From positions 42,108 through 106,107 of the forward strand of contig JAFGFL010000091.1 of the NCBI GenBank assembly GCA_016931055.1: DNA of 64,000 nt. The letters run 5' to 3'. Positions 1-64,000 of the stretch are shown in pieces; positions within the stretch are counted from its first letter, which is position 1; every line of letters begins with the position of its first letter. This stretch comes from Candidatus Omnitrophota bacterium. Its GTDB lineage: Bacteria; Omnitrophota; Gorgyraeia; Zapsychrales; Zapsychraceae. A model generated the notes under the pieces. It had not been told where the DNA came from. It ran no database searches and saw nothing but the letters and a program-made list of their open reading frames with translations. The translations under genes were made by a program, and so were the position numbers.

Positions 1-420
1 ATGCGCAAATCCGTCAAATATACCCTGAAAACCATCAATTCGATCAGTCTTATTAAGGACCGGCTAAAAGAACTTTTGTTCTCATTGTATCGAAATGGGA
101 CCAGGAATTTTTATATCATTGGCAAACATGACTTGAGCATGCTGGTTGAAATGGTCATCAAAGACATTCATTGGAATGATTGTTCTTTCAAGATTCTTGA
201 TGAAACTCCCAGGGACAAAGTAGATGGAATATTGCTGATATGCAATGAACATGTGAATGAAGAGGCGCTGGTTATCCATAATTATGTGCATCTCATTCAT
301 GAACTTGCGAGGGACTCTCACGCGATCCAAGTTACAGGCTGCGGTCTTTCTTTTGAGAAAAATTATAAAGCGACATGTGAAAGTGATGAAGGAATTGAAC
401 CTGTAAAAAAGGCTGGTTAA
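1..420 (+). CDS. hypothetical protein; the window starts at its first codon, so its true start may lie upstream
   Basis: Open frame from nt 1 to the stop at 418-420; I recognise no motif. Confidence 0.3.
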   Translation: MRKSVKYTLKTINSISLIKDRLKELLFSLYRNGTRNFYIIGKHDLSMLVEMVIKDIHWNDCSFKILDETPRDKVDGILLICNEHVNEEALVIHNYVHLIHELARDSHAIQVTGCGLSFEKNYKATCESDEGIEPVKKAG

Positions 421-423
421 GTC

Positions 424-1188
424 ATGAAAAGTCTTAAAAAGAGAATTAATGGTGGTGAATTAACTATCGGATCATGGATCACGATCAGTTCACCCGAGAA
501 TGTTGAAGTGATGGGGCAGTTTGGATTTGACTGGCTTACGGTTGATATGGAACATTCTATGATTACGTTGCCGCAGGCGCAACAGTTGGTCCGAACCATC
601 AAGTCGATGAATATTCCGGCTTTAGTGCGGGTGGAGGAAAATAATGCGAATAATATAAAAAGGGTAATGGATCTAGGAGCGGATGGGATTATTGTTCCGA
701 TGGTGCTATCGAAAGAAGGCGCGCAGAGAGCTGTTGAAGCGGTGAAATATCCACCGCAAGGAATCAGAGGAGTCGGTTTGACCCGGGCGCAAGGATATGG
801 TTTCAAATTTGATTCTTACAAGGAATGGGTTAAGCGAGAAAGTATTGTCATTGCCATTATCGAACACTATAAGGCGGTGGACCATCTGGAAGAGATTTTG
901 TCTGTTGATGGCATAGACGCGACAATGATCGGTCCCTATGACCTTTCCGGATCAATGGGTTATCCGGGGGAATATAAGCGCAAGAATGTTGCTGATCAAA
1001 TTGCGCGTTATCTTAAGGTTAGTAAAGCGTTGAATAAACCAGCTGGTTTCCATGTTGTTCCTCCGGTAGCAAAACAGGTGGACGAAAAAATCAGAAGAGG
1101 ATTTAAATTTCTTGCCTTTGGAACAGACGCGCTCTTTTTAGGAACGAAGATCAAGGAACAATTGCGAATGGTCAAGAAATTGAAATGA
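424..1188 (+). CDS. HpcH/HpaI-family class II (pyruvate) aldolase
   Basis: About 250 aa; overall resemblance to the 2-keto-3-deoxy-acid aldolase family (the DxxH.. divalent-metal aldolase TIM-barrel pattern, LGADGIIVPMV, IGPYDLS); the start sits directly after the upstream stop. Confidence 0.7.
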   Translation: MKSLKKRINGGELTIGSWITISSPENVEVMGQFGFDWLTVDMEHSMITLPQAQQLVRTIKSMNIPALVRVEENNANNIKRVMDLGADGIIVPMVLSKEGAQRAVEAVKYPPQGIRGVGLTRAQGYGFKFDSYKEWVKRESIVIAIIEHYKAVDHLEEILSVDGIDATMIGPYDLSGSMGYPGEYKRKNVADQIARYLKVSKALNKPAGFHVVPPVAKQVDEKIRRGFKFLAFGTDALFLGTKIKEQLRMVKKLK

Positions 1189-1192
1189 TTTG

Positions 1193-2026
1193 ATGCGGAC
1201 GGAAACCAAAATAAAGATATTCAATAAATTGTCGGGCCTTTTAACGGATTCATTAACGTCAGCGGCAAGAGAACAGTCTTTGCTTAATTTGCGGAGAAAA
1301 CTAGAGGCTATCGTGCCCGATATCAAGGAACAATATACGGCTTTCAAGGTGGACAATGAGTATCTTCGGGCGAAGGTAAGGAATATGCATGCTTTTCAGA
1401 TATCGCTTGTCCAGCCGGTTGTCAGCCAATTTGAAAGCCCGACTATTGTCGATATCGGGGATTCTGCCGGGACACATATCCAGTATTTAAAGGGACTTTT
1501 TTCTGATAGTTGTTCATTAAAATGTTTAAGCGTGAATCTGGAAAAGGAAGCGGTTGAGAAAGTCAGGCAAAAAGGGATTGAAGCTATTCAGGCGAGAGCG
1601 GAAAATTTGGTCCAATATGATGTTCAAGCTGATATTTTTCTTTGTTTTGAAATGCTGGAGCATTTAATGGATCCTTGCCGGTTTCTGTATGAATTGTCGA
1701 TGAAAACGAAAGCGAGGTTTTTAATTCTAACGGTTCCGTATGTGAAAAAAAGCCGGATTGGCCTGTATCAAATCCGAAATAATAGAAATGAGGATTTTGG
1801 TGCGGAAACGACGCATATTTTTGAACTATCCCCTGAGGATTGGAAATTGCTTTTCCGATTCACGGGATGGCGGGTTGACCATGAAGTTGTTTACCGGCAG
1901 TATCCTCGAAAAAACTGGCTGCGCCTGACCAGTTACTATTGGCGAAAATATGATTTTGAAGGATTTTTTGGGGTGCGTTTAATTCCGGACCATTCGTGGT
2001 CCTCAAGATATCAGGATTGGTCATAG
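1193..2026 (+). CDS. class I SAM-dependent methyltransferase-like protein
   Basis: Motif I-like VDIGDSAGTH; motif II/III-like DIFLCFEMLEHL; the ATG at 1193 follows a TTG at 1190. Confidence 0.45.
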   Translation: MRTETKIKIFNKLSGLLTDSLTSAAREQSLLNLRRKLEAIVPDIKEQYTAFKVDNEYLRAKVRNMHAFQISLVQPVVSQFESPTIVDIGDSAGTHIQYLKGLFSDSCSLKCLSVNLEKEAVEKVRQKGIEAIQARAENLVQYDVQADIFLCFEMLEHLMDPCRFLYELSMKTKARFLILTVPYVKKSRIGLYQIRNNRNEDFGAETTHIFELSPEDWKLLFRFTGWRVDHEVVYRQYPRKNWLRLTSYYWRKYDFEGFFGVRLIPDHSWSSRYQDWS

Positions 2027-2027
2027 G

Positions 2028-2837
2028 ATGAAAAGAATGAAAATAACTGCCATTATCCCTGTCCGCATGCAAGCCACACGGTTTTCTGGTAAACCGCTAG
2101 CTTTAATTTTGGGATTACCTATGGTGGAACATGTTCGCCGCCGGGTTTCTTTATGCCGGGAATTAAGTAATGTTATTGTTGCCACTTGTGATCAAGAGAT
2201 CAAAGAGGTTGTTGAGAAAGCAGGAGGAAAGGTCATCATGACGGCTGACACCCATCAGCGTTGCACGGATCGCATTGCCGAAGCGGCAAGGAACATTGAT
2301 GCGGACATAATCATCAATGTTCAAGGCGATGAACCGCTTGTTATACCGGAAATGATGAACGCGGTTATAGAGCCGTTTTTGTCGGATTTAAAAGTGCCTT
2401 GTGTCAACATGATTGCTCCGATTCTGGAAAAAGAAGAATTTGAGGATCCTAATGCTCCGAAGGTTGTCCGGAATCTGAAAGGCGATATCCTTTATATTTC
2501 AAGAGAACCGATTCCTTCCAAAAAGAAAGCGGCTCATGAAAATTATCCAAAATGGAAGCAGTTGGGATTGATTGCGTTTCGCAGTGATTTTCTTCAGACA
2601 TTTGCACGGCTTAAACCGACGCTATTGGAAGAGGTGGAATCCGTTGATATGATGCGGGCCATTGAACATGGATTTAGAGTGCGCACGGTCGTGACAGAGG
2701 CGAAAATGATCGGGGTTGATGTTCCCGCTGATGTTGGAAAAGTCGAACAGGTTTTAAGAACAGACCCATTATTTGAGAGATATATGTCTCGGTCAGTTAA
2801 TGCTGGACAAACAAACGATGAACGGATGGTCATATGA
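2028..2837 (+). CDS. kdsB: 3-deoxy-manno-octulosonate cytidylyltransferase (CMP-Kdo synthetase)-like
   Basis: IIPVRMQATRFSGKPL, VIVATCD, GGKVIMT..HQRCTDRIAEA, NVQGDEPLV, PNAPKVV, ILYISREPIP, GVDVPADV; these are colinear with the E. coli KdsB motifs IIPARYASTRLPGKPL / NVQGDEPMIP / GVDTPEDL. Confidence 0.8.
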   Translation: MKRMKITAIIPVRMQATRFSGKPLALILGLPMVEHVRRRVSLCRELSNVIVATCDQEIKEVVEKAGGKVIMTADTHQRCTDRIAEAARNIDADIIINVQGDEPLVIPEMMNAVIEPFLSDLKVPCVNMIAPILEKEEFEDPNAPKVVRNLKGDILYISREPIPSKKKAAHENYPKWKQLGLIAFRSDFLQTFARLKPTLLEEVESVDMMRAIEHGFRVRTVVTEAKMIGVDVPADVGKVEQVLRTDPLFERYMSRSVNAGQTNDERMVI

Positions 2838-3889
2838 ATAGATTGAGAGTGGGCATCGCGGGTTTTGGGGTTGTCGGAAATCGCCGGAGGGAAGTGATTG
2901 ATCAAAATCCGTATTTCCAGACAGTGGCGGCGTGTGATCAAAAGTTTATTCAAAATATGCCTAAATCGAAGGACCTGAAGTTTTTCACAAACTACAAAGA
3001 TTTATTGAAGGTGCCTCTGGATGTTTTGTTTGTGTGTCTGCCGAATTATTTGGCGGCGGAGGTAACAATCGCCGGATTAGAACGAGGGGTGCATGTCTTT
3101 TGCGAAAAACCACCGGGTCGGATGGTCGAAGACATTGAGCGGGTCATCGAAGCGGAAAAGAAACATCCGCAGTTGAAATTAAAATATGGCTTTAACCATC
3201 GGTACCATGATTCCGTTCAGGAAGCCTTAAGGATTGTCCATTCCGGGGAGTTGGGTGAGATCATCAATATGCGGGGCGTTTACGGAAAAAGCAAGATTAT
3301 TCCTTTCTCCGGTGGGTGGCGGGCGGAGCGGCGGTATTCCGGCGGAGGGATCCTTCTGGATCAGGGCATCCACATGGTCGATCTGATGCGGTTGTTTTGC
3401 GGGGAATTTGAGGAGGTCAAAAGCTTTGTCTCAAACAGTTATTGGAACCATGATGTGGAGGATAACGCTTACGCAATCATGCGCGATCGCAAAGGGCGCA
3501 TCGCGATGCTCCATTCAACAGCGACTCAATGGCAGCACCAATTTTCGCTGGAAATCGCCCTGACGCAAGGGTCTCTTTGTTTGAAAGGAATCCTCTCCGG
3601 GTCTAAAAGTTATGGCCAGGAGCAGCTCATCAAGGCAAGGCGCAGCGAGGCGGATACCGGGATCGAAGGCGAAGAAGTGGTCAATTACTTAAATGATGAT
3701 TCCTGGCGCAGAGAAGTTAATGAATTTGCCGATGCGGTCATCAATAATGTTCCAGTCCCATCGGGGACAAGTAGGGACGCACTGTTAACGATGCAGTTAG
3801 TGTACAAGATTTATTTCGCCGATGAAGGATGGCGCGAACAATTCCAGATTCAAGATCCCGTTAGAATTCCGGCCGGACAGGATCGTTAA
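2834..3889 (+). CDS. Gfo/Idh/MocA-family NAD(P)-dependent sugar oxidoreductase
   Basis: N-terminal Rossmann segment LRVGIAGFGVVG; EKPP motif FCEKPPG; roughly 350 aa; 4-bp start/stop overlap. Confidence 0.75.
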   Translation: MNRLRVGIAGFGVVGNRRREVIDQNPYFQTVAACDQKFIQNMPKSKDLKFFTNYKDLLKVPLDVLFVCLPNYLAAEVTIAGLERGVHVFCEKPPGRMVEDIERVIEAEKKHPQLKLKYGFNHRYHDSVQEALRIVHSGELGEIINMRGVYGKSKIIPFSGGWRAERRYSGGGILLDQGIHMVDLMRLFCGEFEEVKSFVSNSYWNHDVEDNAYAIMRDRKGRIAMLHSTATQWQHQFSLEIALTQGSLCLKGILSGSKSYGQEQLIKARRSEADTGIEGEEVVNYLNDDSWRREVNEFADAVINNVPVPSGTSRDALLTMQLVYKIYFADEGWREQFQIQDPVRIPAGQDR

Positions 3890-3903
3890 AACGGAGGAAA
3901 GCG

Positions 3904-4524
3904 ATGAATATCCTAGAGGAGATTTTTGCACAAAGCAATATCCGGACAGATTACTTTAGAAGTTATTGCGACTATTTAAAAAGACTTATCTCTCAAATCG
4001 ACATGGAATCGGTCGAGAGGGTCGTAGAGTGCTTTTCAAAAGCCAGACAGGAGAACAAGACGATTTACTTTGCCGGCAACGGAGGGAGCGCCGCGACCGC
4101 TTCCCATTTTGCCCAGGACATGAACGAGATCGGTCGAAAAATTCGCGGGAAAGGGTTTAGGACGCAAAGTATTAACGACAGTGTGGCTGCGCTGACGGCG
4201 ATCAGCAACGATTACAGTTATGACAATGTGTTTGCCATGCAGATTCAGTACAACTTTGATGAAGGCGATGTTTTGGTTGTTATCTCGGCTAGCGGGAACA
4301 GCCCAAATGTGATCAATGCCGTCAAACTAGCGAAAGAAAAGGGTGGAACAACAATTGGGTTGGTTGGGTTTGATGGAGGACGACTGGCACAGATCTGTGA
4401 CCATGTTGTTCATATTAAAAGTAAAAAGGGCGAATATGGCCCGGTGGAAGATATCCATCTGGTTCTCGATCACCTGATTGTTTCCTACTTGACGATGGAA
4501 TTAGCTAAAGAGAACAATCCATGA
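3904..4524 (+). CDS. gmhA: SIS-domain sugar-phosphate isomerase, GmhA-like (sedoheptulose-7-phosphate isomerase)
   Basis: FAGNGGSAATASHFAQD, ISASGNSPNVINAVKLAKEKG and GFDGG are colinear with the E. coli GmhA motifs CGNGGS..HFAEE, STSGNSANVI and GKDGG; 206 aa with no CBS pair, so not KdsD. Confidence 0.7.
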   Translation: MNILEEIFAQSNIRTDYFRSYCDYLKRLISQIDMESVERVVECFSKARQENKTIYFAGNGGSAATASHFAQDMNEIGRKIRGKGFRTQSINDSVAALTAISNDYSYDNVFAMQIQYNFDEGDVLVVISASGNSPNVINAVKLAKEKGGTTIGLVGFDGGRLAQICDHVVHIKSKKGEYGPVEDIHLVLDHLIVSYLTMELAKENNP

Positions 4525-5435
4525 AGAGAAAAGTCCTTGTTTCAACATCGACATTTGCCGATTCTGACGATGCTCCGTTAAAGAAGCTTAAGAAGTCCGG
4601 ATTTGAGGTCATGCTGAATCCTTATAAACGCAAGCTTTCCAAAGAAGAGTTGATGCAATTATTGCCGGGAGTTAGCGGCCTAATAGCCGGTTTAGAGACC
4701 CTTGATCATGAAGTGATGTCCCGGTCGCAACTGAAAGTTATATCGCGTTGCGGTTCGGGGACGTCAAATGTGGATAAGGAAACAGCCGGTAAACTTGGGA
4801 TCCGGGTGTGTAACACGCCTGATGGCCCAACGGATGCTGTTGCTGAGCTGACGATCGCATGCCTTCTGAACTTGCTGCGCAAGGTGTCGATAATGGATCA
4901 GGCCCTTCACCAGGGACGGTGGGAAAAACAGACGGGACTTCAATTGGAAGGCAAAACGGTTGTAATCATCGGATTAGGCAGGATAGGACGCCGAGTGGCG
5001 CAATTGTTAATCCCGTTCGGAGCGAGGATCATCGGTGTTGACCCGTTTGTCAATAAAGCCGATGCTTCAATTAAGATTTTGTCACTTCAAGAGGCTTTAC
5101 CGTTGGCCGATATCATAACGTTTCATTGCAGCGGTGAAAAATGTTTATTATCTGATAACGAATTTGGTTTGGTGAAAAAGGGCGTGTTTTTGCTGAATGC
5201 GGCGAGAGGAACATTAGTTGACGAGAAGGCATTAATTGAGGCTTTAGACACAAGCCGCGTAGCAGGTGTTTGGTTGGATACATTCGGGCAAGAACCATAT
5301 TCGGGGAAATTGATCCGGTATTCTCAGGTGCTATTGACACCGCATGTCGGTTCATACACGAAAGAATGCCGCCAGCAGATGGAAATGCAGGCGGTTAATA
5401 ATTTAATTGAGGCTTTAGCCAAATATGAATATTGA
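4521..5435 (+). CDS. D-isomer-specific 2-hydroxyacid dehydrogenase family protein
   Basis: NAD-binding GKTVVIIGLGRIGRRVA; downstream catalytic-domain pattern (LLNAARG..VDE, TPHVGS); 4-bp overlap with the upstream gene. Confidence 0.75.
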   Translation: MKRKVLVSTSTFADSDDAPLKKLKKSGFEVMLNPYKRKLSKEELMQLLPGVSGLIAGLETLDHEVMSRSQLKVISRCGSGTSNVDKETAGKLGIRVCNTPDGPTDAVAELTIACLLNLLRKVSIMDQALHQGRWEKQTGLQLEGKTVVIIGLGRIGRRVAQLLIPFGARIIGVDPFVNKADASIKILSLQEALPLADIITFHCSGEKCLLSDNEFGLVKKGVFLLNAARGTLVDEKALIEALDTSRVAGVWLDTFGQEPYSGKLIRYSQVLLTPHVGSYTKECRQQMEMQAVNNLIEALAKYEY

Positions 5436-6174
5436 ATTCCAAAACAAGATTGTTCTTGTCACGGGATCGACAAGGGGTATCGGCAGACAGATTGCGGAAG
5501 ATTTTGGAAAGTCAGGCGCCCAATTGATCCTGACTGGAACGCAACAGCGCCAGATTGATCAACTTAACGCGAGGGCAAAGAAACTCAGATTGAAACGAAG
5601 ATATTATTGTGTTGATTTCTCTTCCCGGGAAAGTTTACGAACGTTTCTCAAAGAAATTGAACAATATAAGCGCATTGATGTTTGTGTCAATAATGCCGGT
5701 ATCAACCGGTTAAATGAGGTGGATAGGACGAAAGAAGAGGATTGGGATGACATGATCGAAGTGAATTTACGGGCACCGTTTATGTTGATCCGCCAAATTG
5801 GCAAACAAATGAAAAAGCAGCGTTATGGGCGCATCATTAATATTTCCTCTATTTTTGGCATCGTAAGTCGTGAGAAACGATCAATCTATACGACAACGAA
5901 ATCCGGTCTGCATGGATTGACGGTTGCCGCGGCGCTTGAATTGGCCAAGTATAATGTTCTGGTGAACACGGTTTCCCCCGGATTTACACGGACAGATTTG
6001 ACCAACAAGAACCTGAGTAAAGAAGACCAAAAAGAAATTGCACGACAAGTACCCATGCAAAGATTCGGAAACACTCAGGATATTTCAAAAGTTGTTCTCT
6101 TTTGCGCGAGCGTATTAAACACCTATATGACAGGGCAGAATATTATTGTGGATGGAGGGTTTATCTGTGCCTAA
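5425..6174 (+). CDS. classical short-chain dehydrogenase/reductase (SDR)
   Basis: VLVTGSTRGIGRQIA (TGxxxGIG), NNAG, YTTTKSG (YxxxK). Confidence 0.75.
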   Translation: MNIEFQNKIVLVTGSTRGIGRQIAEDFGKSGAQLILTGTQQRQIDQLNARAKKLRLKRRYYCVDFSSRESLRTFLKEIEQYKRIDVCVNNAGINRLNEVDRTKEEDWDDMIEVNLRAPFMLIRQIGKQMKKQRYGRIINISSIFGIVSREKRSIYTTTKSGLHGLTVAAALELAKYNVLVNTVSPGFTRTDLTNKNLSKEDQKEIARQVPMQRFGNTQDISKVVLFCASVLNTYMTGQNIIVDGGFICA

Positions 6175-7243
6175 TTCATTTAGTGTCCGTTCCCTATTCC
6201 GTGAATATTCTGTCGAGTTTATCGACAATTTGAAACAAAGAATCCGGTCTTTGGTGGACAAAGGTCATTTCTTCGTTATTGACGCCGGGGTTTACGATCT
6301 CTATCAGGATTGTTTTAAGACGGTTGTTTCAAAAGACGCTCTATTTATCGAAGAAGCGATAGAAAAAGCGAAGACATTTGAAAATAGTTATTCTCTGATC
6401 AAGCGTTTAATGGCGTCTGGTGTCCGAAAGAATACGACCTTGGTGGCTGTTGGCGGCGGCGTTATCCAGGACCTGACGGCGTTCGTCAGTTCTATCCTGT
6501 TCAGGGGGATCGAGTGGATGTTCTTTCCGACGACCCTCTTGGCCCAGGCGGACAGCTGTATCGGGAGCAAGACATCGATCAATATGGAGGGTTATAAAAA
6601 CATTTTGGGGAATTTTTATCCGCCATCAAAGATTTTCATTGACCTGAAATTCCTAGAATCTTTAAATGATGGGGATATCAAATCCGGTATTGGGGAGATG
6701 ATGCATTTTTATTTTGTGGCTGGAAGTCCATATGCGGAGAAAATCGCGACACATTATCAAGAGTTGTTTGCCGGCCGAGAATGGTTCGGTGAATATATTG
6801 ATGCCAGCTTGGCCATAAAGAAAGATGTTATCGAGCGGGATGAATTTGATAAAGGCGAACGTAACCTGTTTAATTATGGCCATACATTTGGTCACGCGAT
6901 TGAAACGATCACGGATTATAAAGTGCCGCATGGTCAGGCGGTGACGTTAGGGATGGATATCGCGAATTATATATCTCTTCAGAGGGGGATGATTGATCTG
7001 GAGATATTTGGCCGGATGCGCCAGATTTTGATGAACAATTTGCCGAAATTGGAAATTTCCGATGAGCAAATGGATCGATATATGGATGCTTTGTCAAAAG
7101 ACAAAAAAAATACGAACCAGGGCCTGACATGTATTTTAACGGAGGGCCCGGGGCGGATGAAGAGGGTCTGTATTCCGATGGATGAACCATTACGCAACAT
7201 GATCGGTTCGTGTGTTAACCATTACGCGGTAAATAGGTCTTAA
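6167..7243 (+). CDS. 3-dehydroquinate-synthase-family sugar-phosphate cyclase (DHQS-like; EEVS/DOIS-like)
   Basis: LVAVGGGVIQDLTAFVSS, FFPTTLLAQADSCIGSKTSIN and NYGHTFGHAIE match the conserved DHQS nucleotide and metal-site motifs. A GTG at 6167 with GGAGGG 8 nt upstream is the likely start; the track ORF begins at an ATG at 6146. Confidence 0.7.
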   Translation: MPNSFSVRSLFREYSVEFIDNLKQRIRSLVDKGHFFVIDAGVYDLYQDCFKTVVSKDALFIEEAIEKAKTFENSYSLIKRLMASGVRKNTTLVAVGGGVIQDLTAFVSSILFRGIEWMFFPTTLLAQADSCIGSKTSINMEGYKNILGNFYPPSKIFIDLKFLESLNDGDIKSGIGEMMHFYFVAGSPYAEKIATHYQELFAGREWFGEYIDASLAIKKDVIERDEFDKGERNLFNYGHTFGHAIETITDYKVPHGQAVTLGMDIANYISLQRGMIDLEIFGRMRQILMNNLPKLEISDEQMDRYMDALSKDKKNTNQGLTCILTEGPGRMKRVCIPMDEPLRNMIGSCVNHYAVNRS

Positions 7244-7244
7244 T

Positions 7245-9212
7245 ATGGCGACGGGATTCAAAAACGCAAAAACATTATGGGCTTGTTGGATGAAGCCTGC
7301 TGATCTGCCGGAAGAAGCGGTTGTTCTCAGTTTTCTTAAACCGAGCGTTGAAGAAGAAATGAGAAAACAAGGGAAAACGGCTGAATTGATTTTCGCGCGG
7401 CAGAAAGCGGCGGATGTTAAACAAAAGGCATTGGACATGTATGTTGAAATGGTCGCTCAGCTCGGGACGGTTTCTTTAAAAGATGGAAAAACATTGCGAA
7501 AGGCGTTAGAGGACGGGGAAGGAATCAGCTCGTGGTGGTTCCATCCGGTTTCAAGGAAGTATTGCGAAGGCGAGCCGACATTTAATCATATTATCCAGAT
7601 ATTGGCAATTAGTCAGGTGGCTGAGGATCATGGGTGTTCCCATATCATTGTTTACGGTGGGCCCTATGAAATTGCAGATGCATTGGGTAAACGATTTTTT
7701 GTATCGGCACAAAAATGCCGAAACCAAAATTCGTGGATGTTTGATTATATTTTGCCGCTCATGCGACGGTTTAAATTTCTTATCGTTTCGATCTATGAAC
7801 TTATTGTTCTTAAATCGTGTGTGACAAATTCAAAGCCAGCGCAAATGGATGTCCTTTTTTCTGGTTTCTGGGACTGGAGCGTCTGGGAAGATGGATCATC
7901 AAAAAAGTTGGTGGATAGGTATTTCCAGGCTGTTCCCGAGAAAGTGAAGAAAGCGGGCATGGAGGTGGGTTGGCTGGCGTGGGTTCAGCACACAACGGAT
8001 CCAAATAAAACACGTCGGTCGATTCAGCAAGCGATAAAACCGCTTCGCCGGCATCCGGAAATCATTATTGTCCAATGTTTCCTGACGATTGTCGATATTC
8101 TCAAGGCCGTTATTGATTTAAGGCCGTTCTTGATCTTTTGGCGTTACAGAAATGTTTCAGGATTAAAAGGCGTTCTTTGCCAGGAGGGGCTTGATTTCTC
8201 TCCGCTGTTTCGAGGGGCTTTGTTTGCTGGTTTTCTGGACTCAACCATTCCTCGCCATGCCTTGATCATGTTGGCTCATCAAAAAGCGGCTTCGCACCAT
8301 CGTCCCAAGAGTGTCCTGAGTTTCCTTGATTTCTTTTTGCATGCGCGGGCCGTTAATGCCGGAATAAAGAAAGGATGCCCCTCATGCGTCTTGGTTGATG
8401 TGCAGCATGCGAGTTATTCACGGGAGAAAACATTTGGGATTTTTCAGCCGAATATTGAAGTTCACGGAAACCCTGATGGATGCATGATCCCCCATCCTGA
8501 TTACATTTGCGCGATGGGTGAACTTGGAAGGGAAATTTTCATTGAAGGCGGGGCAGATCCGGAGCGAGTCTTGATGACGGGGTCTTCCCGTTATGATGGC
8601 GCGACACGAGTTGACGCGGGAGAGAAGCCAAAAACGGGTATTTCAGGGAAACGGATACTGATCGTAACGACTTTACAGAAAATGGGATCCGAATTCGAAA
8701 TGGTTGACACGGTTCATGAGGCCTTCAGGCAATTTCCGGATGTTTCATTGTCTTTACGTTCTCATCCTTTCTTCAGAATGCAAGATAGTCCTGAATTTCA
8801 GCCTTACAAAGACAGAATACAATGCACTTCCGGAACTTCCCTGGATGATGATTTGAACAAGGCGGATATCGTCTTATTCTCTTATTCAACTGTTGCGGAA
8901 GAAGCATTTATTCGAGGGATTCCCGTTTGGCAATGGATTACAGCGGGGTATAACGCGTCCGTGTTCCGGGATATCGGGATGGTGCCAACATTTTTTTCTG
9001 TTGAAAGTCTGGTTCGTGTATATCGTCGATTTCTGGAAAGTCCTGATAAGTATGTGCCTTCGGTTGAACAGAGAAAGCTGGTTAAGCGAAAATGTTTTTT
9101 TGATGACAATGGAAGCGGCAGACTTCCTTCAGATAATATTGCAGAACTGCTGGCAACCATTTGCGGGAAGAAACATGAATTATCCGAATCTAGAGAATAT
9201 GCGGGGATTTAA
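7245..9212 (+). CDS. large uncharacterised protein with a GT-B-like C-terminal region; candidate surface-carbohydrate glycosyltransferase
   Basis: 655 aa; C-terminal GKRILIVTTLQ...LRSHPFF...ADIVLFSYSTVAEEAFIRGIPV resembles the retaining GT-B / TagF-KpsC-like C-domain arrangement; I recognise no precise family. Confidence 0.3.
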   Translation: MATGFKNAKTLWACWMKPADLPEEAVVLSFLKPSVEEEMRKQGKTAELIFARQKAADVKQKALDMYVEMVAQLGTVSLKDGKTLRKALEDGEGISSWWFHPVSRKYCEGEPTFNHIIQILAISQVAEDHGCSHIIVYGGPYEIADALGKRFFVSAQKCRNQNSWMFDYILPLMRRFKFLIVSIYELIVLKSCVTNSKPAQMDVLFSGFWDWSVWEDGSSKKLVDRYFQAVPEKVKKAGMEVGWLAWVQHTTDPNKTRRSIQQAIKPLRRHPEIIIVQCFLTIVDILKAVIDLRPFLIFWRYRNVSGLKGVLCQEGLDFSPLFRGALFAGFLDSTIPRHALIMLAHQKAASHHRPKSVLSFLDFFLHARAVNAGIKKGCPSCVLVDVQHASYSREKTFGIFQPNIEVHGNPDGCMIPHPDYICAMGELGREIFIEGGADPERVLMTGSSRYDGATRVDAGEKPKTGISGKRILIVTTLQKMGSEFEMVDTVHEAFRQFPDVSLSLRSHPFFRMQDSPEFQPYKDRIQCTSGTSLDDDLNKADIVLFSYSTVAEEAFIRGIPVWQWITAGYNASVFRDIGMVPTFFSVESLVRVYRRFLESPDKYVPSVEQRKLVKRKCFFDDNGSGRLPSDNIAELLATICGKKHELSESREYAGI

Positions 9213-9214
9213 TA

Positions 9215-10213
9215 ATGGCACAGACTAAAGTGCTTGTCACAGGTGGGGCGGGATTTATCGGCAGTCATCTGGTTGATCGATTATTGGCCGGTGGATATTC
9301 GGTCACCGTTATTGATAATTTTTCCACCGGAAGGGCGCTGAATCTATCTCACTGCCAAAAAGACATCACGTTGATCGAGGCGGATATAACTGATTTTGGC
9401 AAGATTTCACCTCTCTTTAAAGGAATCGATTGCGTTTTTCATTTAGCGGCGCTGGCTGATATTGTGCCATCGATTGTTAATCCAAGAGCGTATTACTTAA
9501 CCAATGTTTTAGGAACGATGAATGTGTTGGAAGCGTCACGGCTGGCCGGCGTGAGAAAACTGGTCTACACGGCGTCATCCTCTTGTTACGGTATCCCGCC
9601 TGAAGGGTTTTATCCTACCCTTGAGACAGCGCCGATCAATCCCCAATATCCTTACGCGCTGACAAAGTATTTAGGGGAGGAAACGGCTTTACATTGGGGA
9701 CAGGTGTATGGCCTTCCGGCCATATCGTTGCGTTTGTTTAATGTGTATGGGCCGCGGTCAAGAACATCCGGGACTTATGGGGCTGTCTTTGGCGTGTTTC
9801 TGGCGCAGAAGTTGAAAGGGAAGCCGCTGACGGTCGTTGGGGACGGGAATCAGGTGAGGGATTTTGTTTATGTGACGGACGTCGCTGAGGCCTTTTTTTC
9901 GGCAGGTTTTTCGGATGTCCAAAGCGGGATTTTCAATGTAGGAACGGGGAATCCGCAAAGTGTTAATAAACTGGTCTCTCTTTTAGGAGGCGCGAAAGTC
10001 CATATTCCCAAGCGTCCTGGGGAACCGGATATGACATGGGCGAATATCCAAAGGATTAAATCCGAACTTGGGTGGGAGCCAAGGGTTTCGTTTGAAGAGG
10101 GTGTCGCCAAAATACTGGAACATATCGATTACTGGAGAGAGGCTCCGGTCTGGACACCGGAAAAAATTGAGGAAGCAACTAAAGACTGGTTTAGATATCT
10201 TGTAAGGAACTGA
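9215..10213 (+). CDS. NAD-dependent nucleotide-sugar epimerase/dehydratase (extended SDR)
   Basis: VLVTGGAGFIGSHLVDRLL; catalytic YALTKYLGE (YxxxK); about 330 aa. Confidence 0.8.
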   Translation: MAQTKVLVTGGAGFIGSHLVDRLLAGGYSVTVIDNFSTGRALNLSHCQKDITLIEADITDFGKISPLFKGIDCVFHLAALADIVPSIVNPRAYYLTNVLGTMNVLEASRLAGVRKLVYTASSSCYGIPPEGFYPTLETAPINPQYPYALTKYLGEETALHWGQVYGLPAISLRLFNVYGPRSRTSGTYGAVFGVFLAQKLKGKPLTVVGDGNQVRDFVYVTDVAEAFFSAGFSDVQSGIFNVGTGNPQSVNKLVSLLGGAKVHIPKRPGEPDMTWANIQRIKSELGWEPRVSFEEGVAKILEHIDYWREAPVWTPEKIEEATKDWFRYLVRN

Positions 10214-10215
10214 TC

Positions 10216-11748
10216 ATGAATTCGAAAATCGCGAAGAAAATACAAACACCCGGGGTCTTGACCAAAATAGTCGCGGACCTTAAGAAAAAAGGGAAAAAAA
10301 TCGTTCAATGCCACGGTGTATTTGACATTGTTCATCTGGGCCATATTCGCCATTTTAATTTGGCAAAGAAAGAAGGAGATGTTCTGTTGGTGACATTGAC
10401 AAGGGACAAAGATGTTAAACGGGGTCCCGGGCGCCCGATCTTTAATGAAAACATGAGGGCGGAAACATTGGCTTCATTGGACGTGACGGATTATGTGAGC
10501 ATTATTGACGCGCCGACGGCGACTGATTTTATCAGGAAAGTCAAGCCGGATGTGTATGTCAAGGGGATGGAGTATAAACAGAAAGAGAAAGATTTAACGG
10601 GCAAGATTTATGAAGAAGAAGAGGCTATTCAATCGGTCGGCGGGCGCATCGCATTCACGGACGATATCACGTTTAGTTCATCAAACATTATTAACAGCTA
10701 TCTGGATACTTTTCCGCCAAGAACCGTGAAATATCTTAAGGCCATTTCCAAAAGGTATTCCATTGACCATATTATCGATTCAGTCAATGCGCTGCAAAAA
10801 CTGAAGGTCATTGTGATCGGAGACGCGATCGTTGATGAATATCATTATTGTACGACAATGGGAAAATCTTCGAAGGCTGAAATAGTGGTCAATAAGTATG
10901 AATCGGAGGAAATGTTCGCGGGGGGCGCTTTAGCCACGGCTAATAATGTGGGGAGTGTTTGCGGAGGCGTTGATCTGGTCACGATTTTGGGGAACAATCC
11001 TTCTCATGAGGACTTTGTCCGTCGGAGACTTAATTCAAACGTTAAACCTGCTTTCTTTTACCGGCCGGGAACAGGAACAACGGTGAAACGTCGGTTTGTC
11101 AGCAGTGTGTTTAACAGGAAGTTGTTTGAAATTTGTTATATGAATGACAGTGATATTTCACGGGAAGAGGAAGCCGAGATTGTTCAGAAGCTGAAGGAAA
11201 TGATCCATAGATATGATCTGGTCGTGGTCTCGGATTTTGGGCACGGGTTATTAACCCGGCGTATCATTGATCTGATTTGCAAGAAAGCCAAATATCTGGC
11301 CATCAATGTTCAGACAAACAGCGCGAATGCCGGATTTAATTTGGTTACCAAATATCCCAGGGCCAATTGTGTTTGTATCGATGAGATGGAACTGCGTTTT
11401 GCCGCCCATGACAAATTCGGTGATGTCCGGACGCTTTCCAAAAAGATATATAACCAGATTGGTTGCGATCATATCATTGCGACGAGAGGGAACTATGGTT
11501 CGATCTGTTATTCAAAAGAACATGGCTATCATGAGACCCCCGCCTTTTCAAGCAACGTGGTGGATGCCATTGGCGCGGGTGACGCGTTTTTTGCCTATAT
11601 TGCGCCCTGTTTTGCCTCGGGCATGCCGCAGGATATGGTTTCGTTTGTCGGCAACGCGGTCGGTTCGTTGGCTGTGCAGATCGTCTGCAACCGGGAACCG
11701 GTGAATTTGGTGGACTTGACAAAGTTTATGACACGATTACTTAAATAA
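10216..11748 (+). CDS. hldE: bifunctional heptose 1-phosphate nucleotidyltransferase / heptose 7-phosphate kinase (HldE/RfaE-like, domain order reversed)
   Basis: N-terminal cytidylyltransferase-like domain CHGVFDIVHLGHIRH (HxGH) with RGPGRPIFNENMR; C-terminal PfkB kinase domain with VIVIGDAIVDEY and VVDAIGAGDAFFA. Confidence 0.75.
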   Translation: MNSKIAKKIQTPGVLTKIVADLKKKGKKIVQCHGVFDIVHLGHIRHFNLAKKEGDVLLVTLTRDKDVKRGPGRPIFNENMRAETLASLDVTDYVSIIDAPTATDFIRKVKPDVYVKGMEYKQKEKDLTGKIYEEEEAIQSVGGRIAFTDDITFSSSNIINSYLDTFPPRTVKYLKAISKRYSIDHIIDSVNALQKLKVIVIGDAIVDEYHYCTTMGKSSKAEIVVNKYESEEMFAGGALATANNVGSVCGGVDLVTILGNNPSHEDFVRRRLNSNVKPAFFYRPGTGTTVKRRFVSSVFNRKLFEICYMNDSDISREEEAEIVQKLKEMIHRYDLVVVSDFGHGLLTRRIIDLICKKAKYLAINVQTNSANAGFNLVTKYPRANCVCIDEMELRFAAHDKFGDVRTLSKKIYNQIGCDHIIATRGNYGSICYSKEHGYHETPAFSSNVVDAIGAGDAFFAYIAPCFASGMPQDMVSFVGNAVGSLAVQIVCNREPVNLVDLTKFMTRLLK

Positions 11749-11758
11749 GGGAGGAAGT

Positions 11759-12775
11759 TTGATGAATCAGTTGAAAACGGTTTTGGTGACGGGCGGAGCA
11801 GGATATGTCGGCGCAGTTCTTGTTCCTAAATTATTAGATCAGGGATACCGGATCAAAGTGCTTGACCTTTATACATATGGAGAAGATGTTTTTGACGGCG
11901 TAAAAGATAAATCCAAATTAGAAGAGATCAAGGGGGATATTTGTGATCAATCCTTGCTGAAGAAGTCACTCCAGGGGTGGGACGCGGTTATCCATTTGGC
12001 CTGTATTTCCAATGATCCGTCTTTTGAACTTGACCCTGAGTTGAGCCGAAGGGTGAATTATGAGTGTTTTGAACCGTTGGTGAAGATCAGTAAGGAAGTT
12101 GGTGTCAAAAGATTCATTTATGCTTCTACCTGCAGCGTTTACGGGGTCAGCGACGCCGAGAACGTGACTGAAGACCATCCGCTACTGCCCATTACGGATT
12201 ATAACAAGTACAAGGGATTATGTGAACCCATATTGGCGAGGTATCAATCACCGGGATTTACTACCGTTACGATCCGGCCAGCGACGATTTGCGGATATTC
12301 CCCGCGGCAAAGATTTGATCTGACGGTCAATATTTTGACGAACCATGCGTACAACAAAAATCACATAACGGTATACGGGGGAAAACAGGAACGTCCGAAT
12401 ATCCATATTGATGACATTACTGATCTCTACGTCATGCTTTTGAAGCTTCCGGATGAACAAATCGCGGGAAAAATATACAATGCGGGTTATCAAAACCGGA
12501 CAGTATCAGATATCGCAGAAATAGTCGCGAATGTGATGGCTGAAGAATTCCCGGCAAGGGATCGAGCGACCATATCGACAACGCCGTCTGACGACAATCG
12601 ATCCTATCGGATTTCATCGGAAAAAATCAAAAAAGAACTGGGATTTGTCCCTCAGCATACCATTGAGGATAGTGTGAGGGATCTGATCAGGGCTTTCGAA
12701 GCAGGCAAATTCAAGGATCCCCTTAATAATATCCGTTATTACAATATCAAAATGCTGAAGGCGGTGAAGGTATGA
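11759..12775 (+). CDS. NAD-dependent nucleotide-sugar epimerase/dehydratase (extended SDR)
   Basis: VLVTGGAGYVGAVLVPKLL; YNKYKGLCE (YxxxK); RBS GGGAGGAAG upstream. Confidence 0.8.
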   Translation: MMNQLKTVLVTGGAGYVGAVLVPKLLDQGYRIKVLDLYTYGEDVFDGVKDKSKLEEIKGDICDQSLLKKSLQGWDAVIHLACISNDPSFELDPELSRRVNYECFEPLVKISKEVGVKRFIYASTCSVYGVSDAENVTEDHPLLPITDYNKYKGLCEPILARYQSPGFTTVTIRPATICGYSPRQRFDLTVNILTNHAYNKNHITVYGGKQERPNIHIDDITDLYVMLLKLPDEQIAGKIYNAGYQNRTVSDIAEIVANVMAEEFPARDRATISTTPSDDNRSYRISSEKIKKELGFVPQHTIEDSVRDLIRAFEAGKFKDPLNNIRYYNIKMLKAVKV

Positions 12776-13902
12776 CGTCCTGCGTGATGAGTGTTCCTTA
12801 TGTCGATCTGGCGCAGCAGCACGCGGCCATCAAAAATGAGTTGATGGATGCGATGGGGCATGTCCTTGACGGCGGTAAGTTTGTGCTTGGATCGGAAGTT
12901 CATGAGTTTGAAGAAAAGTTTGCCCAATTATGCGGTGTCCGTTTCGCGTTGGGACTCAATTCCGGGACAGACGCTCTTATCCTTGCGCTTAAGTCGTTGA
13001 ATATCGGAGCGGGAGATGAAGTCATCGCCGTTGCGAATTCATTTGTTTCTTCGGTCAGTTGCATCATGGCGGTGGGGGCGCGCCCTGTTTTTGTCGATGT
13101 CAACGCGGAATCCAATATGGATCCGCGGCTGATCGAACAGGCGATCACGCCCAAGACGAAGGCGGTTCTTCCCGTTCACTGGACGGGTCGGCCCGCGGAT
13201 ATGACGGCGATCATGTCTATCGCCAAGAAGCATCATTTGGCTGTCATTGAGGACTGCGCTCAGGCGGTTTGCGCTGAGCATCAAGGCCAGAAAGTTGGAT
13301 CATTTGGTCATGCCGGATGTTTCAGTCTTCATCCGCTAAAGACATTGAATGCTTGCGGCGATGGAGGCGTGTTGACGACAAATGATCCAGACATTTATGA
13401 GAAAGTGCGGATCCTCAGAGACAACGGGTTCCGGACGCGTGAAGAGTGCGTCATGTGGAGCAATAATTCCAGGCTGGATACCATCCAGGCCGCTATTTTG
13501 ATGGTTAAATTCAAGTATCTTGACGGCTGGACCGAGAAGCGAAGAGAAAACGCGCGATTCTATCAGGATCATCTTTCCGATTTGTCCGAGGTCCAGACGC
13601 CGGTTGATGAAGCCGGCACCAGGGCTGTTTATCATACTTTTGTCATTCAAGCGGATGTTCGGGACCGTTTGAAAGCTTATCTGGAAGAAAAAAGTGTTGG
13701 CACAAAAATCCATTATCCTGTTCCGCTTCATCTGCAGCCGTTTGCCAGAGGTTTAGGATACAAACGAAACAGTCTTCCGGTCACGGAGAAACAAGCGGGG
13801 CGGATTCTGAGTCTGCCGGTTTATCCTGAATTGGGAAAAGACGGGTTGAGTTATGTGGCCCAATGTATTCATGAATTTTATCGTATGAAAGGAAAGAAAT
13901 GA
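12772..13902 (+). CDS. DegT/DnrJ/EryC1/StrS-family PLP-dependent sugar aminotransferase
   Basis: NSGTDALILAL, GDEVI, FSLHPLKTLNACGDGG (PLP lysine); about 375 aa. Confidence 0.85.
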   Translation: MTSCVMSVPYVDLAQQHAAIKNELMDAMGHVLDGGKFVLGSEVHEFEEKFAQLCGVRFALGLNSGTDALILALKSLNIGAGDEVIAVANSFVSSVSCIMAVGARPVFVDVNAESNMDPRLIEQAITPKTKAVLPVHWTGRPADMTAIMSIAKKHHLAVIEDCAQAVCAEHQGQKVGSFGHAGCFSLHPLKTLNACGDGGVLTTNDPDIYEKVRILRDNGFRTREECVMWSNNSRLDTIQAAILMVKFKYLDGWTEKRRENARFYQDHLSDLSEVQTPVDEAGTRAVYHTFVIQADVRDRLKAYLEEKSVGTKIHYPVPLHLQPFARGLGYKRNSLPVTEKQAGRILSLPVYPELGKDGLSYVAQCIHEFYRMKGKK

Positions 13903-15047
13903 AGGTCCCTTATTCTTATTTAGACCGTCAGTTCGCGGATATTGACGCTTACTTGGAAGACATCAGGGCGCTTGTTGAAAGCGGGGATTTTACGTTGGGC
14001 AAGCCTGTTGATGAATTTGAAAAAAGCTTTGCCCGGTTGTGCGGTTTGCCGTACGCGATCGGGGTTGGATCAGGAACGGATGCACTGATCTTGTCTTTAA
14101 AAATTTTGGGAATAGGCCCCGGAGATGAGGTGATTACGACACCAAATACCTTTATCTCGACAGTTGGCGCTATCGTTATGGTGGGCGCGCGTCCGGTTTT
14201 TGTTGATAATAATGAAGAATATACGATTGATGCCGCGAAGATTGAGAAGGTGATCACCAAAAAGACAAAAGCGATCCTTCCGGTCCATCTGACGGGTTGC
14301 CCGGCCGATATGCCGACGATCATGAAAATCGCCCATCGGCACAAAGTATTGGTTGTTGAAGACGCGGCTCAGGCCATTCTTGCCTCGATCGATGGGAAAC
14401 ACATGGGTTCTTGGGGGGAAACAGCTTGCTTCAGTCTGCATCCGCTGAAGAATTTGAATGTCTGGGGCGATGGGGGCGTCATTGTGACCCGCTCGGCGCA
14501 GTTGTGCCGGAAGCTGAAACTTTTCCGGGACCACGGCATGGTGACGCGTGATGAAATTGAGATGTTCAGTCACAACAGCCGTCTGGATTCCATTCAGGCG
14601 GTTGTAGGCAACCGTTTGATTGGCGAAGTGCATTCCATCACGGATAAACGCATCGCTAACGCGCGGCGATTTGATGATGCTTTTAAAGGTTTGGACGATT
14701 ATATCAAGGTCCCGCCGAGAAGGGTGAATGTCAAACGGGTTTATCATACTTATGTGCTTCGGGTTAAGGATCGGGATAAATTATTGGCGCATTTGATTGA
14801 GAAGGGGATCAGGGCGAAAATTCATTATCCCATTCCTGTTCATTTGCAGAAAGCGGCCAAATATCTGGGATATAAACGGGGCGATTTTCCTGTTTGTGAA
14901 CAGGACGCGAGAACGATTTTGACCTTACCGGTCCATCAGCATCTAACGTCCGGCGAAATGGAATACATGATTGATTGCGTGAAAGGCTTTTATGCGGGAC
15001 GGAAAATCAAAGGAGTCAAGAAGCATGCGGCATGTTGTCGGGGTTGA
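13899..15047 (+). CDS. DegT/DnrJ/EryC1/StrS-family PLP-dependent sugar aminotransferase (tandem paralog)
   Basis: GSGTDALILSL, GDEVITTPNTF, FSLHPLKNLNVWGDGG; 4-bp overlap with the upstream DegT. Confidence 0.85.
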   Translation: MKVPYSYLDRQFADIDAYLEDIRALVESGDFTLGKPVDEFEKSFARLCGLPYAIGVGSGTDALILSLKILGIGPGDEVITTPNTFISTVGAIVMVGARPVFVDNNEEYTIDAAKIEKVITKKTKAILPVHLTGCPADMPTIMKIAHRHKVLVVEDAAQAILASIDGKHMGSWGETACFSLHPLKNLNVWGDGGVIVTRSAQLCRKLKLFRDHGMVTRDEIEMFSHNSRLDSIQAVVGNRLIGEVHSITDKRIANARRFDDAFKGLDDYIKVPPRRVNVKRVYHTYVLRVKDRDKLLAHLIEKGIRAKIHYPIPVHLQKAAKYLGYKRGDFPVCEQDARTILTLPVHQHLTSGEMEYMIDCVKGFYAGRKIKGVKKHAACCRG

Positions 15048-15654
15048 TTTTGATAATACCATCGTGAATTATGACAAGGTGATGTATCAAACGGCTGTCC
15101 GGTTCGGTTGGGTTGATGATTCAGTGAGGAAAAACAAGAAAGATGTTCGTGACCGGATCAGATTGTTGCCGCAGGGTGAAATAAAGTGGCGAAAATTGCA
15201 GGCTACTGTTTACGGGCAGGCCATGAGGGGCGCGATCATGAACATAGGGGTGAAGGAGTTCTTTCGGTCTTGTCGGATGAAAAGGATACCGACGTATATT
15301 ATCAGCCATAAGACCAAGTACGCGGCCGAAGATGAACAGAAAATTGATCTCAGGAAGGTGGCGTTGGATTGGATGGAGGAACAGGGGTTCTTTGGCCAAA
15401 AAGAAATGGGGCTTGCCCGAGATCAAGTGTATTTTGAATCGACACGGCAAAAAAAGATCGAACGGATCCGGAAAATGGGATGCACTTGTTTTGTTGATGA
15501 TCTTCAGGAGACTTTTTTGGAACCGTCGTTTCCAGGAGGCGTGGAAAAAATATTATTTTCGAAAAATGCCGCCAGCTGTTTGCCGAAAGAAATAAAAATA
15601 ATCGGTAGTTGGAAGGAAATCAGTGACTATCTCTTTAACACAAACAACGCATAA
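15025..15654 (+). CDS. HAD-superfamily hydrolase (putative sugar-phosphate phosphatase, GmhB/KdsC-like role)
   Basis: VGVDFDNTIV (DxDxT motif I); FVDD near the C-terminus; AAAGGAG RBS 8 nt upstream of the ATG at 15025. Confidence 0.5.
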   Translation: MRHVVGVDFDNTIVNYDKVMYQTAVRFGWVDDSVRKNKKDVRDRIRLLPQGEIKWRKLQATVYGQAMRGAIMNIGVKEFFRSCRMKRIPTYIISHKTKYAAEDEQKIDLRKVALDWMEEQGFFGQKEMGLARDQVYFESTRQKKIERIRKMGCTCFVDDLQETFLEPSFPGGVEKILFSKNAASCLPKEIKIIGSWKEISDYLFNTNNA

Positions 15655-16705
15655 AACGCCTGAAGAGGTATGCGCGATCACGTCAAAGATCTTGTTGAAC
15701 CCGATTGTACGGGCTGAACAGCTGGGGGGCGGGGCCAATAGCAGGGTTTTTCGATTGATCTCACATGAAAAAGCGTCCTATATCGTGAAGTTTTACTTTT
15801 CCCAAGGACTTGATACGCGGGATCGCATGGGCGTTGAATTCTCCGGTTTGTCGTTCTTAAGGCAATACGGGATAACCTGTGTTCCGCGGCCGATCACTTT
15901 TTCTCGAGAAGAACAGTGCGCCATTTATGAATTTATGGAAGGGAAAAAGATCCGGTCGGGGGAGATCACGCAAAAGGATATGGATGAAGCGGTTGATTTC
16001 TTGAGAGACCTAAAAGAACTGGGAAAACTTGATCAGAGCCGTGATCTTTCATCCGCGTCCGAATCTTGTTTTTCCATCCGATCAGTGGTTGAAAATATCC
16101 AGTTGAGAATGGAGAGATTGCATCAAGTCAATGGAAAAACGGAAGAGGACCGGCAAATGCGGATTTTCCTGGCGGATGAGTTCAGGCCGTTTTTGGATAC
16201 TGTTCAGGGATGGTGCCGGGAAAATGCGGCGAAGGCCCATATCTCATTTGATGAAGAAATTGGCCTGGAAGAGAGGACTTTGAGCCCATCGGATTTCGGA
16301 TTTCATAATGCTCTGCGGACAAACGAAGGACGCATCACGTTTCTTGATTTTGAATATTTTGGATGGGACGACCCGGCGAAAATGATTTCTGACTTTTTAT
16401 TTCATCCGGCGATGGAGATGAGCGGTCTATTGAAAAAATATTTTGTCCGCCGGATGGAAGAGGCTTTCCATGACAATGCAAAATTAATGAAGAGGGTCGT
16501 GTTGGTTTATCCGTTGTTCGGCTTGAAGTGGTGCCTCATTTTCTTAAATGAGTTTATTCCGGATGAGTTGGTCAAGCGTCACCATGCGTCTCTTGACACG
16601 TTAGACAGGCAAAAACTGCAGAGAAAACAATTGGATAAAGCCAAAACAATGCTTCAGAAGATAAAAGAAACTTACAAAATATTTCCATACAGGGATTTTA
16701 AATAG
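15623..16705 (+). CDS. aminoglycoside-phosphotransferase / choline-kinase-fold kinase (putative anomeric sugar kinase)
   Basis: GGGANSRVFRL...YIVKFY (nucleotide-binding lysine region); FGFHNALRTNEGRITFLDFEYFGWDDPAKMISDF (catalytic HxDxxxxN / DFE motifs); GTG start with GGAAGGA RBS. Confidence 0.55.
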   Translation: MTISLTQTTHKTPEEVCAITSKILLNPIVRAEQLGGGANSRVFRLISHEKASYIVKFYFSQGLDTRDRMGVEFSGLSFLRQYGITCVPRPITFSREEQCAIYEFMEGKKIRSGEITQKDMDEAVDFLRDLKELGKLDQSRDLSSASESCFSIRSVVENIQLRMERLHQVNGKTEEDRQMRIFLADEFRPFLDTVQGWCRENAAKAHISFDEEIGLEERTLSPSDFGFHNALRTNEGRITFLDFEYFGWDDPAKMISDFLFHPAMEMSGLLKKYFVRRMEEAFHDNAKLMKRVVLVYPLFGLKWCLIFLNEFIPDELVKRHHASLDTLDRQKLQRKQLDKAKTMLQKIKETYKIFPYRDFK

Positions 16706-16707
16706 AT

Positions 16708-17520
16708 ATGAATAATTCAGTTTTGGATGAACGATCGCGTTTTTTAAGGAGAAGAATTGTTGATGTGCTCAAAGAGGCCAAGCGGGGGCATGTGGGGGCC
16801 GCGCTGTCTTTGGTCGAAATATTCCGGGTCCTTTACGATGATGTCTTGCGATATGATCCGAAGAATCCCCGATGGAAGGACCGGGACCGATGTATTTTGA
16901 GTAAGGGGCACGGGTGTCTCGCGCTTTACGCGATTTTGGCGGATAAGGGATTTTTTCCTAGAGAAGAATTGGCCAAATTTTGTCAACCGGACGGGATTCT
17001 CGGAGGGCATCCTGAGATCAAGGTGCCTGGGGTTGAGACATCGTCAGGAAGCTTGGGGCACGGGCTTTCCATCGGGTTGGGTATGGCGCTCAATGCCCGT
17101 TATGAAAAAGCCGATTACCGTGTTTTTGTCGTTATGGGCGACGGGGAATGCAATGAAGGCTCCGTTTGGGAAGCGGCTTTGTCGGCAGGAAAACATAAGC
17201 TGAGTAACCTGACGGCGATCATTGATTACAATAAAATGCAGTCGTACGCGACGACCGCGGAGGTGCAGAATCTTGAACCGTTTGCGGACAAATGGAGGGC
17301 ATTTAATTTTGCCGTCCGGGAAGTCGATGGCCATGATGTTTCGGTGTTGCGCCAGGCATTGAAGAACATTCCGATTGAAAACGGCAAACCGTCAGTCATT
17401 ATTTGCCATACCGTTAAGGGGAAAGGTTTTTCCGGTACGGAATGTAATTTGAAGTGGCACCACAAGAACAAGATCAGCGATGAAGAAATTGATCAGATGT
17501 ATGGGGAGTTGGCTCGATAA
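16708..17520 (+). CDS. transketolase, N-terminal (TPP-binding) subunit of a split transketolase
   Basis: SKGHGCLALYAIL, SSGSLGHGLSIGLGMA, VVMGDGECNEGSVWEA (GDG..xxN TPP motif). Confidence 0.85.
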   Translation: MNNSVLDERSRFLRRRIVDVLKEAKRGHVGAALSLVEIFRVLYDDVLRYDPKNPRWKDRDRCILSKGHGCLALYAILADKGFFPREELAKFCQPDGILGGHPEIKVPGVETSSGSLGHGLSIGLGMALNARYEKADYRVFVVMGDGECNEGSVWEAALSAGKHKLSNLTAIIDYNKMQSYATTAEVQNLEPFADKWRAFNFAVREVDGHDVSVLRQALKNIPIENGKPSVIICHTVKGKGFSGTECNLKWHHKNKISDEEIDQMYGELAR

Positions 17521-18473
17521 TGCGTAAGACTTGTCTAGAAATAGTTTATGAACTTGCCAAAAAGGATAAGCGTGTTTTCTTTATAGGTTCCGACCTTGGT
17601 GAAGGAACTTTGGATAAATATAAGAAAGAAATGCCGGACCGGTTTTTCATGGAAGGGATTAGCGAAGCCAATATTATCGGGATGGCGGCGGGACTGGCCA
17701 TGGAAGGGAAAATACCCTATATAAACACGATCGCGACATTTCTCACCCGGCGCTGTTTTGAGCAGGTGGTCGTTGATCTTGGACTCCATAATCTAAATGT
17801 CCGTCTCTTGGGAAATGGGGGAGGGCTTGTTTACGCGCCTTTAGGGCCGACGCATGAAGCGACGGATGATATCGCGATTATGCGAACAATCCCCCACATG
17901 ACCGTTGTGGCTCCAGCTGATGCTGATGAAATGCGGCGTGTCGTGAACCAAACGATTGATTATCAGGGACCGGTGTATATCCGTATTGCCAAAGGATTTG
18001 ATCCGATTGTAACAAGGGAAGAAGTTCCTTTTAAGATCGGCAAAGCTATTCTCATGAAGGAGGGCGCGGATGCGTTGGTGATAACGACAGGTATAACTTT
18101 GAAGATCGGATTAGATGCGGCAGCGCAATTGAAGAAAGAAGGATTACATATTTCAGTCCTTCATGTGCCGACAGTAAAACCGTTGGATGAGGAACAAATC
18201 CTGGCTAGTGCCAAAAAAGTCCCGGTGATTGTGACCATCGAGGAACATACCGTTATCGGGGGCCTGGGAAGCGCCGTGGCGGAAACAATAGCCGAAGCGG
18301 ATATGTTGTCGTTCAAACGTTTCCGCAGGATTGGGATTCCCGATGTTTTTCCAGACCAATATGGGTCGCAAGCGAGTTTGATGGAGTATTTTGGTATTAC
18401 GGCGGAAAAAACTGCTTTGTTAATCGGAGAGTTGGTTCAGATGAAGGGCAAGGGAGTTGAGATCGTCCAGTAA
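17520..18473 (+). CDS. transketolase, C-terminal (pyrimidine-binding) subunit
   Basis: FFMEGISEANIIGMAAGLAMEGKIPY; C-terminal transketolase_C region; start overlaps the upstream stop (ATAATG). Confidence 0.85.
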   Translation: MRKTCLEIVYELAKKDKRVFFIGSDLGEGTLDKYKKEMPDRFFMEGISEANIIGMAAGLAMEGKIPYINTIATFLTRRCFEQVVVDLGLHNLNVRLLGNGGGLVYAPLGPTHEATDDIAIMRTIPHMTVVAPADADEMRRVVNQTIDYQGPVYIRIAKGFDPIVTREEVPFKIGKAILMKEGADALVITTGITLKIGLDAAAQLKKEGLHISVLHVPTVKPLDEEQILASAKKVPVIVTIEEHTVIGGLGSAVAETIAEADMLSFKRFRRIGIPDVFPDQYGSQASLMEYFGITAEKTALLIGELVQMKGKGVEIVQ

Positions 18474-18481
18474 GTTCGGTC

Positions 18482-19486
18482 GTGAATGAGGGCAAAAGGA
18501 TGTCGAAAAGAGTTTTGGTGACAGGGGCAACAGGTTTCATCGGGTCGCACATCGCGAGGCGACTGGTTCATGAGGGTGAAGAGGTCCATATTTGGACCCG
18601 TCGGGAGTCGGATAAGTGGCGGTTAACCGATATTTTGGGCAAGGTTCGGGAACACCATGTCAATATAGCGGATAGCCGGGAAGTTAAGGATGCCATTGCC
18701 GCCATTAAACCGAATGTCATTCATCATTGTGCCACCTATGGCGCGTGTCCTGGTCAGCATGATGTTATCCGTAGCGCAGAGGTTAATGTAATGGGGACGA
18801 TTAATCTGGTGGAAGCGTTGATGAACGTGGGAGGATACGATTGCCTTGTGAACATGGGGAGTTCGGCGGAATACGGGATAAAGAACAAACGGATAAAGGA
18901 AGATGATCCAAGGGAGGTCAATACGGCTTACGGGGCCACCAAAGCCGGGGCGGCCATGTTTTGTGAAGCGATGGCGAGGTCAAAAGGGCAACCCATCCTG
19001 AATTTAAAATTAACATCACCGTATGGACCCTATGACGAAGCAAGCCGGCTTATTCCTTCCGTTATCACTAAATGCCTTGCGGGTGAGGATCCAAAATTAT
19101 CAAAGGGAAATGAAAGCAGGAGTTTTTATTTCATTGACGATCTGATGGGCCTGATTGTGAAAATACCTCACACGTCGTGGGTGCCTGGAGAGACGATCCT
19201 TGCCGGGCCAGATCAGCAGTATTCGGTCCGCGACATCGCGACCCGCATAATTCGCCTAACAAAGGCCGATGTTACTCCGCTTTTCGGAGCATTGCCTTCC
19301 CGTGATTTTGACACGGATTATTGGGCCATCGACACGGGTAAAGCCAAAAGGATATTCGGCTGGGAAACGACGACGAGCATCGATGAGGGACTGTCACGCA
19401 CCATCAAGTGGTACCGGGATTATGCAAATAAGATGGAACAAGTTACATGGAAAGCACGTGTTGAAGCTGGAAAGGAAAGTAGATAA
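18482..19486 (+). CDS. NAD-dependent epimerase/dehydratase (extended SDR)
   Basis: VLVTGATGFIGSHIARRLV; YGATKAGAAMF (YxxxK). Confidence 0.75.
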   Translation: MNEGKRMSKRVLVTGATGFIGSHIARRLVHEGEEVHIWTRRESDKWRLTDILGKVREHHVNIADSREVKDAIAAIKPNVIHHCATYGACPGQHDVIRSAEVNVMGTINLVEALMNVGGYDCLVNMGSSAEYGIKNKRIKEDDPREVNTAYGATKAGAAMFCEAMARSKGQPILNLKLTSPYGPYDEASRLIPSVITKCLAGEDPKLSKGNESRSFYFIDDLMGLIVKIPHTSWVPGETILAGPDQQYSVRDIATRIIRLTKADVTPLFGALPSRDFDTDYWAIDTGKAKRIFGWETTTSIDEGLSRTIKWYRDYANKMEQVTWKARVEAGKESR

Positions 19487-20604
19487 TGACCGCTGTGTCA
19501 CGAAAAACTGCGATAAGAAAATCAAATAAAAGAAATAACATCGTTCAGTATCCACTGAAATTCCGGGCGGCCGTGTTGGAACGCCATAACGAACCGCTCG
19601 TGATCGATGAAGTCACCTTTAACGGGCCTCTCGAAGCTGGTCAGGTCCTCGTGCGGATCCATTATAGCGGTGTCTGTGGCAAGCAAATCGAAGAGATCAA
19701 GGGGAGCGGAGAACCCGATCCTTTTTTACCCCATATGCTGGGGCACGAAGGCAGCGGGATCGTTATGGATGTTGGGCCAGGCGTGCGGAAAGTCAAACCG
19801 GGAGATCATGTTGTTCTTCATTGGATGAAAGGAAGCGGTATTGATGCGGTTACGCCTCTATATAATCGCAAGGGTGTGAGGGTCAACGCGGGATGGATCA
19901 CAACATTTAATGAGTACGGGGTGATATCCGAAAACCGGATGACGGTTATCCCTGAAGGATCAGATTTGAGTGTCGCTTGTCTTCTCGGGTGTGCTGTGAC
20001 AACGGGTGTTGGCGCTGTTTTTCACCAAGCAAAGGTTTGCCCAGGCGAAGCAGCTGCCGTCTTTGGATGCGGAGGCGTAGGGTTAAATTGTATCCAAGGG
20101 GCGGCCATGGTCCATGCGCATCCGATTATTGCGGTAGATACAAATCCCAAAAATCTGAAGTTAGCCAAGACTTTGGGGGCGACTCATTTTATTAATGCTC
20201 ATGATGAAGATGTCCTTGCCAGAGTCAAGGAAATAACGAACGGGATGAACGCGCGATATGTTTTTATTGTCACGGCAGCGCCTTCGGCCATTGAGCAGGG
20301 GATCGAGGCCAGTTCCATCCCGGGAAGCGTCTATTTTGTTTCCGTTCCTCCTTTTGGGACAAAAATTTCAGTTGACGCATTGTCTATTCATCGGCGGCGG
20401 CAATTATTTGGTTCATTCGGAGGGGGATCGTTTCCGGATCGGGATGTCCCTGCCTGCCTGGCGCTTTATGAACGCGGTCTTTTAAAACTGAATGAACTGG
20501 TGTCGATCGGTGTATCCTTGGATGATATCAACAAAGGGATCGAAGAGCTTTTGATGGAAAAAGGAGGACGATGCATTGTGAGGATGGCCAATGACAAACG
20601 TTAA
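19486..20604 (+). CDS. Zn-dependent medium-chain alcohol dehydrogenase family protein
   Basis: HYSGVCGKQIEE, GHEGSGIV (zinc-ligand motif), GCGGVGLN Rossmann. Confidence 0.75.
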   Translation: MTAVSRKTAIRKSNKRNNIVQYPLKFRAAVLERHNEPLVIDEVTFNGPLEAGQVLVRIHYSGVCGKQIEEIKGSGEPDPFLPHMLGHEGSGIVMDVGPGVRKVKPGDHVVLHWMKGSGIDAVTPLYNRKGVRVNAGWITTFNEYGVISENRMTVIPEGSDLSVACLLGCAVTTGVGAVFHQAKVCPGEAAAVFGCGGVGLNCIQGAAMVHAHPIIAVDTNPKNLKLAKTLGATHFINAHDEDVLARVKEITNGMNARYVFIVTAAPSAIEQGIEASSIPGSVYFVSVPPFGTKISVDALSIHRRRQLFGSFGGGSFPDRDVPACLALYERGLLKLNELVSIGVSLDDINKGIEELLMEKGGRCIVRMANDKR

Positions 20605-21316
20605 GTTCTCCAGCTTTGATTATTCAACAGTTCAAGGCGTACCGGAAATTGCCTTGCGTGTTGAGCTGTTGTCTCAGCGGCTCCAATTGCTTTCGAAAAA
20701 TGAACAACCGATGATATTGGAAATCGGCGTCGGAACGGGCGATGTGACGTTAATGTTGGCCAAACAATTTAAACATGTGACATGTGTCGACATGGAGGAG
20801 GATAATTGCCAGGCTGTTTCAGATAGGCTTAAACCGTCGGGGTTGAATCATGTCGAGTTTGTCTGTTCAACGATCGAAGCGGCATCATTACCGAAGAAGT
20901 CGTATCAACACATTATTATGCAGAATATTCTTGAACATCTGAAAGACCCTGTTGAAGTCTTAAAAGTTGTCAAAAACTATTTGAAACCGGATGGACGTAT
21001 CCACCTCTCTGTCCCCTTGGCGAATTCTTTGCATCGGTGGCTGGGAGTTGAATTGGGGATGATTCCTTCAACAGAAACGTTGGCGGAATCGGATATCCAA
21101 TACGGGCATTACCGTGTTTATGTTCCTCAATTGCTTCGGGACCATATACAGTCTGCCGGATACACGGTCGCTTTTGAGAAATTATTTTATTTAAAGCCGT
21201 TAACAACGGCTGTTTTAACGCCGTTATCTAGAGAAATTCATGAAGCGCTGTTCCGGTTGGGTGAGCGATTCCACGAATTTGCTTCATATATCTATCTGGA
21301 GGCGATGGGCCGGTGA
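20591..21316 (+). CDS. class I SAM-dependent methyltransferase
   Basis: ILEIGVGTGDVT (motif I), CVDMEE, IIMQNILEHL, LKPDGRI. Confidence 0.75.
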   Translation: MTNVKFSSFDYSTVQGVPEIALRVELLSQRLQLLSKNEQPMILEIGVGTGDVTLMLAKQFKHVTCVDMEEDNCQAVSDRLKPSGLNHVEFVCSTIEAASLPKKSYQHIIMQNILEHLKDPVEVLKVVKNYLKPDGRIHLSVPLANSLHRWLGVELGMIPSTETLAESDIQYGHYRVYVPQLLRDHIQSAGYTVAFEKLFYLKPLTTAVLTPLSREIHEALFRLGERFHEFASYIYLEAMGR

Positions 21317-22623
21317 ACACTTTGATCAAGACATTCAGGAAGAAGAGCAAGTCATTCATGATTGAGTTTGGCTCGGGCGATTTGAGAAGGAAATCTGAAC
21401 TTTTGTGGAAAACGTCCAAGTTTTTTTTGTGGCACCTCTTTTTGATCCCGTTATCGATTATAATCATGCCTGGCATCATTGTTTTTACTTTGTTGTTTGA
21501 TTCTTTGATCAGGGTTCGGATCGGGAAGCTGGAGGATGATCGCATTGGTCATTTGGCCCATAATACGGATATCTACCTTCGTCGAATGAAGATGGGAAAA
21601 AAGGTCTGGCGGGAATGGCACTTGATGGTGTGCGATAAAACGGCTAATCGGCAATTGCTTTCCATGATCAAAAGGAGGCTATGTGTTTTGGAACACCCTA
21701 TTTTTCTGAAATTCTACAAAGCGGCTCGCGGATGGTCTTACCCTTCAAGGATATGGGCTGATATGCCATGTGATTATGGCGCGTTTGAAGAATATCGGAT
21801 AGTCAAGCCGCCACTAAGTTTCACGGAAGAGGAGAATGCCAGGGGGCAGAATCAGTTATTACGCATGGGAATTCCTGTTGAGAAATCGTTTGTATGCATG
21901 AATGCTCGGGACAATAGGTATTTAAAGGAACAATGGGTTGGCGGGAAGAAAAATGATTGGCAGGATCAGGATTTTCGCAATTCCAATATTGACACATTTT
22001 TGCCCGGGGCAGAATATCTGGCGTCTCAAGGGATCTATGTGTTGCGGATGGGTCACACGGTCGCGGATCCGCTTATGACAACCAATGAGCGGATTATAGA
22101 TTACGCGACACGCTGGCGTTCTGATTTCATGGATGTCTTTCTTACCGGACACGGCAAATTCTTTTTGGGAGATACTGCGGGGCTCCATTGTGTTGCTTTG
22201 GCGTTTGGTGTTCCCGTTGCGGCGGCGAATTGGATCCCGATTCGATACACGCCTCCGGGAAAACAGGATTTGTTTATACCGAAAAAGCTGTGGGATATCT
22301 CAAGAAAAAGGTTTCTTACCTTTAAAGAAATCATAGAGGGGGTAATTGACCGATGGGAACACGCGGAGCAATATATCCGTTCAGGCATTGAGCCGGTCAG
22401 TAATACCCCTGAAGAGATATTGGAATTAGTCAAAGAGATGAATGAGAGAATTGATGGGGTTTGGACGCCTGATGAGGAGGATGAAGAATTGCAGATGAGA
22501 TATCGGGCGTTATTTCCACCCAGTCATTATTCGTACGGATTTCACGCGCGCGTTGGAGCGGATTTCTTAAGGAAGAATCAGGATTTGCTGGCAGGGAAAC
22601 GACGGGATGTTGTTTCTGTTTGA
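21313..22623 (+). CDS. membrane-anchored hypothetical protein; candidate novel glycosyltransferase
   Basis: Hydrophobic helix FFLWHLFLIPLSIIIMPGIIVFTLL near the N-terminus; 436 aa; C-terminal GHGKFFLGDTAGLHCVALAFGVPVAAANW is loosely GT-B-like; family not recognised. Confidence 0.3.
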   Translation: MNTLIKTFRKKSKSFMIEFGSGDLRRKSELLWKTSKFFLWHLFLIPLSIIIMPGIIVFTLLFDSLIRVRIGKLEDDRIGHLAHNTDIYLRRMKMGKKVWREWHLMVCDKTANRQLLSMIKRRLCVLEHPIFLKFYKAARGWSYPSRIWADMPCDYGAFEEYRIVKPPLSFTEEENARGQNQLLRMGIPVEKSFVCMNARDNRYLKEQWVGGKKNDWQDQDFRNSNIDTFLPGAEYLASQGIYVLRMGHTVADPLMTTNERIIDYATRWRSDFMDVFLTGHGKFFLGDTAGLHCVALAFGVPVAAANWIPIRYTPPGKQDLFIPKKLWDISRKRFLTFKEIIEGVIDRWEHAEQYIRSGIEPVSNTPEEILELVKEMNERIDGVWTPDEEDEELQMRYRALFPPSHYSYGFHARVGADFLRKNQDLLAGKRRDVVSV

Positions 22624-24410
22624 CTCAAAGGAAAACAATGAACGCTTTCAAATTTATTCATGATATTTTTGCCAAGTTCCCGGCTTTAATCATCCAGAGT
22701 ATTGTTCTTCAGGTCATGGTGAGCATTTTAGGCGCGTGCTCTCTGGTTGTTGTAAGCCCTTTGGTTGATGTGTTAACAAACGCCGGTGCCGGTCAGGTCA
22801 GCTCATTAACGCGGAAAGTTTTTGATGTTTTTGCGTTTATCGGAGTTTTTCCGTCATTAAAGGGTTGGTTGCTGATATTCTTTGGTTTTGTTTTCTTGAC
22901 CAGCGTTCTTCAAATAATCGCGTGGCGGTCCATTATGCAGGTTAAGTATACAATGCTTCAAGACTTGATGCGGAACACGTTTGAAGATTTCTTCAAGGCG
23001 CAATGGTATTTCTTCAGCAGCGGGAAACAAGGGACATTAATCAATACCTTCTCCCGGGAACTGACGGTCATTGGAGACGCTTTCAGTTCAGTCGCGCGTT
23101 CTTTTGTCGGGATCATTCAAATGATTATTTTCTTGTTTGTGCCGGTATATATTTCATGGCAGGTCACGTTAATCAGTTTTGGGGTGGCGACTGTCTTCGT
23201 CATTCCGTTCTTCCTTCTGGGAAAACACAATTATAGGCTGGGATTGATGAACACATCAACAGCCAACGAATTTATGGGGATCATCCACGAAAATCTCAGC
23301 TTGACCAAAATCATGCTTGGGTTTGGAAACCAATTCAAAGGGGTGGAGAGTTTAGACCGGGCATTTGGAAAACACAAGAAAGCGGCCGTTGATTCTCTGG
23401 TTATTTCGGAGGCGTGCATATTGTTGTACCGGCCATTTGCCGTTTTTGTCATTATGGCGGCGCTTTTTTCGGCTCAAAAATTCAATGTGCCTCTTTCGGA
23501 GATAATGGTGTTGATCCTTGCGCTGTTTCAAGCGGCCTTGGCCGTCAACAGGCTTGTTCAGGAAAAGAATAAGCTGGAGAACTTCTTGCCCAGTTATGAG
23601 CAGATCGAATCTCTGCGGGCGCGAGCCAGAACGATGAAGCAGGCTTCTGGGAAGATTGAATTCGCCGGTTTCAAGAAGGAATTAAGGGTCGAGAAGGTAT
23701 CATTTGCTTATCCCCAGCATCCGGACGTCTTGCGCGATATTAATATTTCCATTCCGAAGGGGCAAATGATCGCTTTTGTCGGAAAATCAGGGGCGGGTAA
23801 ATCAACATTGATTGATATTATCATGGGATTTTATGAACCGATAAAGGGAAGTGTTTCTTTCGACGGCATGCCTTTACAGGAATTTAATGTCGATTCTTAC
23901 CGAAGGCACGTCGGATATGTTCCCCAAGAGAGCGTTCTGTTCAATGCCAGTATCCGGGACAACTTGTTATGGGCCAAACCGGACGCAACGGACGAAGAGT
24001 TGAGGAATGCGTGTCGGTTGGCTTTTGCGGATGAGTTCATTGATAACCTTGCCGAGAAATACAACACGCTGGTGGGAGACCGAGGGGTCCGCTTGTCGGG
24101 TGGCCAAGTGCAGCGCATTGCTTTGGCTAGGGCGTTATTACGCCGTCCGGACCTTCTCATTCTTGATGAGGCTACAAGCGCGCTGGATACTCATTCCGAA
24201 CGGGTGATCCAGAAAGCCCTGGAAAACATCTTGCATTCGACAACGGTTATTGTTGTTGCTCATCGGCTTTCAACAATTAAGAAAGCGGATTGTATCTATG
24301 TGTTGGACAGCGGCTGCATTATCGAACAAGGGACCTATTCAGTCCTTGTCGAAGACAATAACGCTTATTTCAATTCGATGGTCAAGCTCCAAGAACTCGG
24401 GGTTTCTTGA
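22620..24410 (+). CDS. ABC exporter, fused transmembrane and ATPase domains (MsbA/PglK-type)
   Basis: N-terminal half hydrophobic with about 6 TM segments; Walker A GKSGAGKST, signature LSGGQVQRIALARAL, Walker B LILDEATSALD, H-loop VAHRL. Confidence 0.85.
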   Translation: MTQRKTMNAFKFIHDIFAKFPALIIQSIVLQVMVSILGACSLVVVSPLVDVLTNAGAGQVSSLTRKVFDVFAFIGVFPSLKGWLLIFFGFVFLTSVLQIIAWRSIMQVKYTMLQDLMRNTFEDFFKAQWYFFSSGKQGTLINTFSRELTVIGDAFSSVARSFVGIIQMIIFLFVPVYISWQVTLISFGVATVFVIPFFLLGKHNYRLGLMNTSTANEFMGIIHENLSLTKIMLGFGNQFKGVESLDRAFGKHKKAAVDSLVISEACILLYRPFAVFVIMAALFSAQKFNVPLSEIMVLILALFQAALAVNRLVQEKNKLENFLPSYEQIESLRARARTMKQASGKIEFAGFKKELRVEKVSFAYPQHPDVLRDINISIPKGQMIAFVGKSGAGKSTLIDIIMGFYEPIKGSVSFDGMPLQEFNVDSYRRHVGYVPQESVLFNASIRDNLLWAKPDATDEELRNACRLAFADEFIDNLAEKYNTLVGDRGVRLSGGQVQRIALARALLRRPDLLILDEATSALDTHSERVIQKALENILHSTTVIVVAHRLSTIKKADCIYVLDSGCIIEQGTYSVLVEDNNAYFNSMVKLQELGVS

Positions 24411-25873
24411 TGAAGAAGATGCGAATTATTCCCAGACTAGATGTCAAAGGCCCCAATGTGGTTAAGGGAATCCAGTTGGAGGGTTTAAGGGTGGTCGGTA
24501 AACCTTCCGATCTTGCTCGGAAATATTATAACGAAGGGGCCGATGAGTTGATCTACATTGATATTGTGGCGAGTCTCTATGGACGAAACAATCTCGCGCA
24601 TATCATTGAGGAAACGATCAAAAAGGATGTTTTTATCCCCATTACGGTTGGAGGCGGTATTCGTAGCGTTGAGGATATTGACAAAATATTGCGGTCCGGT
24701 GCTGACAAAGTCGCGATTAACACCGCGGCAGTCAGGAATCCTGAACTCTTAAAGGAGGCCGTGCGCGTGTTTGGTTCTTCGACCATTGTTCTTTCGGTTG
24801 AGGCGAAGAAGATTTCCGATGGAAAGTGGGAGGCTTATGTTGATAACGGAAGAGAGCGAACGGGATTAGACGTTATTGATTGGATAAAGAAAGCGGTAGG
24901 ATTGGGTGTCGGTGAAATTCTCGTTACGTCGGTTGACCGGGATGGTACGCGCTTAGGATTTGATGGCCAATTGATTGATGCGGTTACGTCTGTGGTTTCT
25001 GTCCCTGTCATTGCGTCCGGAGGGGCGGGGGAAATAGGTCATGTGGCTCAGTGTATGGAAAACAAGAAATTGGATGGGATAGCGATTGCCAGTATGTTTC
25101 ATTATGGCGAGTGTACTGTTGGCGAATTGAAGGAAAAACTTTCCCAAGAGCATAGTGATCGAATCAAACGACCTAGCCACAGGGATAGGTTTTCGGAAGA
25201 TAAAGTCGATGCGAATGTATCTATTGTTGATTATCGATTGGGGAATCTATGTAGCGTGACTAATGCGTTTCGGCAGATTGGGGCGAATCCACGGTTGATT
25301 GATACTCCGCAACAGGTCTTGGATTCGCGTTATCTAGTTCTTCCCGGTGTAGGATCGTTTGAAGAGGGAATGAAACATTTGAGAAAAAACAATCTTGATC
25401 AGGCTATTGCGGAATATGTGAACGCGGGCAAACCCTTGCTAGGCATATGTCTCGGAATGCAGTTACTGATGACTAAGAGCAGTGAGTTCGGAGAATATTC
25501 AGGACTTGATCTGATTGAAGGGGAAGTGCTCAAATTTGAAGAAAATATCAGCATAGGACAAGAAGGTTACAAGATTCCTCATGTTGGTTGGAATTCCGTA
25601 TTTTGCAACCAAGATTGGAATGGAACAATCTTGGAGCCTCTGGAAGACGATATGGGGGCCTATTTTGTCCATTCGTATTATGTTCAGCCTAGAAACCGCG
25701 AGAATATCCTTGCGGTAACAGATTATTTTGGCCATCAATTCTGCTCTGTTATAAGAAAAGGGAATGTTTATGGATGTCAGTTTCATCCGGAAAAAAGCGG
25801 TCAAGAGGGGCTTGCGATATTAAGGGCATTTGTAAAGATTCGTCAAAAAGAAGGAGTGCTTAATGTGCGGTGA
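24407..25873 (+). CDS. fused imidazole-glycerol-phosphate-synthase-like cyclase (HisF-like) and glutamine amidotransferase (HisH-like); WbuZ-WbuY type
   Basis: N-terminal half IIPRLDVKG..VVKG, ITVGGGIRS, VAINTAAV (HisF barrel). C-terminal half VLPGVGSFEE, ICLGMQLL (class I GATase Cys), GCQFHPEKS (His). Order is HisF then HisH in one 488-aa protein. Confidence 0.8.
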   Translation: MMKKMRIIPRLDVKGPNVVKGIQLEGLRVVGKPSDLARKYYNEGADELIYIDIVASLYGRNNLAHIIEETIKKDVFIPITVGGGIRSVEDIDKILRSGADKVAINTAAVRNPELLKEAVRVFGSSTIVLSVEAKKISDGKWEAYVDNGRERTGLDVIDWIKKAVGLGVGEILVTSVDRDGTRLGFDGQLIDAVTSVVSVPVIASGGAGEIGHVAQCMENKKLDGIAIASMFHYGECTVGELKEKLSQEHSDRIKRPSHRDRFSEDKVDANVSIVDYRLGNLCSVTNAFRQIGANPRLIDTPQQVLDSRYLVLPGVGSFEEGMKHLRKNNLDQAIAEYVNAGKPLLGICLGMQLLMTKSSEFGEYSGLDLIEGEVLKFEENISIGQEGYKIPHVGWNSVFCNQDWNGTILEPLEDDMGAYFVHSYYVQPRNRENILAVTDYFGHQFCSVIRKGNVYGCQFHPEKSGQEGLAILRAFVKIRQKEGVLNVR

Positions 25874-27092
25874 AGCGCTTGAAACGCAGACTGAAACAAA
25901 GTATGGATTACCCAAAGAGGTTATCTATTGTAAACGATGTGTTATTTCAAATCAGAGGCCGCAATCAACGGTTGAGTTTAAGAACACTTCGGTCGAAAAG
26001 AAAAAGACGATCGCATTTGGAGAAGACGGGATCTGTGATGCCTGCCGATACGCTGAATACAAGGAAACAAAAATTGACTGGACCAAACGGAAAAAAGAGT
26101 TGGAGGCCCTGTGCGATCGTTATCGACGGGATGACGGGTATTGGGATTGCGTGATCCCCGCGAGCGGCGGGAAAGACAGTTCTTTCACGGCGCATACCTT
26201 AAAGTACAGATTTGGGATGCATCCGTTGACGGTCACATGGGCGCCCCATGAGTATACGGAAAGGGGATGGCAGAATTTGCAAGGGATGATCCATTCGGGT
26301 TTGGATAATGTCCTCATCAATGTCAACGGGAAAGTCCATCGTTACCTGACCAAATTAGCGTTCCTGAATTTAGGACATCCGTTTCAGCCGTTTATCATCG
26401 GGCAAAAGTTTGTGGGGCCCAAAACGGCGTTGCTTCGGGATATTCCCCTTATTTTCTATGGAGAAAACCAAGCTGAATACGGTAATGCGATTGGTGAAAA
26501 TGAAAGACCGACGATGGATCCAAAGTTCTTTTCAGCTGAAAAAAGCGATTACGTTGATGTCCATCTGGGTGGCGTTTCCGGCGCGGATCTTCTTAAAGAC
26601 CACGGGCTGACAAAAAATGACCTCGAGATGTATATGCCTCCTTTAAGGAAGGACATCGACGCCAAAGGAGTCCAGGTCCATTATCTGGGGTATTATTTGA
26701 AATGGGACCCGCAAGAGTGTTTTTATTATGCGGCCAAACACACGGGATTTCAGCCTAATTCCGAAAGGACGGAAGGAAGCTATTCAAAATACAGCAGTAT
26801 TGACGATAAAATTGATGTGCTGCATTATTTTACAACGATGGCCAAATTCGGGATTGGGCGGGCGACGTATGATGCGGTTCAGGAGATCCGAAATGGAAAG
26901 ATCACCCGGGAAGAAGGGGTTGCTCTGGTTCGGAAATACGACATGGAATTTCCACAAAAATATTTCCGGGATTGCCTGAAATATCTTGATATCACTGAAG
27001 AGGTATTTTGGGAAACAATTGAAAAGTTCCGCTCTTTACACTTATGGGAAAAGAAAGACGGCCAGTGGGTGTTGAAATATCAGGTTTTTTAA
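25863..27092 (+). CDS. N-acetyl-sugar amidotransferase (WbuX / PseA / LPS-biosynthesis PP-loop family)
   Basis: N-terminal Cys cluster CKRCVISNQRP..CDAC; PP-loop VIPASGGKDSS; AAGGAG RBS 8 nt upstream. Confidence 0.75.
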   Translation: MCGEALETQTETKYGLPKEVIYCKRCVISNQRPQSTVEFKNTSVEKKKTIAFGEDGICDACRYAEYKETKIDWTKRKKELEALCDRYRRDDGYWDCVIPASGGKDSSFTAHTLKYRFGMHPLTVTWAPHEYTERGWQNLQGMIHSGLDNVLINVNGKVHRYLTKLAFLNLGHPFQPFIIGQKFVGPKTALLRDIPLIFYGENQAEYGNAIGENERPTMDPKFFSAEKSDYVDVHLGGVSGADLLKDHGLTKNDLEMYMPPLRKDIDAKGVQVHYLGYYLKWDPQECFYYAAKHTGFQPNSERTEGSYSKYSSIDDKIDVLHYFTTMAKFGIGRATYDAVQEIRNGKITREEGVALVRKYDMEFPQKYFRDCLKYLDITEEVFWETIEKFRSLHLWEKKDGQWVLKYQVF

Positions 27093-27108
27093 ACACGTGG
27101 AGAGGTCA

Positions 27109-28155
27109 ATGGACAATGTGATTGATATTGCAGGGCGCTTGATCGGGAAGGATTATCTTCCGTTTGTGATTGCGGAAATTGGTATTAATCATGAGGGAGA
27201 CATGGACAAGGCCATCCGGATGGTGGATGATGCCAAAGCGGCCGGTTGTGAATGTGTCAAGTTCCAATGCCATGTGATTGAGGATGAAATGGTCCCCGCG
27301 GCAAAATCTGTTATTCCCGGGAATACGACTGAGAATATCTGGGACATCATGGCCAGATGCGCATTGACGGAAAAAGAAGATATCCGGCTGAAGAAATATG
27401 TTGAGTCGAAGAATATGATCTATCTTTCGACGCCGTTTTCCCGCGCGGCTTCCATAAGGTTGGAGAAGATGGGTGTCGCGGCCTATAAGATTGGGTCGGG
27501 GGAGTGTAACAATTATCCGCTAATTGAACACATTGCTTCCTATGGGAAACCGGTGATCCTAAGCACGGGAATGAATGACGTGTCTTCTATTAAGCCTGCG
27601 GTCGGGATTCTTAGGAAATCAAGAATTCCTTACGCCTTGATGCATTGCACATCCATATATCCGACGCCTTACAGTAAAGTACGGTTGGGGGCGTTAACTA
27701 TTCTTCAGAAAACTTTTTCGGATGCTGTCGTTGGATTAAGTGACCATTCTATGGGCATTTATACATGTCTGGCTTCGGTGGTTTTAGGAGCAAGCATTCT
27801 GGAAAAACATTTCACTTCGGATATAAGCTGGCCAGGGCCCGATGTGCCTATATCCATGGATCCGACGGATTTGAGAAACTTGGTGGAAGGGGCACGCGCT
27901 ATTCATCAGGCTTTAGGCGGGAACAAAGCGATCCTTCCGGAAGAGAAACCTGCGATTGATTTTGCGTACGCGACGGTTGTTTCCATTCGCAATATTGTCA
28001 AAGGTGAATCTTTGACGCGCGAGAATATCTGGGTCAAACGGCCCGGAACGGGACGGTTATTGGCGAAGGATTTTAGTCGTTTGTTAGGCAAGAAGGTAAA
28101 ACGCAATATTGCTGCCAATCAGCATATTCAACCGGAGGATGTCATTGGACTTTGA
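27109..28155 (+). CDS. nonulosonic acid synthase, NeuB/PseI/LegI family (copy 1)
   Basis: FVIAEIGINHEGD, CVKFQ, C-terminal SAF domain (VVSIRNIVKGESLTRENIWVKRPGTG); the ATG at 27109 lies inside the track ORF that starts at a GTG at 27097. Confidence 0.8.
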   Translation: MDNVIDIAGRLIGKDYLPFVIAEIGINHEGDMDKAIRMVDDAKAAGCECVKFQCHVIEDEMVPAAKSVIPGNTTENIWDIMARCALTEKEDIRLKKYVESKNMIYLSTPFSRAASIRLEKMGVAAYKIGSGECNNYPLIEHIASYGKPVILSTGMNDVSSIKPAVGILRKSRIPYALMHCTSIYPTPYSKVRLGALTILQKTFSDAVVGLSDHSMGIYTCLASVVLGASILEKHFTSDISWPGPDVPISMDPTDLRNLVEGARAIHQALGGNKAILPEEKPAIDFAYATVVSIRNIVKGESLTRENIWVKRPGTGRLLAKDFSRLLGKKVKRNIAANQHIQPEDVIGL

Positions 28156-29122
28156 TCTGCGACAGTACAGGGCGCTTGTGACCGGGGCTTCGGGGGTTTT
28201 AGGATTGCGTTTAAGTGAGCAATTGCTTAACGCCGGAGCCGAAGTCGTTGGATTCGATCTGGATGGAATGAGTAAACCGCTGCGGACTTTGTCAGGAACT
28301 CATGAAAAGGCGAAAATGATCAGTGGAAATATGTTGGATATGGCCTCGGTGTACGAAGCTGTCAGGATATTGAATCGGCAATCAGGCCGAAAGAGGGCCG
28401 TGTTTCATCTCTCTGCGATGAGTGACGCGAACCAATGCGACGCCGATCCCGAAGAAGCTTTTCGGCAAAATGTTGAGGCGACCGTGAATCTTATGCAGGT
28501 ATGTTCTCAGGAAGGTGTTCAGCGGGTCATATTTCCATCGACGGCTTATGTCTATGGTTCACTGTACAACGAGCTGATCAAGGAGGAGTATGCGATTCAT
28601 CCGGAAAGCGTTTATCCTTTGACAAAACTTTTAGCTGAACAAACGATCCAAGGATACGGAAATATGAACGTGATGAGCTGTGATATTGTCCGGATCAGCA
28701 ATATCTACGGGTCTGGTTCTAAATCAAATACGATCTTAGGGACCATTATGTTCCAAGCTGAGAAGAAAGGCGCGATCTTTCTGCAAAATCTTAAACCGGT
28801 TAGAGATTTTATCTATATTGATGATGTCGTTGACGGATTGAGCAGAATTCTTTTGGCCGGCGATGAGCCAGGGAGCCGTGTATATAATTTGTCAACAGGC
28901 AAAGGAACCTCTGTTGGCGAGTTGGCGCGGGTGTTTTGTCAGTTGAAAGGTCTGTCACCCGAGATGGTGAAATGCAGTGGCTCATCAGGGAAGGAATCAA
29001 GACTGGTTCTTTCCAACGATCTCCTTGAGCGGCGAATTGGTTGGAAGCCGCGATATTCAGTGCTTGAAGGCATACAAAAGACGATCAATGAGTGGGCGGG
29101 GAGGAAATATGCCGAAGCGTAA
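28139..29122 (+). CDS. NAD-dependent epimerase/dehydratase family protein
   Basis: RALVTGASGVLGLRLSEQLL; YPLTKLLAE (YxxxK); start ambiguous (ATG 28139 or TTG 28145 after GGAGG). Confidence 0.6.
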   Translation: MSLDFDLRQYRALVTGASGVLGLRLSEQLLNAGAEVVGFDLDGMSKPLRTLSGTHEKAKMISGNMLDMASVYEAVRILNRQSGRKRAVFHLSAMSDANQCDADPEEAFRQNVEATVNLMQVCSQEGVQRVIFPSTAYVYGSLYNELIKEEYAIHPESVYPLTKLLAEQTIQGYGNMNVMSCDIVRISNIYGSGSKSNTILGTIMFQAEKKGAIFLQNLKPVRDFIYIDDVVDGLSRILLAGDEPGSRVYNLSTGKGTSVGELARVFCQLKGLSPEMVKCSGSSGKESRLVLSNDLLERRIGWKPRYSVLEGIQKTINEWAGRKYAEA

Positions 29123-30296
29123 AATCGCGATATTCACGGGAAACCGCGCTGAGTATGGGCTCCAGTATCCGATCATCAAAGCGGTCGATGTTCATCCAAA
29201 GCTCGAATATTATCTGCTGGTCTCAGGAGCGCATTTGCAGGAGGATTTCGGGTATACCGTCCGGGAAATAGAAGCCAATGGTTTTAAAGTTTATCGTGAA
29301 GTGAAATTGACGATGGGCCGTGATGACCTTTTCGGGACGGTCCAGGCCATCGGTTCGGGAATTCTGAGTTTAAGCGTTATTCTCGATGAATTGAAACCGG
29401 ATATTCTGGTTGTCTACGCGGATCGTTTTGAAGGTTTTGCTGCTGTTATTACCGGAACGCAGATGGGAATACCGACGGCCCACATTGAAGGCGGGGATGT
29501 GACTGAAGGCGGGGCCCTTGATGATTCGGTGCGCCACGCGATGACCAAATTGTCGCATTTGCATTTCACGACGAATAGTGATGCGACAGGGAGAATCAAG
29601 AAACTCGGCGAAGAGCCATGGCGAGTGCACACCGTCGGGTTTCCAGCCATTGATCTGATCTCGGAGAAGAATTACGCTAAACCAGAGGAGCTGGTGGTCA
29701 AATACGGCATCGATTTGGCGCGGCCCGTTGTCTTGTATACGCAACATTCCATCGCGACTGAATTTTCGGACGCGGGTGCCCAAATTGAACCGGCATTGCA
29801 AGCCTTGACAAGGCTGGCGAAGGAAGGGGTCCAGGTTATCATGACTTTTCCCAATAACGACGCGGGAAGCGGGCTCATAATCGATAAGCTCAAGCAGGCT
29901 GGAGCTGAAGCGAAACAAAATATTCAATTGCACGCCAGCTTGGGCCGGTACAACTATCATGGGTTTTTGGCTCATTGCGGAAATGGGGGCAAGGGGGTTT
30001 GTGTTGGGAACTCCTCAAGCGGGATCAAGGAAACGCCTGCGTTCGGATGTCCTACCGTGAACATCGGTGATCGGCAAAGTGGAAGGCTCCGAGCGGAAAA
30101 CGTGCTTGACGTCGGTCACGATGCACAAGCGATTTATCGGGCGATCAGAAAATGCATCGATAACAAACAATTCCGTCAACGGTGCGCCACCTGCAAAAAC
30201 CCTTATGGCACAGGGGATGCGGGTAAAAAGATCGCGGATGTTTTGGCCACAGTGCCCCTTGATCTGAAGCTTTTGCAAAAAAAGATTACTTATTGA
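29109..30296 (+). CDS. UDP-N-acetylglucosamine 2-epimerase (hydrolysing), NeuC/LegG-like (copy 1)
   Basis: KIAIFTGNRAEYG, DILVVYADRFE, HIEGGDVTEGGALDDSVRHAMTKLSHLHF; ATG at 29109 with GGGAGGAAAT RBS. The track ORF from 28977 is a spurious 5' extension through the preceding gene. Confidence 0.75.
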   Translation: MPKRKIAIFTGNRAEYGLQYPIIKAVDVHPKLEYYLLVSGAHLQEDFGYTVREIEANGFKVYREVKLTMGRDDLFGTVQAIGSGILSLSVILDELKPDILVVYADRFEGFAAVITGTQMGIPTAHIEGGDVTEGGALDDSVRHAMTKLSHLHFTTNSDATGRIKKLGEEPWRVHTVGFPAIDLISEKNYAKPEELVVKYGIDLARPVVLYTQHSIATEFSDAGAQIEPALQALTRLAKEGVQVIMTFPNNDAGSGLIIDKLKQAGAEAKQNIQLHASLGRYNYHGFLAHCGNGGKGVCVGNSSSGIKETPAFGCPTVNIGDRQSGRLRAENVLDVGHDAQAIYRAIRKCIDNKQFRQRCATCKNPYGTGDAGKKIADVLATVPLDLKLLQKKITY

Positions 30297-30350
30297 GTGT
30301 TATGACACGAACCTAAGTGGGTTTGGTCGTTTATGAGATAGGAGGAAGGG

Positions 30351-30524
30351 ATGGAGGATAATCTGCTAAAAGGGAATTTTGAAGTGAAGAAGCCGATTAA
30401 GCTGGGAGATCAGGAGAAAGAAAAATCTGTCGGCGAAGAACTCAAAAAGAGGGCTTTGGGCACCTTAGGCGGGAGCATGGTTTATATGGAACGGAAGCAT
30501 TTTACCTGGGATGGGGATGAATGA
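30351..30524 (+). CDS. small hypothetical protein (57 aa), translationally coupled to the downstream Maf-like gene
   Basis: Strong SD GGAGGAAGGG immediately before the ATG at 30351; sequence MEDNLLKGNFEVKKPIKLGDQEKEKSVGEELKKRALGTLGGSMVYMERKHFTWDGDE; its TGA stop overlaps the next ATG (ATGA); below the ORF-track length cutoff. Confidence 0.35.
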   Translation: MEDNLLKGNFEVKKPIKLGDQEKEKSVGEELKKRALGTLGGSMVYMERKHFTWDGDE

Positions 30525-31552
30525 TCAATTCAAGCCAAACATTATTCTTTGATCGTATTGTTGACCAGATTTCTGAAATCGGGCTGGATTTTCATGTTAA
30601 TAACATCTTTCAGCATGCCGAGAAGAATTCGGCAGATGTTAAACGGTCCATCAAACAGCTGCCCGCGCTTAAAGGAAATAAAGCGCGCACAGGCATCGTT
30701 ATCAGCGCCGGGCCGAGTCTCCGCAAAAAGAATTCGATCCAAAGAATATTTGACTCCGATTATCAAGGGTCGATTATCGCTATTGATGCTGCTTACATTG
30801 CCTGTCTGAAGGCGGGCCTTATTCCGGATTATGTGGTGACGATGGATCCCAATCCAACCAGAATGGTCCGGTGGTTCGGTGATCATGATTTTGAAAAGAA
30901 TACGGGAAATGATGATTACTATACACGGCAAGACCTGGATGTGGATTTCCGCCGTAATAGTCAGGAACAGAACAGGCGGCATATTGAGCTTGTTAATCAG
31001 CATGGACCTCTCAGTAAGGCTATTATTGCGACATCGGCCCCCAGGAATGTTGTCACCAGGATAAAGGAGGCTCGCCTGGACATGTATTGGTGGAATCCGC
31101 TTATGGATGATCCTACTAGGCAGGGAAGCCTGACGCGCAGACTCTATGAGATGAACGGACTTCCGTGCATCAACACCGGGGGAAATGTGGGGACGACGGC
31201 CTGGATTTTTGCCAATTCGGTCCTGAAACTCCCGCGCGTCGCGATTGTCGGGATGGACCTTGGTTACTATATGGACACGCCGATTGAAATGACGCAGACG
31301 TATTATGAATTGATCCACCATTTGGGGGGACGGGAAAATATCAAGGGATGTTTCAAGGAATATGAATTTCCCCTTGACCAGCAGAAGTATTATACCGATC
31401 CGACTTATTTTTGGTACCGCAAGAATTTGCTGGAGATGCTGGAAAGAGCGCCAGGAAAGACAGTCAATTGCACTGAAGGAGGAACGTTATTCGGTCCGCA
31501 TATCGAATGCGTCCGTCTCGACCGGTTTTTGGAAGAATCTGCTCATGGCTAA
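30521..31552 (+). CDS. Maf-family / DUF115 (MptE-like fold) protein; putative nonulosonic-acid glycosyltransferase
   Basis: GIVISAGPSLRKK...IIAIDAAYIACLKAGLIPDYVVTMDPNP matches the conserved core of motility-associated-factor glycosyltransferases; 343 aa, shorter than Campylobacter Maf proteins. Confidence 0.5.
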   Translation: MINSSQTLFFDRIVDQISEIGLDFHVNNIFQHAEKNSADVKRSIKQLPALKGNKARTGIVISAGPSLRKKNSIQRIFDSDYQGSIIAIDAAYIACLKAGLIPDYVVTMDPNPTRMVRWFGDHDFEKNTGNDDYYTRQDLDVDFRRNSQEQNRRHIELVNQHGPLSKAIIATSAPRNVVTRIKEARLDMYWWNPLMDDPTRQGSLTRRLYEMNGLPCINTGGNVGTTAWIFANSVLKLPRVAIVGMDLGYYMDTPIEMTQTYYELIHHLGGRENIKGCFKEYEFPLDQQKYYTDPTYFWYRKNLLEMLERAPGKTVNCTEGGTLFGPHIECVRLDRFLEESAHG

Positions 31553-33143
31553 AATATTAATAATCAATCCGGTTATTCGCGAAGATGATGAACCCAAGCA
31601 CATCCCTTACGGGCTTGCTTTGTTAGCCAGTATCGCGATGGGACAAGGGCATCTTGTCCAGGTTTATGATGAGAACGCGTGGAGAAAAGGCGATGAGGTG
31701 ATCGCAAAAGTCTGTCAGGCTGATTGTTGGGACGCGATCGCCACCGGTGGATTAACGACGACTTACCGGTCGATTAAAAAGATATTGAACATATGCAAAG
31801 CAAATGCGCCGGAGGCCTTTGTGATCGCGGGTGGGGGGTTCTTCACGAGCATGCCTCATGAAATGATGCGATGGATCCCGGAAATCGATTTGGGGGTGAT
31901 CGGAGAAGCTTTTGTCACCTGGCCGGAGGTTTTAGGAAAAATCGACTCGAAGGATTTTGATTTTTCCCGTACGTTGGGAGTGTGTTATCGGGAGGGTAAT
32001 GAAACAGTACTAACGGGAGTCCGTCCCAATATCAAGGACTTGGACAGGCTGCCGTATCCCGCGTGGGATTTGTTTCCATTGGATATTTATTTCAGAAATT
32101 CCGCATTGTCTTTAAGCGAGGTGGCTTTCCGTTCCAAGAGACGCATGGACATTATGGGAAGTTTAGGGTGCGGCATGGTTTGCAAGTTTTGCTGGCATTT
32201 GGGGACGACGGGCGACATGATCGTTGACGAAAATGATGAAGGGAAAAAGGATGTGCGTTTTACTTACGGGCGTAATATCCGTTATTTTAGCCCCCGCTAT
32301 ATCGTGGAAATGGTGAAAACCCTGGTGCGTAAATATGGGGTTGATTTTGTTTATTTTATCGATGAGAATTTTATGACGATGGATATGGCGAGCGGACGGA
32401 CTTGGTTGAAGGAACTTTGTGAATGTTGGATCAAAGAAGGGTTACAGCCTATGTCGAGGCGCCAGGGATTGCCGGATGAAGAAAATGAGGGAGGGGTGTT
32501 TTGGTCCGGGACGAGCCATGCGGGCCTCGCGTACAGGGATATCCTGGATTTAATGTATCGGGCGGGTTGCGCTTCTTTGGTTTACGGGACCGAGTCGTTC
32601 GATCCGGAAATCCTTAAGAACCTCGGAAAAGGGGTCAATCAGCGACAGAATATCGATGCGCTTAAGACATGCATGGATTCAGGAATTGTTCCCATTCCGA
32701 ATATTATGATCGGTTTCCCTGAGGAAACATTTAAGAGTATCCGCACGACGATTGAATGGATGATTAAGTTAGGCATCCATAGCAAGCCCCATTTTGCCAC
32801 TCCCTATCCAGGATCGGAGTGGTACTACACCTATAAAGACAGTATTATCGAGCAATATAACGGTGATCTGGAGGCTTTTATTAAAGAACTTGGTGATGCG
32901 ATGAAGCTGACGGCCGTCATATCACATAATTTTTCTCCGTTGCAACTTCTTGGTTTGCAGCAAATTGTCATGCAGCGTGACCTGCGGTTGCTGGACCTGG
33001 CGGAGAAGCACTGGGGAGAGGCAGGTACTTTGACCAAGACAATCGCGGAACCCAGGAATTCATTTAACATCATCAAAAGAAAAATCCAGGCTCCTATAGA
33101 GGGGCAAAAAGAAAGAAATAACCCAAATCATGTTAATCGCTGA
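31545..33143 (+). CDS. cobalamin(B12)-binding-domain radical SAM enzyme (class B) #1
   Basis: N-terminal B12-binding fold KILIINPV...IPYGLALLASIAMGQGHLVQVYDEN; radical SAM cluster CGMVCKFC (CxxxCxxC). True ATG at 31545 (ATGGCTAA overlap with the upstream stop); the track ORF from 31362 is an artefactual extension overlapping the Maf-like gene. Confidence 0.75.
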   Translation: MAKILIINPVIREDDEPKHIPYGLALLASIAMGQGHLVQVYDENAWRKGDEVIAKVCQADCWDAIATGGLTTTYRSIKKILNICKANAPEAFVIAGGGFFTSMPHEMMRWIPEIDLGVIGEAFVTWPEVLGKIDSKDFDFSRTLGVCYREGNETVLTGVRPNIKDLDRLPYPAWDLFPLDIYFRNSALSLSEVAFRSKRRMDIMGSLGCGMVCKFCWHLGTTGDMIVDENDEGKKDVRFTYGRNIRYFSPRYIVEMVKTLVRKYGVDFVYFIDENFMTMDMASGRTWLKELCECWIKEGLQPMSRRQGLPDEENEGGVFWSGTSHAGLAYRDILDLMYRAGCASLVYGTESFDPEILKNLGKGVNQRQNIDALKTCMDSGIVPIPNIMIGFPEETFKSIRTTIEWMIKLGIHSKPHFATPYPGSEWYYTYKDSIIEQYNGDLEAFIKELGDAMKLTAVISHNFSPLQLLGLQQIVMQRDLRLLDLAEKHWGEAGTLTKTIAEPRNSFNIIKRKIQAPIEGQKERNNPNHVNR

Positions 33144-34950
33144 GCAATCTGACCAAGATCAACAACAGCATCCGTCAATCAACAAAGCAGTGAAAACCCT
33201 GTTTATTACCTTGCCCCAAAGAGATACGCCCGGGACATATCCGCCTTATGGCGCGTTAACGGTCATGAGCTATCTGAAGCGAGCGGGTTTTTCTAATGTC
33301 ACTCTTTACAATATCGATCTTATGCGGCCGACGATGAAGGAGGCTATAAATTATATCGCCGATTTTAATCCGGAAGTTTTATGTATTAGCGCCCCTGTTT
33401 CAACAGCTTACGGGAATTGCAAACAGGTGACTCTTGAGATCAAGAAGTGGTTGCCGCAAACGAAAATTGTTCTGGGAGGGAATTTGGCGGCGAGTGCGGA
33501 GATTATTCTCAGAAAGACGGGGGTGGATATCTGTGTTTTAGGTGAAGGGGAGATTGCCTGCGCTCAGCTTCTTGAAAAATTGTCACAACATTGTCCGATC
33601 AACGAGTTGAAGGCCATTAAAGGGTTGGGATTTCTTGATGAGAAAGGCGTGTTTATCAACACGGGCTACGCACAGCAGCTCCTGATGGATCAGGTCTATG
33701 ATATTGATTGGGATGTGTGGGATGACTTTTCTTTAAAGAAGTGTTTCCGTCAATTAAAGGAAATAGATCCCAAGTCTACTTACTACAAATATTACACGGG
33801 GATCGGCGGCCAGATCAGCAGTGACAAACGGGAAACCAGGATAGCTATCCTTCCTTGCTCAAAGGGGTGCGTCGCGCGCTGTACGTTTTGTCATCGGTGG
33901 CAAAAAGGCATTCGTTTTATCCCTCCAGAGATCATGATCCAGAGGATTAAATTACTTATGGACAGTTATCAAGTCGGAGTTGTCAACATATCTGATGAGT
34001 GTTTTGGCGCTGATGTTAAATGGTTGCATGAATTCTGCGCTTTGATCAAACCCTTGGGGTTGATTTGGGTTGTGGGCGGGATGAGGGTCAAACAGATCAC
34101 CTCTGAGATCGTTTCAATGATGAAAGACGCCGGTTGCCGTTCCATTGTTTACGGAATGGAGACCGGCAGCAAAAGGATGATTGAGGTAATGGAAAAACGG
34201 GCATCTATTGAAGATAACGAACGGGCTTTTCGGTTGACCCTGGAGGCAGGTTTGCAGACAATCCCCCAATTGATCATCGGCATGCCCGGTGAAAATCCGG
34301 AGACGATCAAGGAATCCGCCGATTTTATTTCTAGGAATATGATTTTGGATAAACACCAAAATCCTCGTGAAGTCAGCATTAACTATGCTCAGGCTTTGCC
34401 TGGGACCCCTCTTTATGAATTCGCCCGGCAGAAGGGGTTGATCGGGAAAGGTTTGGATGAGGAAGAGCGGTATCTTTTGCATATTTCTGACCGGAATGCG
34501 TGTGATGATGAAACGACGCTCAATTTTACCGATTATCCATATCTGACGCTGGTTTCCTGGAGGAACATTATTCTGGCCACGATGAAGTATCGATATGCGA
34601 AAGCGTTCGGCATTTCCCATTATAACAAGGTTATGTTTCCTGATGGCCGGCCCGGTCTCTGGTGTTTGCTTAAGAGCCGGAATTTCGGTCTGCTTCTCGA
34701 CCGTTTTCCCCGGTTGACTTTCAGGTTAAGACATTGGATGGAGTTCTTCAAATTTATTGATATTTGGAAGAAACGAGGGCTGAAGATCGCGGGTGGTTTT
34801 CTGGTTGAATTTTTTGTTGTTCATTTAAGGCGGTGCCGGAAAAAACATTCGGATTTCGAATATAAATCATTACGGAAGATCATCGGACAAGACGCCTCTT
34901 ATCCTTGCGAGGAAAGCGATCCGATGGCTTCCCTGCGAAAAGGCAGGTAG
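33130..34950 (+). CDS. cobalamin(B12)-binding-domain radical SAM enzyme (class B) #2
   Basis: B12-fold N-terminus (LFITLPQ..YPPYGALTVMSYLKRAGF..); CVARCTFC (CxxxCxxC); 606 aa; overlaps the upstream gene by 14 bp. Confidence 0.75.
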   Translation: MLIAEQSDQDQQQHPSINKAVKTLFITLPQRDTPGTYPPYGALTVMSYLKRAGFSNVTLYNIDLMRPTMKEAINYIADFNPEVLCISAPVSTAYGNCKQVTLEIKKWLPQTKIVLGGNLAASAEIILRKTGVDICVLGEGEIACAQLLEKLSQHCPINELKAIKGLGFLDEKGVFINTGYAQQLLMDQVYDIDWDVWDDFSLKKCFRQLKEIDPKSTYYKYYTGIGGQISSDKRETRIAILPCSKGCVARCTFCHRWQKGIRFIPPEIMIQRIKLLMDSYQVGVVNISDECFGADVKWLHEFCALIKPLGLIWVVGGMRVKQITSEIVSMMKDAGCRSIVYGMETGSKRMIEVMEKRASIEDNERAFRLTLEAGLQTIPQLIIGMPGENPETIKESADFISRNMILDKHQNPREVSINYAQALPGTPLYEFARQKGLIGKGLDEEERYLLHISDRNACDDETTLNFTDYPYLTLVSWRNIILATMKYRYAKAFGISHYNKVMFPDGRPGLWCLLKSRNFGLLLDRFPRLTFRLRHWMEFFKFIDIWKKRGLKIAGGFLVEFFVVHLRRCRKKHSDFEYKSLRKIIGQDASYPCEESDPMASLRKGR

Positions 34951-34959
34951 AAAGCGGTT

Positions 34960-35682
34960 ATGTTCAAGTCAAAGAAGATTTTGTCGTTTATCGGGGCACG
35001 GGCGGGATCAAAAGGCCTCAAGAACAAGAATATTATTGATTTAGCGGGAAAGCCGCTTGTCGGCTGGACCATCGACGCTTCTCTCGGGTCAAAATATATT
35101 GACCGGACTATAGTTTCAACGGATGGGGAGGAAATTGCCCGTTTCGCAAAAGCATCAGGCGCCGATGTTCCTTTTTTACGTCCTAAAGAATTGGCGGATG
35201 ATGAATCATTGCTTGATGGGGCGATTCAACATGGTGTTCAATGGCTGAGAGAACATGAACAAACGGTTTACGATTATCTTCTTCTTTTGCAGCCGACATC
35301 TCCTTTGAGGACGTCAGCCCATATCGATGCGGCGATAGAATATTTTTTTGAGCATGTGCGGTCTGACCGGGACATGTTGATATCGGTGACTCCTGCGCCG
35401 ATGAAAACGGGCTGGCTTATGCATCAAAATGCTGCTGGTTATGTCCAGTTCAGCCTGGATTTCACCCGGGGTAAACATCGCAGGCAGGAAATGCCTCAGA
35501 TGTATTTTCCGAATGGTTTCATCTATTTTGGCCCTGTGGGGATTATGGAGCGCATTGGCTCGGTTACGGAGATGATGATTCCGTATGTTACAAGTAAGGA
35601 TATATCGGTGGATGTTGATTCACTGGATGACTTGAAGGAAGCAGAGGCATTGATCCAAGGAAGAAGGAGAGCGAATCAGTGA
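34960..35682 (+). CDS. CMP-nonulosonate synthetase (acylneuraminate cytidylyltransferase NeuA/LegF/PseF family)
   Basis: ILSFIGARAGSKGLKNKN (IPARxGSKGIPxKN-type motif), LQPTSPLR. Confidence 0.8.
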   Translation: MFKSKKILSFIGARAGSKGLKNKNIIDLAGKPLVGWTIDASLGSKYIDRTIVSTDGEEIARFAKASGADVPFLRPKELADDESLLDGAIQHGVQWLREHEQTVYDYLLLLQPTSPLRTSAHIDAAIEYFFEHVRSDRDMLISVTPAPMKTGWLMHQNAAGYVQFSLDFTRGKHRRQEMPQMYFPNGFIYFGPVGIMERIGSVTEMMIPYVTSKDISVDVDSLDDLKEAEALIQGRRRANQ

Positions 35683-37568
35683 AAAGAGAAAACATTCTGC
35701 TTGTAGAGACTGGTTCGATGCCGTTCTGGAGAACTTTTGGATATGATGATGTTTATGCTCTTTACGGCAACTCCACCAAAGGCAAGAAACTTCCCTGCGA
35801 TTTCATGAAAATGGAAGAAGGGCTTTTATCTAATTATAAAGCCGGTCAAATCATTGATTGGGTTTATGGACTTTTCGTTGATACACCTGAGAACCAATTC
35901 TTGGCTGAAATCATGGCGGATGAACAGGGCGGCCGGATTCTTAAAAAAGCGCTGTTGTGGGAATTGGGAAGAATTTGTCATTCGATGATTTTAGCGGAGA
36001 AATTCAGGAAAGATTATGGGTTTAATCAAGTCATCGATTTCATCCCGCGGCCTTTTTTCTATGCGCTTTTTTGTTTAATTCAAAAAAAAGAAGGCGTGCT
36101 TCCGGAGGGCATCCGTATTCCTCAATGGTATCTTCGGAAAATGAAGAGACGTGAAACCATGAAGAGTTGGATCTACGCCGTGGGTTTAGCGCTTTATCCG
36201 GTGTTAATCGGTGTCACGATGTCAGGGAAGCCGCGGACGAGAAAAGAATATTCATACGCGGTCCATATGTGGGACAGCTGGATCAGTACTTACGGGCCCA
36301 AAAGCGAATATCGCATGCAGTTTCTTGAAGGTTCCCGAAGTGTCAGCAAGGACAACGCCCTTTATTTCATTGATCAAAAGGCAGGCAAAGAGAATATTCG
36401 ACAAATTCAAACGAGTGGTTATGAATGCTGTTATTTCAAAAACATGGTCAGATCATTCAACGGTAGGACGTACTGGAAAGATATTTATCCTCAGGTAAGA
36501 AAACATATAAAGGCTCTGTTATCCTCTGTGGGACAGAATGGTTTATTTGCTGAGACATGTTTCAAGGCGGTCGTTTCATATATCCATTGGAAAATATTTT
36601 TCCATTTTTACGGAATAAAAGTGTTTCTTTATGTCCAGGACCCCTGCGATATTGCGGGGACCTTGCTCCAAAAGCGGCATAAGGCGCGAAACGTCTTTAT
36701 TTATTACTCGACGCAATACGATTGTGTTGAACGGGAAAACATGAACACTTTTACGGAAACGTACTACGGGCATATGATGGCGACGGCCATGATTTCAAGC
36801 CGCATGTCCAACGATTATTTTAGGAGAAACAACGAGCTGATTGGAGATTACAGGGAATGCGGGCTGATCTGGTCTGACATTGTGTTTGCGATGAAGAATG
36901 ATCTTCAATGGCAAGCCAGGGTAAAAAAAGAGATCGGATTGCCTTCCGGGAGAATTGTCCTAGGGGTTTTCACTCCGGGGATTGGACGCGCCGGTTGTCT
37001 GACGGAAGACGAAGGGTTCAGAATGATTGATGACATTTATCGTCTGATCGAATCGAATGAACAGTATTGCGTGGTTCTCAGGTATCGGCAGGTTGGCCTG
37101 TGGACCGAAAATGGCGCTTTGCGAAAGAAATTGGAACAACTGATTGACCATGAACGGGTTTTTGATGCGCATCGATTGGCGCCGAAATATCAGGCATATC
37201 AACTGATGGGTTGTTGTGATCTGGTGATAGGGGGGTTTGCCTCCAGCGTGCCGATGGAATCCGTCGCTGGTGGGATAAGGACTGTATGTTATGTGCCGGA
37301 ACGGTTAAAAAAGAATGTTTTTGTAATCAATTCGTTCCCGAAGTTTTGCCCGAAGGATTTCAAACAATTGAATGAGTATGTGCACTTTTGGCTTGATGAA
37401 TGTGATGACAGGGCATTTGCTGATTTCCAGGATGCTTATGTGAAGCCTCATGTTGACAGTTATTGTGATGGGCAAGCGACGAAAAGGCTGGGCGCGTTGC
37501 TTGCGGAAATTGAAAAAGAGGCCAGGGGAAGTGTTTTGCCGATGGAGATGGAAACTGTTTCCGTGTGA
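35679..37568 (+). CDS. large uncharacterised protein; candidate novel glycosyltransferase
   Basis: 629 aa with no recognised motif; C-terminal GRIVLGVFTPG...VLRYRQ...CDLVIGGFASSVPMESVAGGIRTV is arranged like a GT-B C-domain; 4-bp overlap with the CMP-synthetase gene. Confidence 0.3.
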   Translation: MKRENILLVETGSMPFWRTFGYDDVYALYGNSTKGKKLPCDFMKMEEGLLSNYKAGQIIDWVYGLFVDTPENQFLAEIMADEQGGRILKKALLWELGRICHSMILAEKFRKDYGFNQVIDFIPRPFFYALFCLIQKKEGVLPEGIRIPQWYLRKMKRRETMKSWIYAVGLALYPVLIGVTMSGKPRTRKEYSYAVHMWDSWISTYGPKSEYRMQFLEGSRSVSKDNALYFIDQKAGKENIRQIQTSGYECCYFKNMVRSFNGRTYWKDIYPQVRKHIKALLSSVGQNGLFAETCFKAVVSYIHWKIFFHFYGIKVFLYVQDPCDIAGTLLQKRHKARNVFIYYSTQYDCVERENMNTFTETYYGHMMATAMISSRMSNDYFRRNNELIGDYRECGLIWSDIVFAMKNDLQWQARVKKEIGLPSGRIVLGVFTPGIGRAGCLTEDEGFRMIDDIYRLIESNEQYCVVLRYRQVGLWTENGALRKKLEQLIDHERVFDAHRLAPKYQAYQLMGCCDLVIGGFASSVPMESVAGGIRTVCYVPERLKKNVFVINSFPKFCPKDFKQLNEYVHFWLDECDDRAFADFQDAYVKPHVDSYCDGQATKRLGALLAEIEKEARGSVLPMEMETVSV

Positions 37569-37618
37569 AATGAGCGATGCTAACAAGAAAAACAGCCCTT
37601 AGGGGAGAATTGAATCAT

Positions 37619-38278
37619 ATGCCGAAAGACAAAATTGTTATCATCGGAGCGGGAGGATTTGGGAGGGAAGTCTGCCGTTGGGTCATGGATATGTACCAGG
37701 GACGCAAAGATGTTGTTGAGGGGTTTTATGACGACAATCCAAGAACCCTTGAAAAATTTCCTGATTTGGAGCTTTCGGTCATAGGAAATACGGCTTTTTC
37801 TGAGGCGCGTCAGGATGTTCTATTTGTGTGTTCGATCGGAAACGTTGAGAACCGGGAAAGACTGTTCATGAAAATCAAGAAATTGGGCGGCAGATTTCTC
37901 ACGGTCATTCATCCTTCGGCGATCATGTCTCCCAACTGTCGAATAGGTGAAGGCGCTATTATCGGGCCTGGGGTTGTGATCAGTGAAAGAGCGGATATCG
38001 GGAAAAACGCGGTCTTGAATATTGGAGTGATTTGCGGGCATGATGTCATTGTGGGAGCGCATTCAAACATTTGTCCCGGAGTCAATATTAACGGTGAGGT
38101 TGAGATCAAGCCGAGGGTGTTTATCGGCTCTTCGGCTGTTATTACACCCAGGGCGGTTATCCCTGAGGATTGTGATGTTTCGGCGGGGAGCGTGGTGTAT
38201 AAAAAGTCTGATTTAAAATCAGGAATGTGTTTGCACGGGAACCCGGCAAAACTATTTCCCAAAATGAGGAAGCACTAA
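37619..38278 (+). CDS. NeuD/PglD-family sugar N-/O-acyltransferase (left-handed beta-helix)
   Basis: KIVIIGAGGFGREV N-terminal Rossmann-like motif typical of NeuD/PglD; C-terminal hexapeptide repeats (IGEGAIIGPGVVISERADIGKNAVLNIGVICGHDVIVG); ATG at 37619 after AGGGGAG. Confidence 0.7.
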   Translation: MPKDKIVIIGAGGFGREVCRWVMDMYQGRKDVVEGFYDDNPRTLEKFPDLELSVIGNTAFSEARQDVLFVCSIGNVENRERLFMKIKKLGGRFLTVIHPSAIMSPNCRIGEGAIIGPGVVISERADIGKNAVLNIGVICGHDVIVGAHSNICPGVNINGEVEIKPRVFIGSSAVITPRAVIPEDCDVSAGSVVYKKSDLKSGMCLHGNPAKLFPKMRKH

Positions 38279-38284
38279 CGACTG

Positions 38285-38551
38285 ATGAAGGAAAGGGAAG
38301 CTGAAAGCATGAATGATCAAAATGAGAAAATAAGGAAAATATTCGCCGATGTTCTCGGCATTCCGGTTGAAAAAATTGATGATGACCTTCAATATAATTC
38401 TATCCCTGAATGGGATTCCATCGCGCATATGGCGCTGATCACGGCGCTTGACAAATCCTTCGATATAATGATTGAAACGGAGGATATCATTGACATGAGC
38501 AGTTTCGGAAAAGCCAAAGAAATCCTTCAGAAATATGAGGTTGTCCTATGA
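38285..38551 (+). CDS. acyl carrier protein
   Basis: 77-88 aa; IPEWDSIAHMALI carries the DS(I/L) phosphopantetheine-attachment serine; an alternative ATG at 38309 has a better RBS (AAGGAAAGGGAAG). Confidence 0.7.
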   Translation: MKEREAESMNDQNEKIRKIFADVLGIPVEKIDDDLQYNSIPEWDSIAHMALITALDKSFDIMIETEDIIDMSSFGKAKEILQKYEVVL

Positions 38552-39294
38552 AGACGATGGAAGGAAAGATTGTTTGGGTGACCGGCGCTTCAAGAGGTAT
38601 CGGGCGGGCCACTGCCTTAATGTTTGCCAAGGAAGGCGCCACTCTGATTCTCAATGCGCGGGAAGAAGGCCATTTGAAGGAAATTGACGCTCAAGTCAAA
38701 GAAGTTTCAGGGAATGCGCCGGTCCTTCTGGGTTACGATGTTTCTGATCCCGTGAAAGTCAAAGACAGCTTTCACCTGATCCATAAGAAGTTCAAGAAAC
38801 TGGATGTGATGGTGAACAATGCCGGAATCCTGGAGGATTCGTTGTTAGGGATGCTTAGCCCTGAATTGGTGACAAAGATATTCTCGACCAACGTGTTCTC
38901 GGTTATTTATCATATGCAATATGCTTCACGATTGATGGCGAAGGATGGAACGGGAAGCATTATCAATGTGAGTTCCATCATCGGCCGTTTGGGCAATGAG
39001 GGACAGGTGGCTTACGGCGCGAGCAAAGCCGCTGTCATCGGGGCGACATTGTCGGCGGCGAAGGAACTCGCGCCGGCGGGCATCAGGGTGAACGCGATTG
39101 CTCCCGGATTTATTGATACGGACATGGTGAAACAGCTGTCGCGTGAGAAATATGATCAACGTTTAGCGAGCATTAAAATGAAAAGGCTGGGGAGTCCGGA
39201 GGAAGTCGGAAAAGTGATCTTCTTTCTGGCTTCTGACGCGGCTTCCTATGTCACGGGTCAAGTGATCGGGATTGATGGGGGCATGCTGGTATGA
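38548..39294 (+). CDS. 3-oxoacyl-ACP-reductase-like SDR (FabG-like)
   Basis: VWVTGASRGIGRATA, NNAG, YGASKAAVIG (YxxxK), PGFIDTDM. Confidence 0.8.
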   Translation: MKTMEGKIVWVTGASRGIGRATALMFAKEGATLILNAREEGHLKEIDAQVKEVSGNAPVLLGYDVSDPVKVKDSFHLIHKKFKKLDVMVNNAGILEDSLLGMLSPELVTKIFSTNVFSVIYHMQYASRLMAKDGTGSIINVSSIIGRLGNEGQVAYGASKAAVIGATLSAAKELAPAGIRVNAIAPGFIDTDMVKQLSREKYDQRLASIKMKRLGSPEEVGKVIFFLASDAASYVTGQVIGIDGGMLV

Positions 39295-40697
39295 ATTTCT
39301 GGGATTTATCACATTCGGGAAAGAGCATTGTTGTCAATAACAGTGAAACCCGGAAGAACTATAGTTATTTGGAATTCCAAGATCGGGTGGATGCTTTCAA
39401 GGCGGAAATGGCGGCACAAAACACCAAAGGGAAAACGTTGGGATTCATCTTTTGCAGGAATTCGCCTGCCGCTTTGGCTGGATATCTGGCGGCTTTGCAG
39501 GGAAAACAAGCCGTTTGCCTGTTAAGCGTTCAATTAGCGGATTTTCTGAGGGATGAATTGATCCGGATTTACCAGCCTGATTGGATATGGGCTCCGTCGG
39601 AAATGGGGGCTTTACCAAATAATTATGATGGAAAGAGGGAATGGGAGGGGTATAGATTGTCTTGTATCTCGCGGGAATCTAAGGGGACGGAAATTCATCC
39701 GGATCTAGCTGTTCTTCTTTCGACATCCGGAACGACCGGAACTCCCAAAATGGTGCGTTTATCCTACCGGAATCTTCAGGCAAACGCCGAATCCATCGCG
39801 GAATATTTGAGGCTGACGTCCAATGAATGCCCGGTGACGACCTTGCCCATGCATTATTCCTACGGACTGTCTGTTGTGAACAGTCATTTACAGGTGGGGG
39901 CGACCTTATTGCTGAATAACCATGACATGATGACAAGGTCGTTCTGGAATTTATTCAAGGAAGAGAACCCTACCTCTTTCGCCGGAGTGCCTTATACCTT
40001 TCAAATGCTTCATCGATTGAAGTTTGAACAAATGCAGCTTCCGTCGTTAAGGACAATAACCCAAGCAGGAGGGCATCTGGATGTTCAATATCAGGAATAT
40101 TTTCAGAAAGCGTGCGGCCGGATGAATGTCAGGTTCTTTGTGATGTACGGCCAGACAGAGGCGACCGCGCGGATCAGTTATATTCCTGTCGAGAAACTTT
40201 CTGATTGTTTGGGTTCTATCGGGATTTCGATACCCGACGGGCGGATGGAAGCAGACCCGGAAACGCAGGAATTAATATACCATGGACCAAACGTCATGAT
40301 GGGATACGCCGAAAGCCGCAAAGACCTGAACAAAGGGGATGAATTAAACGGTCGGCTAAGAACGGGGGACATTGTCAGGCAGGATGAAAGAGGTCATTTC
40401 TATATTCAAGGGCGGTTGAAACGGTTTATCAAACCATTTGGATTGCGCGTGAACTTGGATGACCTGGAGTCGATGATCAAGAAACGATTCCAGAAAGCTT
40501 GTTATTGCACAGGGGATGATTCTCATTTGCTCATTGCCGTTCCGCATGAGAATTTAACCCAGGAAGTCAAAAACCTGATGGTGGATACGTACGGAATGAA
40601 ATTGTCCACATTGAGAGTTTCCACTCTGACGGATATTCCCCGTCTGGAAACGGGTAAAGTCAATTATGCGGCACTGAAGGACGCTCTGCTTAAATGA
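39291..40697 (+). CDS. AMP-dependent synthetase/ligase (acyl-ACP/CoA ligase, adenylate-forming)
   Basis: LLSTSGTTGTPKMV (AMP-binding P-loop), YGQTEA, GD.V..DE.G.F...GR C-terminal motif. Confidence 0.8.
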   Translation: MNFWDLSHSGKSIVVNNSETRKNYSYLEFQDRVDAFKAEMAAQNTKGKTLGFIFCRNSPAALAGYLAALQGKQAVCLLSVQLADFLRDELIRIYQPDWIWAPSEMGALPNNYDGKREWEGYRLSCISRESKGTEIHPDLAVLLSTSGTTGTPKMVRLSYRNLQANAESIAEYLRLTSNECPVTTLPMHYSYGLSVVNSHLQVGATLLLNNHDMMTRSFWNLFKEENPTSFAGVPYTFQMLHRLKFEQMQLPSLRTITQAGGHLDVQYQEYFQKACGRMNVRFFVMYGQTEATARISYIPVEKLSDCLGSIGISIPDGRMEADPETQELIYHGPNVMMGYAESRKDLNKGDELNGRLRTGDIVRQDERGHFYIQGRLKRFIKPFGLRVNLDDLESMIKKRFQKACYCTGDDSHLLIAVPHENLTQEVKNLMVDTYGMKLSTLRVSTLTDIPRLETGKVNYAALKDALLK

Positions 40698-41779
40698 ATC
40701 TGGAACGCTTTTTTCAAGAGGAACCATTCGCTTGGGGTGCTGATGAGAAAAACGGCATCTTATCGGACGCGCTGTGGAAATTAACGGAAAAACACAGGAA
40801 GGCCTGTGAGATGTACCGGCGGATCCTGGAAGCGCTGCCGAACGGCACATTCAATTCTAAACGGATCGATCAGGTGCCGACGCTTCCGATCGGGCTTTTT
40901 AAACGGTATGACTTAAAAAGTGTTTCTCCTAAAGCTGTTGTCCGGGTCCTGACATCGAGCGGAACGACTTCGCAGACAGTGTCCCGTATTTTTCTGGACA
41001 AAGAAACATCTGTTCTTCAGACCAAAGCGTTGACGTGTATTATGCGGTCATTTATCGGACCCAAGCGGTTGCCGATGATCTTGGTGGACAGTCAAAATGT
41101 CCTGGAGAGGAAGGATTCCATGAACGCCCGCGGGGCCGGCCTGGTTGGTTTGAGCCTGTTTGGCCGGGATCACTTTTACATGCTGGACGAATCCATGCGT
41201 GTCCGTTGGGAAGAACTGGGAGCTTTCCTTAAGGAACATGCTGGTGAGAAAATCCTTATTTTTGGATTTACATCGATGATTTGGCAATATTTTCTGGAAG
41301 AAGCAAGGGCGGGAAAACGTGATATCTCTGTGCGAAATGGCCTATTGGTCCATGGCGGCGGTTGGAAGAAATTACAGTCACTGGGGATATCAAACGATGA
41401 ATTTAAGAAAGCGATCAGAAACCAGTTCCAGATTGAGCAGATTCACAATTTTTACGGGATGGCGGAACAGGTGGGTTCCATATTCATGGAATGTGAACGC
41501 GGCTATCTCCACGTTCCGAATTGTTCCGATATAATCATTCGGGATGGGCGTTCTCTGGAAGCGCTGAGGAACCGGAAAAAAGGGATCATTCAGGTGTTGA
41601 GCGTTTTGCCCCAAAGCTATCCGGGGCACAGTTTGCTGACGGAGGATGAAGGGATGATTGAGGGAGAAGATGATTGTCGTTGCGGACGCAAGGGAAAGTA
41701 TTTCCAGGTTCTTGGCCGTTTACCTCAAGTCGAATTACGCGGATGCAGTGATGTTTACGCTTATGGAGAAAGTCACTAA
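40694..41779 (+). CDS. LuxE-like acyl-protein synthetase family protein
   Basis: About 360 aa; VLTSSGTTSQTVSRIF resembles the LuxE SSGTTG acyl-adenylate motif; sits next to the ligase and a LuxC-like gene. Confidence 0.5.
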   Translation: MNLERFFQEEPFAWGADEKNGILSDALWKLTEKHRKACEMYRRILEALPNGTFNSKRIDQVPTLPIGLFKRYDLKSVSPKAVVRVLTSSGTTSQTVSRIFLDKETSVLQTKALTCIMRSFIGPKRLPMILVDSQNVLERKDSMNARGAGLVGLSLFGRDHFYMLDESMRVRWEELGAFLKEHAGEKILIFGFTSMIWQYFLEEARAGKRDISVRNGLLVHGGGWKKLQSLGISNDEFKKAIRNQFQIEQIHNFYGMAEQVGSIFMECERGYLHVPNCSDIIIRDGRSLEALRNRKKGIIQVLSVLPQSYPGHSLLTEDEGMIEGEDDCRCGRKGKYFQVLGRLPQVELRGCSDVYAYGESH

Positions 41780-43005
41780 TGGAAGTATTATCGCCTGCAA
41801 ATGTCAAAGCGATGGATTACCAGGAGATTTTGGAAAGCATTCTAAAACGGGAGCCGTTTAAACCGTTTGATCCCGTCCTGATGGCGTTTGCCAAAGATGT
41901 TTCGGATGCCGTATTGAGCGACCGTCATTTTCGCGGTTACCCTGACATGATGGCGGCGGCTCACTGGATGCGGGCAAGTCATATAAAGGAGGTTCGCGAG
42001 AGATATGAATCCAGGCGGCAGGGACGGATTTGGCTGCCGAGAGGGACGGTCGTGCATTTTGCTCCGGCGAATGTGGATACTGTTTTTATTTACTCATGGA
42101 TTATTTCTTTTCTTCTGGGCAACAAAAACATCATCCGGCTTTCTCAGGGGAGAGGTCAGCAAGTGAACGCGTTTCTTCAGGCGGTCAATGGATTGCTCGA
42201 GAATAAGCGATACCAGCCGGTGAGCGACCGGAATATGTTTATCTGTTATGGGCATGAGGAGACGGTAACGGGAAGCCTTTGCGCTCAGTGCGATGTGCGT
42301 GTTATTTGGGGGGGGGATGAAACGGTTCGTTTGATCCGGCAGGTACCGCTGCCGCCTTACGCGACGGAAATCGTTTTTGCGGACAAGTTTTCTTTGGCGG
42401 CCATAAAAAGTAAGGCTGTCACAATATCGACGGAGAATGATTTGAACGATCTCGCTGGAAAATTCTATAATGATGCCTTCTGGTTCAATCAGAACGCCTG
42501 TTCATCACCGAGAATGGTTGTATGGATCGGTTCCAAGAGTGATAATGAGAGAGCGAAGAAGCTGTTTTGGGACGCGCTAAAGAAAGTAATTGAAAGAAAT
42601 GGCCTCAAGGAGGATGTGGCGGTCGGGTTGAACAGGATGTTGACGGGATACAGTTTTGCCGCTGAAGGATTAGCGGATCGATTGTCCTCTCAGGGGACGG
42701 AGAGGCCGTACCGTTTGCATATTAATGATTTAAGCGACCGGGTTAGGACGCAGCATGCTGGCGGCGGTGTATTCCTTGAAATGGAACTGTCCTCATTGTC
42801 CCTGCTAACCAGGCATGTGACTCGCAAGGATCAAACGTTATCTGTTTATGGATTTGACAAAGATGAATTGTCCGAATTCTCATCAGGTTTATTAAACGGA
42901 GGCGTGAACCGGGTCGTTCAGGTTGGGCAAGCGCTTGAGTTTGATTTGATTTGGGACGGATTTGATTTGTTTACTTATCTTTCGCGTGAAATCACGGTGA
43001 AATAA
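41779..43005 (+). CDS. LuxC-like acyl-CoA/acyl-protein reductase family protein
   Basis: About 408 aa, overall aldehyde-dehydrogenase-like; HFAPANVDTVFIYSWIISFLLGNKNIIRLSQ, VIWGGDETV; genomic context with LuxE-like/ACP/ligase as in the V. cholerae O1 rfbKLMNO genes. Confidence 0.45.
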   Translation: MEVLSPANVKAMDYQEILESILKREPFKPFDPVLMAFAKDVSDAVLSDRHFRGYPDMMAAAHWMRASHIKEVRERYESRRQGRIWLPRGTVVHFAPANVDTVFIYSWIISFLLGNKNIIRLSQGRGQQVNAFLQAVNGLLENKRYQPVSDRNMFICYGHEETVTGSLCAQCDVRVIWGGDETVRLIRQVPLPPYATEIVFADKFSLAAIKSKAVTISTENDLNDLAGKFYNDAFWFNQNACSSPRMVVWIGSKSDNERAKKLFWDALKKVIERNGLKEDVAVGLNRMLTGYSFAAEGLADRLSSQGTERPYRLHINDLSDRVRTQHAGGGVFLEMELSSLSLLTRHVTRKDQTLSVYGFDKDELSEFSSGLLNGGVNRVVQVGQALEFDLIWDGFDLFTYLSREITVK

Positions 43006-43017
43006 TGCAAGGGACCT

Positions 43018-44037
43018 ATGCCTAATAAGAAAAATACTCATGTTATGATCATCGCCGAGGCGGGTGTTAACCACAATGGAAACTTGGAGACGGCGTTGCG
43101 GCTGGTTGATGAGGCGGCATGTGCGGGTGCCGATGCCGTTAAATTCCAGACTTTTATTGCCGAAGCGGGTGTCAGCAAGTTCGCGCCGAAAGCCGAATAT
43201 CAGAAGAGAACCATGGGGAATGAGGAATCGCAACTGGAAATGGTCAAGAAGCTTGAACTGGATGAAAACGCGCACAGGAAATTGATGCAACGCTGCAAAC
43301 AGAAAGATATCCTTTTTCTTTCGACACCTTTTGACAGGGGAAGTATTGAATTGCTTGATCAGCTTGGACTGGAGATGATCAAAATTCCTTCCGGTGAGAT
43401 CACGAATCTTCCATATCTGCGAAAGGTCGGGGCCTTGAAGAAAAAGCTCATTCTTTCGACCGGCATGTCAACCCTCAAGGAAATCCGGGTGGCGCTCCGG
43501 ATACTGGAATCCTCAGGGACGCCAAGGAGCCGGATAACAGTTCTTCATTGCAATACCGAGTATCCAACTCCCTACGAGGACGTGAATCTTTTGGCCATGT
43601 TGACGATCAGAGACAAGTTGGGTGTTAAGGTCGGTTATTCCGATCATACTCTAGGCGTTGAAGTTCCTATTGCGGCGGCCGCTTTGGGCGCGTCGGTTAT
43701 TGAAAAACATTTTACTCTTGACCGGACGATGCCCGGACCCGATCATATAGCTTCCATTGAACCAGATGAACTGAGGCAAATGGTTTTGGCCGTGAGAAAT
43801 ATTGAGAAAGTCCTGGGGGATGGTACTAAAAAGGCTTCGCCTTCTGAACAAAAGAATATTCCTATCGCTCGTAAAAGTATTGTGGCTGATAAAGACATTG
43901 CCAAAGGGGAAATCTATTCCGAGAGTAATATTACAATCAAAAGGCCAGGAACGGGGATCACTCCTATGCAATGGGACCATGTGTTGGGCATTCCATCCAA
44001 AAGAAACTTTTGTAAAGATGAATTGATTGAATTATAG
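43018..44037 (+). CDS. nonulosonic acid synthase, NeuB/PseI/LegI family (copy 2)
   Basis: VMIIAEAGVNHNG, AVKFQTF, LSTPFD, C-terminal SAF domain (SIVADKDIAKGEIYSESNITIKRPGTG). Confidence 0.8.
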   Translation: MPNKKNTHVMIIAEAGVNHNGNLETALRLVDEAACAGADAVKFQTFIAEAGVSKFAPKAEYQKRTMGNEESQLEMVKKLELDENAHRKLMQRCKQKDILFLSTPFDRGSIELLDQLGLEMIKIPSGEITNLPYLRKVGALKKKLILSTGMSTLKEIRVALRILESSGTPRSRITVLHCNTEYPTPYEDVNLLAMLTIRDKLGVKVGYSDHTLGVEVPIAAAALGASVIEKHFTLDRTMPGPDHIASIEPDELRQMVLAVRNIEKVLGDGTKKASPSEQKNIPIARKSIVADKDIAKGEIYSESNITIKRPGTGITPMQWDHVLGIPSKRNFCKDELIEL

Positions 44038-44103
44038 ATCAAACAATGAAATCAATGAGAACAGGATTAATGACTAATGTATGTCAATGGGAAAGGGCTT
44101 TAA

Positions 44104-45741
44104 ATGAGTAAACCAAATATGCTATTCATTTCACCACCGGATATACCTATCGAAGAAATTAGGAATACGAATACACCGACGGCACAGTGGGCAACGAACA
44201 TTTCCATGAAGATGGGGATCTTATCGCTTGCGGCCTATACTTTAAAGCATGTGGATGCACAAATCCGGATTATTGATCTTGGTCTCGAGATTTCAAATAA
44301 TGAGGATAGTTTTAAAACGATGATATGGGAGGAGTTTTTACGTCTGACCATGTCGAAAGTGTTTGATTCAGAACTTCCTGAGATTGTCGGGATATCGGCT
44401 CTTTATAACTCCAATGCAGGATATATGGAACTTATTGCTTCAACCGCAAAAGTTTTATGGCCGGGAGTCTTGGTTATTGCGGGGGGTATTTTACCGACCA
44501 ATTATTATCGTTATGTTCTTGATGAGGCCCCGAGTATCGATGCCATCGTAATCAAAGAAGGAGAGAAGCCTCTTGTTGGGCTTCTTACAGCCGGTGATAA
44601 GAAAGAATACCTTGCTGGGGCAAAGGGATGGATGACAAGAGAAAGGCTTCATGAAGAGCCAACCATGGACTTAATCAATGATCTCGATGAAATCCCGTTC
44701 TTTAGATATGACCTGATTGATTTCGATGCTTATCAGAAATTGAATCGTTACCATGGTGAGCGCTCGTCTGATTCAATTGCTGTATCGGTGATGACAACAC
44801 GGGGATGTCCCTATGGATGTTGTTTCTGCGCATCACATACGGTCCATGGAAAGAAAATAAGACGACATAGTTCTGAACGTGTTTTGAATGACATCCATAA
44901 ACTAAAGGAATTATACAAAGTGAATATCATTTTGATTGAAGACGATCTTTTTTTTATTCAGAAAGAGTATGCGCTTGAGGTGTTAAAGGGCATTTCAAAA
45001 ATGAATTTGACCATTGAATTTCCAAACGGGATTTCCATCCAACATATGGATGAAGAAATGGTGGATGCTTTAAAAACAGCCGGCCTTAAAATGGCAACAC
45101 TAGCTGTGGAATCAGGGAGTGAGCGTGTGCTCAATGAAATCATTCATAAACCATATAAGAAACTATCAAGAGTGAAATATGTTGTTTCTCTTTTGCGAGA
45201 ACGGGGAATATATGTTCGGGCTGGTTTTATAATTGGTTTTCCGGGAGAAACGATGGAAGAGATTCTTGAAACTAAGCGGTTCATGAAAGAAACAGGCTTT
45301 AATTGGGTGCAGATATTTATTGCTACACCGTTAGTCGGATCTGAACTTTATGATATCTGTAAGAAGAACGAGCTGCTGATATCTGACAGTCTCGAGAAAT
45401 TCCATTTTGGGCAATCTAACATAAGATTATCACATTCAACTTCCGAAGAATTTGTTAACCTTCGATATTTGATGAATTTGGAAGTCAATTTTGTTGATAA
45501 TTATGATTTAAGGAATGGTAGCCCGCAAGTTGCACTGATTGGATTTCTCGATGTAATCAATCGGGTCCCCAATCACGCGTTTGCTTACTATTTTGCCTCT
45601 CAATGTTATGAAAAGATGGGAAAGGAAGATCTATGCCGTGAGTATCAAGCAAAGTATAGAGAGATTGTTCTTGCTTCAAGCGAATGGATGGGATACACAA
45701 AACACTTTAATCTTCCAATTGGGGAAATGGCTGAATTATGA
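44104..45741 (+). CDS. cobalamin(B12)-binding-domain radical SAM enzyme (class B) #3
   Basis: B12-fold N-terminus (MLFISPPD...GILSLAAYTLKH); CPYGCCFC (CxxxCxxC); 545 aa. Confidence 0.75.
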   Translation: MSKPNMLFISPPDIPIEEIRNTNTPTAQWATNISMKMGILSLAAYTLKHVDAQIRIIDLGLEISNNEDSFKTMIWEEFLRLTMSKVFDSELPEIVGISALYNSNAGYMELIASTAKVLWPGVLVIAGGILPTNYYRYVLDEAPSIDAIVIKEGEKPLVGLLTAGDKKEYLAGAKGWMTRERLHEEPTMDLINDLDEIPFFRYDLIDFDAYQKLNRYHGERSSDSIAVSVMTTRGCPYGCCFCASHTVHGKKIRRHSSERVLNDIHKLKELYKVNIILIEDDLFFIQKEYALEVLKGISKMNLTIEFPNGISIQHMDEEMVDALKTAGLKMATLAVESGSERVLNEIIHKPYKKLSRVKYVVSLLRERGIYVRAGFIIGFPGETMEEILETKRFMKETGFNWVQIFIATPLVGSELYDICKKNELLISDSLEKFHFGQSNIRLSHSTSEEFVNLRYLMNLEVNFVDNYDLRNGSPQVALIGFLDVINRVPNHAFAYYFASQCYEKMGKEDLCREYQAKYREIVLASSEWMGYTKHFNLPIGEMAEL

Positions 45742-46901
45742 AAAAAATATGTATTATTACTGGATCACGGGCGGAATACGGGATTCTCAGGCCTTTGATC
45801 GAAGAAATTAAGAATGACGGCAGTCTTGAACTGCAATTGCTGGTTACAGGGATGCACCTATCGACGGAATTCAATCTCACTTTTCAGGAGATAGAGAAGG
45901 ACGGATTTCCGATCAGCGAAAAAATTGAGACGCTGCTGAGTTCTGATACACCTGTCGGCATCTCAAAATCGATGGGATTGACTATCATCAGCTTCAGCGA
46001 AGCCTACGAGCGACTGAAGCCTGACCTCATTGTTGTCCTTGGGGACCGATTTGAGATTTTCAGCGCTCTTGTTCCGGCTCTGATTTGCGGGATCCCGGTG
46101 GCGCACATTGCCGGCGGCGAAATAACGCAAGGGGCTTTTGATGACGCCTTGCGTCATTCCATCACTAAAATGAGCCAGATCCATTTTACGGCGACCGAGG
46201 AATACAGAAAAAGGGTCATTCAATTGGGCGAACATCCTTCTACGGTCTTTAATGTCGGAGCCCCGGGGATCGATGCCATCCAAAAGACGCGATTCTTGAC
46301 CAGAGAAGGATTGAAGAAGGAACTGGGGATTGGCTTTAACAAGCGAAATCTGCTTATTGTATTTCATCCGGCGACCTTGGAGAAGAAAACGGCGTCCAAA
46401 GACCAATTCAGGGAGATACTTTCTGTTTGTGACGAACTCAAAGACACGAATATGTTTTTTGTTAAATCAAACGCGGATACCCATGGCCGGATCATCAACG
46501 CGATGATTGATGAATATGTCGCGGTCAATTCCGAGACAACATGGGCATTTACATCGTTAGGGCACGAAAAATACTTGTCTCTTCTGCGGCAGGTGGACGG
46601 CATGATAGGAAATTCTTCAAGCGGTATTGTTGAAGCGCCCAGTTTGAAGGTGGGCACGATCAATATCGGAGACCGGCAGAAGGGAAGAGTCCGGGCCCAA
46701 AGCGTCATCGACTGTGAGGCGACAAAAGGGGCGATAAGGAAGGGGATTAAGACGTTGTATTCAGCGGCCTATCAAAGAAAACTAAGAAATGTTCTCAATC
46801 CCTATGGGAAAGGGAACGCGGCAAAATCGATCAAGGGAATCATTAAATCATATCAGTTGAACAATATTGTTAAAAAGAAGTTTTATGACATCAAGGGATA
46901 A
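45738..46901 (+). CDS. UDP-N-acetylglucosamine 2-epimerase (hydrolysing), NeuC/LegG-like (copy 2)
   Basis: KICIITGSRAEYG, DLIVVLGDRFE, HIAGGEITQGAFDDALRHSITKMSQIHF; colinear with copy 1. Confidence 0.8.
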   Translation: MKKICIITGSRAEYGILRPLIEEIKNDGSLELQLLVTGMHLSTEFNLTFQEIEKDGFPISEKIETLLSSDTPVGISKSMGLTIISFSEAYERLKPDLIVVLGDRFEIFSALVPALICGIPVAHIAGGEITQGAFDDALRHSITKMSQIHFTATEEYRKRVIQLGEHPSTVFNVGAPGIDAIQKTRFLTREGLKKELGIGFNKRNLLIVFHPATLEKKTASKDQFREILSVCDELKDTNMFFVKSNADTHGRIINAMIDEYVAVNSETTWAFTSLGHEKYLSLLRQVDGMIGNSSSGIVEAPSLKVGTINIGDRQKGRVRAQSVIDCEATKGAIRKGIKTLYSAAYQRKLRNVLNPYGKGNAAKSIKGIIKSYQLNNIVKKKFYDIKG

Positions 46902-46904
46902 AAT

Positions 46905-48137
46905 ATGACTGTTAAAGGGAAACGAAATTTGGGAAAAAGAAATCTTCGGCCCGCCGTGTTGGGAGGAAAGCCCGCTTTTAATGAATTGATCAGTATCACG
47001 AAACCGACTATAACGTCCATCGGATGGCTGCGAAACAGGTATGGCGCTGTCTTGAAAAGCGGTGTTATAACCAACGCCGGAAATGTCAGGGAATTCGAGA
47101 AACGGATTGAAGAATACTGTGGCGTCAAGAATGCGGTGGCGGTCAGCAGCTGTACAAGCGGACTCATGCTGGTGTTAAAGACGATGAACCTAAAAGGAGA
47201 GGTTATTCTTCCCAGTTTCACGTTTCATTCGACGGCCCATGCGGTTGCTTGGGCGGGATTAAAACCTGTTTTTGTTGATTGTGATAATCGCACGTTTAAT
47301 ATTGATTCTGGGGAAGTTGAACGGGTGATCAATTCTCAAACCAGCGCGGTCATTGGTGTTCATTTGTTTGGAAATCCGTGCAATGTAAAGGAACTTGAAC
47401 GCATCGCAAAAAGGAACAAGCTGGCCTTGTTGTTTGATTCGGCCCACGGTTTTGGGGCTCAGTATAAAGGCCATCCTTTAGGATCGTCAGGGGATGCCGA
47501 AGTCTTCAGCTTAAGCCCGACAAAACTCCTTACAGCAGGAGAAGGAGGAATTGTCACGACGAATGACGATACACTGGCCAGAAATATCCGTGTGGGGAGA
47601 AATTATGGAGATGCCGGGACCTATAGTTGCGAATTTTCTGGTTTAAACGCGCGGATGAGCGAATTGCATGCGCTTTTAGGTATTTCAAGTCTTGAGAACC
47701 TTGAGAGGAATGTCCAATGGCGGAACAAGCTTGTTCGACTATACAAATCGTTATTATCATCGATCCCGGGTATTCGTTTTCAGGAAATCAGAGAAGGGGA
47801 CAGGAGTTCTTTCAAGGACTTTTCAATTGTGATCAATGAAAAAGAGTTTGGATTGAACAGGGACGTTTGCGGGGCATGTCTTGAGAAAGAAAATATCGGA
47901 GTAAAAAAATATTTTTACCCTGCCGTTCATACCCAGAAGGCTTTTGCCCGGTATTATAACAAGAGTTACCAACGGACTTTAAGAACAACAGTGGCCGTTT
48001 CGGAGAATATTCTGAGTTTGCCGCTTTATTCACATATGAAGGAAACTCATGTACGTAAAATTTGCGCTTGTATCGAAGGGATTAATCGGAACAAGCTTCA
48101 AATACAATCCTTATGGGAAAAGAATAAGTGGCTATAA
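46905..48137 (+). CDS. DegT/DnrJ/EryC1-family PLP-dependent aminotransferase (LegC/PseC-like)
   Basis: VSSCTSGLMLVL, FSLSPTKLLTAGEGG (PLP lysine), about 410 aa. Confidence 0.8.
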   Translation: MTVKGKRNLGKRNLRPAVLGGKPAFNELISITKPTITSIGWLRNRYGAVLKSGVITNAGNVREFEKRIEEYCGVKNAVAVSSCTSGLMLVLKTMNLKGEVILPSFTFHSTAHAVAWAGLKPVFVDCDNRTFNIDSGEVERVINSQTSAVIGVHLFGNPCNVKELERIAKRNKLALLFDSAHGFGAQYKGHPLGSSGDAEVFSLSPTKLLTAGEGGIVTTNDDTLARNIRVGRNYGDAGTYSCEFSGLNARMSELHALLGISSLENLERNVQWRNKLVRLYKSLLSSIPGIRFQEIREGDRSSFKDFSIVINEKEFGLNRDVCGACLEKENIGVKKYFYPAVHTQKAFARYYNKSYQRTLRTTVAVSENILSLPLYSHMKETHVRKICACIEGINRNKLQIQSLWEKNKWL

Positions 48138-49315
48138 TCAAAGAGGTGATTTTTATTGCTAATTTCCCATGGACCCAACGGGACAACGAGCGTTTTGGCG
48201 TTGATATTTTGCAGAAGCAAGGGGCTTTCAAGATTTCGGTTTTAGATGTTACTCGGGCGTTTTTGCCGTATCTACCAGAAGAAAAATTGTCTGAACCTTC
48301 TTTCTCAACCGAAGTTCGAAGGCTGAATAGTGCGGAAGAGATTCCGAGAGCTATGGCGGGGATTGATCCTAAAACAGCTTTTGTGTTTGTTTTGCTGGGA
48401 GAAGATCCGAAACGACGATTGATTTACCGACTGTTGTCTAAACATCAAATACGTTACGGAGTCATAACGACCAATTTATTTCCGGTCCCTCCTGTCACGA
48501 TGGATAATGTGTTGTCGAAACTGGGAAGTCCGAGCCGTGCTTACGCGTTTCTCAGCGCAAAGGTAAGAAAAATGTGTTTTCTTTTGACTAATCGTATCAT
48601 GCCGTTAAGAAGCGTTGATTTGTGGGTCACGACGAATAAAGACGATATTTCCCGATATTCCTTTCCCAGGGATAATAAGACAGAGTTCCTTCTTGGACAC
48701 GCGTTTGATTATGATTTGTTCCTGAACAGGAAAGCAAATGAAACGGATTCAACAGAAAGAACATGTGTTTTTATCGATCAATATCTGGCTTTTCATCCTG
48801 ATTTTGCCCGGTTTAATATCAAATCATATGTGTGTGCCGACCAATACTATCCGTCGATATGCCGGTTCTTTGAATATTTGGAAAAGAACTTAAACTGCGG
48901 TATTAAGATTGCGGCGCACCCTCGATCTGATTATTCAATTTATGGTGACTGCTTTAAAGGGAGGCCTATCGTTAAGGGAAGAACCCATGACCTGATGGCG
49001 GAGGCATCTTACGTTGTCGCGCATAACTCGACGGCTTTGAATTTCGCGGTGCTTTACAGAAAACCGGTTCTTTTTGTGACAACCAATGAATTAAAAGTTA
49101 CTCCTTCTCACGCGTTTGTCGAAGCGATGGCGGCATGGTTGGGAAAAGTCCCCATTAACATTGATGAATCGCTGGACAAAATCAATTTGAATTTAGAGTT
49201 GGTAGTGAATGAGGAAAAATACTGCGCTTATGAAGAAAGATTTATAAAAATGCCGGGGACGTCCCAAAAACCTTTATGGGAAATCATCACCCGAAGGCTT
49301 AAACAATATGTGTAG
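48128..49315 (+). CDS. uncharacterised protein; GT-B-like C-terminal domain (TagF/sialyltransferase-like arrangement); candidate nonulosonate transferase
   Basis: KIAAHPRSDY...DLMAEASYVVAHNSTALNFAVLYRKPVLFV resembles the C-terminal nucleotide-sugar-binding half of retaining GT-B enzymes; family not recognised. Confidence 0.3.
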   Translation: MAIIKEVIFIANFPWTQRDNERFGVDILQKQGAFKISVLDVTRAFLPYLPEEKLSEPSFSTEVRRLNSAEEIPRAMAGIDPKTAFVFVLLGEDPKRRLIYRLLSKHQIRYGVITTNLFPVPPVTMDNVLSKLGSPSRAYAFLSAKVRKMCFLLTNRIMPLRSVDLWVTTNKDDISRYSFPRDNKTEFLLGHAFDYDLFLNRKANETDSTERTCVFIDQYLAFHPDFARFNIKSYVCADQYYPSICRFFEYLEKNLNCGIKIAAHPRSDYSIYGDCFKGRPIVKGRTHDLMAEASYVVAHNSTALNFAVLYRKPVLFVTTNELKVTPSHAFVEAMAAWLGKVPINIDESLDKINLNLELVVNEEKYCAYEERFIKMPGTSQKPLWEIITRRLKQYV

Positions 49316-49324
49316 GAACGGACA

Positions 49325-50752
49325 ATGGATATGAAAAAGAACGAAATCAGAAATGTGGAAAAATTGCTCGTCAGTAAGGCCGAGACAATCAAGACGACGA
49401 TGCGTATCATTGACGCGGGGGCCGTGAAGACGGCGCTGGTGGTCGATGAGAAAAAGAGGCTTTGCGGAGTTATAACGGATGGAGATATCAGAAGAGGAAT
49501 ATTGCAGGGAGTGTCTATTGATGAAAATGTCACGAAGATCATGAATGCAAATCCGGTCTTTGAATATGAACATTCCTTCTCGAAAGAAAGAATACTCGAA
49601 GAGATAAAAAAACGGGGATTAACGGGGGTACCATTACTGGATAAAAATAACGTTGTTAAAGAATTTGTCATGGCATCGGAAGGGGCAAATCCCCATCATT
49701 TCAACACCCATCCGTTGATCAGCAAGCATTTAAAATGTATTCTGGTGATCGGCGGGGCCGGATATATCGGTTCAATCTTGACGCGGAAGCTGCTGAAGAA
49801 AGGATACAAAGTCAATGTGTTGGACATGCTGTTATATGGGGAAGATTCTTTGCGCGAATGTCTAGTTGATCCTGGTTTGAAGCTTATCAGGGGAGACACG
49901 CGGCACATTGAAGATATTACGGAGGCCATGCGGGGGGTTGATGCCGTTGTCCATCTGGCGGAATTGGTCGGCGATCCCGCTTGCGCCCTGAAACCGATAA
50001 CAACGCAGGAAATCAATTATTTTGCCACAGAGACAATTGCTTCGGTCTGCAAACATTTTCAAATAAACAGGCTGGTGTACGTCTCATCGTGCAGTGTTTA
50101 CGGCGCTTCCCGAAAAAATGAGTTGTTGACGGAAGAGGCCGAACTGAATCCGGTCTCGTTGTACGCGAAAATGAAGATGGCTTCCGAGAAGGCCTTGATG
50201 GAAATGAAAGATTCCAATTTTCTGCCCACGATTTTGAGATTGGGAACGGTGTTTGGGTTTTCACATCGGCCGAGATTTGATCTGGTTGTCAATGTCTTGA
50301 CAGCCAGGGCGCTCAAGGAGGGGGAAATTACGATCATGGGAGGGAAGCAATGGCGGCCTAACGTTTATGTCAGGGATGTGGCGGATACGATTATTTCGGT
50401 GTTGGAGGCGCCTTTAGAGAAAGTGGGAGGAGAGATTTTCAATGTGGGATCGAGCCATAACAATCACATGATCGCCGAGATTGGGGAAATGGTTCAAGAG
50501 GCCGTCCCGACCGCGCGGATGATAGTAAACAGTCAAAGCGATGATTTGCGTGATTACAGGATAAATTTTGATAAATTACGGAATGTCCTGAATATTGAAC
50601 TTGATAAGAGCGTGAAGTTTGGCATTGAGGAAGTAAAAGCGGCTTTAACAACATGTCCCGGCATTGATTACAAGGAAAAGAAATACAGCAACATAAAAGT
50701 GTGGAAAGAAATGAATATGATGAACCAGGAAGAAGCCTGTTTTAAGGAGTAG
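49325..50752 (+). CDS. CBS-domain pair fused to an NAD-dependent epimerase/dehydratase (extended SDR)
   Basis: N-terminal CBS pair (about 130 aa: IIDAGAVKTALVVDEKKRLCGVITDGDIRR..., VPLLDKNNVVKEF). C-terminal CILVIGGAGYIGSILTRKLL with YAKMKMASE (YxxxK). Confidence 0.7.
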   Translation: MDMKKNEIRNVEKLLVSKAETIKTTMRIIDAGAVKTALVVDEKKRLCGVITDGDIRRGILQGVSIDENVTKIMNANPVFEYEHSFSKERILEEIKKRGLTGVPLLDKNNVVKEFVMASEGANPHHFNTHPLISKHLKCILVIGGAGYIGSILTRKLLKKGYKVNVLDMLLYGEDSLRECLVDPGLKLIRGDTRHIEDITEAMRGVDAVVHLAELVGDPACALKPITTQEINYFATETIASVCKHFQINRLVYVSSCSVYGASRKNELLTEEAELNPVSLYAKMKMASEKALMEMKDSNFLPTILRLGTVFGFSHRPRFDLVVNVLTARALKEGEITIMGGKQWRPNVYVRDVADTIISVLEAPLEKVGGEIFNVGSSHNNHMIAEIGEMVQEAVPTARMIVNSQSDDLRDYRINFDKLRNVLNIELDKSVKFGIEEVKAALTTCPGIDYKEKKYSNIKVWKEMNMMNQEEACFKE

Positions 50753-50801
50753 AACAAAAGTTCATCGTCAAATGTTGTATGGAAAAAGCGGGGGTTAGTC
50801 T

Positions 50802-51575
50802 ATGAAAGTCGTTATTCTGTGCGGTGGGCTGGGAATGCGTTTAAGGGAAGAAACCGAAGTCAAACCGAAACCGATGGTGGAAATCGGCGGCATGCCGATT
50901 CTCTGGCATATTATGAAAACATACGCCTATTACGGTTTCAATGAGTTTGTCCTTTGTCTGGGATATAAAGGAGAAGCCATAAAGAAATATTTCTATAATT
51001 ATGAGATCATGGCAAACGATTTTACGGTGGAGCTTGGAACAAAAAAGATCGAAATCTATTCCAAACATTCCGAGAACGGATGGAAGGTGACACTTGTTGA
51101 CACGGGATTAAACGTGATGACGGGGGCCCGGCTTAAGAAAGTGGAACGGTTCATCGATTCCGACACCTTCATGCTTACCTACGGTGACGGCGTGATCGAC
51201 CTGGACATCAACAAATTATTGGCATTTCACAAGTCTCATGGAAAAATCGGAACAGTCACGGGGGTTTTTCCGCTTTTGACCTATGGGGAACTTTCCATTC
51301 GGGGAGACAGGGTTTTGTCCTTTGAGGAGAAACCCGCGAATGATAAGCATTCGATCAGTGGCGGGTATTTTGTATTCAATAAGAGAATATTTGATTATCT
51401 GAGCGAAAAAGACAGTTGCGTGCTGGAAAGAGAAGCTCTTAAGAAACTGGTCGATGAAGAACAATTGAAGGTTTTTGTTCATAATGGTTTTTGGCAGTGT
51501 ATGGATACCTATCGGGATTATGTTTATCTTCAGGAGATATGGAAGAAAAGTGAGGCGTTGTGGAAAAAATGGTAA
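50802..51575 (+). CDS. rfbF: glucose-1-phosphate cytidylyltransferase
   Basis: MKVVILCGGLGMRLREET..KPKPMVEIGGMPILWHIM and LCLGYKG are colinear with RfbF/DdhA. Confidence 0.8.
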   Translation: MKVVILCGGLGMRLREETEVKPKPMVEIGGMPILWHIMKTYAYYGFNEFVLCLGYKGEAIKKYFYNYEIMANDFTVELGTKKIEIYSKHSENGWKVTLVDTGLNVMTGARLKKVERFIDSDTFMLTYGDGVIDLDINKLLAFHKSHGKIGTVTGVFPLLTYGELSIRGDRVLSFEEKPANDKHSISGGYFVFNKRIFDYLSEKDSCVLEREALKKLVDEEQLKVFVHNGFWQCMDTYRDYVYLQEIWKKSEALWKKW

Positions 51576-52693
51576 GAGATGTTCAACTGTTCCGGGATGT
51601 ATATCGAGGAAAACGTGTCTTGGTGACGGGGCATACGGGATTCAAAGGTTCATGGCTGGCCCTTTGGCTTCTTGAACTAGGCGCTGAAGTCGCGGGATTT
51701 TCGAAATGCCTGCCTTCTGATCCGTGTCATTTTGACGCGACCGGTTTGAAAAAGAAACTCACTGATTATCGGGGGGATATCAGGAACCTGGGCGCGCTTG
51801 AGAAAGTCTTCAAGAAATTCCGTCCCCAAATCGTTTTTCATCTGGCCGCGCAACCTATTGTGCGTGAATCATATGATTTCCCAAAACTCACATTTGACAC
51901 GAATCTGGGCGGGACGGTCAATATTTTGGAATGCGTCAAAACATTTCCCAAAGTGGAAGCGGCGGTCATTATTACAAGCGACAAATGTTATGAAAATGTG
52001 GGATGGGATCAGGGATACCGTGAGACAGACCGTTTAGGCGGTGAGGACCCTTATAGTGCTTCCAAGGCCTGCGCGGAAATCGCGAGCAGAGCTTATATCC
52101 TGTCATATTTCAGTCAATCTGAAGGACCTCGGGTGACAACAACACGCGCCGGAAATGTCATTGGCGGGGGGGATTGGGCGCAGGACAGGATTATTCCTGA
52201 TTGTGTCCGGGCCTGGAGCCAGGGGAAAATACCGATTATCCGCAAGCCTGACGCGACGCGACCATGGCAGCATGTTTTGGAACCGTTAAGCGGATATCTC
52301 TGGCTGGGGTCCTGTTTGCTCAAAGATCCCAAGTTGGTTGGAGAGCCCTTTAATTTCGGGCCGAAGTGTAATGAGGTCAAATCGGTCCGAGAATTGGTTG
52401 ATTTATTTTTACGGTATTGGGGGGAGGGGGCCTGGAACCATGAGCCAACGGAAGGGGGCAAGAAAGAGGCGGCGTTACTGCAATTGTCTTGCGATAAGGC
52501 TTTAAAACTGATTTCTTGGCGTCCTGTTTTGTCTTTTAATGAGACAGTTGAAATGACGGCCCAGTGGTACAAAAAGTATTATAAGGGCCGCGGTGATTAT
52601 TATGATTTTGCCTGCCGGCAAATTGACCAATACATACAAAAGGCGGTTGCGGTTGGCCAGCCGTGGGTATCAAGGGCCGGGGACAAGAAATGA
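51560..52693 (+). CDS. rfbG: CDP-glucose 4,6-dehydratase
   Basis: GKRVLVTGHTGFKGSWL (RfbG-specific N-terminus), YSASKACAE (YxxxK), about 375 aa. Confidence 0.8.
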   Translation: MEKMVRDVQLFRDVYRGKRVLVTGHTGFKGSWLALWLLELGAEVAGFSKCLPSDPCHFDATGLKKKLTDYRGDIRNLGALEKVFKKFRPQIVFHLAAQPIVRESYDFPKLTFDTNLGGTVNILECVKTFPKVEAAVIITSDKCYENVGWDQGYRETDRLGGEDPYSASKACAEIASRAYILSYFSQSEGPRVTTTRAGNVIGGGDWAQDRIIPDCVRAWSQGKIPIIRKPDATRPWQHVLEPLSGYLWLGSCLLKDPKLVGEPFNFGPKCNEVKSVRELVDLFLRYWGEGAWNHEPTEGGKKEAALLQLSCDKALKLISWRPVLSFNETVEMTAQWYKKYYKGRGDYYDFACRQIDQYIQKAVAVGQPWVSRAGDKK

Positions 52694-53130
52694 TTGACGG
52701 CGTATTGATTAAACCATTGAAAGTCATCACAAACGAAAAGGGCGATGTGAGGCAGATGGTCCGTTGTGATGACCCGTTTTTCAAAAACTTTGGTGAAATC
52801 TATTTCTCTTTTATAGAACCTGGTTTCGTGAAAGGTTGGAAAAAGCATCTTCGTCAGACCCAGCATTATGCTGTTCCGATCGGGAAGATAAAGCTTGTTT
52901 TATACGATGCCCGAACGAAGTCGCCCACGAAAGGTCAAGTCCAGGAAATTATTGTCGGCGCCCGAAATTACCAGTTGGTGCGAATTCCTCCGCGCGTATG
53001 GTATGCGTTTCAGGCTGTCGGAAGGACCAAAGCTTTGATAGCCAACTGTGCGGACAGGCCGCATGAGCCGAAAGAGTCTATCAATATAGAGATCTCGGAC
53101 CAATCGATACCCTATACTTGGAAGGTGTAA
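52690..53130 (+). CDS. RmlC-like cupin NDP-4-keto-6-deoxyhexose 3,5-epimerase
   Basis: About 145 aa; cupin-like with GDVRQMV, KGWKKHLRQTQHYAVPIGKIKLVLYD, RIPPRVWYAFQAVG. ATG at 52690 (ATGA overlap with the rfbG stop); the track start at 52663 is a 5' extension. Confidence 0.65.
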   Translation: MIDGVLIKPLKVITNEKGDVRQMVRCDDPFFKNFGEIYFSFIEPGFVKGWKKHLRQTQHYAVPIGKIKLVLYDARTKSPTKGQVQEIIVGARNYQLVRIPPRVWYAFQAVGRTKALIANCADRPHEPKESINIEISDQSIPYTWKV

Positions 53131-53133
53131 TCA

Positions 53134-54096
53134 ATGAATATTTTAATCACAGGCGGGTTGGGATATATCGGAGGACGTCTGGCTGCGTATATTAAGGAAA
53201 CAACTAAAAACAAAGTTGTCCTTTCAACGCGCAATAAAGAGAAGAAATTGCCTGCCTGGGCCGCGGATTTTCGTGTCCTTCGAATGGATGTTCTCGATAG
53301 GAATTCCATTGAGCAGTGCCTGAACGAGTCTCAGCCGGATGTCGTTATTCATTTGGGTGCCAGCAATATCAATGAATGTAATGAAAATTCTCAAATGGCG
53401 ATTGATGTGAACGTGAAGGGGACCTATCGGCTTTTGGAAGCGGCCCATCAAGTCGGGGTGAAACGGTTTGTATATTTATCGACTTTTCATGTTTACGGAG
53501 ATCTTAAGGGCCGAATCACCGAGAAGACGATCCCGAAACCCGCCAGTATGTATGCTGTCACGAAACGATGCGGTGAAGATTTTGTTTCTTGTTTTCGCTT
53601 GCGCCATCACATGCAAACGCTGATCTTAAGACTTTCCAACGTGTATGGATGCCCCATGGATAAGGATGTCAATGTATGGCCGCTGGCGTTTAATTCTTTC
53701 TGCCGGCAGTGTGTGGAGAACGGGAAAATACTCATCAAGTCCAATCAATACAGGGATTTCATCGCCATGAGCGATGTCGTCAGGGCGGTTTGTTATCTCC
53801 TCTTTGATGTTCCTGACCAATGGCAAGAGGGTGTATTTAACTTAGGGGGAGATCAAAGCATGTCTGTTCTGAAGGCCGCTCGGCAAGTGGCCAGTATTTA
53901 TGGGGAATACAGCGGTAAGCGTTTGGTCCCTGTTGAACGGCCGTTAGAAGATCCGGGTCAAATGATGATGAACCCGTTTCGTTATTCCATTGACAAACTC
54001 AAGCACGCTGGCTTCCAAGTGGAAGGAAAGATGAAGGAAGAAGTTATAAAGACAATAATGATGTGTGAAGCGCTTAAGAAGGAAAGACCTGTATGA
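53134..54096 (+). CDS. NAD(P)-dependent epimerase/reductase (extended SDR); likely NDP-4-keto-6-deoxyhexose reductase
   Basis: MNILITGGLGYIGGRLAAYI; YAVTKRCGE (YxxxK). Confidence 0.65.
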   Translation: MNILITGGLGYIGGRLAAYIKETTKNKVVLSTRNKEKKLPAWAADFRVLRMDVLDRNSIEQCLNESQPDVVIHLGASNINECNENSQMAIDVNVKGTYRLLEAAHQVGVKRFVYLSTFHVYGDLKGRITEKTIPKPASMYAVTKRCGEDFVSCFRLRHHMQTLILRLSNVYGCPMDKDVNVWPLAFNSFCRQCVENGKILIKSNQYRDFIAMSDVVRAVCYLLFDVPDQWQEGVFNLGGDQSMSVLKAARQVASIYGEYSGKRLVPVERPLEDPGQMMMNPFRYSIDKLKHAGFQVEGKMKEEVIKTIMMCEALKKERPV

Positions 54097-55052
54097 ATCA
54101 GCCGTTAGTTTCGGTTGTGATGCCGACTTATAATCAAGCGCCATTTATCGAAGAAGCCATCAAATCTGTTTTGTCGCAGACTTACCGCCATATCGAATTG
54201 ATCATCATTGACAATTTTTCGACGGATAATACAAGACAAATCGTGGAATCTTTTGTGGACCCACGGGTAAGGTATCAGCCATTTGCCAATCAGGGGATCA
54301 TTGCCGCTTCACGGAATCTCGGAATAAAACAGGCCAAGGGAGAATATGTCGCTTTTATCGACTCGGATGACGTGTGGTTTGAAAATAAACTCAGATTGCA
54401 GATAGACGCGTTTAATGAAGATCCCGAGATAGGGTTGGTGTCTTGCCTTTTTGTTGTTAAGGGAGCGGGGGGAGATGGAAAGATCCTTGGCCCAAAGGAG
54501 AGGGGAATCCGCGGGCATTTATATGACCAGTTATTAAACTCAAATTTCATCGTAGGCTCATCGGTGGTTGTGAAGGGATCTGTTTTTGGGGAATTGGGCT
54601 ATTTCGACGAGTCATCTGAATTGCGGTGTGTGGAAGATTTTGATTTGTGGCTGAGGATCGCGCGGAGTAAAAAGGTGGTTTTCATACCCGAAATTCAGGG
54701 TATCTATCGACTCCATGCCTTAAATGCGAATGTCGAAGAGAGCCGGCTCGAGAAAGCATTGAGGGTCATTGACAAGCATTATGCGCACGGTTGGACGACG
54801 AAACAAAGGGCTGACCGGGCCAAGGCGAATTTTTATTTTAGAGAAGGCTGGTTTCTTATTGGACGCGACAACAAACGGGCGCGGTCTTATTTCAAGCGGG
54901 CCTTGGGTTTGGGGTCCAGAAGCGCGCGGCTCATTTTGTTGAGCATGTTTGGATTAACGCTTTCCGTCTTGCCATGGCTTTACCGGTTTATTCGGCGAAG
55001 AAATTTAGATAGAAAAATTAATCATAAAATACTGAATCCGCAGAATCTATAA
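54093..55052 (+). CDS. family 2 (GT-A) glycosyltransferase
   Basis: VSVVMPTYNQAPFIEEAIKSVLSQTY, IDSDD (DXD), about 320 aa. Confidence 0.8.
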   Translation: MNQPLVSVVMPTYNQAPFIEEAIKSVLSQTYRHIELIIIDNFSTDNTRQIVESFVDPRVRYQPFANQGIIAASRNLGIKQAKGEYVAFIDSDDVWFENKLRLQIDAFNEDPEIGLVSCLFVVKGAGGDGKILGPKERGIRGHLYDQLLNSNFIVGSSVVVKGSVFGELGYFDESSELRCVEDFDLWLRIARSKKVVFIPEIQGIYRLHALNANVEESRLEKALRVIDKHYAHGWTTKQRADRAKANFYFREGWFLIGRDNKRARSYFKRALGLGSRSARLILLSMFGLTLSVLPWLYRFIRRRNLDRKINHKILNPQNL

Positions 55053-55053
55053 G

Positions 55054-56712
55054 ATGGATCACTCACAAAAGCGAAATAAATTGGATGAAACCTTAAGCTT
55101 CACGGGAATGACCGCTATTGCTATTTTCTCATTCTTTTACGTATTACTCCATAATACTTTCGCGGAAATCAACATTCAGTTGTCTTTTCTTGATTTTCCT
55201 GTTTTTGTTGGTGAAATTTTGATGTTCATTGGCACGGGAATATTTTTGTCTAAAGTCTGGATTCACTGGCGGAAACCGGCCCGTTGGCATTATGTTCTGG
55301 CTTTATATTTTGTTTTTGTCGTCGGGAAAGCTTTGCATGGATATTTTTCGTGGAATGCTCTGTCCTTCCGTAACGCGGCGTTGATGTATTATCCCGTTTT
55401 TGCCATTTTCACGTACTGTTTTTATTCGCGCAATTATTTCAACACGGAAAGAAAAACGATCATTCTGTTGCTGATGATTTTGTTATTGGCGAATGGTGTT
55501 TTTCACCACTATTGGGTTGTGACTTGTTTTATTCTGGCAAACATCCTTATCAGGACGTATTCCAACAAGGTCATAAGAATATTCTTGTTTATAGTTTTGT
55601 GGGTGGTCACGCCATATAAACTAATGTTTTTTACTTCCAGGATGATGCTCATCAGTCATTGTGTCACGTTTCTTTTTCTGTTTACTACCTTAGGTATTGT
55701 GATGAATGGTAAGCTGAGGATCAAACTGTTGATTCTCTTCGTTGGGACATTATGGGTGGCTTGGGGGATATTCAACTTCTCTAATCTCAACAGGGCAAAA
55801 TCAATCGTTCGGATTGGAAAAATGATTGAGGTGTTCCGCGCCTTTGATGAACGGGTTCAAAAAGAAAAGGATGGTTATGTTCTGGAACAACGGGATCCGG
55901 CCAAGGTTTTTAATCCGGAAAGAGTAAACAATAATCTTTATGTGAGATTAGCGGAAATAAAGAAAGATGAAAATGTTGAGCTCTTGCAGCAGGAATTTCC
56001 CTTACCTGCGATAAAAACTGTTTCGGATATGTCTTCCGCCACAGCATCGGAAGACAAAGAGAAACGTTCTTATGATTCAACAAAAGAATGGTTTGACAAG
56101 GAAGTCAGCAGGTTAATGGGAGAATATGCTTCGGGTGAATCAATCCATGGAGGAACGGTGGGGGAACGAAAGGATGTTTCAAAGGCGCGGCTGATTGACA
56201 GGGAAACTTCCGGGAAACTCAAAGACAAGGTCAAAGAAAGAAGTGATTATAACCCTCAGTTGGGGATCAACAATGCTGTTTTCCGGCTTCTCATTTGGCG
56301 AGACATGATCGTTGAATTGGCCAGGGAGAAACCCCTGTTTGGTTTCAATTTCGGGAAACCGCTGAGATCGGTCAGTCTGGAAATCCTGAATTGGGGAACG
56401 TGTGACTGGCAAAGGGATGGGTGGATTGCCGCGCATAATTCATATTTGCACATTATTTATCGGGCTGGCATGGTAGGTGTTATATTTATCTTCTCCTTGT
56501 TCTGGATATTAGGAAGAATGATCATTGAATTCGTCCGGATGAGATCGATCACGGGGATATTGATGTGTGGTATTCTTATTGAGTGGTTGGTGGCTGCTAA
56601 CTTTTTATTGATATTGGAATTGCCTTATACGGCGATACCAGTATGGAGTTTGTATGGGATCACGTTGGCGTATTTTCAGGAAAAGAGTCGAACGCAAAGG
56701 AGCGGAATATGA
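55054..56712 (+). CDS. Wzy_C / O-antigen-ligase-family polytopic membrane protein (polymerase, ligase or O-oligosaccharyltransferase-like)
   Basis: About 10 predicted TM helices in the N-terminal half; a roughly 200-aa hydrophilic loop; AAHNSYLHIIYRAGMVGVIF matches the Wzy_C (WaaL/PglL) signature. Confidence 0.55.
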   Translation: MDHSQKRNKLDETLSFTGMTAIAIFSFFYVLLHNTFAEINIQLSFLDFPVFVGEILMFIGTGIFLSKVWIHWRKPARWHYVLALYFVFVVGKALHGYFSWNALSFRNAALMYYPVFAIFTYCFYSRNYFNTERKTIILLLMILLLANGVFHHYWVVTCFILANILIRTYSNKVIRIFLFIVLWVVTPYKLMFFTSRMMLISHCVTFLFLFTTLGIVMNGKLRIKLLILFVGTLWVAWGIFNFSNLNRAKSIVRIGKMIEVFRAFDERVQKEKDGYVLEQRDPAKVFNPERVNNNLYVRLAEIKKDENVELLQQEFPLPAIKTVSDMSSATASEDKEKRSYDSTKEWFDKEVSRLMGEYASGESIHGGTVGERKDVSKARLIDRETSGKLKDKVKERSDYNPQLGINNAVFRLLIWRDMIVELAREKPLFGFNFGKPLRSVSLEILNWGTCDWQRDGWIAAHNSYLHIIYRAGMVGVIFIFSLFWILGRMIIEFVRMRSITGILMCGILIEWLVAANFLLILELPYTAIPVWSLYGITLAYFQEKSRTQRSGI

Positions 56713-57701
56713 AGTGGAACGGAAAGAACGTATTGGTCACTGGGGCTGATGGATTTATCGGAAGCCATCTGGTTGAACGTTTGGTAAAAATGGGCGCGGA
56801 GGTCCGGGCTTTTGTTTTTTATAACTCTTTTAACAGTTGGGGATGGCTGGACGGCTTTAAAGAAACAACACTCAAACAAGTCGATATCTTCTCGGGTGAT
56901 ATCAGAGATCCCAACGGCGTTTTGGAGGCGATGAAGGATATCGATATTGTTTTTCATTTGGCCGCTCTGATTGGGATCCCTTTTAGTTATCATTCGCCGG
57001 ACAGCTATGTGGACACGAATATCAAGGGAACATTAAATGTTTTGCAGGCGGCCAGAAAATGGAGCGTGAAGAAGGTTGTCCATACCTCAACCAGCGAGAT
57101 TTACGGGACGGCGCAATACGCGCCGATTGATGAAAGTCATCCTGTCAATCCCCAGTCGCCTTACGCGGCGACAAAAGCGGCGGCGGACAGTCTCGCGTTA
57201 TCGTTTTACCGTTCGTTTGATCTTCCGGTAACTATCTTAAGGCCATTTAATACCTTTGGGCCGCGTCAGTCGGCGCGAGCGATTATCCCGACAATCATTT
57301 CCCAAATTTATTCCGGAAAGAAATCCCTGATATTGGGAAATTTAAAAGCCACGCGGGATTTTAACTTTGTGGGGAACACAGTCGATGCTTTCCTGAAAGT
57401 GGCTGAATCAAAGAAATCGGTGGGAGAGATTTTTAATACGGGGAGCGGAAAGGAAGTGTCTATTGGAGAGATGGCCGATCTCATCATGAAAATCACTCAT
57501 AGAAAGGTTGAGATCAAGACTTCGAAAGACCGCTTGCGTCCGGAAAAAAGCGAAGTGGGACGGCTCATTTGTAATGCCCAAAAGATTCAGTCGGTTTGCG
57601 GTTGGAACCCGGAGACAAGCCTGGAAGAAGGTCTGACGTTGACCTGTCGGTGGATAAAAGAAAACATGAACCATTTTAAAACGGATATTTATAATGTCTA
57701 A
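56709..57701 (+). CDS. NDP-sugar 4,6-dehydratase-like extended SDR
   Basis: NVLVTGADGFIGSHLVERLV, YAATKAAADSL (YxxxK), ILRPFNTFGPRQ (RmlB-like); ATG at 56709 with AAGGAG RBS. The track ORF from 56643 is a 5' extension. Confidence 0.7.
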   Translation: MKWNGKNVLVTGADGFIGSHLVERLVKMGAEVRAFVFYNSFNSWGWLDGFKETTLKQVDIFSGDIRDPNGVLEAMKDIDIVFHLAALIGIPFSYHSPDSYVDTNIKGTLNVLQAARKWSVKKVVHTSTSEIYGTAQYAPIDESHPVNPQSPYAATKAAADSLALSFYRSFDLPVTILRPFNTFGPRQSARAIIPTIISQIYSGKKSLILGNLKATRDFNFVGNTVDAFLKVAESKKSVGEIFNTGSGKEVSIGEMADLIMKITHRKVEIKTSKDRLRPEKSEVGRLICNAQKIQSVCGWNPETSLEEGLTLTCRWIKENMNHFKTDIYNV

Positions 57702-58413
57702 AATTCAAGCGGTGATTCTTGCCGGCGGGAAAGGCTCGCGGTTAAGGCCTTACACGACGGTTCTTCCAAAACCTCTGATGCCCCTGGGGGAGTTTCCCAT
57801 CGCGGAGGTTATTGTCCGTCAACTGAAAAGTTTCGGGCTGGCCAATATTGTCATTTCGACGGGACATCTTGCCGAATTGATCGAGGCGTATTTTGGGAAC
57901 GGGAAACGGTGGGGAGTGAATATTCGTTATGTCAGGGAAGACCGGGCTCTGGGAACAGCGGGCGCCCTGAAGCTTATCAAGAATCTGGAAAGTGATTTCC
58001 TGGCCATTAATGGAGATGTTTTGACGGATGTTGATTATGGCGCTTTATTGAAATTTCACAAAAGCAAAGGCGGGATAGCGACAATCACAGTCAAGGAAAG
58101 AGTGGTCATAACGGATTTTGGCGTTATTGAAGTGGGCAAGAACAGCGAGATGGCCGACTATATTGAGAAGCCCCAACTCAAATCGTTTATGAGTATCGGT
58201 GCCTATATTCTTAACAAACGCTGTAAGGCCTATATTAAGGAAGATGAATGCGTCGGAATGCCTGAATTGATGTTAAGAATGAAGCAATCGGGAGAGAAAG
58301 TATTTTGTTGCCCTACCCAGGCCATGTGGCTGGATCTTGGCCGGTTTGATGATTTTAATGCGGCCCAGGAACTTTTTGAAAAGAACAAGAAGAAGTTCAT
58401 TAACGGTTTCTGA
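57694..58413 (+). CDS. sugar-1-phosphate nucleotidyltransferase
   Basis: AVILAGGKGSRLRPYTTVLPKPLMPL (GGxGxRL), GTAGAL; about 240 aa. Confidence 0.75.
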   Translation: MSKIQAVILAGGKGSRLRPYTTVLPKPLMPLGEFPIAEVIVRQLKSFGLANIVISTGHLAELIEAYFGNGKRWGVNIRYVREDRALGTAGALKLIKNLESDFLAINGDVLTDVDYGALLKFHKSKGGIATITVKERVVITDFGVIEVGKNSEMADYIEKPQLKSFMSIGAYILNKRCKAYIKEDECVGMPELMLRMKQSGEKVFCCPTQAMWLDLGRFDDFNAAQELFEKNKKKFINGF

Positions 58414-58415
58414 TA

Positions 58416-59348
58416 ATGAAAAAAAAAGCGCTTATTCTGGGGGTGGAAGGGTTTCTTGGCAAGGCCATGTGGAAACATTTGCAGCGGAGCAAAACACGCT
58501 GGGAAGTTTTTGGTCTTGATCATGCCGTGAGTCGGACAAGCAAGAATATCTTTGCCTGTGATATTCAACAACAGCGAAAATTGCTTGATGTCCTGGGATC
58601 GATCAAACCAGAGATTGTTTTTCATTTTGCCGGTGGCCGGTTTGTGGAAAAGAAACAGCTTATGGAAGCCAATATTTCAACAACGCGTTGTTTGTTTGAA
58701 GTGATAGCAAAAATCAGAAAATATCGGCCAAGGGTCATTATTCCTGGTACGGCGGCGGAATATGGGAAAATGCCGCCTCGAAGACGAAAGATGAATGAAT
58801 CGGACACGCCCCGTCCTTTAACGAATTATGGAGAGGCTAAATACAAACAAACCTGTTTGGCATTGGATTATGCGCGTGATGGGCATGATGTTGTTGTCGC
58901 AAGGATTTTTAATATTTCCGGAGAAGAGACTCCTTCGGGTTTGGCCATTGGCCGGTTTGCCGAACAGATTGTCCAAATAGAGAGTGGACGCTCCTGCGCA
59001 GTGATCCACTCAAAGAATCTGGATGGGCGAAGGGATTTCCTGGATATTGAAGATGTCTGTCGCGCATTATTATCCCTTGCTCGACATGGAATGGCCGGCC
59101 AAGTCTATAATGTTTGTTCGGGGCGAGCATATCGGATAAGAGAATTATTGCATGGGCTATTGGCTTTATCAAAAATTAAAGGTGTCCGGATTGAGGAAGA
59201 TGAAGGGGATTTCTCGATGAGTTGCGATGTCATCGGTTCTAATGTCAAAATCAAGTTCCTATGTGATTGGCGCCCAAAGGTCAGTATGCGAAAGAGTTTA
59301 AGAAACACGATGAATAGTTATCGTTCTTTGATCAGAGAGAATGGATAG
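58416..59348 (+). CDS. NAD(P)-dependent epimerase/reductase family protein (atypical extended SDR)
   Basis: KALILGVEGFLGKAMWKHL glycine-rich N-terminus; YGEAKYKQT (YxxxK). Confidence 0.6.
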   Translation: MKKKALILGVEGFLGKAMWKHLQRSKTRWEVFGLDHAVSRTSKNIFACDIQQQRKLLDVLGSIKPEIVFHFAGGRFVEKKQLMEANISTTRCLFEVIAKIRKYRPRVIIPGTAAEYGKMPPRRRKMNESDTPRPLTNYGEAKYKQTCLALDYARDGHDVVVARIFNISGEETPSGLAIGRFAEQIVQIESGRSCAVIHSKNLDGRRDFLDIEDVCRALLSLARHGMAGQVYNVCSGRAYRIRELLHGLLALSKIKGVRIEEDEGDFSMSCDVIGSNVKIKFLCDWRPKVSMRKSLRNTMNSYRSLIRENG

Positions 59349-60542
59349 ATGCGGATACTCATTGTTCACAATAGATATAAGGACCCGGGCGGTGAGGACG
59401 CGGTTGTCCGTTCAGAGCGCGCGCTTTTGGAAAACTTTGGGGAAGAGGTGTTTCTCTACGAGAGGGATAACGCTGAGTTTGATTCCCGCTCAATATTAAG
59501 GAAAGTCAGCTGTCTTCGGACGTTTAGTTGGTCGGATAAAACGTACAAGGAAATAACGGATGTGATCAGGGAATTCCGGCCTGATATCGCTCATTTTCAT
59601 AATATTTTTTACGCGATCAGTCCTTCAGCCTATCAGGCCTGTAAAGATGAGAATGTTCCGGTTGTCCAGAGCCTTCATAATTTCCGTCTTTTTTGCGCGA
59701 ACGGGCTTTTTTTCCGGGATAACAAGGTATGCGAAGATTGTGTCCGCAAATCTTGGAGAGAAGGGATTGTTCACCGATGTTTCAGAAAGTCTGCTTTTAT
59801 GACAGCGCTTATCATCGGAATGATCTCGAAACATTGGAAGGAGGGAACCTGGAGTGAACTGGTTGACCGGTATATAACGGCTTCATCGTTTGGCCGGATG
59901 AAAATGATAGAAGCCGGAATCCCGGAGGGAAAAATTACGGTCAAACCGAATTTTGTTTATCCTGACCCGGGTTTTTCAGATGAGAAAAAAGAATTTGCTC
60001 TCTATGTGGGGAGATTAAGGGAGGAAAAAGGCGTTGATACGCTTGTTCAAAGCTGGGAAAAGCTTCCGGATGTTCCGTTAAGAATAATCGGCGACGGGCC
60101 GATGTTGAATCGTCTTAGGGCTTTGGTGGACAAGAGGAAAATTAGCAATGTTGAATTTCTTGGGCATGTTTCACAGGGCCAGTATGAGGTCAACATGAGA
60201 AAAGCGAGATTTCTTGTGGTTCCCTCCATATGCTATGAAAATTTTCCCAGGATAGTCGCTGAGGCCTTCGCGTTCGGGATCCCTGTTATTGCCAGCCGGT
60301 TAGGCAGTCTGGCGGAAATCATTGAAGATGGGAAGACCGGCCTGCTGTTTACTCCGGGAGATGCGAGCGACCTCGGCAAAAAAGTCCGCTGGATGATGGC
60401 CCATGACGATGGTTTGGCCCAGATGGGGAAAGAGACTCGCCAGATGTTTGAGGAGAAATATACCGATCGAAAGAACTATCGATCTTTGATGGAAATTTAT
60501 GGGAAAACGCTGGGGCAGCCATGCGCCTGTTCAGGGGCTTGA
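59349..60542 (+). CDS. family 4 (GT-B) glycosyltransferase
   Basis: GRLREEKGVDTL; ENFPRIVAEAFAFGIPVIAS (EX7E motif); TGLLFTPGD. Confidence 0.8.
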   Translation: MRILIVHNRYKDPGGEDAVVRSERALLENFGEEVFLYERDNAEFDSRSILRKVSCLRTFSWSDKTYKEITDVIREFRPDIAHFHNIFYAISPSAYQACKDENVPVVQSLHNFRLFCANGLFFRDNKVCEDCVRKSWREGIVHRCFRKSAFMTALIIGMISKHWKEGTWSELVDRYITASSFGRMKMIEAGIPEGKITVKPNFVYPDPGFSDEKKEFALYVGRLREEKGVDTLVQSWEKLPDVPLRIIGDGPMLNRLRALVDKRKISNVEFLGHVSQGQYEVNMRKARFLVVPSICYENFPRIVAEAFAFGIPVIASRLGSLAEIIEDGKTGLLFTPGDASDLGKKVRWMMAHDDGLAQMGKETRQMFEEKYTDRKNYRSLMEIYGKTLGQPCACSGA

Positions 60543-60543
60543 T

Positions 60544-62034
60544 ATGAACAACACAAATGTTTTAAAAGAAAGTGACGGGACCCGGATGAAAAAGTTTTTT
60601 AATTCCCATTTTGGCGTGTTGATGGTGTTTCTTTTATGTTTTTCCTATTGGAGTTATCTGTTGTTTAATTCGCGGATGGAAATAAAGCACGATGCCATCG
60701 GATATGAACAGCTTGGAACCATGATTTATAAAGAAGGATGGGGCGAGTTCTTCAAGACAGGGCCCCATCGCGAACCTTTATATCCTTTGATCATTGCTGT
60801 CTCGATGCGTATTGCGAATATAGCCCGGGTTCCGTATCAAGATGTCCAGAGGGTTATTCAAATTATGATCTTATTCATGACTCAACTCTTTATGGTCGCG
60901 ATATTGAGCAAGAGTAAAATTTCAAAGTGGATCATTCTGGCGGTGATTTACTATTTCGGCTTTTCGCCGGCTGTTGTTAATTCTGTTTTTAGCCTGTTTT
61001 CGGAGATTGCCGTTTATCCATTTGTCCTGGGTATTGTTTATTTCGGGTATCTTTCTTGGAGAGATATTCACTGTTCAAACGATGAGAAGGTTGTTTTATG
61101 GGCCGTCATGACATCATTAGCATTTGCAGGAGCTTCATTCGGAAAAGGGATATTCCAATATGTTTTTGCGTTCTTTCTCGTTCCGTTTTTTTGTGCGATG
61201 TTACGGTCATTGATCCTAAGGGACTGGAGAGTATCGCGTAAAGCATTTGTCTATATTGTCATCACCGTTTGTATTGTCGGCACAACGGTTATTTCCTATA
61301 GATCCTTGAATGAAAAATATAATGGGTCCTTTGAATTCACGAATAGATATGATTTTCTTCTCTTTGGCAATGCGGCCAAAAGGGTCGAGAAAATGGATAA
61401 GGATTTGTTTTTAGCGCACATTCTTTCGGTTCCCGGCGGCGGCGTTTGCCGTGCCGTTTTTCCGGAAGAAGCATGCCGGTATAGTGAATTCCATTATGCT
61501 GATCAATACAGGGCGATGATGTTGCCCAAACTTCTGGAAGGAACACGGCAAGAAGACGTATCGAAGAAAACCATTTCTCTTGCTTTTGAAATGATCTTTA
61601 GAAATCCGGTCCAATATGCTGTCTTAACTGCGCTGGAGAGTTTAAAAATGGGATTTTGGGAATCGACGCAAATGGGATATGTCCTTTATCCTCAGCCGTT
61701 AAACCGATTTTTTAGTTCTGCGGTAGTCAAAAACGGGGTTCGGTTTCTTTTGGCGATACTGACGTATTTCTCTTTATTTTATTGTGGATACCATGTCTAT
61801 CGGCGCAGGTCACGGTTATTTTGCTCTGATACCATTGCAGATGTCAGAGTCCAAATGGAATTCATCATTTTAATTATCGTTGTTTTATTTACCGGTTTAT
61901 ATTCGGCCTATTCCATACTGACCCGGTTTGCATTGCCTATAACGGTTCTTTATATGTGCTGTATTGCTTTTACAATGCAGAATATTCTTGAATACTATCG
62001 GTGTGGTTCTCAAAGAGGGGATTCGAAACAGTAG
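60544..62034 (+). CDS. polytopic integral membrane protein; putative GT-C-type glycosyltransferase or polymerase
   Basis: At least 10 hydrophobic segments throughout (FGVLMVFLLCF, LIIAVSM, LFMVAILS, WIILAVIYYFGF, VYPFVLGIVYFGY ...); ATG at 60544 with no overlap into the preceding gene. Confidence 0.4.
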   Translation: MNNTNVLKESDGTRMKKFFNSHFGVLMVFLLCFSYWSYLLFNSRMEIKHDAIGYEQLGTMIYKEGWGEFFKTGPHREPLYPLIIAVSMRIANIARVPYQDVQRVIQIMILFMTQLFMVAILSKSKISKWIILAVIYYFGFSPAVVNSVFSLFSEIAVYPFVLGIVYFGYLSWRDIHCSNDEKVVLWAVMTSLAFAGASFGKGIFQYVFAFFLVPFFCAMLRSLILRDWRVSRKAFVYIVITVCIVGTTVISYRSLNEKYNGSFEFTNRYDFLLFGNAAKRVEKMDKDLFLAHILSVPGGGVCRAVFPEEACRYSEFHYADQYRAMMLPKLLEGTRQEDVSKKTISLAFEMIFRNPVQYAVLTALESLKMGFWESTQMGYVLYPQPLNRFFSSAVVKNGVRFLLAILTYFSLFYCGYHVYRRRSRLFCSDTIADVRVQMEFIILIIVVLFTGLYSAYSILTRFALPITVLYMCCIAFTMQNILEYYRCGSQRGDSKQ

Positions 62035-62053
62035 GCTTTTTGTTGAATAGAGA

Positions 62054-63217
62054 ATGCCAATGGATACATACGATCAAAAACAACCTTTAAGGGTATTGGT
62101 GCTGCACAACACATTATCGCCTTATCGCATTGTTCTATTTAAAGCGCTAGCTGAGAGCGAGAAATATATTTTTAAGTTTCTTTTTTATGTGAAGCAACAT
62201 AATGATCATAAATGGGAATTTCCAGAAAATCTGGGGTTTGATTACTCAATTATGGACACCTTTGATATAAAAACGCCGGGCGGAACGTTGTATTTTATTA
62301 AAGACCTCAGTTTATTTAGGGGGACATATGACCTGGTGGTTATCAGCGATCACATTAATATACCGGAAACATTATTGCAGATATACGCGAAGATAAAAGG
62401 AATTCCTATCTTAAGGTGGACGGAAGCGACGAAGTTGATGTTGAAAAATGTTGGAAGAATAAAAAGAGGTTTCAAAGCGTTACTTAACAAGACATCCGAC
62501 GCGATGCTTGTTCCCGGGGCAGAGTCAAGAGAATATGTGCAATCGACAACAAAGAAACCAATATATACTTGTAACAATGTTGTTGATAACGAATTGTTCG
62601 CTCAGGCGAGGAATGTCTCTAGGGATGTTGTTATAAGAAAAAAAGAACAATTTGGTTTACAGGGTGTTGTTATTTCGTTTTTTGGGCAGTTTGTCAAAAG
62701 AAAAGGGGTGGAGATTTTGATTAAGGCCCTGGACTTCGTTCAATCACAAGAAGAATTCAGCTTGTTGTTGGTGGGGGATGGTATTTTAAAGAACAAGATA
62801 TTTGCCGAATTAAACAGGAATAAGCGGTATAAATTCTTTATGGCTGGATATGTTGACCAAAATATGCTGCCGACGTATTACGCGATTTCTGATATTGTTG
62901 TCTTACCTTCCTATTTGGATGTCTGGGGAATGGTTGTCAATGAATCCATCGCGGCTGGTGTGCCCGTTATTTGTTCTGACGGCGCAGGAGCCTCCAGGGA
63001 CTTAATTCATCCCGGCGAATCGGGCCTGATTTTTCCAAAGGAAGATGTTGGGGCTTTAGCTTCGGCGATTGAGACAATGCTTTCGAGTGTAGAATTGCGT
63101 AGAAATATGGTGGTTAAAGCGGATAAGATCTTGGAAAATTATACCGTCGAAAAGGCTAAAGATCAATTTCTTAAGGCAATCAATAGCACATATCGCACAA
63201 TTAAAGCGCAAAAATAA
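62054..63217 (+). CDS. family 4-like (GT-B) glycosyltransferase
   Basis: ISFFGQFVKRKGVEILIKAL; VVLPSYLDVWGMVVNESIAAGVPVICSD (GT4 C-domain acceptor/donor loop); about 387 aa. Confidence 0.65.
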   Translation: MPMDTYDQKQPLRVLVLHNTLSPYRIVLFKALAESEKYIFKFLFYVKQHNDHKWEFPENLGFDYSIMDTFDIKTPGGTLYFIKDLSLFRGTYDLVVISDHINIPETLLQIYAKIKGIPILRWTEATKLMLKNVGRIKRGFKALLNKTSDAMLVPGAESREYVQSTTKKPIYTCNNVVDNELFAQARNVSRDVVIRKKEQFGLQGVVISFFGQFVKRKGVEILIKALDFVQSQEEFSLLLVGDGILKNKIFAELNRNKRYKFFMAGYVDQNMLPTYYAISDIVVLPSYLDVWGMVVNESIAAGVPVICSDGAGASRDLIHPGESGLIFPKEDVGALASAIETMLSSVELRRNMVVKADKILENYTVEKAKDQFLKAINSTYRTIKAQK

Positions 63218-63274
63218 TACGGTTTATGCTTAAAAGCCGGGGCAGCTTCATTACTTAGAGAAAATATTCATACG

Positions 63275-64000
63275 ATGCAATCTCGAAGGATAATTGAATT
63301 TATTCAGAAATATGGACGGGAACTGACAGTATTTTCCATATGTGTTTACGCGATGTATCTGCGCCTGGTGAAATTGGCACACCATACGTTATGGGAAGAT
63401 GAAAAATGGCAATTGGATTGTATGCAGGGCTCTTTTCGAGCGATGTTAACAATGCTCCCGAAAAGGGAAGTCTTCCCCTATTTATCTGGAGATTACTATT
63501 TGATATTTCCGTTCTTTAAAATATTCTCTTATAACAAATGGGGCCTGGCCATTCCACATATCCTTGCCACCATCCTAGGGTTGATATTCTTATATCTCCT
63601 AAGTAAGCAATACTTTAAGACGTTCCTGGGTTATATTGTTACTTTCTCCATTGTCTGCTTAAACGCGACTTTAATTAATCATGCTACTGAAATAAGGGTG
63701 TATGCTGTATTGCCGACCTTAGCTTTAATGGCCCTTTATTTTTCACAAAAGATTGTTGATCAGAATGTTCGCATGGACATCAGAATAAAATGTGCGATCG
63801 GAATTTTTTTTGTTGTCGTGATATGGTTTCATGCCTATGGAATTGCTGTCTTTTTCTTGCCGTTGGCCTATTCAGTCATAAACACATTAATGGATAGAAA
63901 GAAAAGTGAGCAATCCTTAGTGATTTTAAAAGATATACTTAAGTTTGTAGCGGTCATCCTGTGTATTGCGATGCCTCTGTGGCTTTATAGCTTTCTTGGA
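63275..64000 (+). CDS. GT-C glycosyltransferase, ArnT/PMT-like (GT39/GT83 type), 3'-truncated by the window edge
   Basis: ORF absent from the track but open from the ATG at 63275 to the window end. Hydrophobic N-terminus TVFSICVYAMYLRLV; LWEDEKWQ matches the periplasmic DE motif of ArnT/PMT enzymes; several further TM segments. Confidence 0.5.
   Translation, partial: MQSRRIIEFIQKYGRELTVFSICVYAMYLRLVKLAHHTLWEDEKWQLDCMQGSFRAMLTMLPKREVFPYLSGDYYLIFPFFKIFSYNKWGLAIPHILATILGLIFLYLLSKQYFKTFLGYIVTFSIVCLNATLINHATEIRVYAVLPTLALMALYFSQKIVDQNVRMDIRIKCAIGIFFVVVIWFHAYGIAVFFLPLAYSVINTLMDRKKSEQSLVILKDILKFVAVILCIAMPLWLYSFLG

Follow-up and report, generated by a model that had tools for sequence, protein, structure and literature searches.

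A HisF/HisH-like fusion protein and a WbuX-family amidotransferase as a likely amidine-forming system in a surface-glycan locus of an Omnitrophica bacterium

Two overlapping genes of an Omnitrophica bacterium, one encoding a HisF-like barrel and a HisH-like glutaminase in a single polypeptide and the other a WbuX-family protein, very likely constitute a glutamine-dependent amidine-forming system of the WbuXYZ, AglXYZ or PseA-plus-HisHF-paralog type. A preliminary reading of the DNA (the sequence-only reading) had proposed a WbuX/WbuY/WbuZ-type trio at this site, with the barrel fused N-terminally to a class I glutamine amidotransferase, and the domains and motifs found here support that proposal. 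PF00977 (His_biosynth, aa 6-236, E 8e-65) is followed by PF00117 (GATase, aa 274-475, E 2e-20) on one ORF, and the Pfam E-values of both halves exclude a chance match.

The two ORFs lie on the plus strand at the coordinates given in that reading, and they overlap (Table 1; positions are counted from the first nucleotide of the window, which is the whole 64-kb stretch of DNA that was analysed). The fusion ORF opens at a TTG, while the NCBI copy of the protein has 487 aa and begins at ATG 24410, which is probably the true start. This ATG overlaps the TGA that ends the ABC exporter gene upstream (TGATG), an overlap through which the fusion gene is probably translationally coupled to the exporter. 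The ATG of the WbuX-like gene lies 6 nt downstream of an AAGGAG sequence, and the gene overlaps the end of the fusion gene, including its stop codon, by 11 nt. The NeuB-family synthase encoded next is probably the maker of the sugar skeleton to be amidinated, and the NeuD-type acetyltransferase would add an N-acetyl group of the sort that WbuX-type enzymes convert. Both genes sit within a very large locus for cell-surface sugars, and the organism is uncultured.

Table 1. Coordinates of the fusion gene, its domains and selected neighbours in the window.
Feature	Coordinates	Strand	Remarks
Fused ABC exporter, HepA/MsbA/PglK-like	22620..24410	+	Stop overlaps fusion-gene start
Fused WbuZ-WbuY gene (HisF-like then HisH-like)	24407..25873	+	488 aa; ORF opens at TTG 24407
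HisF/WbuZ-like (beta/alpha)8 barrel	24419..25153	+	aa 5-249
Interdomain linker	25154..25216	+	About aa 250-270
Class I glutamine amidotransferase, HisH/WbuY-like	25217..25840	+	aa 271-478
AAGGAG ribosome-binding site of WbuX-like gene	25851..25856	+	Within 3' end of fusion gene; read from sequence
WbuX/NASAT-family N-acetyl sugar amidotransferase gene	25863..27092	+	409 aa
NeuB-family nonulosonic acid synthase, SAF domain	27097..28155	+	PF03102 245 bits; TIGR03569 364 bits, below cutoff 400; PseI 225 bits
SDR epimerase/dehydratase, weak LegB/GalE similarity	28109..29122	+	Likely true start ATG 28139
NeuC-type hydrolysing 2-epimerase	28977..30296	+	TIGR03568 380 bits, above cutoff 236; likely true start ATG 29109
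CMP-nonulosonate cytidylyltransferase-like protein	34960..35682	+	PseF/NeuA family, below cutoff
NeuD/PglB/VioB-family sugar N-acetyltransferase	37577..38278	+	TIGR03570 175 bits, above cutoff 161

The C-terminal half of the fusion has an intact glutaminase triad. The catalytic Cys and His had been placed in ICLGMQ and QFHPE, respectively; both motifs are present (aa 347 and 458), and by alignment C348 (25448-25450), H460 (25784-25786) and E462 (25790-25792) correspond to C84, H178 and E180 of T. maritima HisH. All three residues are invariant across 118 fusion homologs, and the interface residues W395, Y419 and K463 (HisH W123, Y138 and K181) are invariant or at least 90% conserved. The half scores 209.9 bits against TIGR01855 (cutoff 105.4), a model that cannot tell WbuY from true HisH. 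Because the AF2 model of the fusion is confident as a whole (pLDDT 94.1, pTM 0.93, with pLDDT 82-84 in the linker block), barrel and glutaminase are predicted to pack together. A comparison of this packing with that of imidazole glycerol phosphate (IGP) synthase by Foldseek against the PDB aligned the barrel alone, since 1JVN has the two domains in the opposite order.

The N-terminal barrel is 51% identical to HisF-LUCA (4evz, E 3e-81) and superposes on it with a Foldseek TM of 0.95. Its predicted ammonia-gate residues R6, E47, K101 and E170 (R5, E46, K99 and E167 in T. maritima HisF) are invariant among the 118 fusion homologs, as is D12 (T. maritima D11), and the interface residue D100 (HisF D98) is at least 90% conserved. 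The barrel is set apart by the residues R10, P16, N17, E132 and N147, a paralog signature that was derived in the present analysis by comparison with his-operon HisFs and is not taken from a published definition. Position 10 is Arg or Lys in 58/58 and 17/17 WbuX-linked barrels, as against Cys in all 67 his-operon HisFs. At position 132 (codon 24800-24802), which is equivalent to D130 of T. maritima HisF, most WbuX-linked barrels have Glu or Gln, the 67 his-operon HisFs uniformly have Asp, and the 118 fusion homologs have Glu (98), Gln (18), His (1) or Asp (1). E132 was considered as a universal marker, since it separated the first sample cleanly (17/17 versus 0/67), and was rejected when Asp was found in 8 of the 58 barrels of the larger, WbuX-anchored sample; R/K10 alone is therefore universal in WbuX-linked barrels. 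The barrel falls below the cutoffs of all three relevant models, namely TIGR03572 (WbuZ, 266.6 versus 299.7 bits), NF038364 (AglZ/HisF2, 195 versus 310) and TIGR00735 (HisF, 281.9 versus 294.55). Since the TIGR03572 match runs over the entire model (1-232 of 232), its shortfall reflects divergence rather than truncation. The barrel belongs to the WbuX-linked clade, and on its signature residues we assign it to the WbuZ/AglZ-type paralogs and not to the histidine-pathway HisFs.

It is very improbable, in our judgement, that the fusion is instead the organism's genuine bifunctional IGP synthase, merely located among glycan genes, although NCBI names the protein HisF, its best PDB and NCBIfam matches are HisF and HisH, its HisH half clears the TIGR01855 cutoff, and D12 and both phosphate-binding loops are retained. 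The barrel fails the HisF equivalog cutoff, has Arg where the his-operon HisFs have Cys, and has lost the catalytic Asp of position 130, which is Glu here and Gln, Ala, Val, Thr, His or Tyr in relatives. The context points the same way: a WbuX gene adjoins every fusion examined, while the window, with its roughly 60 ORFs, contains neither a his gene (hisA, hisB and hisI included) nor a second HisF or HisH match. The sequence-only reading had named the histidine-pathway enzyme as the alternative to its proposal, and signature residues, context and HMM thresholds contradict that alternative. Furthermore, the single-chain IGP synthases in databases have the reverse domain order. Among representatives at 50% identity, the HisF signature is absent in 27 of 29 F-then-H proteins (HisF-like half first), whereas 34 of 35 H-then-F proteins have D132 and 29 have the full Cys10/Asp132 pair; fusions of the H-then-F type are true IGP synthases.

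The second gene had been read as a PP-loop (SGGKDS) N-acetyl-sugar amidotransferase, and the TIGR03573 (WbuX) match of its product, at 361.4 bits (cutoff 203.2) and spanning aa 21-387 of 409, agrees with this. The protein is 57.5% identical (E 5e-153) to the crystallised Legionella pneumophila NASAT 8WEX, its closest characterised relative, with which it shares the tetracysteine motif and SGGKDS. The PP-loop at aa 101-106 (26163-26180) aligns with 122-SGGKDS-127 of 8WEX, and the cysteines C23, C26, C58 and C61 (25929-26045; C23-K-R-C26 and G-I-C58-D-A-C61) align with C44, C47, C79 and C82. These are the family's defining motifs, CxxC...[GN]xCxxC and SGGxDS, and in 8WEX the cysteines bind zinc (PMC10607449). 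The protein starts about 29 residues later than the 8WEX chain (residue 9 aligns with 38) and is without two short C-terminal insertions of the latter. On these matches we assign the ORF to the WbuX family of N-acetyl sugar amidotransferases. 8WEX, the one crystal structure of a WbuX-type component, was reported without an activity assay, in a paper stating that little is known (PMC10607449).

The description of the fusion as uncommon holds in relative terms only. HisF/HisH pairs linked to WbuX are fused in 3 of 38 cases (∼8%), and 1 of 13 pairs is fused in a scan of species-representative genomes; counted absolutely, the F-then-H architecture is shared by at least 118 clusters at 90% identity and by 27 further clusters at 50% identity, and the fusion is found among Omnitrophica as well as DPANN and Asgard archaea (Woesearchaeota, Nanoarchaeota and Promethearchaeota matches). 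It is a minority architecture of a recognised system, not a rarity. F and H are adjacent in 67 of the 70 loci with all three genes, F before H being the usual order (67 of 70), and this normal order in the cassette accounts for the order within the fusion. The fusion most likely originated when the stop codon separating neighbouring wbuZ-like and wbuY-like genes was lost.

A sequencing or assembly error that deleted the stop between two separate genes would give the same picture, the more so as separate, adjacent F and H genes are the majority arrangement and the sole 100% identical database entry stems from the same MAG. However, the 117 other cluster representatives (45-75% identity), which come from independent assemblies, are all full-length fusions, and the single ORF was confirmed at the DNA level in five further loci and in three more from a metagenome scan. 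The linker, counted from the Pfam barrel end (aa 236) to aa 271, mostly measures 30-48 residues among the homologs, with a subgroup at 69-79. Since independent full-length homologs keep this length, the fusion is no product of faulty assembly, and we regard such an error as extremely improbable. Many apparent fusions of the genome scan were ordinary hisH-hisA-hisF operons merged into one match, and were split by ORF analysis.

The gene order around the fusion is conserved as well. In all five fused loci from elsewhere (L001-L005), a WbuX homolog (54-60% identical) adjoins the fusion. Loci L001-L003 also have NeuB, Epimerase_2, DegT, SDR, Hexapep and CTP_transf_3 neighbours, while L004 has a smaller set (CTP_transf_3, SDR and a faint Epimerase_2). 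Relatives of 707-933 aa were examined as candidate triple fusions with WbuX, and proved to be histidine-pathway fusions: HisH-HisA-HisF, HisH-HisA-HisF-HisIE or other H-then-F proteins that carry a long C-terminal extension without an identified domain.

We propose the following mechanism. Glutamine would be hydrolysed by the C-terminal domain, with Cys348 as the nucleophile assisted by His460 and Glu462. The ammonia would enter the bottom of the barrel through the Arg6-Glu47-Lys101-Glu170 gate, pass through the barrel core, and be handed to the separate WbuX-like enzyme, on which the barrel would dock. There, as proposed from the 8WEX structure, the PP-loop and ATP would activate the carbonyl oxygen of the sugar's N-acetyl group, and ammonia would displace the activated oxygen to yield sugar-N-C(=NH)CH3. 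One chain would set glutaminase and conduit at 1:1. In-frame fusions of WbuX to either partner were absent from the 70 loci and from 149 representatives, so physical contact between WbuX and the barrel is without Rosetta-stone support. We found no in vitro reconstitution of any WbuXYZ system in the literature.

Residues D12 and K20 and the two phosphate-binding glycine loops persist in the barrel, although a passive conduit has no obvious need for them. Rather than a pipe, it could be a domain whose remodelled C-terminal face binds a phosphorylated ligand (the nucleotide-sugar that serves as substrate, or an adenylated intermediate) and which gates the glutaminase allosterically or does part of the chemistry. 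This is unlikely in our view, even though D12, K20, N105/T106, GGG 82-84 and GG 205-206 show little or no variation among the 118 fusions. The residues that differ from HisF (R10, P16, N17, E132 and N147) are conserved within the WbuX-linked clade, a pattern that suggests selection for an altered site rather than decay. Position 132, however, varies over the broader F-then-H family (Glu, Gln, Ala, Val, Thr, His and Tyr), unlike a catalytic residue, and the TIGR03572 family description is reported to propose a channel role only and to note that WbuY/Z homologs can be dispensed with when ammonium is plentiful. A more specific suggestion, which we offer as doubtful though worth stating, is that the barrel might act as a ligand-gated ammonia valve, whose conserved face (R10, N17, E132 and N147, together with D12, K20 and the phosphate loops) would respond to the nucleotide-sugar, or to the adenylated intermediate, that WbuX holds and would activate the glutaminase. 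Such a valve would parallel PRFAR allostery in IGP synthase.

With the amidine-forming system as the preferred reading, its target is probably a legionaminic-type nonulosonic acid, N-acetylated and 5,7-diamino. The sequence-only reading had offered CMP-Leg5Ac7Ac, and this substrate is plausible, as the WbuX-like protein is 57.5% identical to its L. pneumophila counterpart and NeuB- and NeuC-like genes are adjacent. The sugar would come from the products of these downstream genes and would be destined for a surface glycan. The window contains two NeuB/NeuC pairs, three DegT aminotransferases, about nine SDR epimerases/dehydratases, KdsB and heptose genes, and the second NeuB/NeuC pair and the many other amino-sugar genes make the target uncertain. 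The machinery might thus work as described on a different sugar, such as a 2,4-diacetamido hexose, a sugar of the FucNAc or ManNAc3NAcA type, or whatever the second NeuB/NeuC pair makes, and a lesser but appreciable likelihood attaches to this. The WbuX family does span chemically distinct substrates, with WbpG acting on ManNAc3NAcA and WbuX on L-FucNAc (PMC10607449). Against a different sugar, the enzyme's L. pneumophila relative comes from an organism whose LPS is reported to be a homopolymer of a 5-acetamidino nonulosonic acid; the closest relatives of both the WbuX-like protein and the fusion repeatedly adjoin NeuB and Epimerase_2 genes; and the NeuB-like gene begins just 5 nt past the WbuX stop. 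A literature search found no link between Omnitrophota and nonulosonic acids.

Comparison with known systems places the pair among several related trios. King and colleagues reportedly described, in 2008, WbuX/WbuY/WbuZ of E. coli O145 and LfnA of P. aeruginosa O12 in L-FucNAm synthesis. The O145 trio has the same three parts (a PP-loop/tetracysteine amidotransferase, a HisH-like glutaminase and a HisF-like barrel) in one polysaccharide locus, but as three separate proteins rather than with the last two in one chain. Moreover, the substrate in the E. coli and P. aeruginosa systems is a 6-deoxy hexosamine and here probably a nonulosonic acid, and the present barrel, unlike WbuZ, scores just under the WbuZ model cutoff. 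Jones and colleagues are said to have shown, in 2012, that AglX/AglY/AglZ of Methanococcus maripaludis equip a glycan sugar with an acetamidino group. This archaeal form of the trio also consists of separate proteins, with a ManNAc3NAmA-type sugar of the N-glycan as substrate; since AglXYZ is archaeal and the fusion too has archaeal matches, the module is common to Bacteria and Archaea. In Legionella, the LPS locus encodes NASAT, HisF (lpg0749), a HisH paralog and NeuB-type genes (PMC10607449), with HisF and HisH as separate proteins and not fused as here, and the O-antigen bears a 5-acetamidino nonulosonic acid. The IGP synthases HisH-HisF (1GPW, 1KA9) and HIS7 (1JVN) share both folds, the glutaminase triad, and the ammonia-gate and interface residues, with the cyclase D130 replaced by Glu here and a glycan rather than a histidine context. 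HIS7, with its HisH glutaminase N-terminal and its HisF cyclase C-terminal (PMC1963479), shows that a single-chain version is workable. Its order, like that of the prokaryotic HisHF fusions, is the opposite of the one found here.

Acetamidino groups put positive charge on surface glycans, including the O-antigens of Legionella and Pseudomonas and the flagellar glycans of Campylobacter and archaea. They influence adhesion and immune recognition (PMC11637443). On how HisH/HisF paralogs feed WbuX, our literature search found nothing, and a fixed 1:1 unit of glutaminase and conduit could ease reconstitution; if the barrel does act as a valve, the single-chain F-then-H form would be the most tractable start for reconstituting or imaging a three-component ammonia channel. 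The comparison also yields an annotation rule: an F-then-H protein with Arg or Lys at position 10 and a residue other than Asp at position 132, encoded beside a WbuX gene, is a glycan-amidation protein. Otherwise, a module of this kind is to be expected in a locus for surface glycans. Public databases label the F-then-H fusions imidazole glycerol phosphate synthase HisF or HisH, which is a mislabelling.

Two overlapping ORFs lie on the forward strand, and ORF reading, Pfam and NCBIfam fully bear them out at the coordinates given in the sequence-only reading (see table). The first encodes the fusion, a HisF/WbuZ-like barrel followed by a HisH/WbuY-like glutaminase, and the domains proposed for it are both found, PF00977 (His_biosynth, aa 6-236, E 8e-65) in the N-terminal part and PF00117 (GATase, aa 274-475, E 2e-20) in the C-terminal part. 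The identical NCBI protein, named 'MAG: imidazole glycerol phosphate synthase subunit HisF [Candidatus Omnitrophica bacterium]', has 487 aa and starts at ATG 24410, which shares bases with the TGA stop of the ABC exporter upstream (TGATG). The second ORF, the WbuX-like partner, has no match in Pfam and scores 361 bits (cutoff 203) against NCBIfam TIGR03573, 'N-acetyl sugar amidotransferase WbuX'.

Genes of the acetamidino region (window positions) and equivalent residues of the fusion (Tm, T. maritima numbering; conservation in 118 aligned sequences)
Feature	Position	Strand	Remarks
Fusion ORF	24407-25873	+	488 aa when read from TTG
WbuX-like ORF	25863-27092	+	409 aa; AAGGAG 6 nt before start; 11-nt overlap with fusion stop
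NeuB-family synthase	27097	+	directly downstream of WbuX-like gene
SDR	28139 (likely start)	+	downstream of NeuB-family gene
NeuC-type hydrolysing 2-epimerase	29109 (likely start)	+	downstream
CMP-transferase-like gene	34960	+	downstream
NeuD-type N-acetyltransferase	37577	+	downstream
Glutaminase triad	C348, H460, E462		Tm HisH C84, H178, E180; invariant
Salt-bridge ring gating ammonia tunnel	R6, E47, K101, E170		Tm HisF R5, E46, K99, E167; invariant
Interface pair	D100, K463		Tm HisF D98 and HisH K181; at least 90%
Interface	W395, Y419		Tm HisH W123, Y138; invariant

The fusion barrel scores below the cutoffs of both the HisF equivalog profile (282, cutoff 295) and the WbuZ profile (267, cutoff 300), so HMM thresholds alone cannot settle its identity. 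Among the fetched loci, position 132 (the catalytic D130 of T. maritima) is Glu in all 17 WbuX-linked barrels and Asp in all 67 his-operon HisFs, position 10 (T. maritima C9) is Arg in 94% of the former and Cys in 100% of the latter, and positions 16, 17, 147 and 179 likewise distinguish these sets. A larger WbuX-anchored sample has Arg or Lys at position 10 in 58/58, with Asp132 kept in 8 of the 58. In a set of 149 representatives of clusters at 50% identity, the proteins with the barrel first (F>H) vary at position 132 among E, Q, A, V, T, H and Y, a spread unlike that of a catalytic residue. The fusion has R10, P16, N17, E132 and N147, and these residues argue that its barrel is a member of the glycan-amidation paralog clade and not a histidine enzyme. 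Neither his genes nor another match to HisF or HisH were found in the 64-kb window; the histidine-pathway alternative, named in the sequence-only reading as a refuter, is contradicted by the signature residues and the lack of his genes in the window.

Residue equivalences are based on alignment to solved structures and to 117 full-length homologs (118 sequences in all). By this alignment the Cys and His expected in the glutaminase half are intact, and both are invariant. Because the AlphaFold2 model, built on the same alignment, is confident throughout, linker included (mean pLDDT 94.1, pTM 0.93; linker blocks 82-84), a defined packing of barrel against glutaminase is predicted. Foldseek aligned the barrel alone (TM 0.95 to HisF-LUCA 4evz), since the two domains stand in permuted order with respect to yeast His7. 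In the HisF TIM barrel both termini lie on the HisH-docking face, so both fusion orders are geometrically feasible with a linker of 30-40 residues.

The three-gene model for acetamidino synthesis reportedly has genetic support from King et al. 2008 (LfnA/WbuX) and from Jones et al. 2012 (M. maripaludis AglXYZ). The TIGR03572 family description is said to propose a scheme in which ammonia comes from the HisH paralog and reaches WbuX through the HisF paralog, and to regard this pair as dispensable when ammonium is abundant. The HisH-like domain of the fusion would hydrolyse glutamine, the ammonia would tunnel through the fusion barrel, and the WbuX-like enzyme would carry out ATP-activated amidine formation. 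The WbuX-like protein matches the L. pneumophila N-acetyl sugar amidotransferase (PDB 8WEX) with E 5e-153 and 57.5% identity over 398 aligned residues. That family is defined by an SGGxDS PP-loop and a tetracysteine motif, which binds zinc in the 8WEX crystal, and its structure paper proposes, without an assay, that ATP is cleaved to AMP and PPi (PMC10607449). Both motifs of the Legionella enzyme are also present here, as SGGKDS at 101-106 and C23/C26/C58/C61; with TIGR03573 above its cutoff, the gene downstream of the fusion is the PP-loop N-acetyl-sugar amidotransferase it had been taken for. The assignment to WbuX/Y/Z-type acetamidino machinery is likewise supported, by signature, synteny and the WbuX match, and the pair is a fused-architecture variant of the known WbuXYZ/AglXYZ system.

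The synteny extends to fused homologs of unrelated origin. In all five loci checked (L001-L005, from a ~1 Mb contig of GCA_900218215.1, a Promethearchaeota MAG in two independent assemblies, a 312 kb ENA contig and a Woesearchaeota MAG) a WbuX homolog directly adjoins the fusion (54-60% identical). Three of these (L001-L003) also carry NeuB, Epimerase_2, DegT, SDR, Hexapep and CTP_transf_3 genes, and L004 has CTP_transf_3, SDR and a faint Epimerase_2 match. In the Promethearchaeota MAG (GCA_048941805.1; L002 6752-10676, also L003), an Asgard archaeon, the fusion lies between two divergent WbuX paralogs, both on the opposite strand, with 60% and 32% identity to the WbuX-like protein of the window; a single module may here supply ammonia to two amidotransferases that differ in target.

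In loci of close WbuX relatives whose flanking DNA is long enough, the HisF-like (F) and HisH-like (H) functions are encoded by separate adjacent F>H genes in 33 cases and by a single ORF in three; two loci have H and F ~1.2 kb apart and five show neither. The fused share of WbuX-linked F/H pairs is about 8%, and a scan of species-representative genomes found 1/13 linked pairs fused. Separate F and H genes are found in cultured bacteria (e.g., Pedobacter foliorum and a Neisseriaceae isolate), and named sources of fusions include Omnitrophica, Woesearchaeota, Nanoarchaeota and Promethearchaeota. The description of the F>H fusion as uncommon therefore holds in relative terms but not in absolute ones: both domains occur in every one of the best 120 database clusters at 90% identity (118 of them full-length), and the architecture and signature recur in 27 further clusters at 50% identity.

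In the 70 loci with all three functions the gene order is FHX in 34, XFH in 30 and HXF in three (X, the WbuX-like gene), with WbuX on the opposite strand in the remaining three; F and H are adjacent and in F>H order in 67. Neighbouring wbuZ-like and wbuY-like genes are often 20-50 nt apart, and the fusion seems to have arisen by reading through the stop codon that separated them, with the domain order F>H because the ancestral gene order was F>H. Proteins of the opposite order (H>F; 50%-identity representatives) have Asp132 in 34/35 and the full HisF signature, Cys10 included, in 29 of those 34, and include HisH-HisA-HisF and HisH-HisA-HisF-HisIE chains. Since H>F proteins carry the HisF signature and F>H proteins lack it, domain order is a good proxy for function. 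The exceptions are two F>H single chains (P0143 and P0149) with a true HisF signature (Cys10, Gly16, Arg17, Asp132), which may be genuine IGP synthases with their domains in the "wrong" order; two papers on his-gene fusions (PMC1963479; PMC11237513) describe the HisH-then-HisF (HIS7) order alone. A subgroup of WbuX-linked barrels (L006, L007, L013, L015, L017 and 18 of the 118 fusions) has a C-terminal extension of ~40-55 aa in which an EGN(I/V)x(F/Y)L motif is conserved. This extension is present in separate-gene forms (e.g., Pedobacter foliorum) and, among fusions, as the class with long linkers (69-79 residues).

New here are the estimate of how frequently the F/H pair is fused, gene order as the explanation of F>H domain order, a residue signature that tells these glycan-amidation paralogs from true HisF, and the finding that public annotation mislabels these paralogs as histidine enzymes. 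Fusion homologs are named 'imidazole glycerol phosphate synthase subunit HisF' or 'HisH' in the databases, which could inflate predicted histidine prototrophy in metabolic reconstructions of Omnitrophica, DPANN and Asgard archaea.

For two of the downstream genes, the ORF starts (SDR, TTG 28109, region 28109-28155; NeuC-like, GTG 28977, region 28977-29122) are probably too far upstream; the ATGs in the table, which follow GGAGG and GGGAGG, respectively, fit better because they match the profile-match starts and leave the short overlaps typical of this operon. The Legionella O-antigen is described, in a paper citing the original work, as a polymer of a 5-acetamidino nonulosonic acid. The downstream genes and the similarity to the Legionella enzyme favour a legionaminic-type 5,7-diacetamido nonulosonic acid as the target sugar, to which we would give about an even chance. 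This assignment is tempered by the NeuB at 27097, which does not reach the equivalog cutoff of either NeuB or PseI, by many further amino-sugar enzymes in the locus, and by a second NeuB/NeuC pair (43018 and 45738; 498 and 475 bits), both above their equivalog cutoffs. The latter belong to a second cassette (43018-50752) with a DegT aminotransferase, a CBS-domain SDR and a 395 aa ORF (48128-49315) without a family match. Because its NeuB and NeuC are just 36% and 35% identical to the copies beside the amidotransferase, two different nine-carbon sugars are probably made.

In the whole window (1-64000) ~60 ORFs are at least 150 aa long; almost all lie on the forward strand and most overlap or abut, with positive GC skew in every 2 kb bin (0.12-0.23). 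Nearly all annotated genes are sugar or glycan related, and we therefore regard it as one very large single-strand surface-glycan locus. Four large ORFs (7245-9212, 35679-37568, 55054-56712 and 60499-62034; 655, 629, 552 and 511 aa) go unmatched in Pfam at 1e-5, and the one of 629 aa does so in NCBIfam as well; they are candidate polymerases, ligases, flippases or novel glycosyltransferases. Three B12-binding radical SAM enzymes (31362-34950 and 44104-45741), whose best matches, though weak, are C- and P-methyltransferases and BchE/HpnJ, suggest that a sugar is methylated or rearranged by radical chemistry, which would be unusual for nonulosonic-acid clusters. Between the two nonulosonic-acid cassettes (38548-43005) are a FabG-like reductase, an AMP-forming acyl ligase and LuxE-like and LuxC-like proteins, possibly a module making an acyl or aldehyde substituent for sugar N-acylation. 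The genes at 424-9212 and 16708-18473 (HpcH/HpaI aldolase, KdsB (CMP-Kdo synthetase, above cutoff), GFO/IDH/MocA oxidoreductase, SIS isomerase, D-2-hydroxyacid dehydrogenase, 3-dehydroquinate-synthase-like protein and a split transketolase) indicate another branch, leading to an unusual sugar, a cyclitol or a keto acid. Finally, a 343 aa ORF (30521-31552) has a weak partial match to the flagellin-modification protein PseD (45 bits, aa 41-126) and is a possible Maf-type nonulosonic-acid transferase, hinting at a protein-decorating glycan.

Follow-up and report, generated by a model that had tools for sequence, protein, structure and literature searches.

Genes of the two synthase sets

The window analysed here, a 64,000-nt stretch of DNA from an uncultured Omnitrophota lineage, contains two sets of nonulosonic acid genes, each with a NeuB-type synthase and a NeuC-type 2-epimerase. 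Both sets and all flanking genes described below are on the + strand, those of the original prediction at the positions given there. Between 20.6 and 59.3 kb, intergenic distances ranged from −70 to +66 bp, with frequent 4-bp overlaps, and promoter-like or terminator-like motifs were not enriched relative to shuffles. Such tight spacing, together with the motif result, is consistent with co-transcription. The prediction of two NeuB/NeuC sets in one array was confirmed.

Because the sequence comes from a metagenome-assembled genome, the two sets might belong to different genomes and have been brought together by faulty assembly or binning. The probability of this is negligible. GC content is even along the window, as is GC skew, and gene overlap is continuous. 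Moreover, the set 1 SDR gene and set 2 are both present, at 100% identity, on a single 54,966-bp contig of an independent Logan assembly (SRR13394437), and the same gene order is found on one 59,137-bp contig of a related organism (loci L089 and L091). On these last two observations an assembly chimera was rejected.

Set 1 follows an amidotransferase gene pair, as had been predicted. The first member is a HisF/WbuZ-HisH fusion in a single ORF (24407–25873), matching WbuZ (TIGR03572, 266.6 bits), hisF (281.9 bits), hisH (209.9 bits) and the “acetamidino modification” family NF038364 (195 bits); it is predicted to be the source of glutamine-derived ammonia for acetamidino formation. The second is a WbuX-family N-acetyl-sugar amidotransferase (25863–27092; TIGR03573, 361.4 bits for a cutoff of 203.2) with a putative PtmG/PseA-like role, absent from the corresponding position in L089. 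Next come three genes. NeuB1 (27109–28155, with an alternative GTG start at 27097) is of the Neisseria meningitidis NeuB type (53% identity, 409 bits to 1XUU), and its TIGR03569 score of 363.9 bits is below the cutoff of 399.65. The second gene (28139–29122) encodes a rare GalE-like extended SDR; a search of 5.8 billion proteins gave only 56 relatives. It has the GxxGxxG and YPLTK motifs and “STAYVYG”, lacks the dehydratase D-E pair, and its best PDB matches are GalE-type (about 100 bits); it is predicted to be an NDP-sugar epimerase or reductase. NeuC1 (29109–30296; TIGR03568, 380 bits, cutoff 235.9), a hydrolysing NDP-sugar 2-epimerase, belongs to a divergent subclade and shares 36% identity with A. 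baumannii LegG and 30% with K1 NeuC. The triad is followed by a 57-aa conserved ORF (30351–30524), matched by a 58-aa ORF at the same place in L089, and by a MptE-like (Maf-type) protein (30521–31552; PF01973, 60.4 bits; PseD domain, 44.8 bits), a candidate CMP-nonulosonate transferase whose gene is kept after the triad in L089 and in another genome, L090.

Between the sets lie two genes for B12-binding radical SAM enzymes (31545–33143 and 33130–34950, with CxxxCxxC at residues 209 and 247, respectively) and a putative NeuA/LegF/PseF-like CMP-nonulosonate synthetase (34960–35682; PF02348, CTP_transf_3), 32% identical to E. coli K1 NeuA, with a PseF score (127 bits) under the cutoff of 205.7. 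This gene is syntenic with the set 1 module in L089 and is the only NeuA-type one in the window. The claim that a single CMP-synthetase is present holds within 27–47 kb; a KdsB-subfamily cytidylyltransferase is encoded at 2028–2837. The following 629-aa protein (35679–37568) gave no match in local Pfam, NCBIfam or PDB, but its homologues, such as the 51% identical one in L089, carry PF27878 (PFTS_polysacc), making it a candidate transferase or polymerase. A NeuD, as predicted, and an acyl-building system lie between the sets: a NeuD/PglD-family N-acyltransferase with a likely LegH role (starting at 37577 or 37619 and ending at 38278; TIGR03570, 175 bits, cutoff 160.8), and a cassette (38285–43005) with family matches to ACP, FabG-like reductase, AMP-ligase, LuxE-like and LuxC-like proteins. 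At the cassette position, L091 has a different set, composed of MaoC/KR, KAS III, KR, FkbH-like and methyltransferase genes.

Set 2 begins with NeuB2 (43018–44037), of the K1/LegI type, which exceeds the TIGR03569 cutoff (498 bits against 399.65) and shares 49% identity with E. coli K1 NeuB and 68% with the C. hyointestinalis NeuB. A third B12-binding radical SAM gene (44104–45741; NF038361, 171 bits, below cutoff; CxxxCxxC at residue 235), missing between NeuB2 and NeuC2 in L091, precedes the gene for NeuC2 (45738–46901; TIGR03568, 475 bits, cutoff 235.9). NeuC2 is a LegG-like hydrolysing 2-epimerase that shares 45% identity with the A. baumannii LegG of known crystal structure (5XVS/5ZLR; 329 bits). 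A DegT-family aminotransferase with a putative LegC role (46905–48137) follows, as it does in L091 and in a further locus, L076; its scores for DesI (319 bits) and for the LegC family (190 bits) are both below cutoff. None of three DegT proteins passes the LegC model TIGR04181 (163–190 bits, cutoff 420).

Further downstream are a conserved 395-aa protein without family match (48128–49315), with a 394-aa ORF having no recorded Pfam match at the corresponding position of L091 and a 28% identical homologue in L076, and a protein combining a CBS domain with an extended SDR of the epimerase/reductase type (49325–50752; “SSCSVYG”, no D-E pair). The genes listed in the original prediction are as it described them, but two precursor genes lie outside the interval that it covered. 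One encodes a LegB-type NAD-dependent 4,6-dehydratase (56643–57701; TIGR04180, 489.7 bits, cutoff 475), whose 56–61% identical homologues adjoin NeuB2-type genes in Clostridium loci. The other encodes a sugar-1-phosphate nucleotidyltransferase without CBS domains (57694–58413; PF00483, 132.9 bits; guanylyltransferase-like, 144.9 bits), a candidate for the PtmE role.

Divergence and integrity of the NeuB and NeuC copies

NeuB1 and NeuB2 share 36% identity and NeuC1 and NeuC2 35%, far from the >90% of a recent duplication, which is therefore ruled out. The description of the copies as diverged paralogs was borne out by their phylogenetic placement as well. In a tree holding no biochemically characterised LegI, from the N. 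meningitidis-type clade or any other, NeuBs of the N. meningitidis type separate from those of the K1/LegI type in 100/100 bootstraps. The closest grouping of NeuB2 takes in K1 NeuB as well as Campylobacter-type NeuBs labelled legionaminate synthase. NeuC1 forms a subclade with its counterparts from L089, L090 and a third genome, L054 (100/100), and groups with LegG-type partners, apart from the NeuCs that usually accompany a N. meningitidis-type NeuB (93/100). By their sequences, the two pairs are from different subfamilies and not duplicates.

No inactivating substitution was found in either copy. Both synthases have the PF03102 and PF08666 domains (NeuB TIM-barrel and C-terminal SAF/antifreeze-like domain), and both keep, in N. 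meningitidis NeuB numbering, the metal ligands H215 and H236, the catalytic residues E25, E134, E234 and D247, the PEP-binding residues K53, K129 and S213, Q55, and R314 of the SAF domain. The AF2 model of NeuB1 has a pLDDT of 93.6. NeuB1 and NeuB2 are intact predicted members of the NeuB/NulO synthase family. Similarly, the columns invariant across LegG and K1 NeuC (DRxE, H125, GG, D138, RH, K147, H213 and GNSS.G) are conserved in NeuC1 and NeuC2.

Related loci and known systems

The NeuB1-type/SDR/NeuC1-type triad recurs in three other genomes (L089, L090 and L054), where it adjoins LegB-like, PtmE, DegT, NeuD or WbuX/HisFH genes. In L090 it is preceded by LegB-like (53%), CBS-NTP transferase, Gfo/Idh/MocA, CMP-synthetase and adh_short genes; by sequence, this is the C. 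jejuni ptm/leg gene set. The L054 triad is flanked by DegT, NeuD, CBS-NTP transferase, WbuX, HisF, HisH and CMP-synthetase genes. The dual layout is kept in the organism carrying L089 and L091, whose proteins are only 68–78% identical to those of the window, and this conservation indicates that both sets are kept under selection.

Such selection bears on the idea that the sets are redundant isozymes for one nonulosonate, one of them horizontally acquired and without distinct role. The single NeuA-type CMP-synthetase and the single NeuD would fit redundancy, and horizontal acquisition would give different subfamilies. This explanation is nevertheless improbable, given that the catalytic residues are all kept at 35–36% identity, that the paired layout persists in the relative, and that set 1 has its own dedicated rare SDR.

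The dual layout is also seen at locus L010 of a Desulfopila sp. metagenome-assembled genome, with two NeuB, two NeuC and two CMP-synthetases. There, as here, one set combines NeuB2-type and NeuC2-type genes with DegT, NeuD and NTP-transferase, and adjoins another in which a NeuB1-type gene is accompanied by WbuX, HisFH and a B12 radical-SAM gene. In contrast to the window, each set has its own CMP-synthetase, and the NeuB1-type set lacks the SDR and has a NeuC from the common clade A.

More than one nonulosonate per organism is known in C. jejuni (PMC7371886, PMC5378307), which has three NeuB paralogues per genome and a leg/ptm flagellin locus comprising LegB, LegC, LegH, LegG, LegI, LegF, PtmE, PtmF, PtmA, PtmG and PtmH. 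By predicted function, the window has in common with it an NDP-HexNAc 4,6-dehydratase, an aminotransferase, an N-acyltransferase, a hydrolysing 2-epimerase, a PEP-condensing synthase, a CMP-synthetase, a WbuX/PtmG-type amidotransferase for the acetamidino form and a Maf/MptE-like protein. However, the second sugar of the C. jejuni locus is pseudaminic acid, made via PseG and PseI with no second NeuC, whereas both sets described here are NeuC plus NeuB pairs, one with a N. meningitidis-type synthase, accompanied by a GalE-like SDR, three B12 radical-SAM genes and an ACP/LuxE/LuxC acyl cassette.

In the Legionella pneumophila LPS locus, NeuC, NeuB and NeuA lead to Leg5Ac7Ac, and a PtmG homologue, ORF28, beside HisF leads to Leg5Am7Ac; NeuD and a second NeuB-family gene, ORF9, are also present (PMC3766260, PMC3694923). 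PtmG and L. pneumophila ORF28 convert CMP-Leg5Ac7Ac to Leg5Am7Ac (PMC3766260). Unlike in the window, the precursor dehydratase is outside the locus, and a second NeuC, an SDR triad, a radical-SAM gene or an ACP cassette have not been reported there. Leptospira has several NulO synthases in one cluster, interpreted by the authors for L. interrogans as producing several nonulosonates, of the di-N-acetylated Leg type plus Neu5Ac (PMC3438082). It differs by several CMP-synthetases and a synthase-phosphatase fusion, against one NeuA-type enzyme and no fusion here. The N-acyl group is known to vary, with Ac, Am, Fo, Hb and Gra on record (PMC5378307).

Predicted products of the two sets

The original prediction that the cluster makes two distinct 5,7-diamino nonulosonates has the best support, except for its pseudaminic option, which is excluded. 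Both synthases score below the PseI cutoff (TIGR03586; 224.8 bits for NeuB1 and 277.1 bits for NeuB2, cutoff 340.25), and in both, the KIxSGE motif has Gly where PseI has Phe (KIxSFE). No PseG match was found among the about 50 window proteins scanned with NCBIfam, nor a PseB equivalog, the best score in the window being 81.5 bits for a cutoff of 407.75. The option of one highly decorated derivative fails to account for two synthases, since each builds a whole C9 backbone.

Set 2, LegI/LegG-like, reads as a legionaminic-type pathway, judging from its company of DegT, NeuD, ACP-acyl cassette, LegB equivalog and PtmE-like nucleotidyltransferase. The NeuB2 relatives named N,N'-diacetyllegionaminate synthase neighbour DegT, PglD, dehydratase and NTP-transferase genes. 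The legionaminic steps with a family match are LegB (TIGR04180), LegH (NeuD, TIGR03570) and the LegG-like 2-epimerase (NeuC2 45%, NeuC1 36% identical to A. baumannii LegG). For set 1, the recurrence of the triad in leg/ptm-type contexts makes another 5,7-diamino sugar, one that bears an acetamidino group, the best reading.

The main rival for set 1 is a genuine sialic acid made from UDP-GlcNAc, Neu5Ac, which might then be amidinated to Neu5Am, with only set 2 being of the legionaminic type. Such a product is conceivable, because NeuB1 belongs to the subfamily of the proven N. meningitidis Neu5Ac synthase and retains nearly all sugar-contact positions of that enzyme, the main change being N184S. 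Across 80 GTDB loci, moreover, most NeuB1-type genes are found in minimal CMP-synthetase/NeuB/NeuC cassettes that lack DegT and NeuD, and the JGI label for these genes is N-acetylneuraminate synthase. The resulting Neu plus Leg combination would match that of Leptospira or C. jejuni, and a preprint reports C. jejuni peaks consistent with Neu5Am (10.64898/2026.04.20.719630). Similarity to proven Neu5Ac synthases (NeuB1 53%, NeuB2 49%) is at a level that does not separate Neu from Leg specificity. On the other side, NeuC1 is outside the clade normally paired with N. meningitidis-type NeuB, an NDP-sugar SDR that the Neu5Ac route does not need is wedged between NeuB1 and NeuC1, and the same triad is found within the leg/ptm-type gene sets of L090 and L054. 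Neither set is a stand-alone NeuC-NeuB-NeuA cassette; both, like the homologous triads, are amid DegT, NeuD, SDR and LegB genes. Taken together, we regard a Neu5Ac-type product as possible but doubtful.

We therefore favour, with some reservation, two parallel branches, each leading to a legionaminic-type 2-keto-3-deoxy acid with nine carbons that can be activated with CMP. A single precursor pool, NDP-2-acetamido-4-amino-2,4,6-trideoxyhexose, would probably serve both. From family scores, the LegB equivalog and the nucleotidyltransferase would give NDP-4-keto-6-deoxy-HexNAc, to be aminated by DegT and acylated by NeuD, which could use either acetyl-CoA or an acyl group that FabG, AMP-ligase, LuxE and LuxC assemble on the neighbouring ACP. 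In branch 2, NeuC2 followed by NeuB2 would act as the canonical LegG/LegI pair. In branch 1, NeuC1, the GalE-like SDR and NeuB1 may take a hexose that differs in configuration or acylation, with epimerisation or reduction of the NDP-sugar by the SDR probably coming ahead of hydrolysis. The CMP-sugar(s) would be formed by the single NeuA-like enzyme (34960). WbuX and the HisF-HisH fusion would convert N-acetyl to acetamidino, probably on the CMP-sugar as in Campylobacter, and MptE-like and PFTS-like proteins, glycosyltransferases and an ABC exporter may attach the sugars to a surface glycan. Against the two legionaminic branches stand, besides the identity and gene contexts of NeuB1, the DegT scores (none of three passing the LegC model), the use of one NeuA-type synthetase for two products, and the presence of E. 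coli K1 NeuC, a UDP-GlcNAc enzyme, inside the LegG supergroup, so that the substrate of a NeuC does not follow from its clade alone.

An unlikely but different outcome is that the triad and the adjacent B12 radical-SAM methylases make an undescribed nonulosonate, either a new 5,7-diamino stereoisomer or a C-methylated “higher-carbon” ulosonic acid, the LegI/LegG set supplying an ordinary legionaminic derivative. Higher-carbon ulosonic acids have reportedly been detected recently as CMP-sugars in Magnetospirillum, and we know of no genes for them.

Nonulosonic acids determine the charge, hydrophobicity and recognition of bacterial surfaces, and knowledge of them comes mostly from a few pathogens. 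Clusters for several nonulosonates are already documented, with precedents in Leptospira, Legionella and Campylobacter, so that the general picture is unchanged and no new principle emerges. Here, an uncultured Omnitrophota lineage retains, apparently in one transcription unit, two full synthase/epimerase pairs of different evolutionary origins, together with an acyl-ACP cassette that can be swapped and an amidotransferase insertion that is optional. Their products are most likely two differently decorated legionaminic-acid-type surface sugars. The B12 radical-SAM enzymes stand out as unstudied candidate nonulosonate modifiers, and NeuB1-SDR-NeuC1 constitutes a defined, conserved three-gene module with a directly testable product.

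Two intact NeuB and NeuC pairs in one gene array

Two complete NeuB/NeuC sets are present in the window. Set 1 is a triad of NeuB1 (27109-28155), a GalE-like SDR (28139-29122) and NeuC1 (29109-30296), and set 2 comprises NeuB2 (43018-44037), NeuC2 (45738-46901) and DegT (46905-48137). Against the TIGR03569 model, NeuB2 scored 498 bits and NeuB1 363.9 bits, under the cutoff of 399.65; NeuB1 aligned to the Neisseria meningitidis NeuB in the PDB with 409 bits. Both NeuC1 (380 bits) and NeuC2 (475 bits) passed the TIGR03568 cutoff of 235.9. The two NeuBs are 36% identical and the two NeuCs 35%, and the copies fall into different subfamilies, which rules out a recent duplication. Residues E25, K53, Q55, K129, E134, S213, H215, E234, H236, D247 and R314 (N. 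meningitidis NeuB numbering), which serve catalysis, metal binding and PEP binding, are retained in both NeuBs, and the columns invariant between Acinetobacter baumannii LegG and Escherichia coli K1 NeuC are retained in NeuC1 and NeuC2. A pseudogene reading is ruled out by these intact catalytic residues. The original prediction of two diverged sets therefore stands, as neither an identity above 90% nor an inactivating substitution in the metal or PEP residues was found.

The window is a single unbroken gene array on the + strand, with a GC content of about 0.46 and a uniform GC skew, positive throughout. Between 20.6 and 59.3 kb, intergenic distances range from -70 to +66 bp, with frequent 4-bp overlaps. 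Promoter-like and terminator-like motifs were not more frequent in the window than in shuffled sequence. In an independent Logan assembly (SRR13394437), one 54,966-bp contig contains both set 2 and the set-1 SDR at 100% identity, so that the juxtaposition of the two sets is not an assembly artefact; given this agreement between independent contigs, a chimera was ruled out.

Predicted products of the two sets

For placement of the synthases, the sialic acid references were neuD, neuB, neuA and neuC of E. coli K1 (strain ATCC 11775), and the N. meningitidis NeuB and A. baumannii LegG sequences were taken from PDB alignments. NeuB1 shares 53% identity with the N. meningitidis enzyme and 34% with that of K1; for NeuB2 the values are 49% (K1) and 37% (N. 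meningitidis). A neighbour-joining tree of 92 NeuB sequences, which leaves out two very divergent ones, separates an N. meningitidis type (n = 73, including NeuB1) from a K1/LegI type (n = 19, including NeuB2) with 100/100 bootstrap support. A proposed discriminating position, 184 (Asn/Tyr in Neu, Tyr in Leg, Ser in Pse synthases; PMC7371886), classified neither copy, being Ser in NeuB1 and Thr in NeuB2. Pseudaminic synthases carry a Phe in the KIxSFE motif (PMC7371886). Both NeuBs have Gly at this position and score under the PseI cutoff, so pseudaminic acid, one of the products originally proposed, is ruled out.

The closest relatives of NeuB2 are 65-70% identical, and many are labelled N,N'-diacetyllegionaminate synthase by JGI. 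The Campylobacter hyointestinalis NeuB (68% identical) has as neighbours a Polysacc_synt_2 dehydratase, DegT, two PglD-type acyltransferases, a formyltransferase and NeuC. In the window, NeuB2 is followed by a B12 radical-SAM gene, NeuC2, DegT, a conserved 395-aa protein and a CBS-SDR, and preceded by NeuD (37619-38278), an ACP, a FabG-like reductase, an AMP-ligase and LuxE/LuxC-like proteins. Further downstream, the gene at 56643-57701 passed the LegB equivalog model (489.7 bits, cutoff 475), and 57694-58413 encodes a guanylyltransferase-like sugar-1-phosphate nucleotidyltransferase. In Clostridium and other GTDB genomes, among the matches listed, NeuB2-type genes lie beside a CMP-synthetase, a NeuC2-type gene, NeuD, an NTP-transferase and DegT, and also beside a LegB-like SDR of 56-61% identity. 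Given the LegB equivalog, the nucleotidyltransferase and these recurrent partners, set 2 is predicted to be a legionaminic-type route. The 395-aa protein (48128-49315), always found after the set-2 DegT, had no match in Pfam or NCBIfam.

Set 1 is a hybrid, in which an N. meningitidis-type synthase is combined with an epimerase of the LegG supergroup and a rare SDR. In the 80 GTDB loci that a NeuB alignment retrieved, among the matches listed, N. meningitidis-type NeuBs occur mostly in bare CMP-synthetase/NeuB/NeuC cassettes, about one fifth of which also have WbuX, with or without HisFH. The NeuC partners in these bare cassettes, among the matches listed, form a large clade A (n = 57), of which only five members have a DegT, NeuD, NTP-transferase or LegB-like gene within 10 kb. 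NeuC1 lies outside clade A, across a split with 93/100 bootstrap support, on the side that also holds LegG, K1 NeuC, NeuC2 and the partners of NeuB2-type genes; there, 13 of the 16 GTDB members among the matches listed have DegT, NeuD, NTP-transferase or LegB-like neighbours. Its own subclade (100/100) contains just three others, from loci L054, L089 and L090, and in all four cases a GalE-like SDR is inserted between an N. meningitidis-type NeuB and NeuC. The SDR family is rare, with 56 relatives (E <= 1e-20) among 5.8 billion proteins. This SDR is probably an epimerase or reductase, because the NAD motif and YxxxK are present and the Asp-Glu pair of 4,6-dehydratases is absent.

In L090, from another Omnitrophota MAG, DegT genes lie on either side of the triad, and before it come counterparts of Campylobacter jejuni LegB (a LegB-like SDR, 53% identity), PtmE (a CBS-NTP transferase), PtmF (Gfo/Idh/MocA), LegF (a CMP-synthetase) and PtmA (adh_short). 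In L054, from a Betaproteobacteria MAG, the genes after the triad encode a CBS-NTP transferase, WbuX, HisF, HisH and a CMP-synthetase, and DegT, NeuD, formyltransferase and AMP-ligase genes flank the triad. With such neighbours, a 5,7-diamino sugar is the favoured product of set 1. A product of the Neu5Ac type is possible, the sugar pocket of NeuB1 being close to that of N. meningitidis NeuB; the main rival to our reading, a sialic acid made alongside a legionaminic-type sugar, is rather unlikely. The original interpretation is thus supported in part. Two distinct legionaminic-type branches, as in one part of the original proposal, are the best reading of the two sets and a reasonably probable one.

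CMP activation and neighbouring modules

The gene at 34960-35682 encodes the only NeuA/LegF/PseF-like enzyme in the window and would, by synteny, belong to the set-1 module. The earlier remark that a single CMP-synthetase is visible holds for this enzyme type, but a KdsB-subfamily cytidylyltransferase (NF009905, 303 bits, cutoff 255) is encoded 25 kb upstream, at 2028-2837. This gene is part of a separate module (424-7243) with an HpcH/HpaI-type aldolase, a methyltransferase, Gfo/Idh/MocA, a GmhA-like SIS isomerase, a 2-hydroxyacid dehydrogenase, a FabG-like SDR and an AroB-related sugar-phosphate cyclase (TIGR04425, 441 bits, cutoff 400). The module may produce a third sugar acid activated with CMP, or else a cyclitol.

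Other sugar modules occur in the same array. At 10216-15047, an HldE-like protein of reversed domain order (adenylyltransferase, then kinase) stands ahead of an SDR and a tandem pair of DegT aminotransferases, and the group resembles another branch for an amino sugar or a heptose. The segment 15623-20604, syntenic upstream of the NeuB1 module in loci L005 and L089, encodes an APH-like kinase, a transketolase split into separate N-half and C-half genes, an SDR, a Zn-alcohol dehydrogenase and a methyltransferase, which could add two carbons to a sugar, as a branch or as an extension. The segment 50802-54096 encodes a CDP-6-deoxyhexose pathway within the operon-like array: equivalogs of glucose-1-phosphate cytidylyltransferase and of CDP-glucose 4,6-dehydratase, each scoring over its cutoff, are joined by a 3,5-epimerase-like protein and an SDR.

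Three B12-binding radical SAM genes with intact CxxxCxxC lie inside the cluster (31545-33143, 33130-34950 and 44104-45741), and related genes flank NeuB1-type genes elsewhere (L005, L008, L009, L010, L012, L089 and L090). Their role may be C-methylation of the sugar or of its acyl group. In the literature library searched, no paper paired nonulosonic acids with radical SAM enzymes or with Omnitrophota. The 629-aa protein (35679-37568) had no match in Pfam or NCBIfam and no usable one in a PDB sequence search; its homologues come after the CMP-synthetase and carry the new Pfam tag PF27878 (PFTS_polysacc), for which the literature gave nothing relevant. The PDB sequence search was likewise without usable match for the MptE-like protein.

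Dual loci and exchangeable decoration modules

Multiple synthases in one organism have precedents. A Leptospira cluster with several NulO synthases, aminotransferases and CMP-synthetases was read as making several nonulosonates (PMC3438082), C. jejuni has three NeuB paralogues (PMC7371886), and the Legionella pneumophila LPS locus has NeuC, NeuB, NeuA and a second NeuB-family ORF, as well as a PtmG homologue adjoining HisF, leading to Leg5Am7Ac (PMC3766260, PMC3694923). The window differs from such clusters by its two NeuC+NeuB pairs, three B12 radical-SAM genes and ACP/LuxE/LuxC cassette. Of the 80 GTDB loci among the matches listed, 3 have a dual NeuB layout, including that of Desulfopila sp. 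(L010), where NeuB, NeuC and the CMP-synthetase are each present twice; L002 and L005 are also dual.

On a related contig of 59,137 bp (L089+L091), the genes follow the order of the window from the APH-like kinase through set 2 and the SDR: APH-like kinase, NeuB1, SDR, NeuC1, a 58-aa ORF, MptE-like, two B12 radical-SAM genes, CMP-synthetase, the PFTS-like 629-aa protein, NeuD, ACP, NeuB2, NeuC2, DegT, a counterpart of the 395-aa protein and SDR. The core-module proteins compared are 51-78% identical, and the NeuD homologue 33%. The HisF-HisH fusion and WbuX (24407-27092), located between an ABC exporter and NeuB1 in the window, are missing at the otherwise syntenic junction (L089 8912-8926), so the predicted acetamidino function behaves as an insertable accessory. 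Between NeuD/ACP and NeuB2, the acyl cassette is swapped: FabG, AMP-ligase, LuxE and LuxC in the window (38285-43005), and MaoC/KR, KAS III, KR, an FkbH-like protein and a methyltransferase in L091 (3767-9924). Established N-acyl variants are Ac, Am, Fo, Hb and Gra, and in Campylobacter amidination takes place at the CMP-sugar stage (PMC5378307). In the scheme that we propose, WbuX and HisFH would determine the acetamidino group, and the ACP cassette with NeuD the N-acyl group. The swapped cassettes suggest that the N-acyl groups may be lineage-specific on one sugar backbone, and together with the missing HisFH/WbuX they point to a backbone machinery that would be fixed, with decoration modules that would be exchangeable.

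Follow-up and report, generated by a model that had tools for sequence, protein, structure and literature searches.

In the pathways for PQQ (PqqA and PqqE) and mycofactocin (MftA and MftC), a tiny and often-overlooked ORF at the head of the operon adjoins a radical SAM gene and encodes a peptide that is conserved across phyla; the mycofactocin pathway also includes a glycosyltransferase, MftF. Among B12-dependent radical SAM enzymes, Fom3 acts on a cytidylylated (CMP-linked) substrate, and to our knowledge none of the characterized enzymes of the GenK, Fom3, and AprD4 type needs a small protein partner. Small carriers of the LysW type have a zinc-ribbon cysteine motif and an invariant C-terminal EDWGE, the last glutamate of which carries the substrate.

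Nonulosonic acids (NulO; sialic, legionaminic, and pseudaminic acids) are found on flagella, capsules, LPS, and S-layers, where they shape immune evasion and recognition by phages and predators, and for much of their chemical variety in environmental bacteria the genes responsible are not known. Maf enzymes put NulO on serine and threonine residues of proteins, and positions 324 and 415 of the Magnetospirillum magneticum enzyme are reported to be critical for Maf activity (bioRxiv 10.1101/2020.06.03.131540).

We analyzed a 64,000-nucleotide stretch of DNA (the window) from a Candidatus Omnitrophota bacterium, in which a small ORF had been predicted to be translationally coupled to a half-size Maf-like transferase gene. 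The linkage of this pair is genuine, but the unit is really a trio that includes a B12-radical SAM gene. This three-gene cassette, which encodes a tiny protein of predicted disorder, a Maf-like enzyme, and a B12-radical SAM enzyme, is undescribed; no description of it was found in the full-text literature on NulO, radical SAM enzymes, PF01973, and RiPPs (the MptE-like part of this search was largely noise).

Results

The cassette and the genes around it are arranged as follows.

24407 to 25873, + strand: HisF/HisH-like fusion, which together with the gene at 25863 to 27092 makes up an acetamidino-forming module
25863 to 27092, + strand: WbuX/PseA-type N-acetyl sugar amidotransferase of the same module
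27097 to 28155, + strand: NeuB-type nonulosonate synthase (Pfam NeuB and SAF; NCBIfam NeuB_NnaB, 364 bits)
28977 to 30296, + strand: NeuC-type hydrolyzing UDP-GlcNAc 2-epimerase (NCBIfam NeuC_NnaA, 380 bits; Pfam Epimerase_2)
30302 to 30331, + strand: hairpin GACACGAACC-TAAG-TGGGTTTGGTC, in the 54 nt that separate the NeuC-like gene from the small ORF
30341 to 30350, + strand: Shine-Dalgarno region GGAGGAAGGG of the small ORF, read directly
30351 to 30524, + strand: small protein gene, 57 aa (homologue searches, dN/dS, disorder prediction)
30521 to 31552, + strand: Maf-core/MptE-like (PF01973) enzyme, 343 aa (Pfam, homologues, AF2, Foldseek)
31545 to 33143, + strand: rSAM1, B12-binding radical SAM enzyme, 532 aa (Pfam B12-binding and Radical_SAM)
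33130 to 34950, + strand: second B12-binding radical SAM enzyme, 606 aa (Pfam), outside the universal cassette
34960 to 35682, + strand: CMP-nonulosonate synthetase, a cytidylyltransferase (Pfam CTP_transf_3; NCBIfam PseF-like)

The true start of the NeuC-type gene is probably downstream of the listed GTG, since its domain begins only at residue 48. RNA of the hairpin region (30285 to 30365) folds with an energy of -21.5 kcal/mol (z = -2.9 versus shuffles), and the hairpin was also scored as a weak terminator-like site; it may be an mRNA-stabilizing or weak attenuator element.

The perfect ribosome-binding site and the ATGA coupling that had been claimed for the small ORF are both there to be read: GGAGGAAGGG directly precedes the ATG at 30351, and the TGA (30522 to 30524) overlaps the ATG at 30521. 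A GGAG-type motif is likewise found upstream of most of the homologous small ORFs. The ORF is absent from the length-thresholded ORF track, as the original prediction held, but it has not been missed by NCBI, where it is annotated (P0177, [quoted passage not shown]). Only its small size favors the view that it is no gene and that the RBS-like sequence and the ATGA overlap are there by chance. In tblastn searches its E-values are as low as 2e-20, and the matches in other phyla lie directly upstream of a homologous enzyme gene. Across at least 11 phyla, 75 of 78 loci have a homologous small ORF immediately before the PF01973 gene, with a junction that is mostly an overlap of 1, 4, or 11 nt or a gap of a few nucleotides. 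Position and ribosome-binding site are thus both conserved, and dN/dS in close pairs is 0.07 to 0.27, which is far below 1 and is the pattern of a coding sequence under purifying selection. Cross-phylum conservation and purifying selection already refute the chance reading, to which we assign a negligible probability. Based on conservation at the protein level, dN/dS, and the fixed position upstream of the PF01973 gene, we conclude that ORF 30351 to 30524 encodes a genuine 57-aa protein. An antisense ORF of 259 aa (30542 to 31321) was discarded as lying inside a strongly conserved sense gene.

The small protein has 2,388 homologues in the database (251 representative clusters), all of them named "hypothetical," and no Pfam or NCBIfam model exists for the family. 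Its members are 55 to 81 aa long and share two short motifs, and the linker between these varies in length. The layout is an N-terminal LLKGNF, a variable charged linker, a helix, GGS, and MVYMER..(F)TW-DGDE; GGS (G40 G41 S42) is invariant across the alignment, and the tail after the Trp differs in length and ending. The protein lacks a signal sequence, and its destination is not obvious. AlphaFold modeling of the protein alone from a 47-sequence alignment gave a pLDDT of 62, a pTM of 0.27, and a single short helix, so that by itself it is predicted to be disordered. The original prediction offered two roles for it. A partner that supplies a missing domain is unlikely in view of the predicted disorder, while an acceptor peptide is still viable; it is more likely that the protein serves both cassette enzymes as a peptide substrate or scaffold or as a linear-motif adaptor. 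A LysW-type carrier was considered and rejected, as no cysteines are conserved and what follows the Trp differs among members in both length and ending. Ideas of an ACP-like carrier, a pyruvoyl protein, and a glycyl-radical "spare part" were dropped as well, since their defining motifs are missing.

The 343-aa protein matches PF01973 (MptE-like; the DUF115/Maf_flag10 superfamily) with 60.4 bits against a cutoff of 34.6 (residues 35 to 113; profile positions 5 to 81 of 171), and the Maf-core motifs named in the original prediction, SAGPSL, IDAAY, and PDYVVTMDPNP, are all in its translation. Its description as half-size is correct insofar as it has only the core of Maf, but it is not a shortened Maf. 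Its homologues, of which there are more than 1,400, are 52 to 73% identical and all 325 to 362 aa long (mostly about 335 to 355), and their alignment contains about 70 invariant residues. The NCBIfam model for PseD (NF050051) reached 44.8 bits against a cutoff of 670, over residues 41 to 126 only. The AF2 model has a pLDDT of 89, and Foldseek matched it to both Maf (5mu5, E 5e-6) and MptE (8sd5, E 7e-6) with a probability of 1.00. We conclude that the protein is a full-length member of a highly conserved subfamily of ~340 aa with a Maf/MptE core fold and is not a truncated Maf. In the SAGPS-loop region of this subfamily S62 and S66 are invariant. Invariant D109 aligns opposite Maf 324 and invariant D246 (GMDLG) opposite 415 in what is a weak profile alignment (E 0.08) that also needs the fold match.

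Compared with solved structures by sequence, the enzyme matches 8sd5 with an E-value of 7e-8 (residues 42 to 106 only) and 5mu5 with one of 0.08, so that by sequence it is at least as close to the archaeal MptE pyrophosphokinase as to Maf. It may be no glycosyltransferase but a kinase, pyrophosphokinase, or nucleotidyltransferase of the MptE type, which would phosphorylate or nucleotidylate Ser42 of the peptide or a sugar hydroxyl. The M. jannaschii HPPK/MptE is its best solved-structure match by sequence, the Foldseek E-values for MptE and Maf are almost equal, and thiamine pyrophosphokinases are among the fold matches. However, sialyltransferases are among them too, Foldseek coverage is best for Maf (the best PDB fold match, with 317 aligned columns and a TM of 0.52 over the query and 0.30 over Maf), and the genes nearby concern CMP-NulO synthesis rather than pterin or thiamine metabolism. 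We regard this MptE-type activity as unlikely.

The third gene, rSAM1, most likely starts at the ATG at 31545, which overlaps the end of the 343-aa gene (ATGGCTAA overlap), and this overlap (31545/31552) means that the coupling spans three genes and not two. The encoded protein matches PF02310 (48 bits) and PF04055 (52 bits) and has invariant cysteines at C209, C213, and C216 (CxxxCxxC), beyond which only C342 is invariant. It matches AprD4 (6fd2, E 5e-7) and TokK (7kdx, E 1.7e-4) weakly. No NCBIfam model came near its cutoff (the best reached 86 bits versus 481), which indicates a separate subfamily. Of 80 loci that were retrieved with the Maf-like gene, 76 contain rSAM1 (median identity, 61%). 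An independent scan seeded with rSAM1 recovered the Maf-like gene and the small ORF, each in 52 of 53 loci. We conclude that rSAM1 is the third obligate member of the cassette. The second radical SAM gene is lineage specific, with a true orthologue observed only in the closest relative (L001, 67%); its other matches are cross-matches of ~22%.

Gene order is shuffled in three loci (L028, L074, and L078), yet all three genes are within the cluster. Where the cassette is split (L074 and L095), the small ORF goes with the radical SAM gene and not with the Maf-like gene. Mirror-tree analysis gave a partial correlation with the small protein of 0.51 for rSAM1 versus 0.23 for the Maf-like enzyme over all loci; within clade I alone, the values are 0.34 for the Maf-like enzyme and 0.23 for rSAM1. 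Two precursor-like paralogues of the small ORF occur in L074. The lineages that carry the cassette include abundant ones such as Nitrospira, Pelagibacteraceae, Omnitrophota, and Leptospiraceae, as well as the cultivable Colwellia, Thalassotalea, and Methylobacter.

The paralogues and the split loci would fit a classical RiPP precursor with a leader (residues 1 to 41) that ends in double glycine. Once cut off, the core SMVYMERKHFTWDGDE would be methylated by the B12-radical SAM enzyme and glycosylated, to give a free bioactive peptide or, as with PqqA or MftA, a peptide-derived cofactor. The small ORF is directly upstream of the radical SAM gene in those split loci, the helix of the small protein and the invariant GG after it recall double-glycine leaders, and rSAM1 weakly matches a RiPP C-methyltransferase model (TIGR03975, 83 bits against a cutoff of 282). 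However, the hydrophobic spacing is unlike that of a canonical double-glycine leader, the tail after the Trp is of varying length in proteins of 55 to 81 aa, and rSAM1 does not have the extra cysteines of the SPASM type. Clustering of neighboring ORFs yielded sugar-pathway families only, with no C39 peptidase/ABC exporter, other protease, or RRE protein conserved alongside the cassette, and the ABC protein of the window has no C39 domain. The cassette also occurs strictly within NulO operons and not in stand-alone clusters. Taken together, this makes a RiPP precursor improbable.

The operons in which the cassette is embedded are of the legionaminic acid type. The genes around it encode NeuB, NeuC, a PglD-like acetyltransferase, a DegT aminotransferase, a PtmE-like nucleotidyltransferase, and the CMP synthetase, which is the commonest neighbor (adjacent in 61 of 80 loci); the acetamidino-forming module co-occurs with the cassette in about 15 loci, and Wzm/Wzt exporters accompany it in some loci. 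Pfam scans of all 57 long + strand ORFs found no flagellin domain in the window, in agreement with the original prediction, and the Maf-like family is not tied to flagella, being present in Pelagibacteraceae, Dehalococcoidia, and Omnitrophota. The further suggestion that the pair glycosylates a nonflagellar substrate is an unsafe reading, since in 11 loci (Colwellia, Thalassotalea, Methylobacter, and Chromatiaceae) the cassette is beside a full-length Maf of ~830 aa, which points to sugar tailoring rather than final transfer. A match between the C-terminal motif of the small protein and a segment of the Colwellia full-length Maf, GKSVYMDRRYPWDVEGDD (E 0.35 to 1.3), was judged to be chance, as the four matches are one orthologue and the segment is a core strand.

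Tailoring could be accomplished without any modification of the small protein, which would then be an accessory subunit or adaptor that folds onto both enzymes and bridges or activates them while they tailor free or CMP-activated NulO (e.g., by radical C-methylation of CMP-legionaminic acid, in the way that Fom3 methylates its CMP-linked substrate) for use by other transferases. The stops and starts that overlap through three genes imply stoichiometric coproduction, the cassette is inside sugar biosynthesis operons between NeuC/NeuB and the CMP synthetase, and no protease or exporter is linked to it. The Maf of the 11 flagellate loci and the Wzm/Wzt systems elsewhere suggest that final transfer is the work of others, and a disordered protein with two linear motifs would suit a tether for two partners. 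However, an invariant Gly-Gly-Ser in a flexible segment resembles a reaction site and not an interface, and we know of no precedent for a B12-radical SAM or PF01973 enzyme that requires such a subunit. Nor is the small protein fused to either enzyme in ~135 loci or among the 150 representatives listed of the 251 clusters, even though a 1-nt frameshift would suffice to produce a fusion. (An apparent CMP synthetase/small ORF fusion in L069 is a frame artifact of two genes that overlap by ATGA, and the 16 matches in P0299, a repetitive and unrelated protein of 4,632 aa, are chance hits to GGSxVYV.) We consider the adaptor a real but lesser possibility, at about one chance in three.

Our preferred reading, which we hold tentatively and at somewhat less than even confidence, is that the small protein serves as a substrate or scaffold dedicated to the two enzymes, modified at GGS by the Maf-core enzyme and then subject to a step catalyzed by rSAM1. 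Both enzymes would act on the disordered peptide, recognizing it through the LLKGNF motif and the helix that precedes Gly-Gly, and the reactive position would be the invariant serine of GGS. The Maf-core enzyme, which retains the SAGPS loop that binds nucleotide sugars and, by alignment, the acidic residues that Maf requires, would use CMP-NulO from the adjacent synthetase to modify this serine, much as Maf O-glycosylates Ser/Thr of flagellin. The B12-radical SAM enzyme would next alkylate or rearrange, by radical chemistry, either the tethered sugar or neighboring residues. The result might be a glycopeptide as the end product or, still bound to its carrier, an intermediate of a tailored NulO.

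In favor of the substrate proposal are the reality of the small gene and its tight linkage to both enzyme genes, the peptide-like nature of the protein (disorder, two motifs, GGS, no fusions), the fold match to Maf/MptE with the alignment of D109 and D246, and the NulO gene context. Several observations count against it. Coupling implies ~1:1 synthesis, which is more typical of subunits; the cassette has no conserved protease, exporter, or RRE protein with it; putative leader and putative core are conserved to the same degree, which is not the case in most RiPPs; and there is no signal sequence or obvious destination. In L074 and L095 the small ORF goes with the radical SAM gene and not with the Maf-like gene. 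Because a Ser-O-glycoside is no activated donor, a carrier would have to release its sugar in a further step, and no evident gene could do so. Finally, the enzyme is at least as near to MptE as to Maf, and its chemistry may not be glycosyl transfer.

Discussion

The cassette is among the most conserved unexplained parts of NulO clusters, with both enzymes ~50 to 60% identical across more than 10 phyla, and its joining of a minimal Maf-type enzyme to a B12-radical SAM enzyme and a tiny disordered protein that lacks a family model is a new link within the literature searched. The full scheme, in which a minimal Maf-type transferase loads NulO onto the GGS serine of a ribosomally made, disordered 55- to 80-aa peptide and a B12-radical SAM enzyme alkylates or rearranges the tethered sugar or the peptide, to give either a new and very widespread NulO-glycopeptide or a carrier route to modified (e.g., C-methylated) legionaminic acid, would be an undescribed kind of system, one that tailors sugars on a peptide scaffold or glycosylates peptides; we regard it, taken as a whole, as less likely than not. 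Solving the function of the cassette would define either a new class of glycan chemistry that depends on a peptide or a new way of modifying NulO, with the enzymes involved, and would provide annotation pipelines with a family model for small proteins that are now "hypothetical" or missed.

Compared with Maf enzymes (M. magneticum Maf [PDB 5mu5], Campylobacter PseD, PseE, and Maf4, and Geobacillus and Clostridium Maf), the cassette enzyme has the same PF01973 core with a SAGPS loop, acidic residues aligned to 324 and 415, and its best PDB structural match, and it too is found in a NulO cluster alongside a CMP-NulO synthetase; the acceptors of true Maf enzymes are protein Ser/Thr. In contrast, it is ~340 aa long rather than 600 to 830 aa, lacks the N- and C-terminal helical/TPR domains, is only 14% identical to Maf, and has insertions of its own (RMVRWFGD...DDYxxRQDLD, YWWNPL, DPTYFWYR, and NCTEGGT). 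It occurs in lineages without flagella, with a separate full-length Maf where flagellar islands exist, and always with the small protein and the B12-radical SAM enzyme.

MptE (6-hydroxymethyl-7,8-dihydropterin pyrophosphokinase, 8sd5) shares the GPS loop and the D-G/A-A, PD, and NxGG...GMDxG motifs and, like the cassette enzyme, is a single domain without the extra domains of Maf. However, MptE has ~230 aa and functions in pterin biosynthesis, whereas the cassette enzyme is ~110 residues longer and has a NulO context with no pterin genes nearby.

The likeness to PqqA and MftA lies in a tiny ORF at the cassette head by a radical SAM gene, a conserved peptide, and a glycosyltransferase-like enzyme. 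The cassette differs in having no PqqD/RRE partner, SPASM domain, or peptidase, in the B12-binding nature of its radical SAM enzyme, in its sugar operon, and in its candidate site, which is an internal Ser and not a C-terminal Tyr, Val-Tyr, or Glu-Tyr. With relatives of GenK, Fom3, and AprD4, rSAM1 shares the B12-binding and radical SAM architecture and CxxxCxxC, and the precedent of Fom3 makes CMP-NulO a plausible substrate for it.

The small ORF is a conserved gene coupled to its neighbors

The 57-amino-acid (57-aa) ORF that the original prediction placed upstream of a gene for a Maf-like enzyme (Maf being the flagellin nonulosonic acid [NulO] glycosyltransferase) is part of the following arrangement.

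30341-30350, + strand: GGAGGAAGGG, directly before the ATG at 30351, as read from the sequence
30351-30524, + strand: small ORF of 57 codons, with its TGA at 30522-30524
30521-31552, + strand: Maf-like enzyme gene of 343 codons, whose ATG overlaps the stop of the small ORF
31545-33143, + strand: rSAM1, a B12-binding radical SAM gene, most likely starting at ATG 31545, which overlaps the 343-codon gene by 8 nt

Since the start of rSAM1 also overlaps the Maf-like gene, tight coupling spans three genes. NCBI holds the 57-aa and 343-aa proteins at 100% identity (source, a Candidatus Omnitrophica MAG) as "hypothetical protein JW847_09730" and [quoted passage not shown] respectively. Between the upstream NeuC-like gene and the small ORF is a gap of 54 nt, the only sizeable intergenic gap of that stretch, and a stable hairpin (30302-30331; -21.5 kcal/mol, z = -2.9) followed by a weak T-tract lies just before the ribosome binding site (RBS) of the small ORF.

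Using an alignment of 20 homologues of the 343-aa protein, we collected 80 genome loci, which belong to Omnitrophota, Planctomycetota, Elusimicrobiota, Gamma- and Alphaproteobacteria, Bdellovibrionota, Spirochaetota (Leptospiraceae), Nitrospirota, Chloroflexota (Dehalococcoidia), Methylomirabilota, and Latescibacterota. With the 57-aa peptide as the tblastn query, essentially all loci for which upstream DNA is available show a match to a short ORF immediately before the enzyme gene (E values down to 2e-20, 40 to 62% identity). The small ORF adjoins the Maf-like gene in 75 of 78 loci, most commonly with an overlap of 4, 11, 17, or 1 nt, and most copies are preceded by a GGAG-type RBS. Within closely related Nitrospira pairs, its dN/dS is 0.07 to 0.27. 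We conclude that the small ORF is a real gene and that its coupling to the 343-aa gene, as originally predicted, is conserved. Searched with a profile, 5.8 billion proteins yielded 2,388 members of the family, every one annotated as "hypothetical" and lacking a Pfam domain, and no Pfam or NCBIfam model covers the family. When 1.84 billion representatives were searched exhaustively with an HMM, 251 clusters were obtained, and the 150 listed are, with one exception, stand-alone proteins of 43 to 164 aa; a long repetitive protein among these 150 is a chance match.

A radical SAM gene is the third partner

The two genes are linked as predicted, but the prediction missed a third partner. In a tblastn search with all proteins of the window, rSAM1 is found in 76 of the 80 loci (median identity, 61%), almost always directly downstream. 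As an independent test, we seeded a metagenome scan with rSAM1 alone; 53 of the resulting loci extend 1,300 nt or more upstream, and of these, 52 have the Maf-like gene and 52 have the small ORF. The three-gene linkage therefore holds.

The exceptional loci are instructive. In one locus (L150), an MT-A70-type DNA methyltransferase gene (DPPW motif) and a 175-aa ORF occupy the exact junction of the small ORF and the Maf-like gene (970-2459), which looks like a mobile-element insertion splitting the coupled pair, and in another (L165), two sugar-modifying genes are inserted between the Maf-like gene and rSAM1. In L095, the small ORF is directly upstream of rSAM1, and the Maf-like gene is absent from the 5 kb upstream. 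In L074, from a marine Dehalococcoidia, the cassette is dispersed within one NulO cluster, with the Maf-like gene alone, 5 kb away, and two 64-aa paralogues of the small protein (2194-2388 and 13756-13950), one of them directly upstream of rSAM1. The arrangements in L095 and L074 indicate that the small protein is at least as attached to rSAM1 as to the Maf-like enzyme. Mirror-tree correlations of the small protein favor neither enzyme consistently.

The rSAM1 protein has a CxxxCxxC motif; its alignment contains no SPASM-type cysteines, and its NCBIfam scores all fall far short of the cutoffs. Among solved structures, AprD4 and TokK are weak matches.

The Maf-like enzyme belongs to a full-length subfamily

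The motifs SAGPSL, IDAAY, and PDYVVTMDPNP, on which the Maf assignment was based, are all present in the 343-aa translation. The proposal that the enzyme is a half-size Maf did not survive: its more than 1,400 homologues are all ~325 to 362 aa long and are 52 to 73% identical even between phyla. This uniform length, together with ~70 invariant positions in the alignment, shows that it is a full-length, strongly constrained subfamily rather than a truncated Maf.

PF01973 is matched over its first half only, and with the PseD model of NCBIfam the protein reaches 44.8, where the cutoff is 670. AlphaFold models the protein with confidence (pLDDT 89, pTM 0.90), and the top Foldseek match of this model in the PDB is Magnetospirillum Maf (5mu5; E value of 5e-6 over 317 columns, with a TM score of 0.52 by the query and 0.30 by Maf), followed by MptE/HPPK from M. 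jannaschii (8sd5; E value of 7e-6) and, more weakly, by ST8SiaIII sialyltransferases and thiamine pyrophosphokinases. In a weak alignment, the invariant D109 (TMDP) and D246 (GMDLG) lie opposite Maf residues 324 and 415, which, with a conserved domain Ser, are reported to be critical for activity (bioRxiv 10.1101/2020.06.03.131540; its text gives the residue types at 324 and 415 reversed). The enzyme has the Maf/MptE core fold with key residues retained, and it keeps the catalytic core. Compared with Maf, it is without the N- and C-terminal domains and bears subfamily-specific insertions. By sequence profile it is nearer MptE (E value of 7e-8) than Maf (E value of 0.08); MptE-type phosphoryl or nucleotidyl chemistry in place of glycosyl transfer, which overlaps the other explanations considered below, seems quite unlikely.

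The small protein is predicted to be a disordered peptide

The small-protein alignments (total length, 55 to 81 aa) divide the protein into four parts. It begins with an (L/F)LKGN(F/Y)xVK motif at the N terminus, continues with a charged linker that varies in both length and sequence and with a short amphipathic helix, (F)(K/E)(K/R)xAL, and ends with an invariant Gly-Gly-Ser followed by (M/I)(V/A)(Y/F)V.(R/K)..L.W.G and a variable tail that is either acidic or rich in lysine. GGS alone is invariant across all sequences examined, with K7, G8, N9, A35, and W53 nearly so, and the alignments contain no conserved Cys, conserved His, or signal peptide. AlphaFold, given 47 aligned sequences, returns a single helix at 27-38 with a pLDDT of 62 and a pTM of 0.27. 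The prediction for the small protein is thus of a disordered peptide that carries linear motifs rather than of a domain, and the earlier idea that it supplies a domain missing from the enzyme is unlikely. The other earlier idea, that it is an acceptor peptide, may still be right.

We tentatively favor a function in which the peptide is a dedicated substrate or scaffold of the two enzymes. The Maf-core enzyme, drawing on CMP-NulO, would modify the invariant serine of GGS; alkylation or rearrangement, either of the tethered sugar or of residues close by, would fall to the B12-radical SAM enzyme. This is favored because GGS is both invariant and flexible, because fusions are wholly absent from the loci and the listed clusters despite the overlapping reading frames, and because the Maf family is specific for protein Ser/Thr (Maf acts on flagellin Ser/Thr [bioRxiv 10.1101/2020.06.03.131540]).

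The cassette is located in nonulosonic acid operons

In the window, genes for a HisF/H-like protein and a WbuX/PseA-type amidotransferase, NeuB, an SDR, and NeuC precede the cassette, which is followed by a second B12-radical SAM gene, a CMP-sugar synthetase gene, an unknown 629-aa protein gene, and a PglD-like acetyltransferase gene. Across loci, a CMP synthetase gene is near the cassette in 61 of 80, and the other recurrent neighbors are NeuB- and NeuC-like genes, DegT aminotransferase, PglD-like acetyltransferase, 4,6-dehydratase, and PtmE-like nucleotidyltransferase, which make up the legionaminic-acid-type gene set. The cassette is located in NulO operons.

In 11 loci (including L009 [10610-13093], L013, and L018) from Colwellia, Thalassotalea, Chromatiaceae, Methylobacter, and Ectothiorhodospiraceae, the cassette stands beside a gene for a full-length Maf of ~830 aa that has TPR repeats at its C terminus, and in one marine lineage the cassette comes after Wzm/Wzt exporter genes. 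These arrangements indicate that final glycosyl transfer is probably done by other enzymes and that the cassette is not bound to one type of glycoconjugate. A segment of the ~830-aa Maf, GKSVYMDRRYPWDVEGDD, weakly resembles the C-terminal motif of the small protein (E values of 0.35 to 1.3), which we judged to be chance.

An alternative nearly as likely as a substrate or scaffold is that the peptide stays unmodified and serves as an adaptor, bound to both enzymes during their tailoring of CMP-NulO. In favor of this are the stoichiometric coupling of the genes, the position of the cassette within a biosynthetic operon, the coexistence of a true Maf, and the absence of processing or export genes: among the neighboring genes across loci, no conserved protease, peptide exporter, or regulator accompanies the cassette. 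That the small protein is a classical double-glycine RiPP is very unlikely, and this explanation ranks below both the substrate and the adaptor.

The surrounding glycan island

The window (1-64000) is a single giant codirectional glycan island: its ~57 long genes all run on the + strand and leave almost no space between them, and each 2-kb bin has a positive GC skew (+0.12 to +0.23). Of its three distinct B12-binding radical SAM genes (31545-33143, 33130-34950, and 44104-45741), only the first is part of the conserved trio; an orthologue of the second is found in the closest relative, L001, alone, and the third lies between the second NeuB gene and a NeuC-like gene. One NulO synthase set comprises NeuB (27097) and NeuC (28977) (27097-30296). 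The other (43018-48137) comprises NeuB (43018), NeuC-like (45738), and DegT (46905) genes, together with a LegB-like dehydratase (56643) and a PtmE-like nucleotidyltransferase (57694) at 56643-58413, and it is probable that the organism produces two distinct NulO sugars. For the first NeuC-like ORF, the listed GTG start gives a 146-nt overlap with the SDR gene before it (28977-29122), and the NeuC domain begins at residue 48, so the true start is probably further downstream.

Between the two sets, genes for a FabG-like SDR, an AMP-binding enzyme, a LuxE acyl-protein synthetase, and a LuxC acyl-CoA reductase (38548-43005) may form an acyl-activating module for an unusual N-acyl group. Six large ORFs (395 to 655 aa) without a Pfam match (7245-9212, 21313-22623, 35679-37568, 48128-49315, 55054-56712, and 60499-62034) may encode NulO transferases or polymerases; the 629-aa ORF among them (35679-37568), directly after the CMP synthetase gene, is common only to the closest relatives, L001 and L003. 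The region from 424 to 20604 encodes an HpcH-type aldolase, a second cytidylyltransferase, an SIS isomerase, a DHQ-synthase-like enzyme, and split transketolase subunits, as well as a PfkB kinase/cytidylyltransferase fusion, an APH-type kinase, and two DegT aminotransferases, which suggests further unusual activated sugars, e.g., heptose or other higher-carbon sugars.

Comparison with known systems

A full-text literature search found nothing on the cassette and no link of NulO clusters to B12-radical SAM enzymes or small peptides. The enzymes belong to known classes; the trio as an obligate unit, the minimal subfamily of Maf, and the family of small proteins have not been described. That the cassette is something categorically new, either peptide-scaffolded NulO chemistry or a widespread NulO-glycopeptide, is rather doubtful. 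Gene order further favors the peptide as a substrate or scaffold: in PQQ and mycofactocin operons the peptide gene comes first, and the cassette is like these systems in having its peptide gene at the head of the operon.
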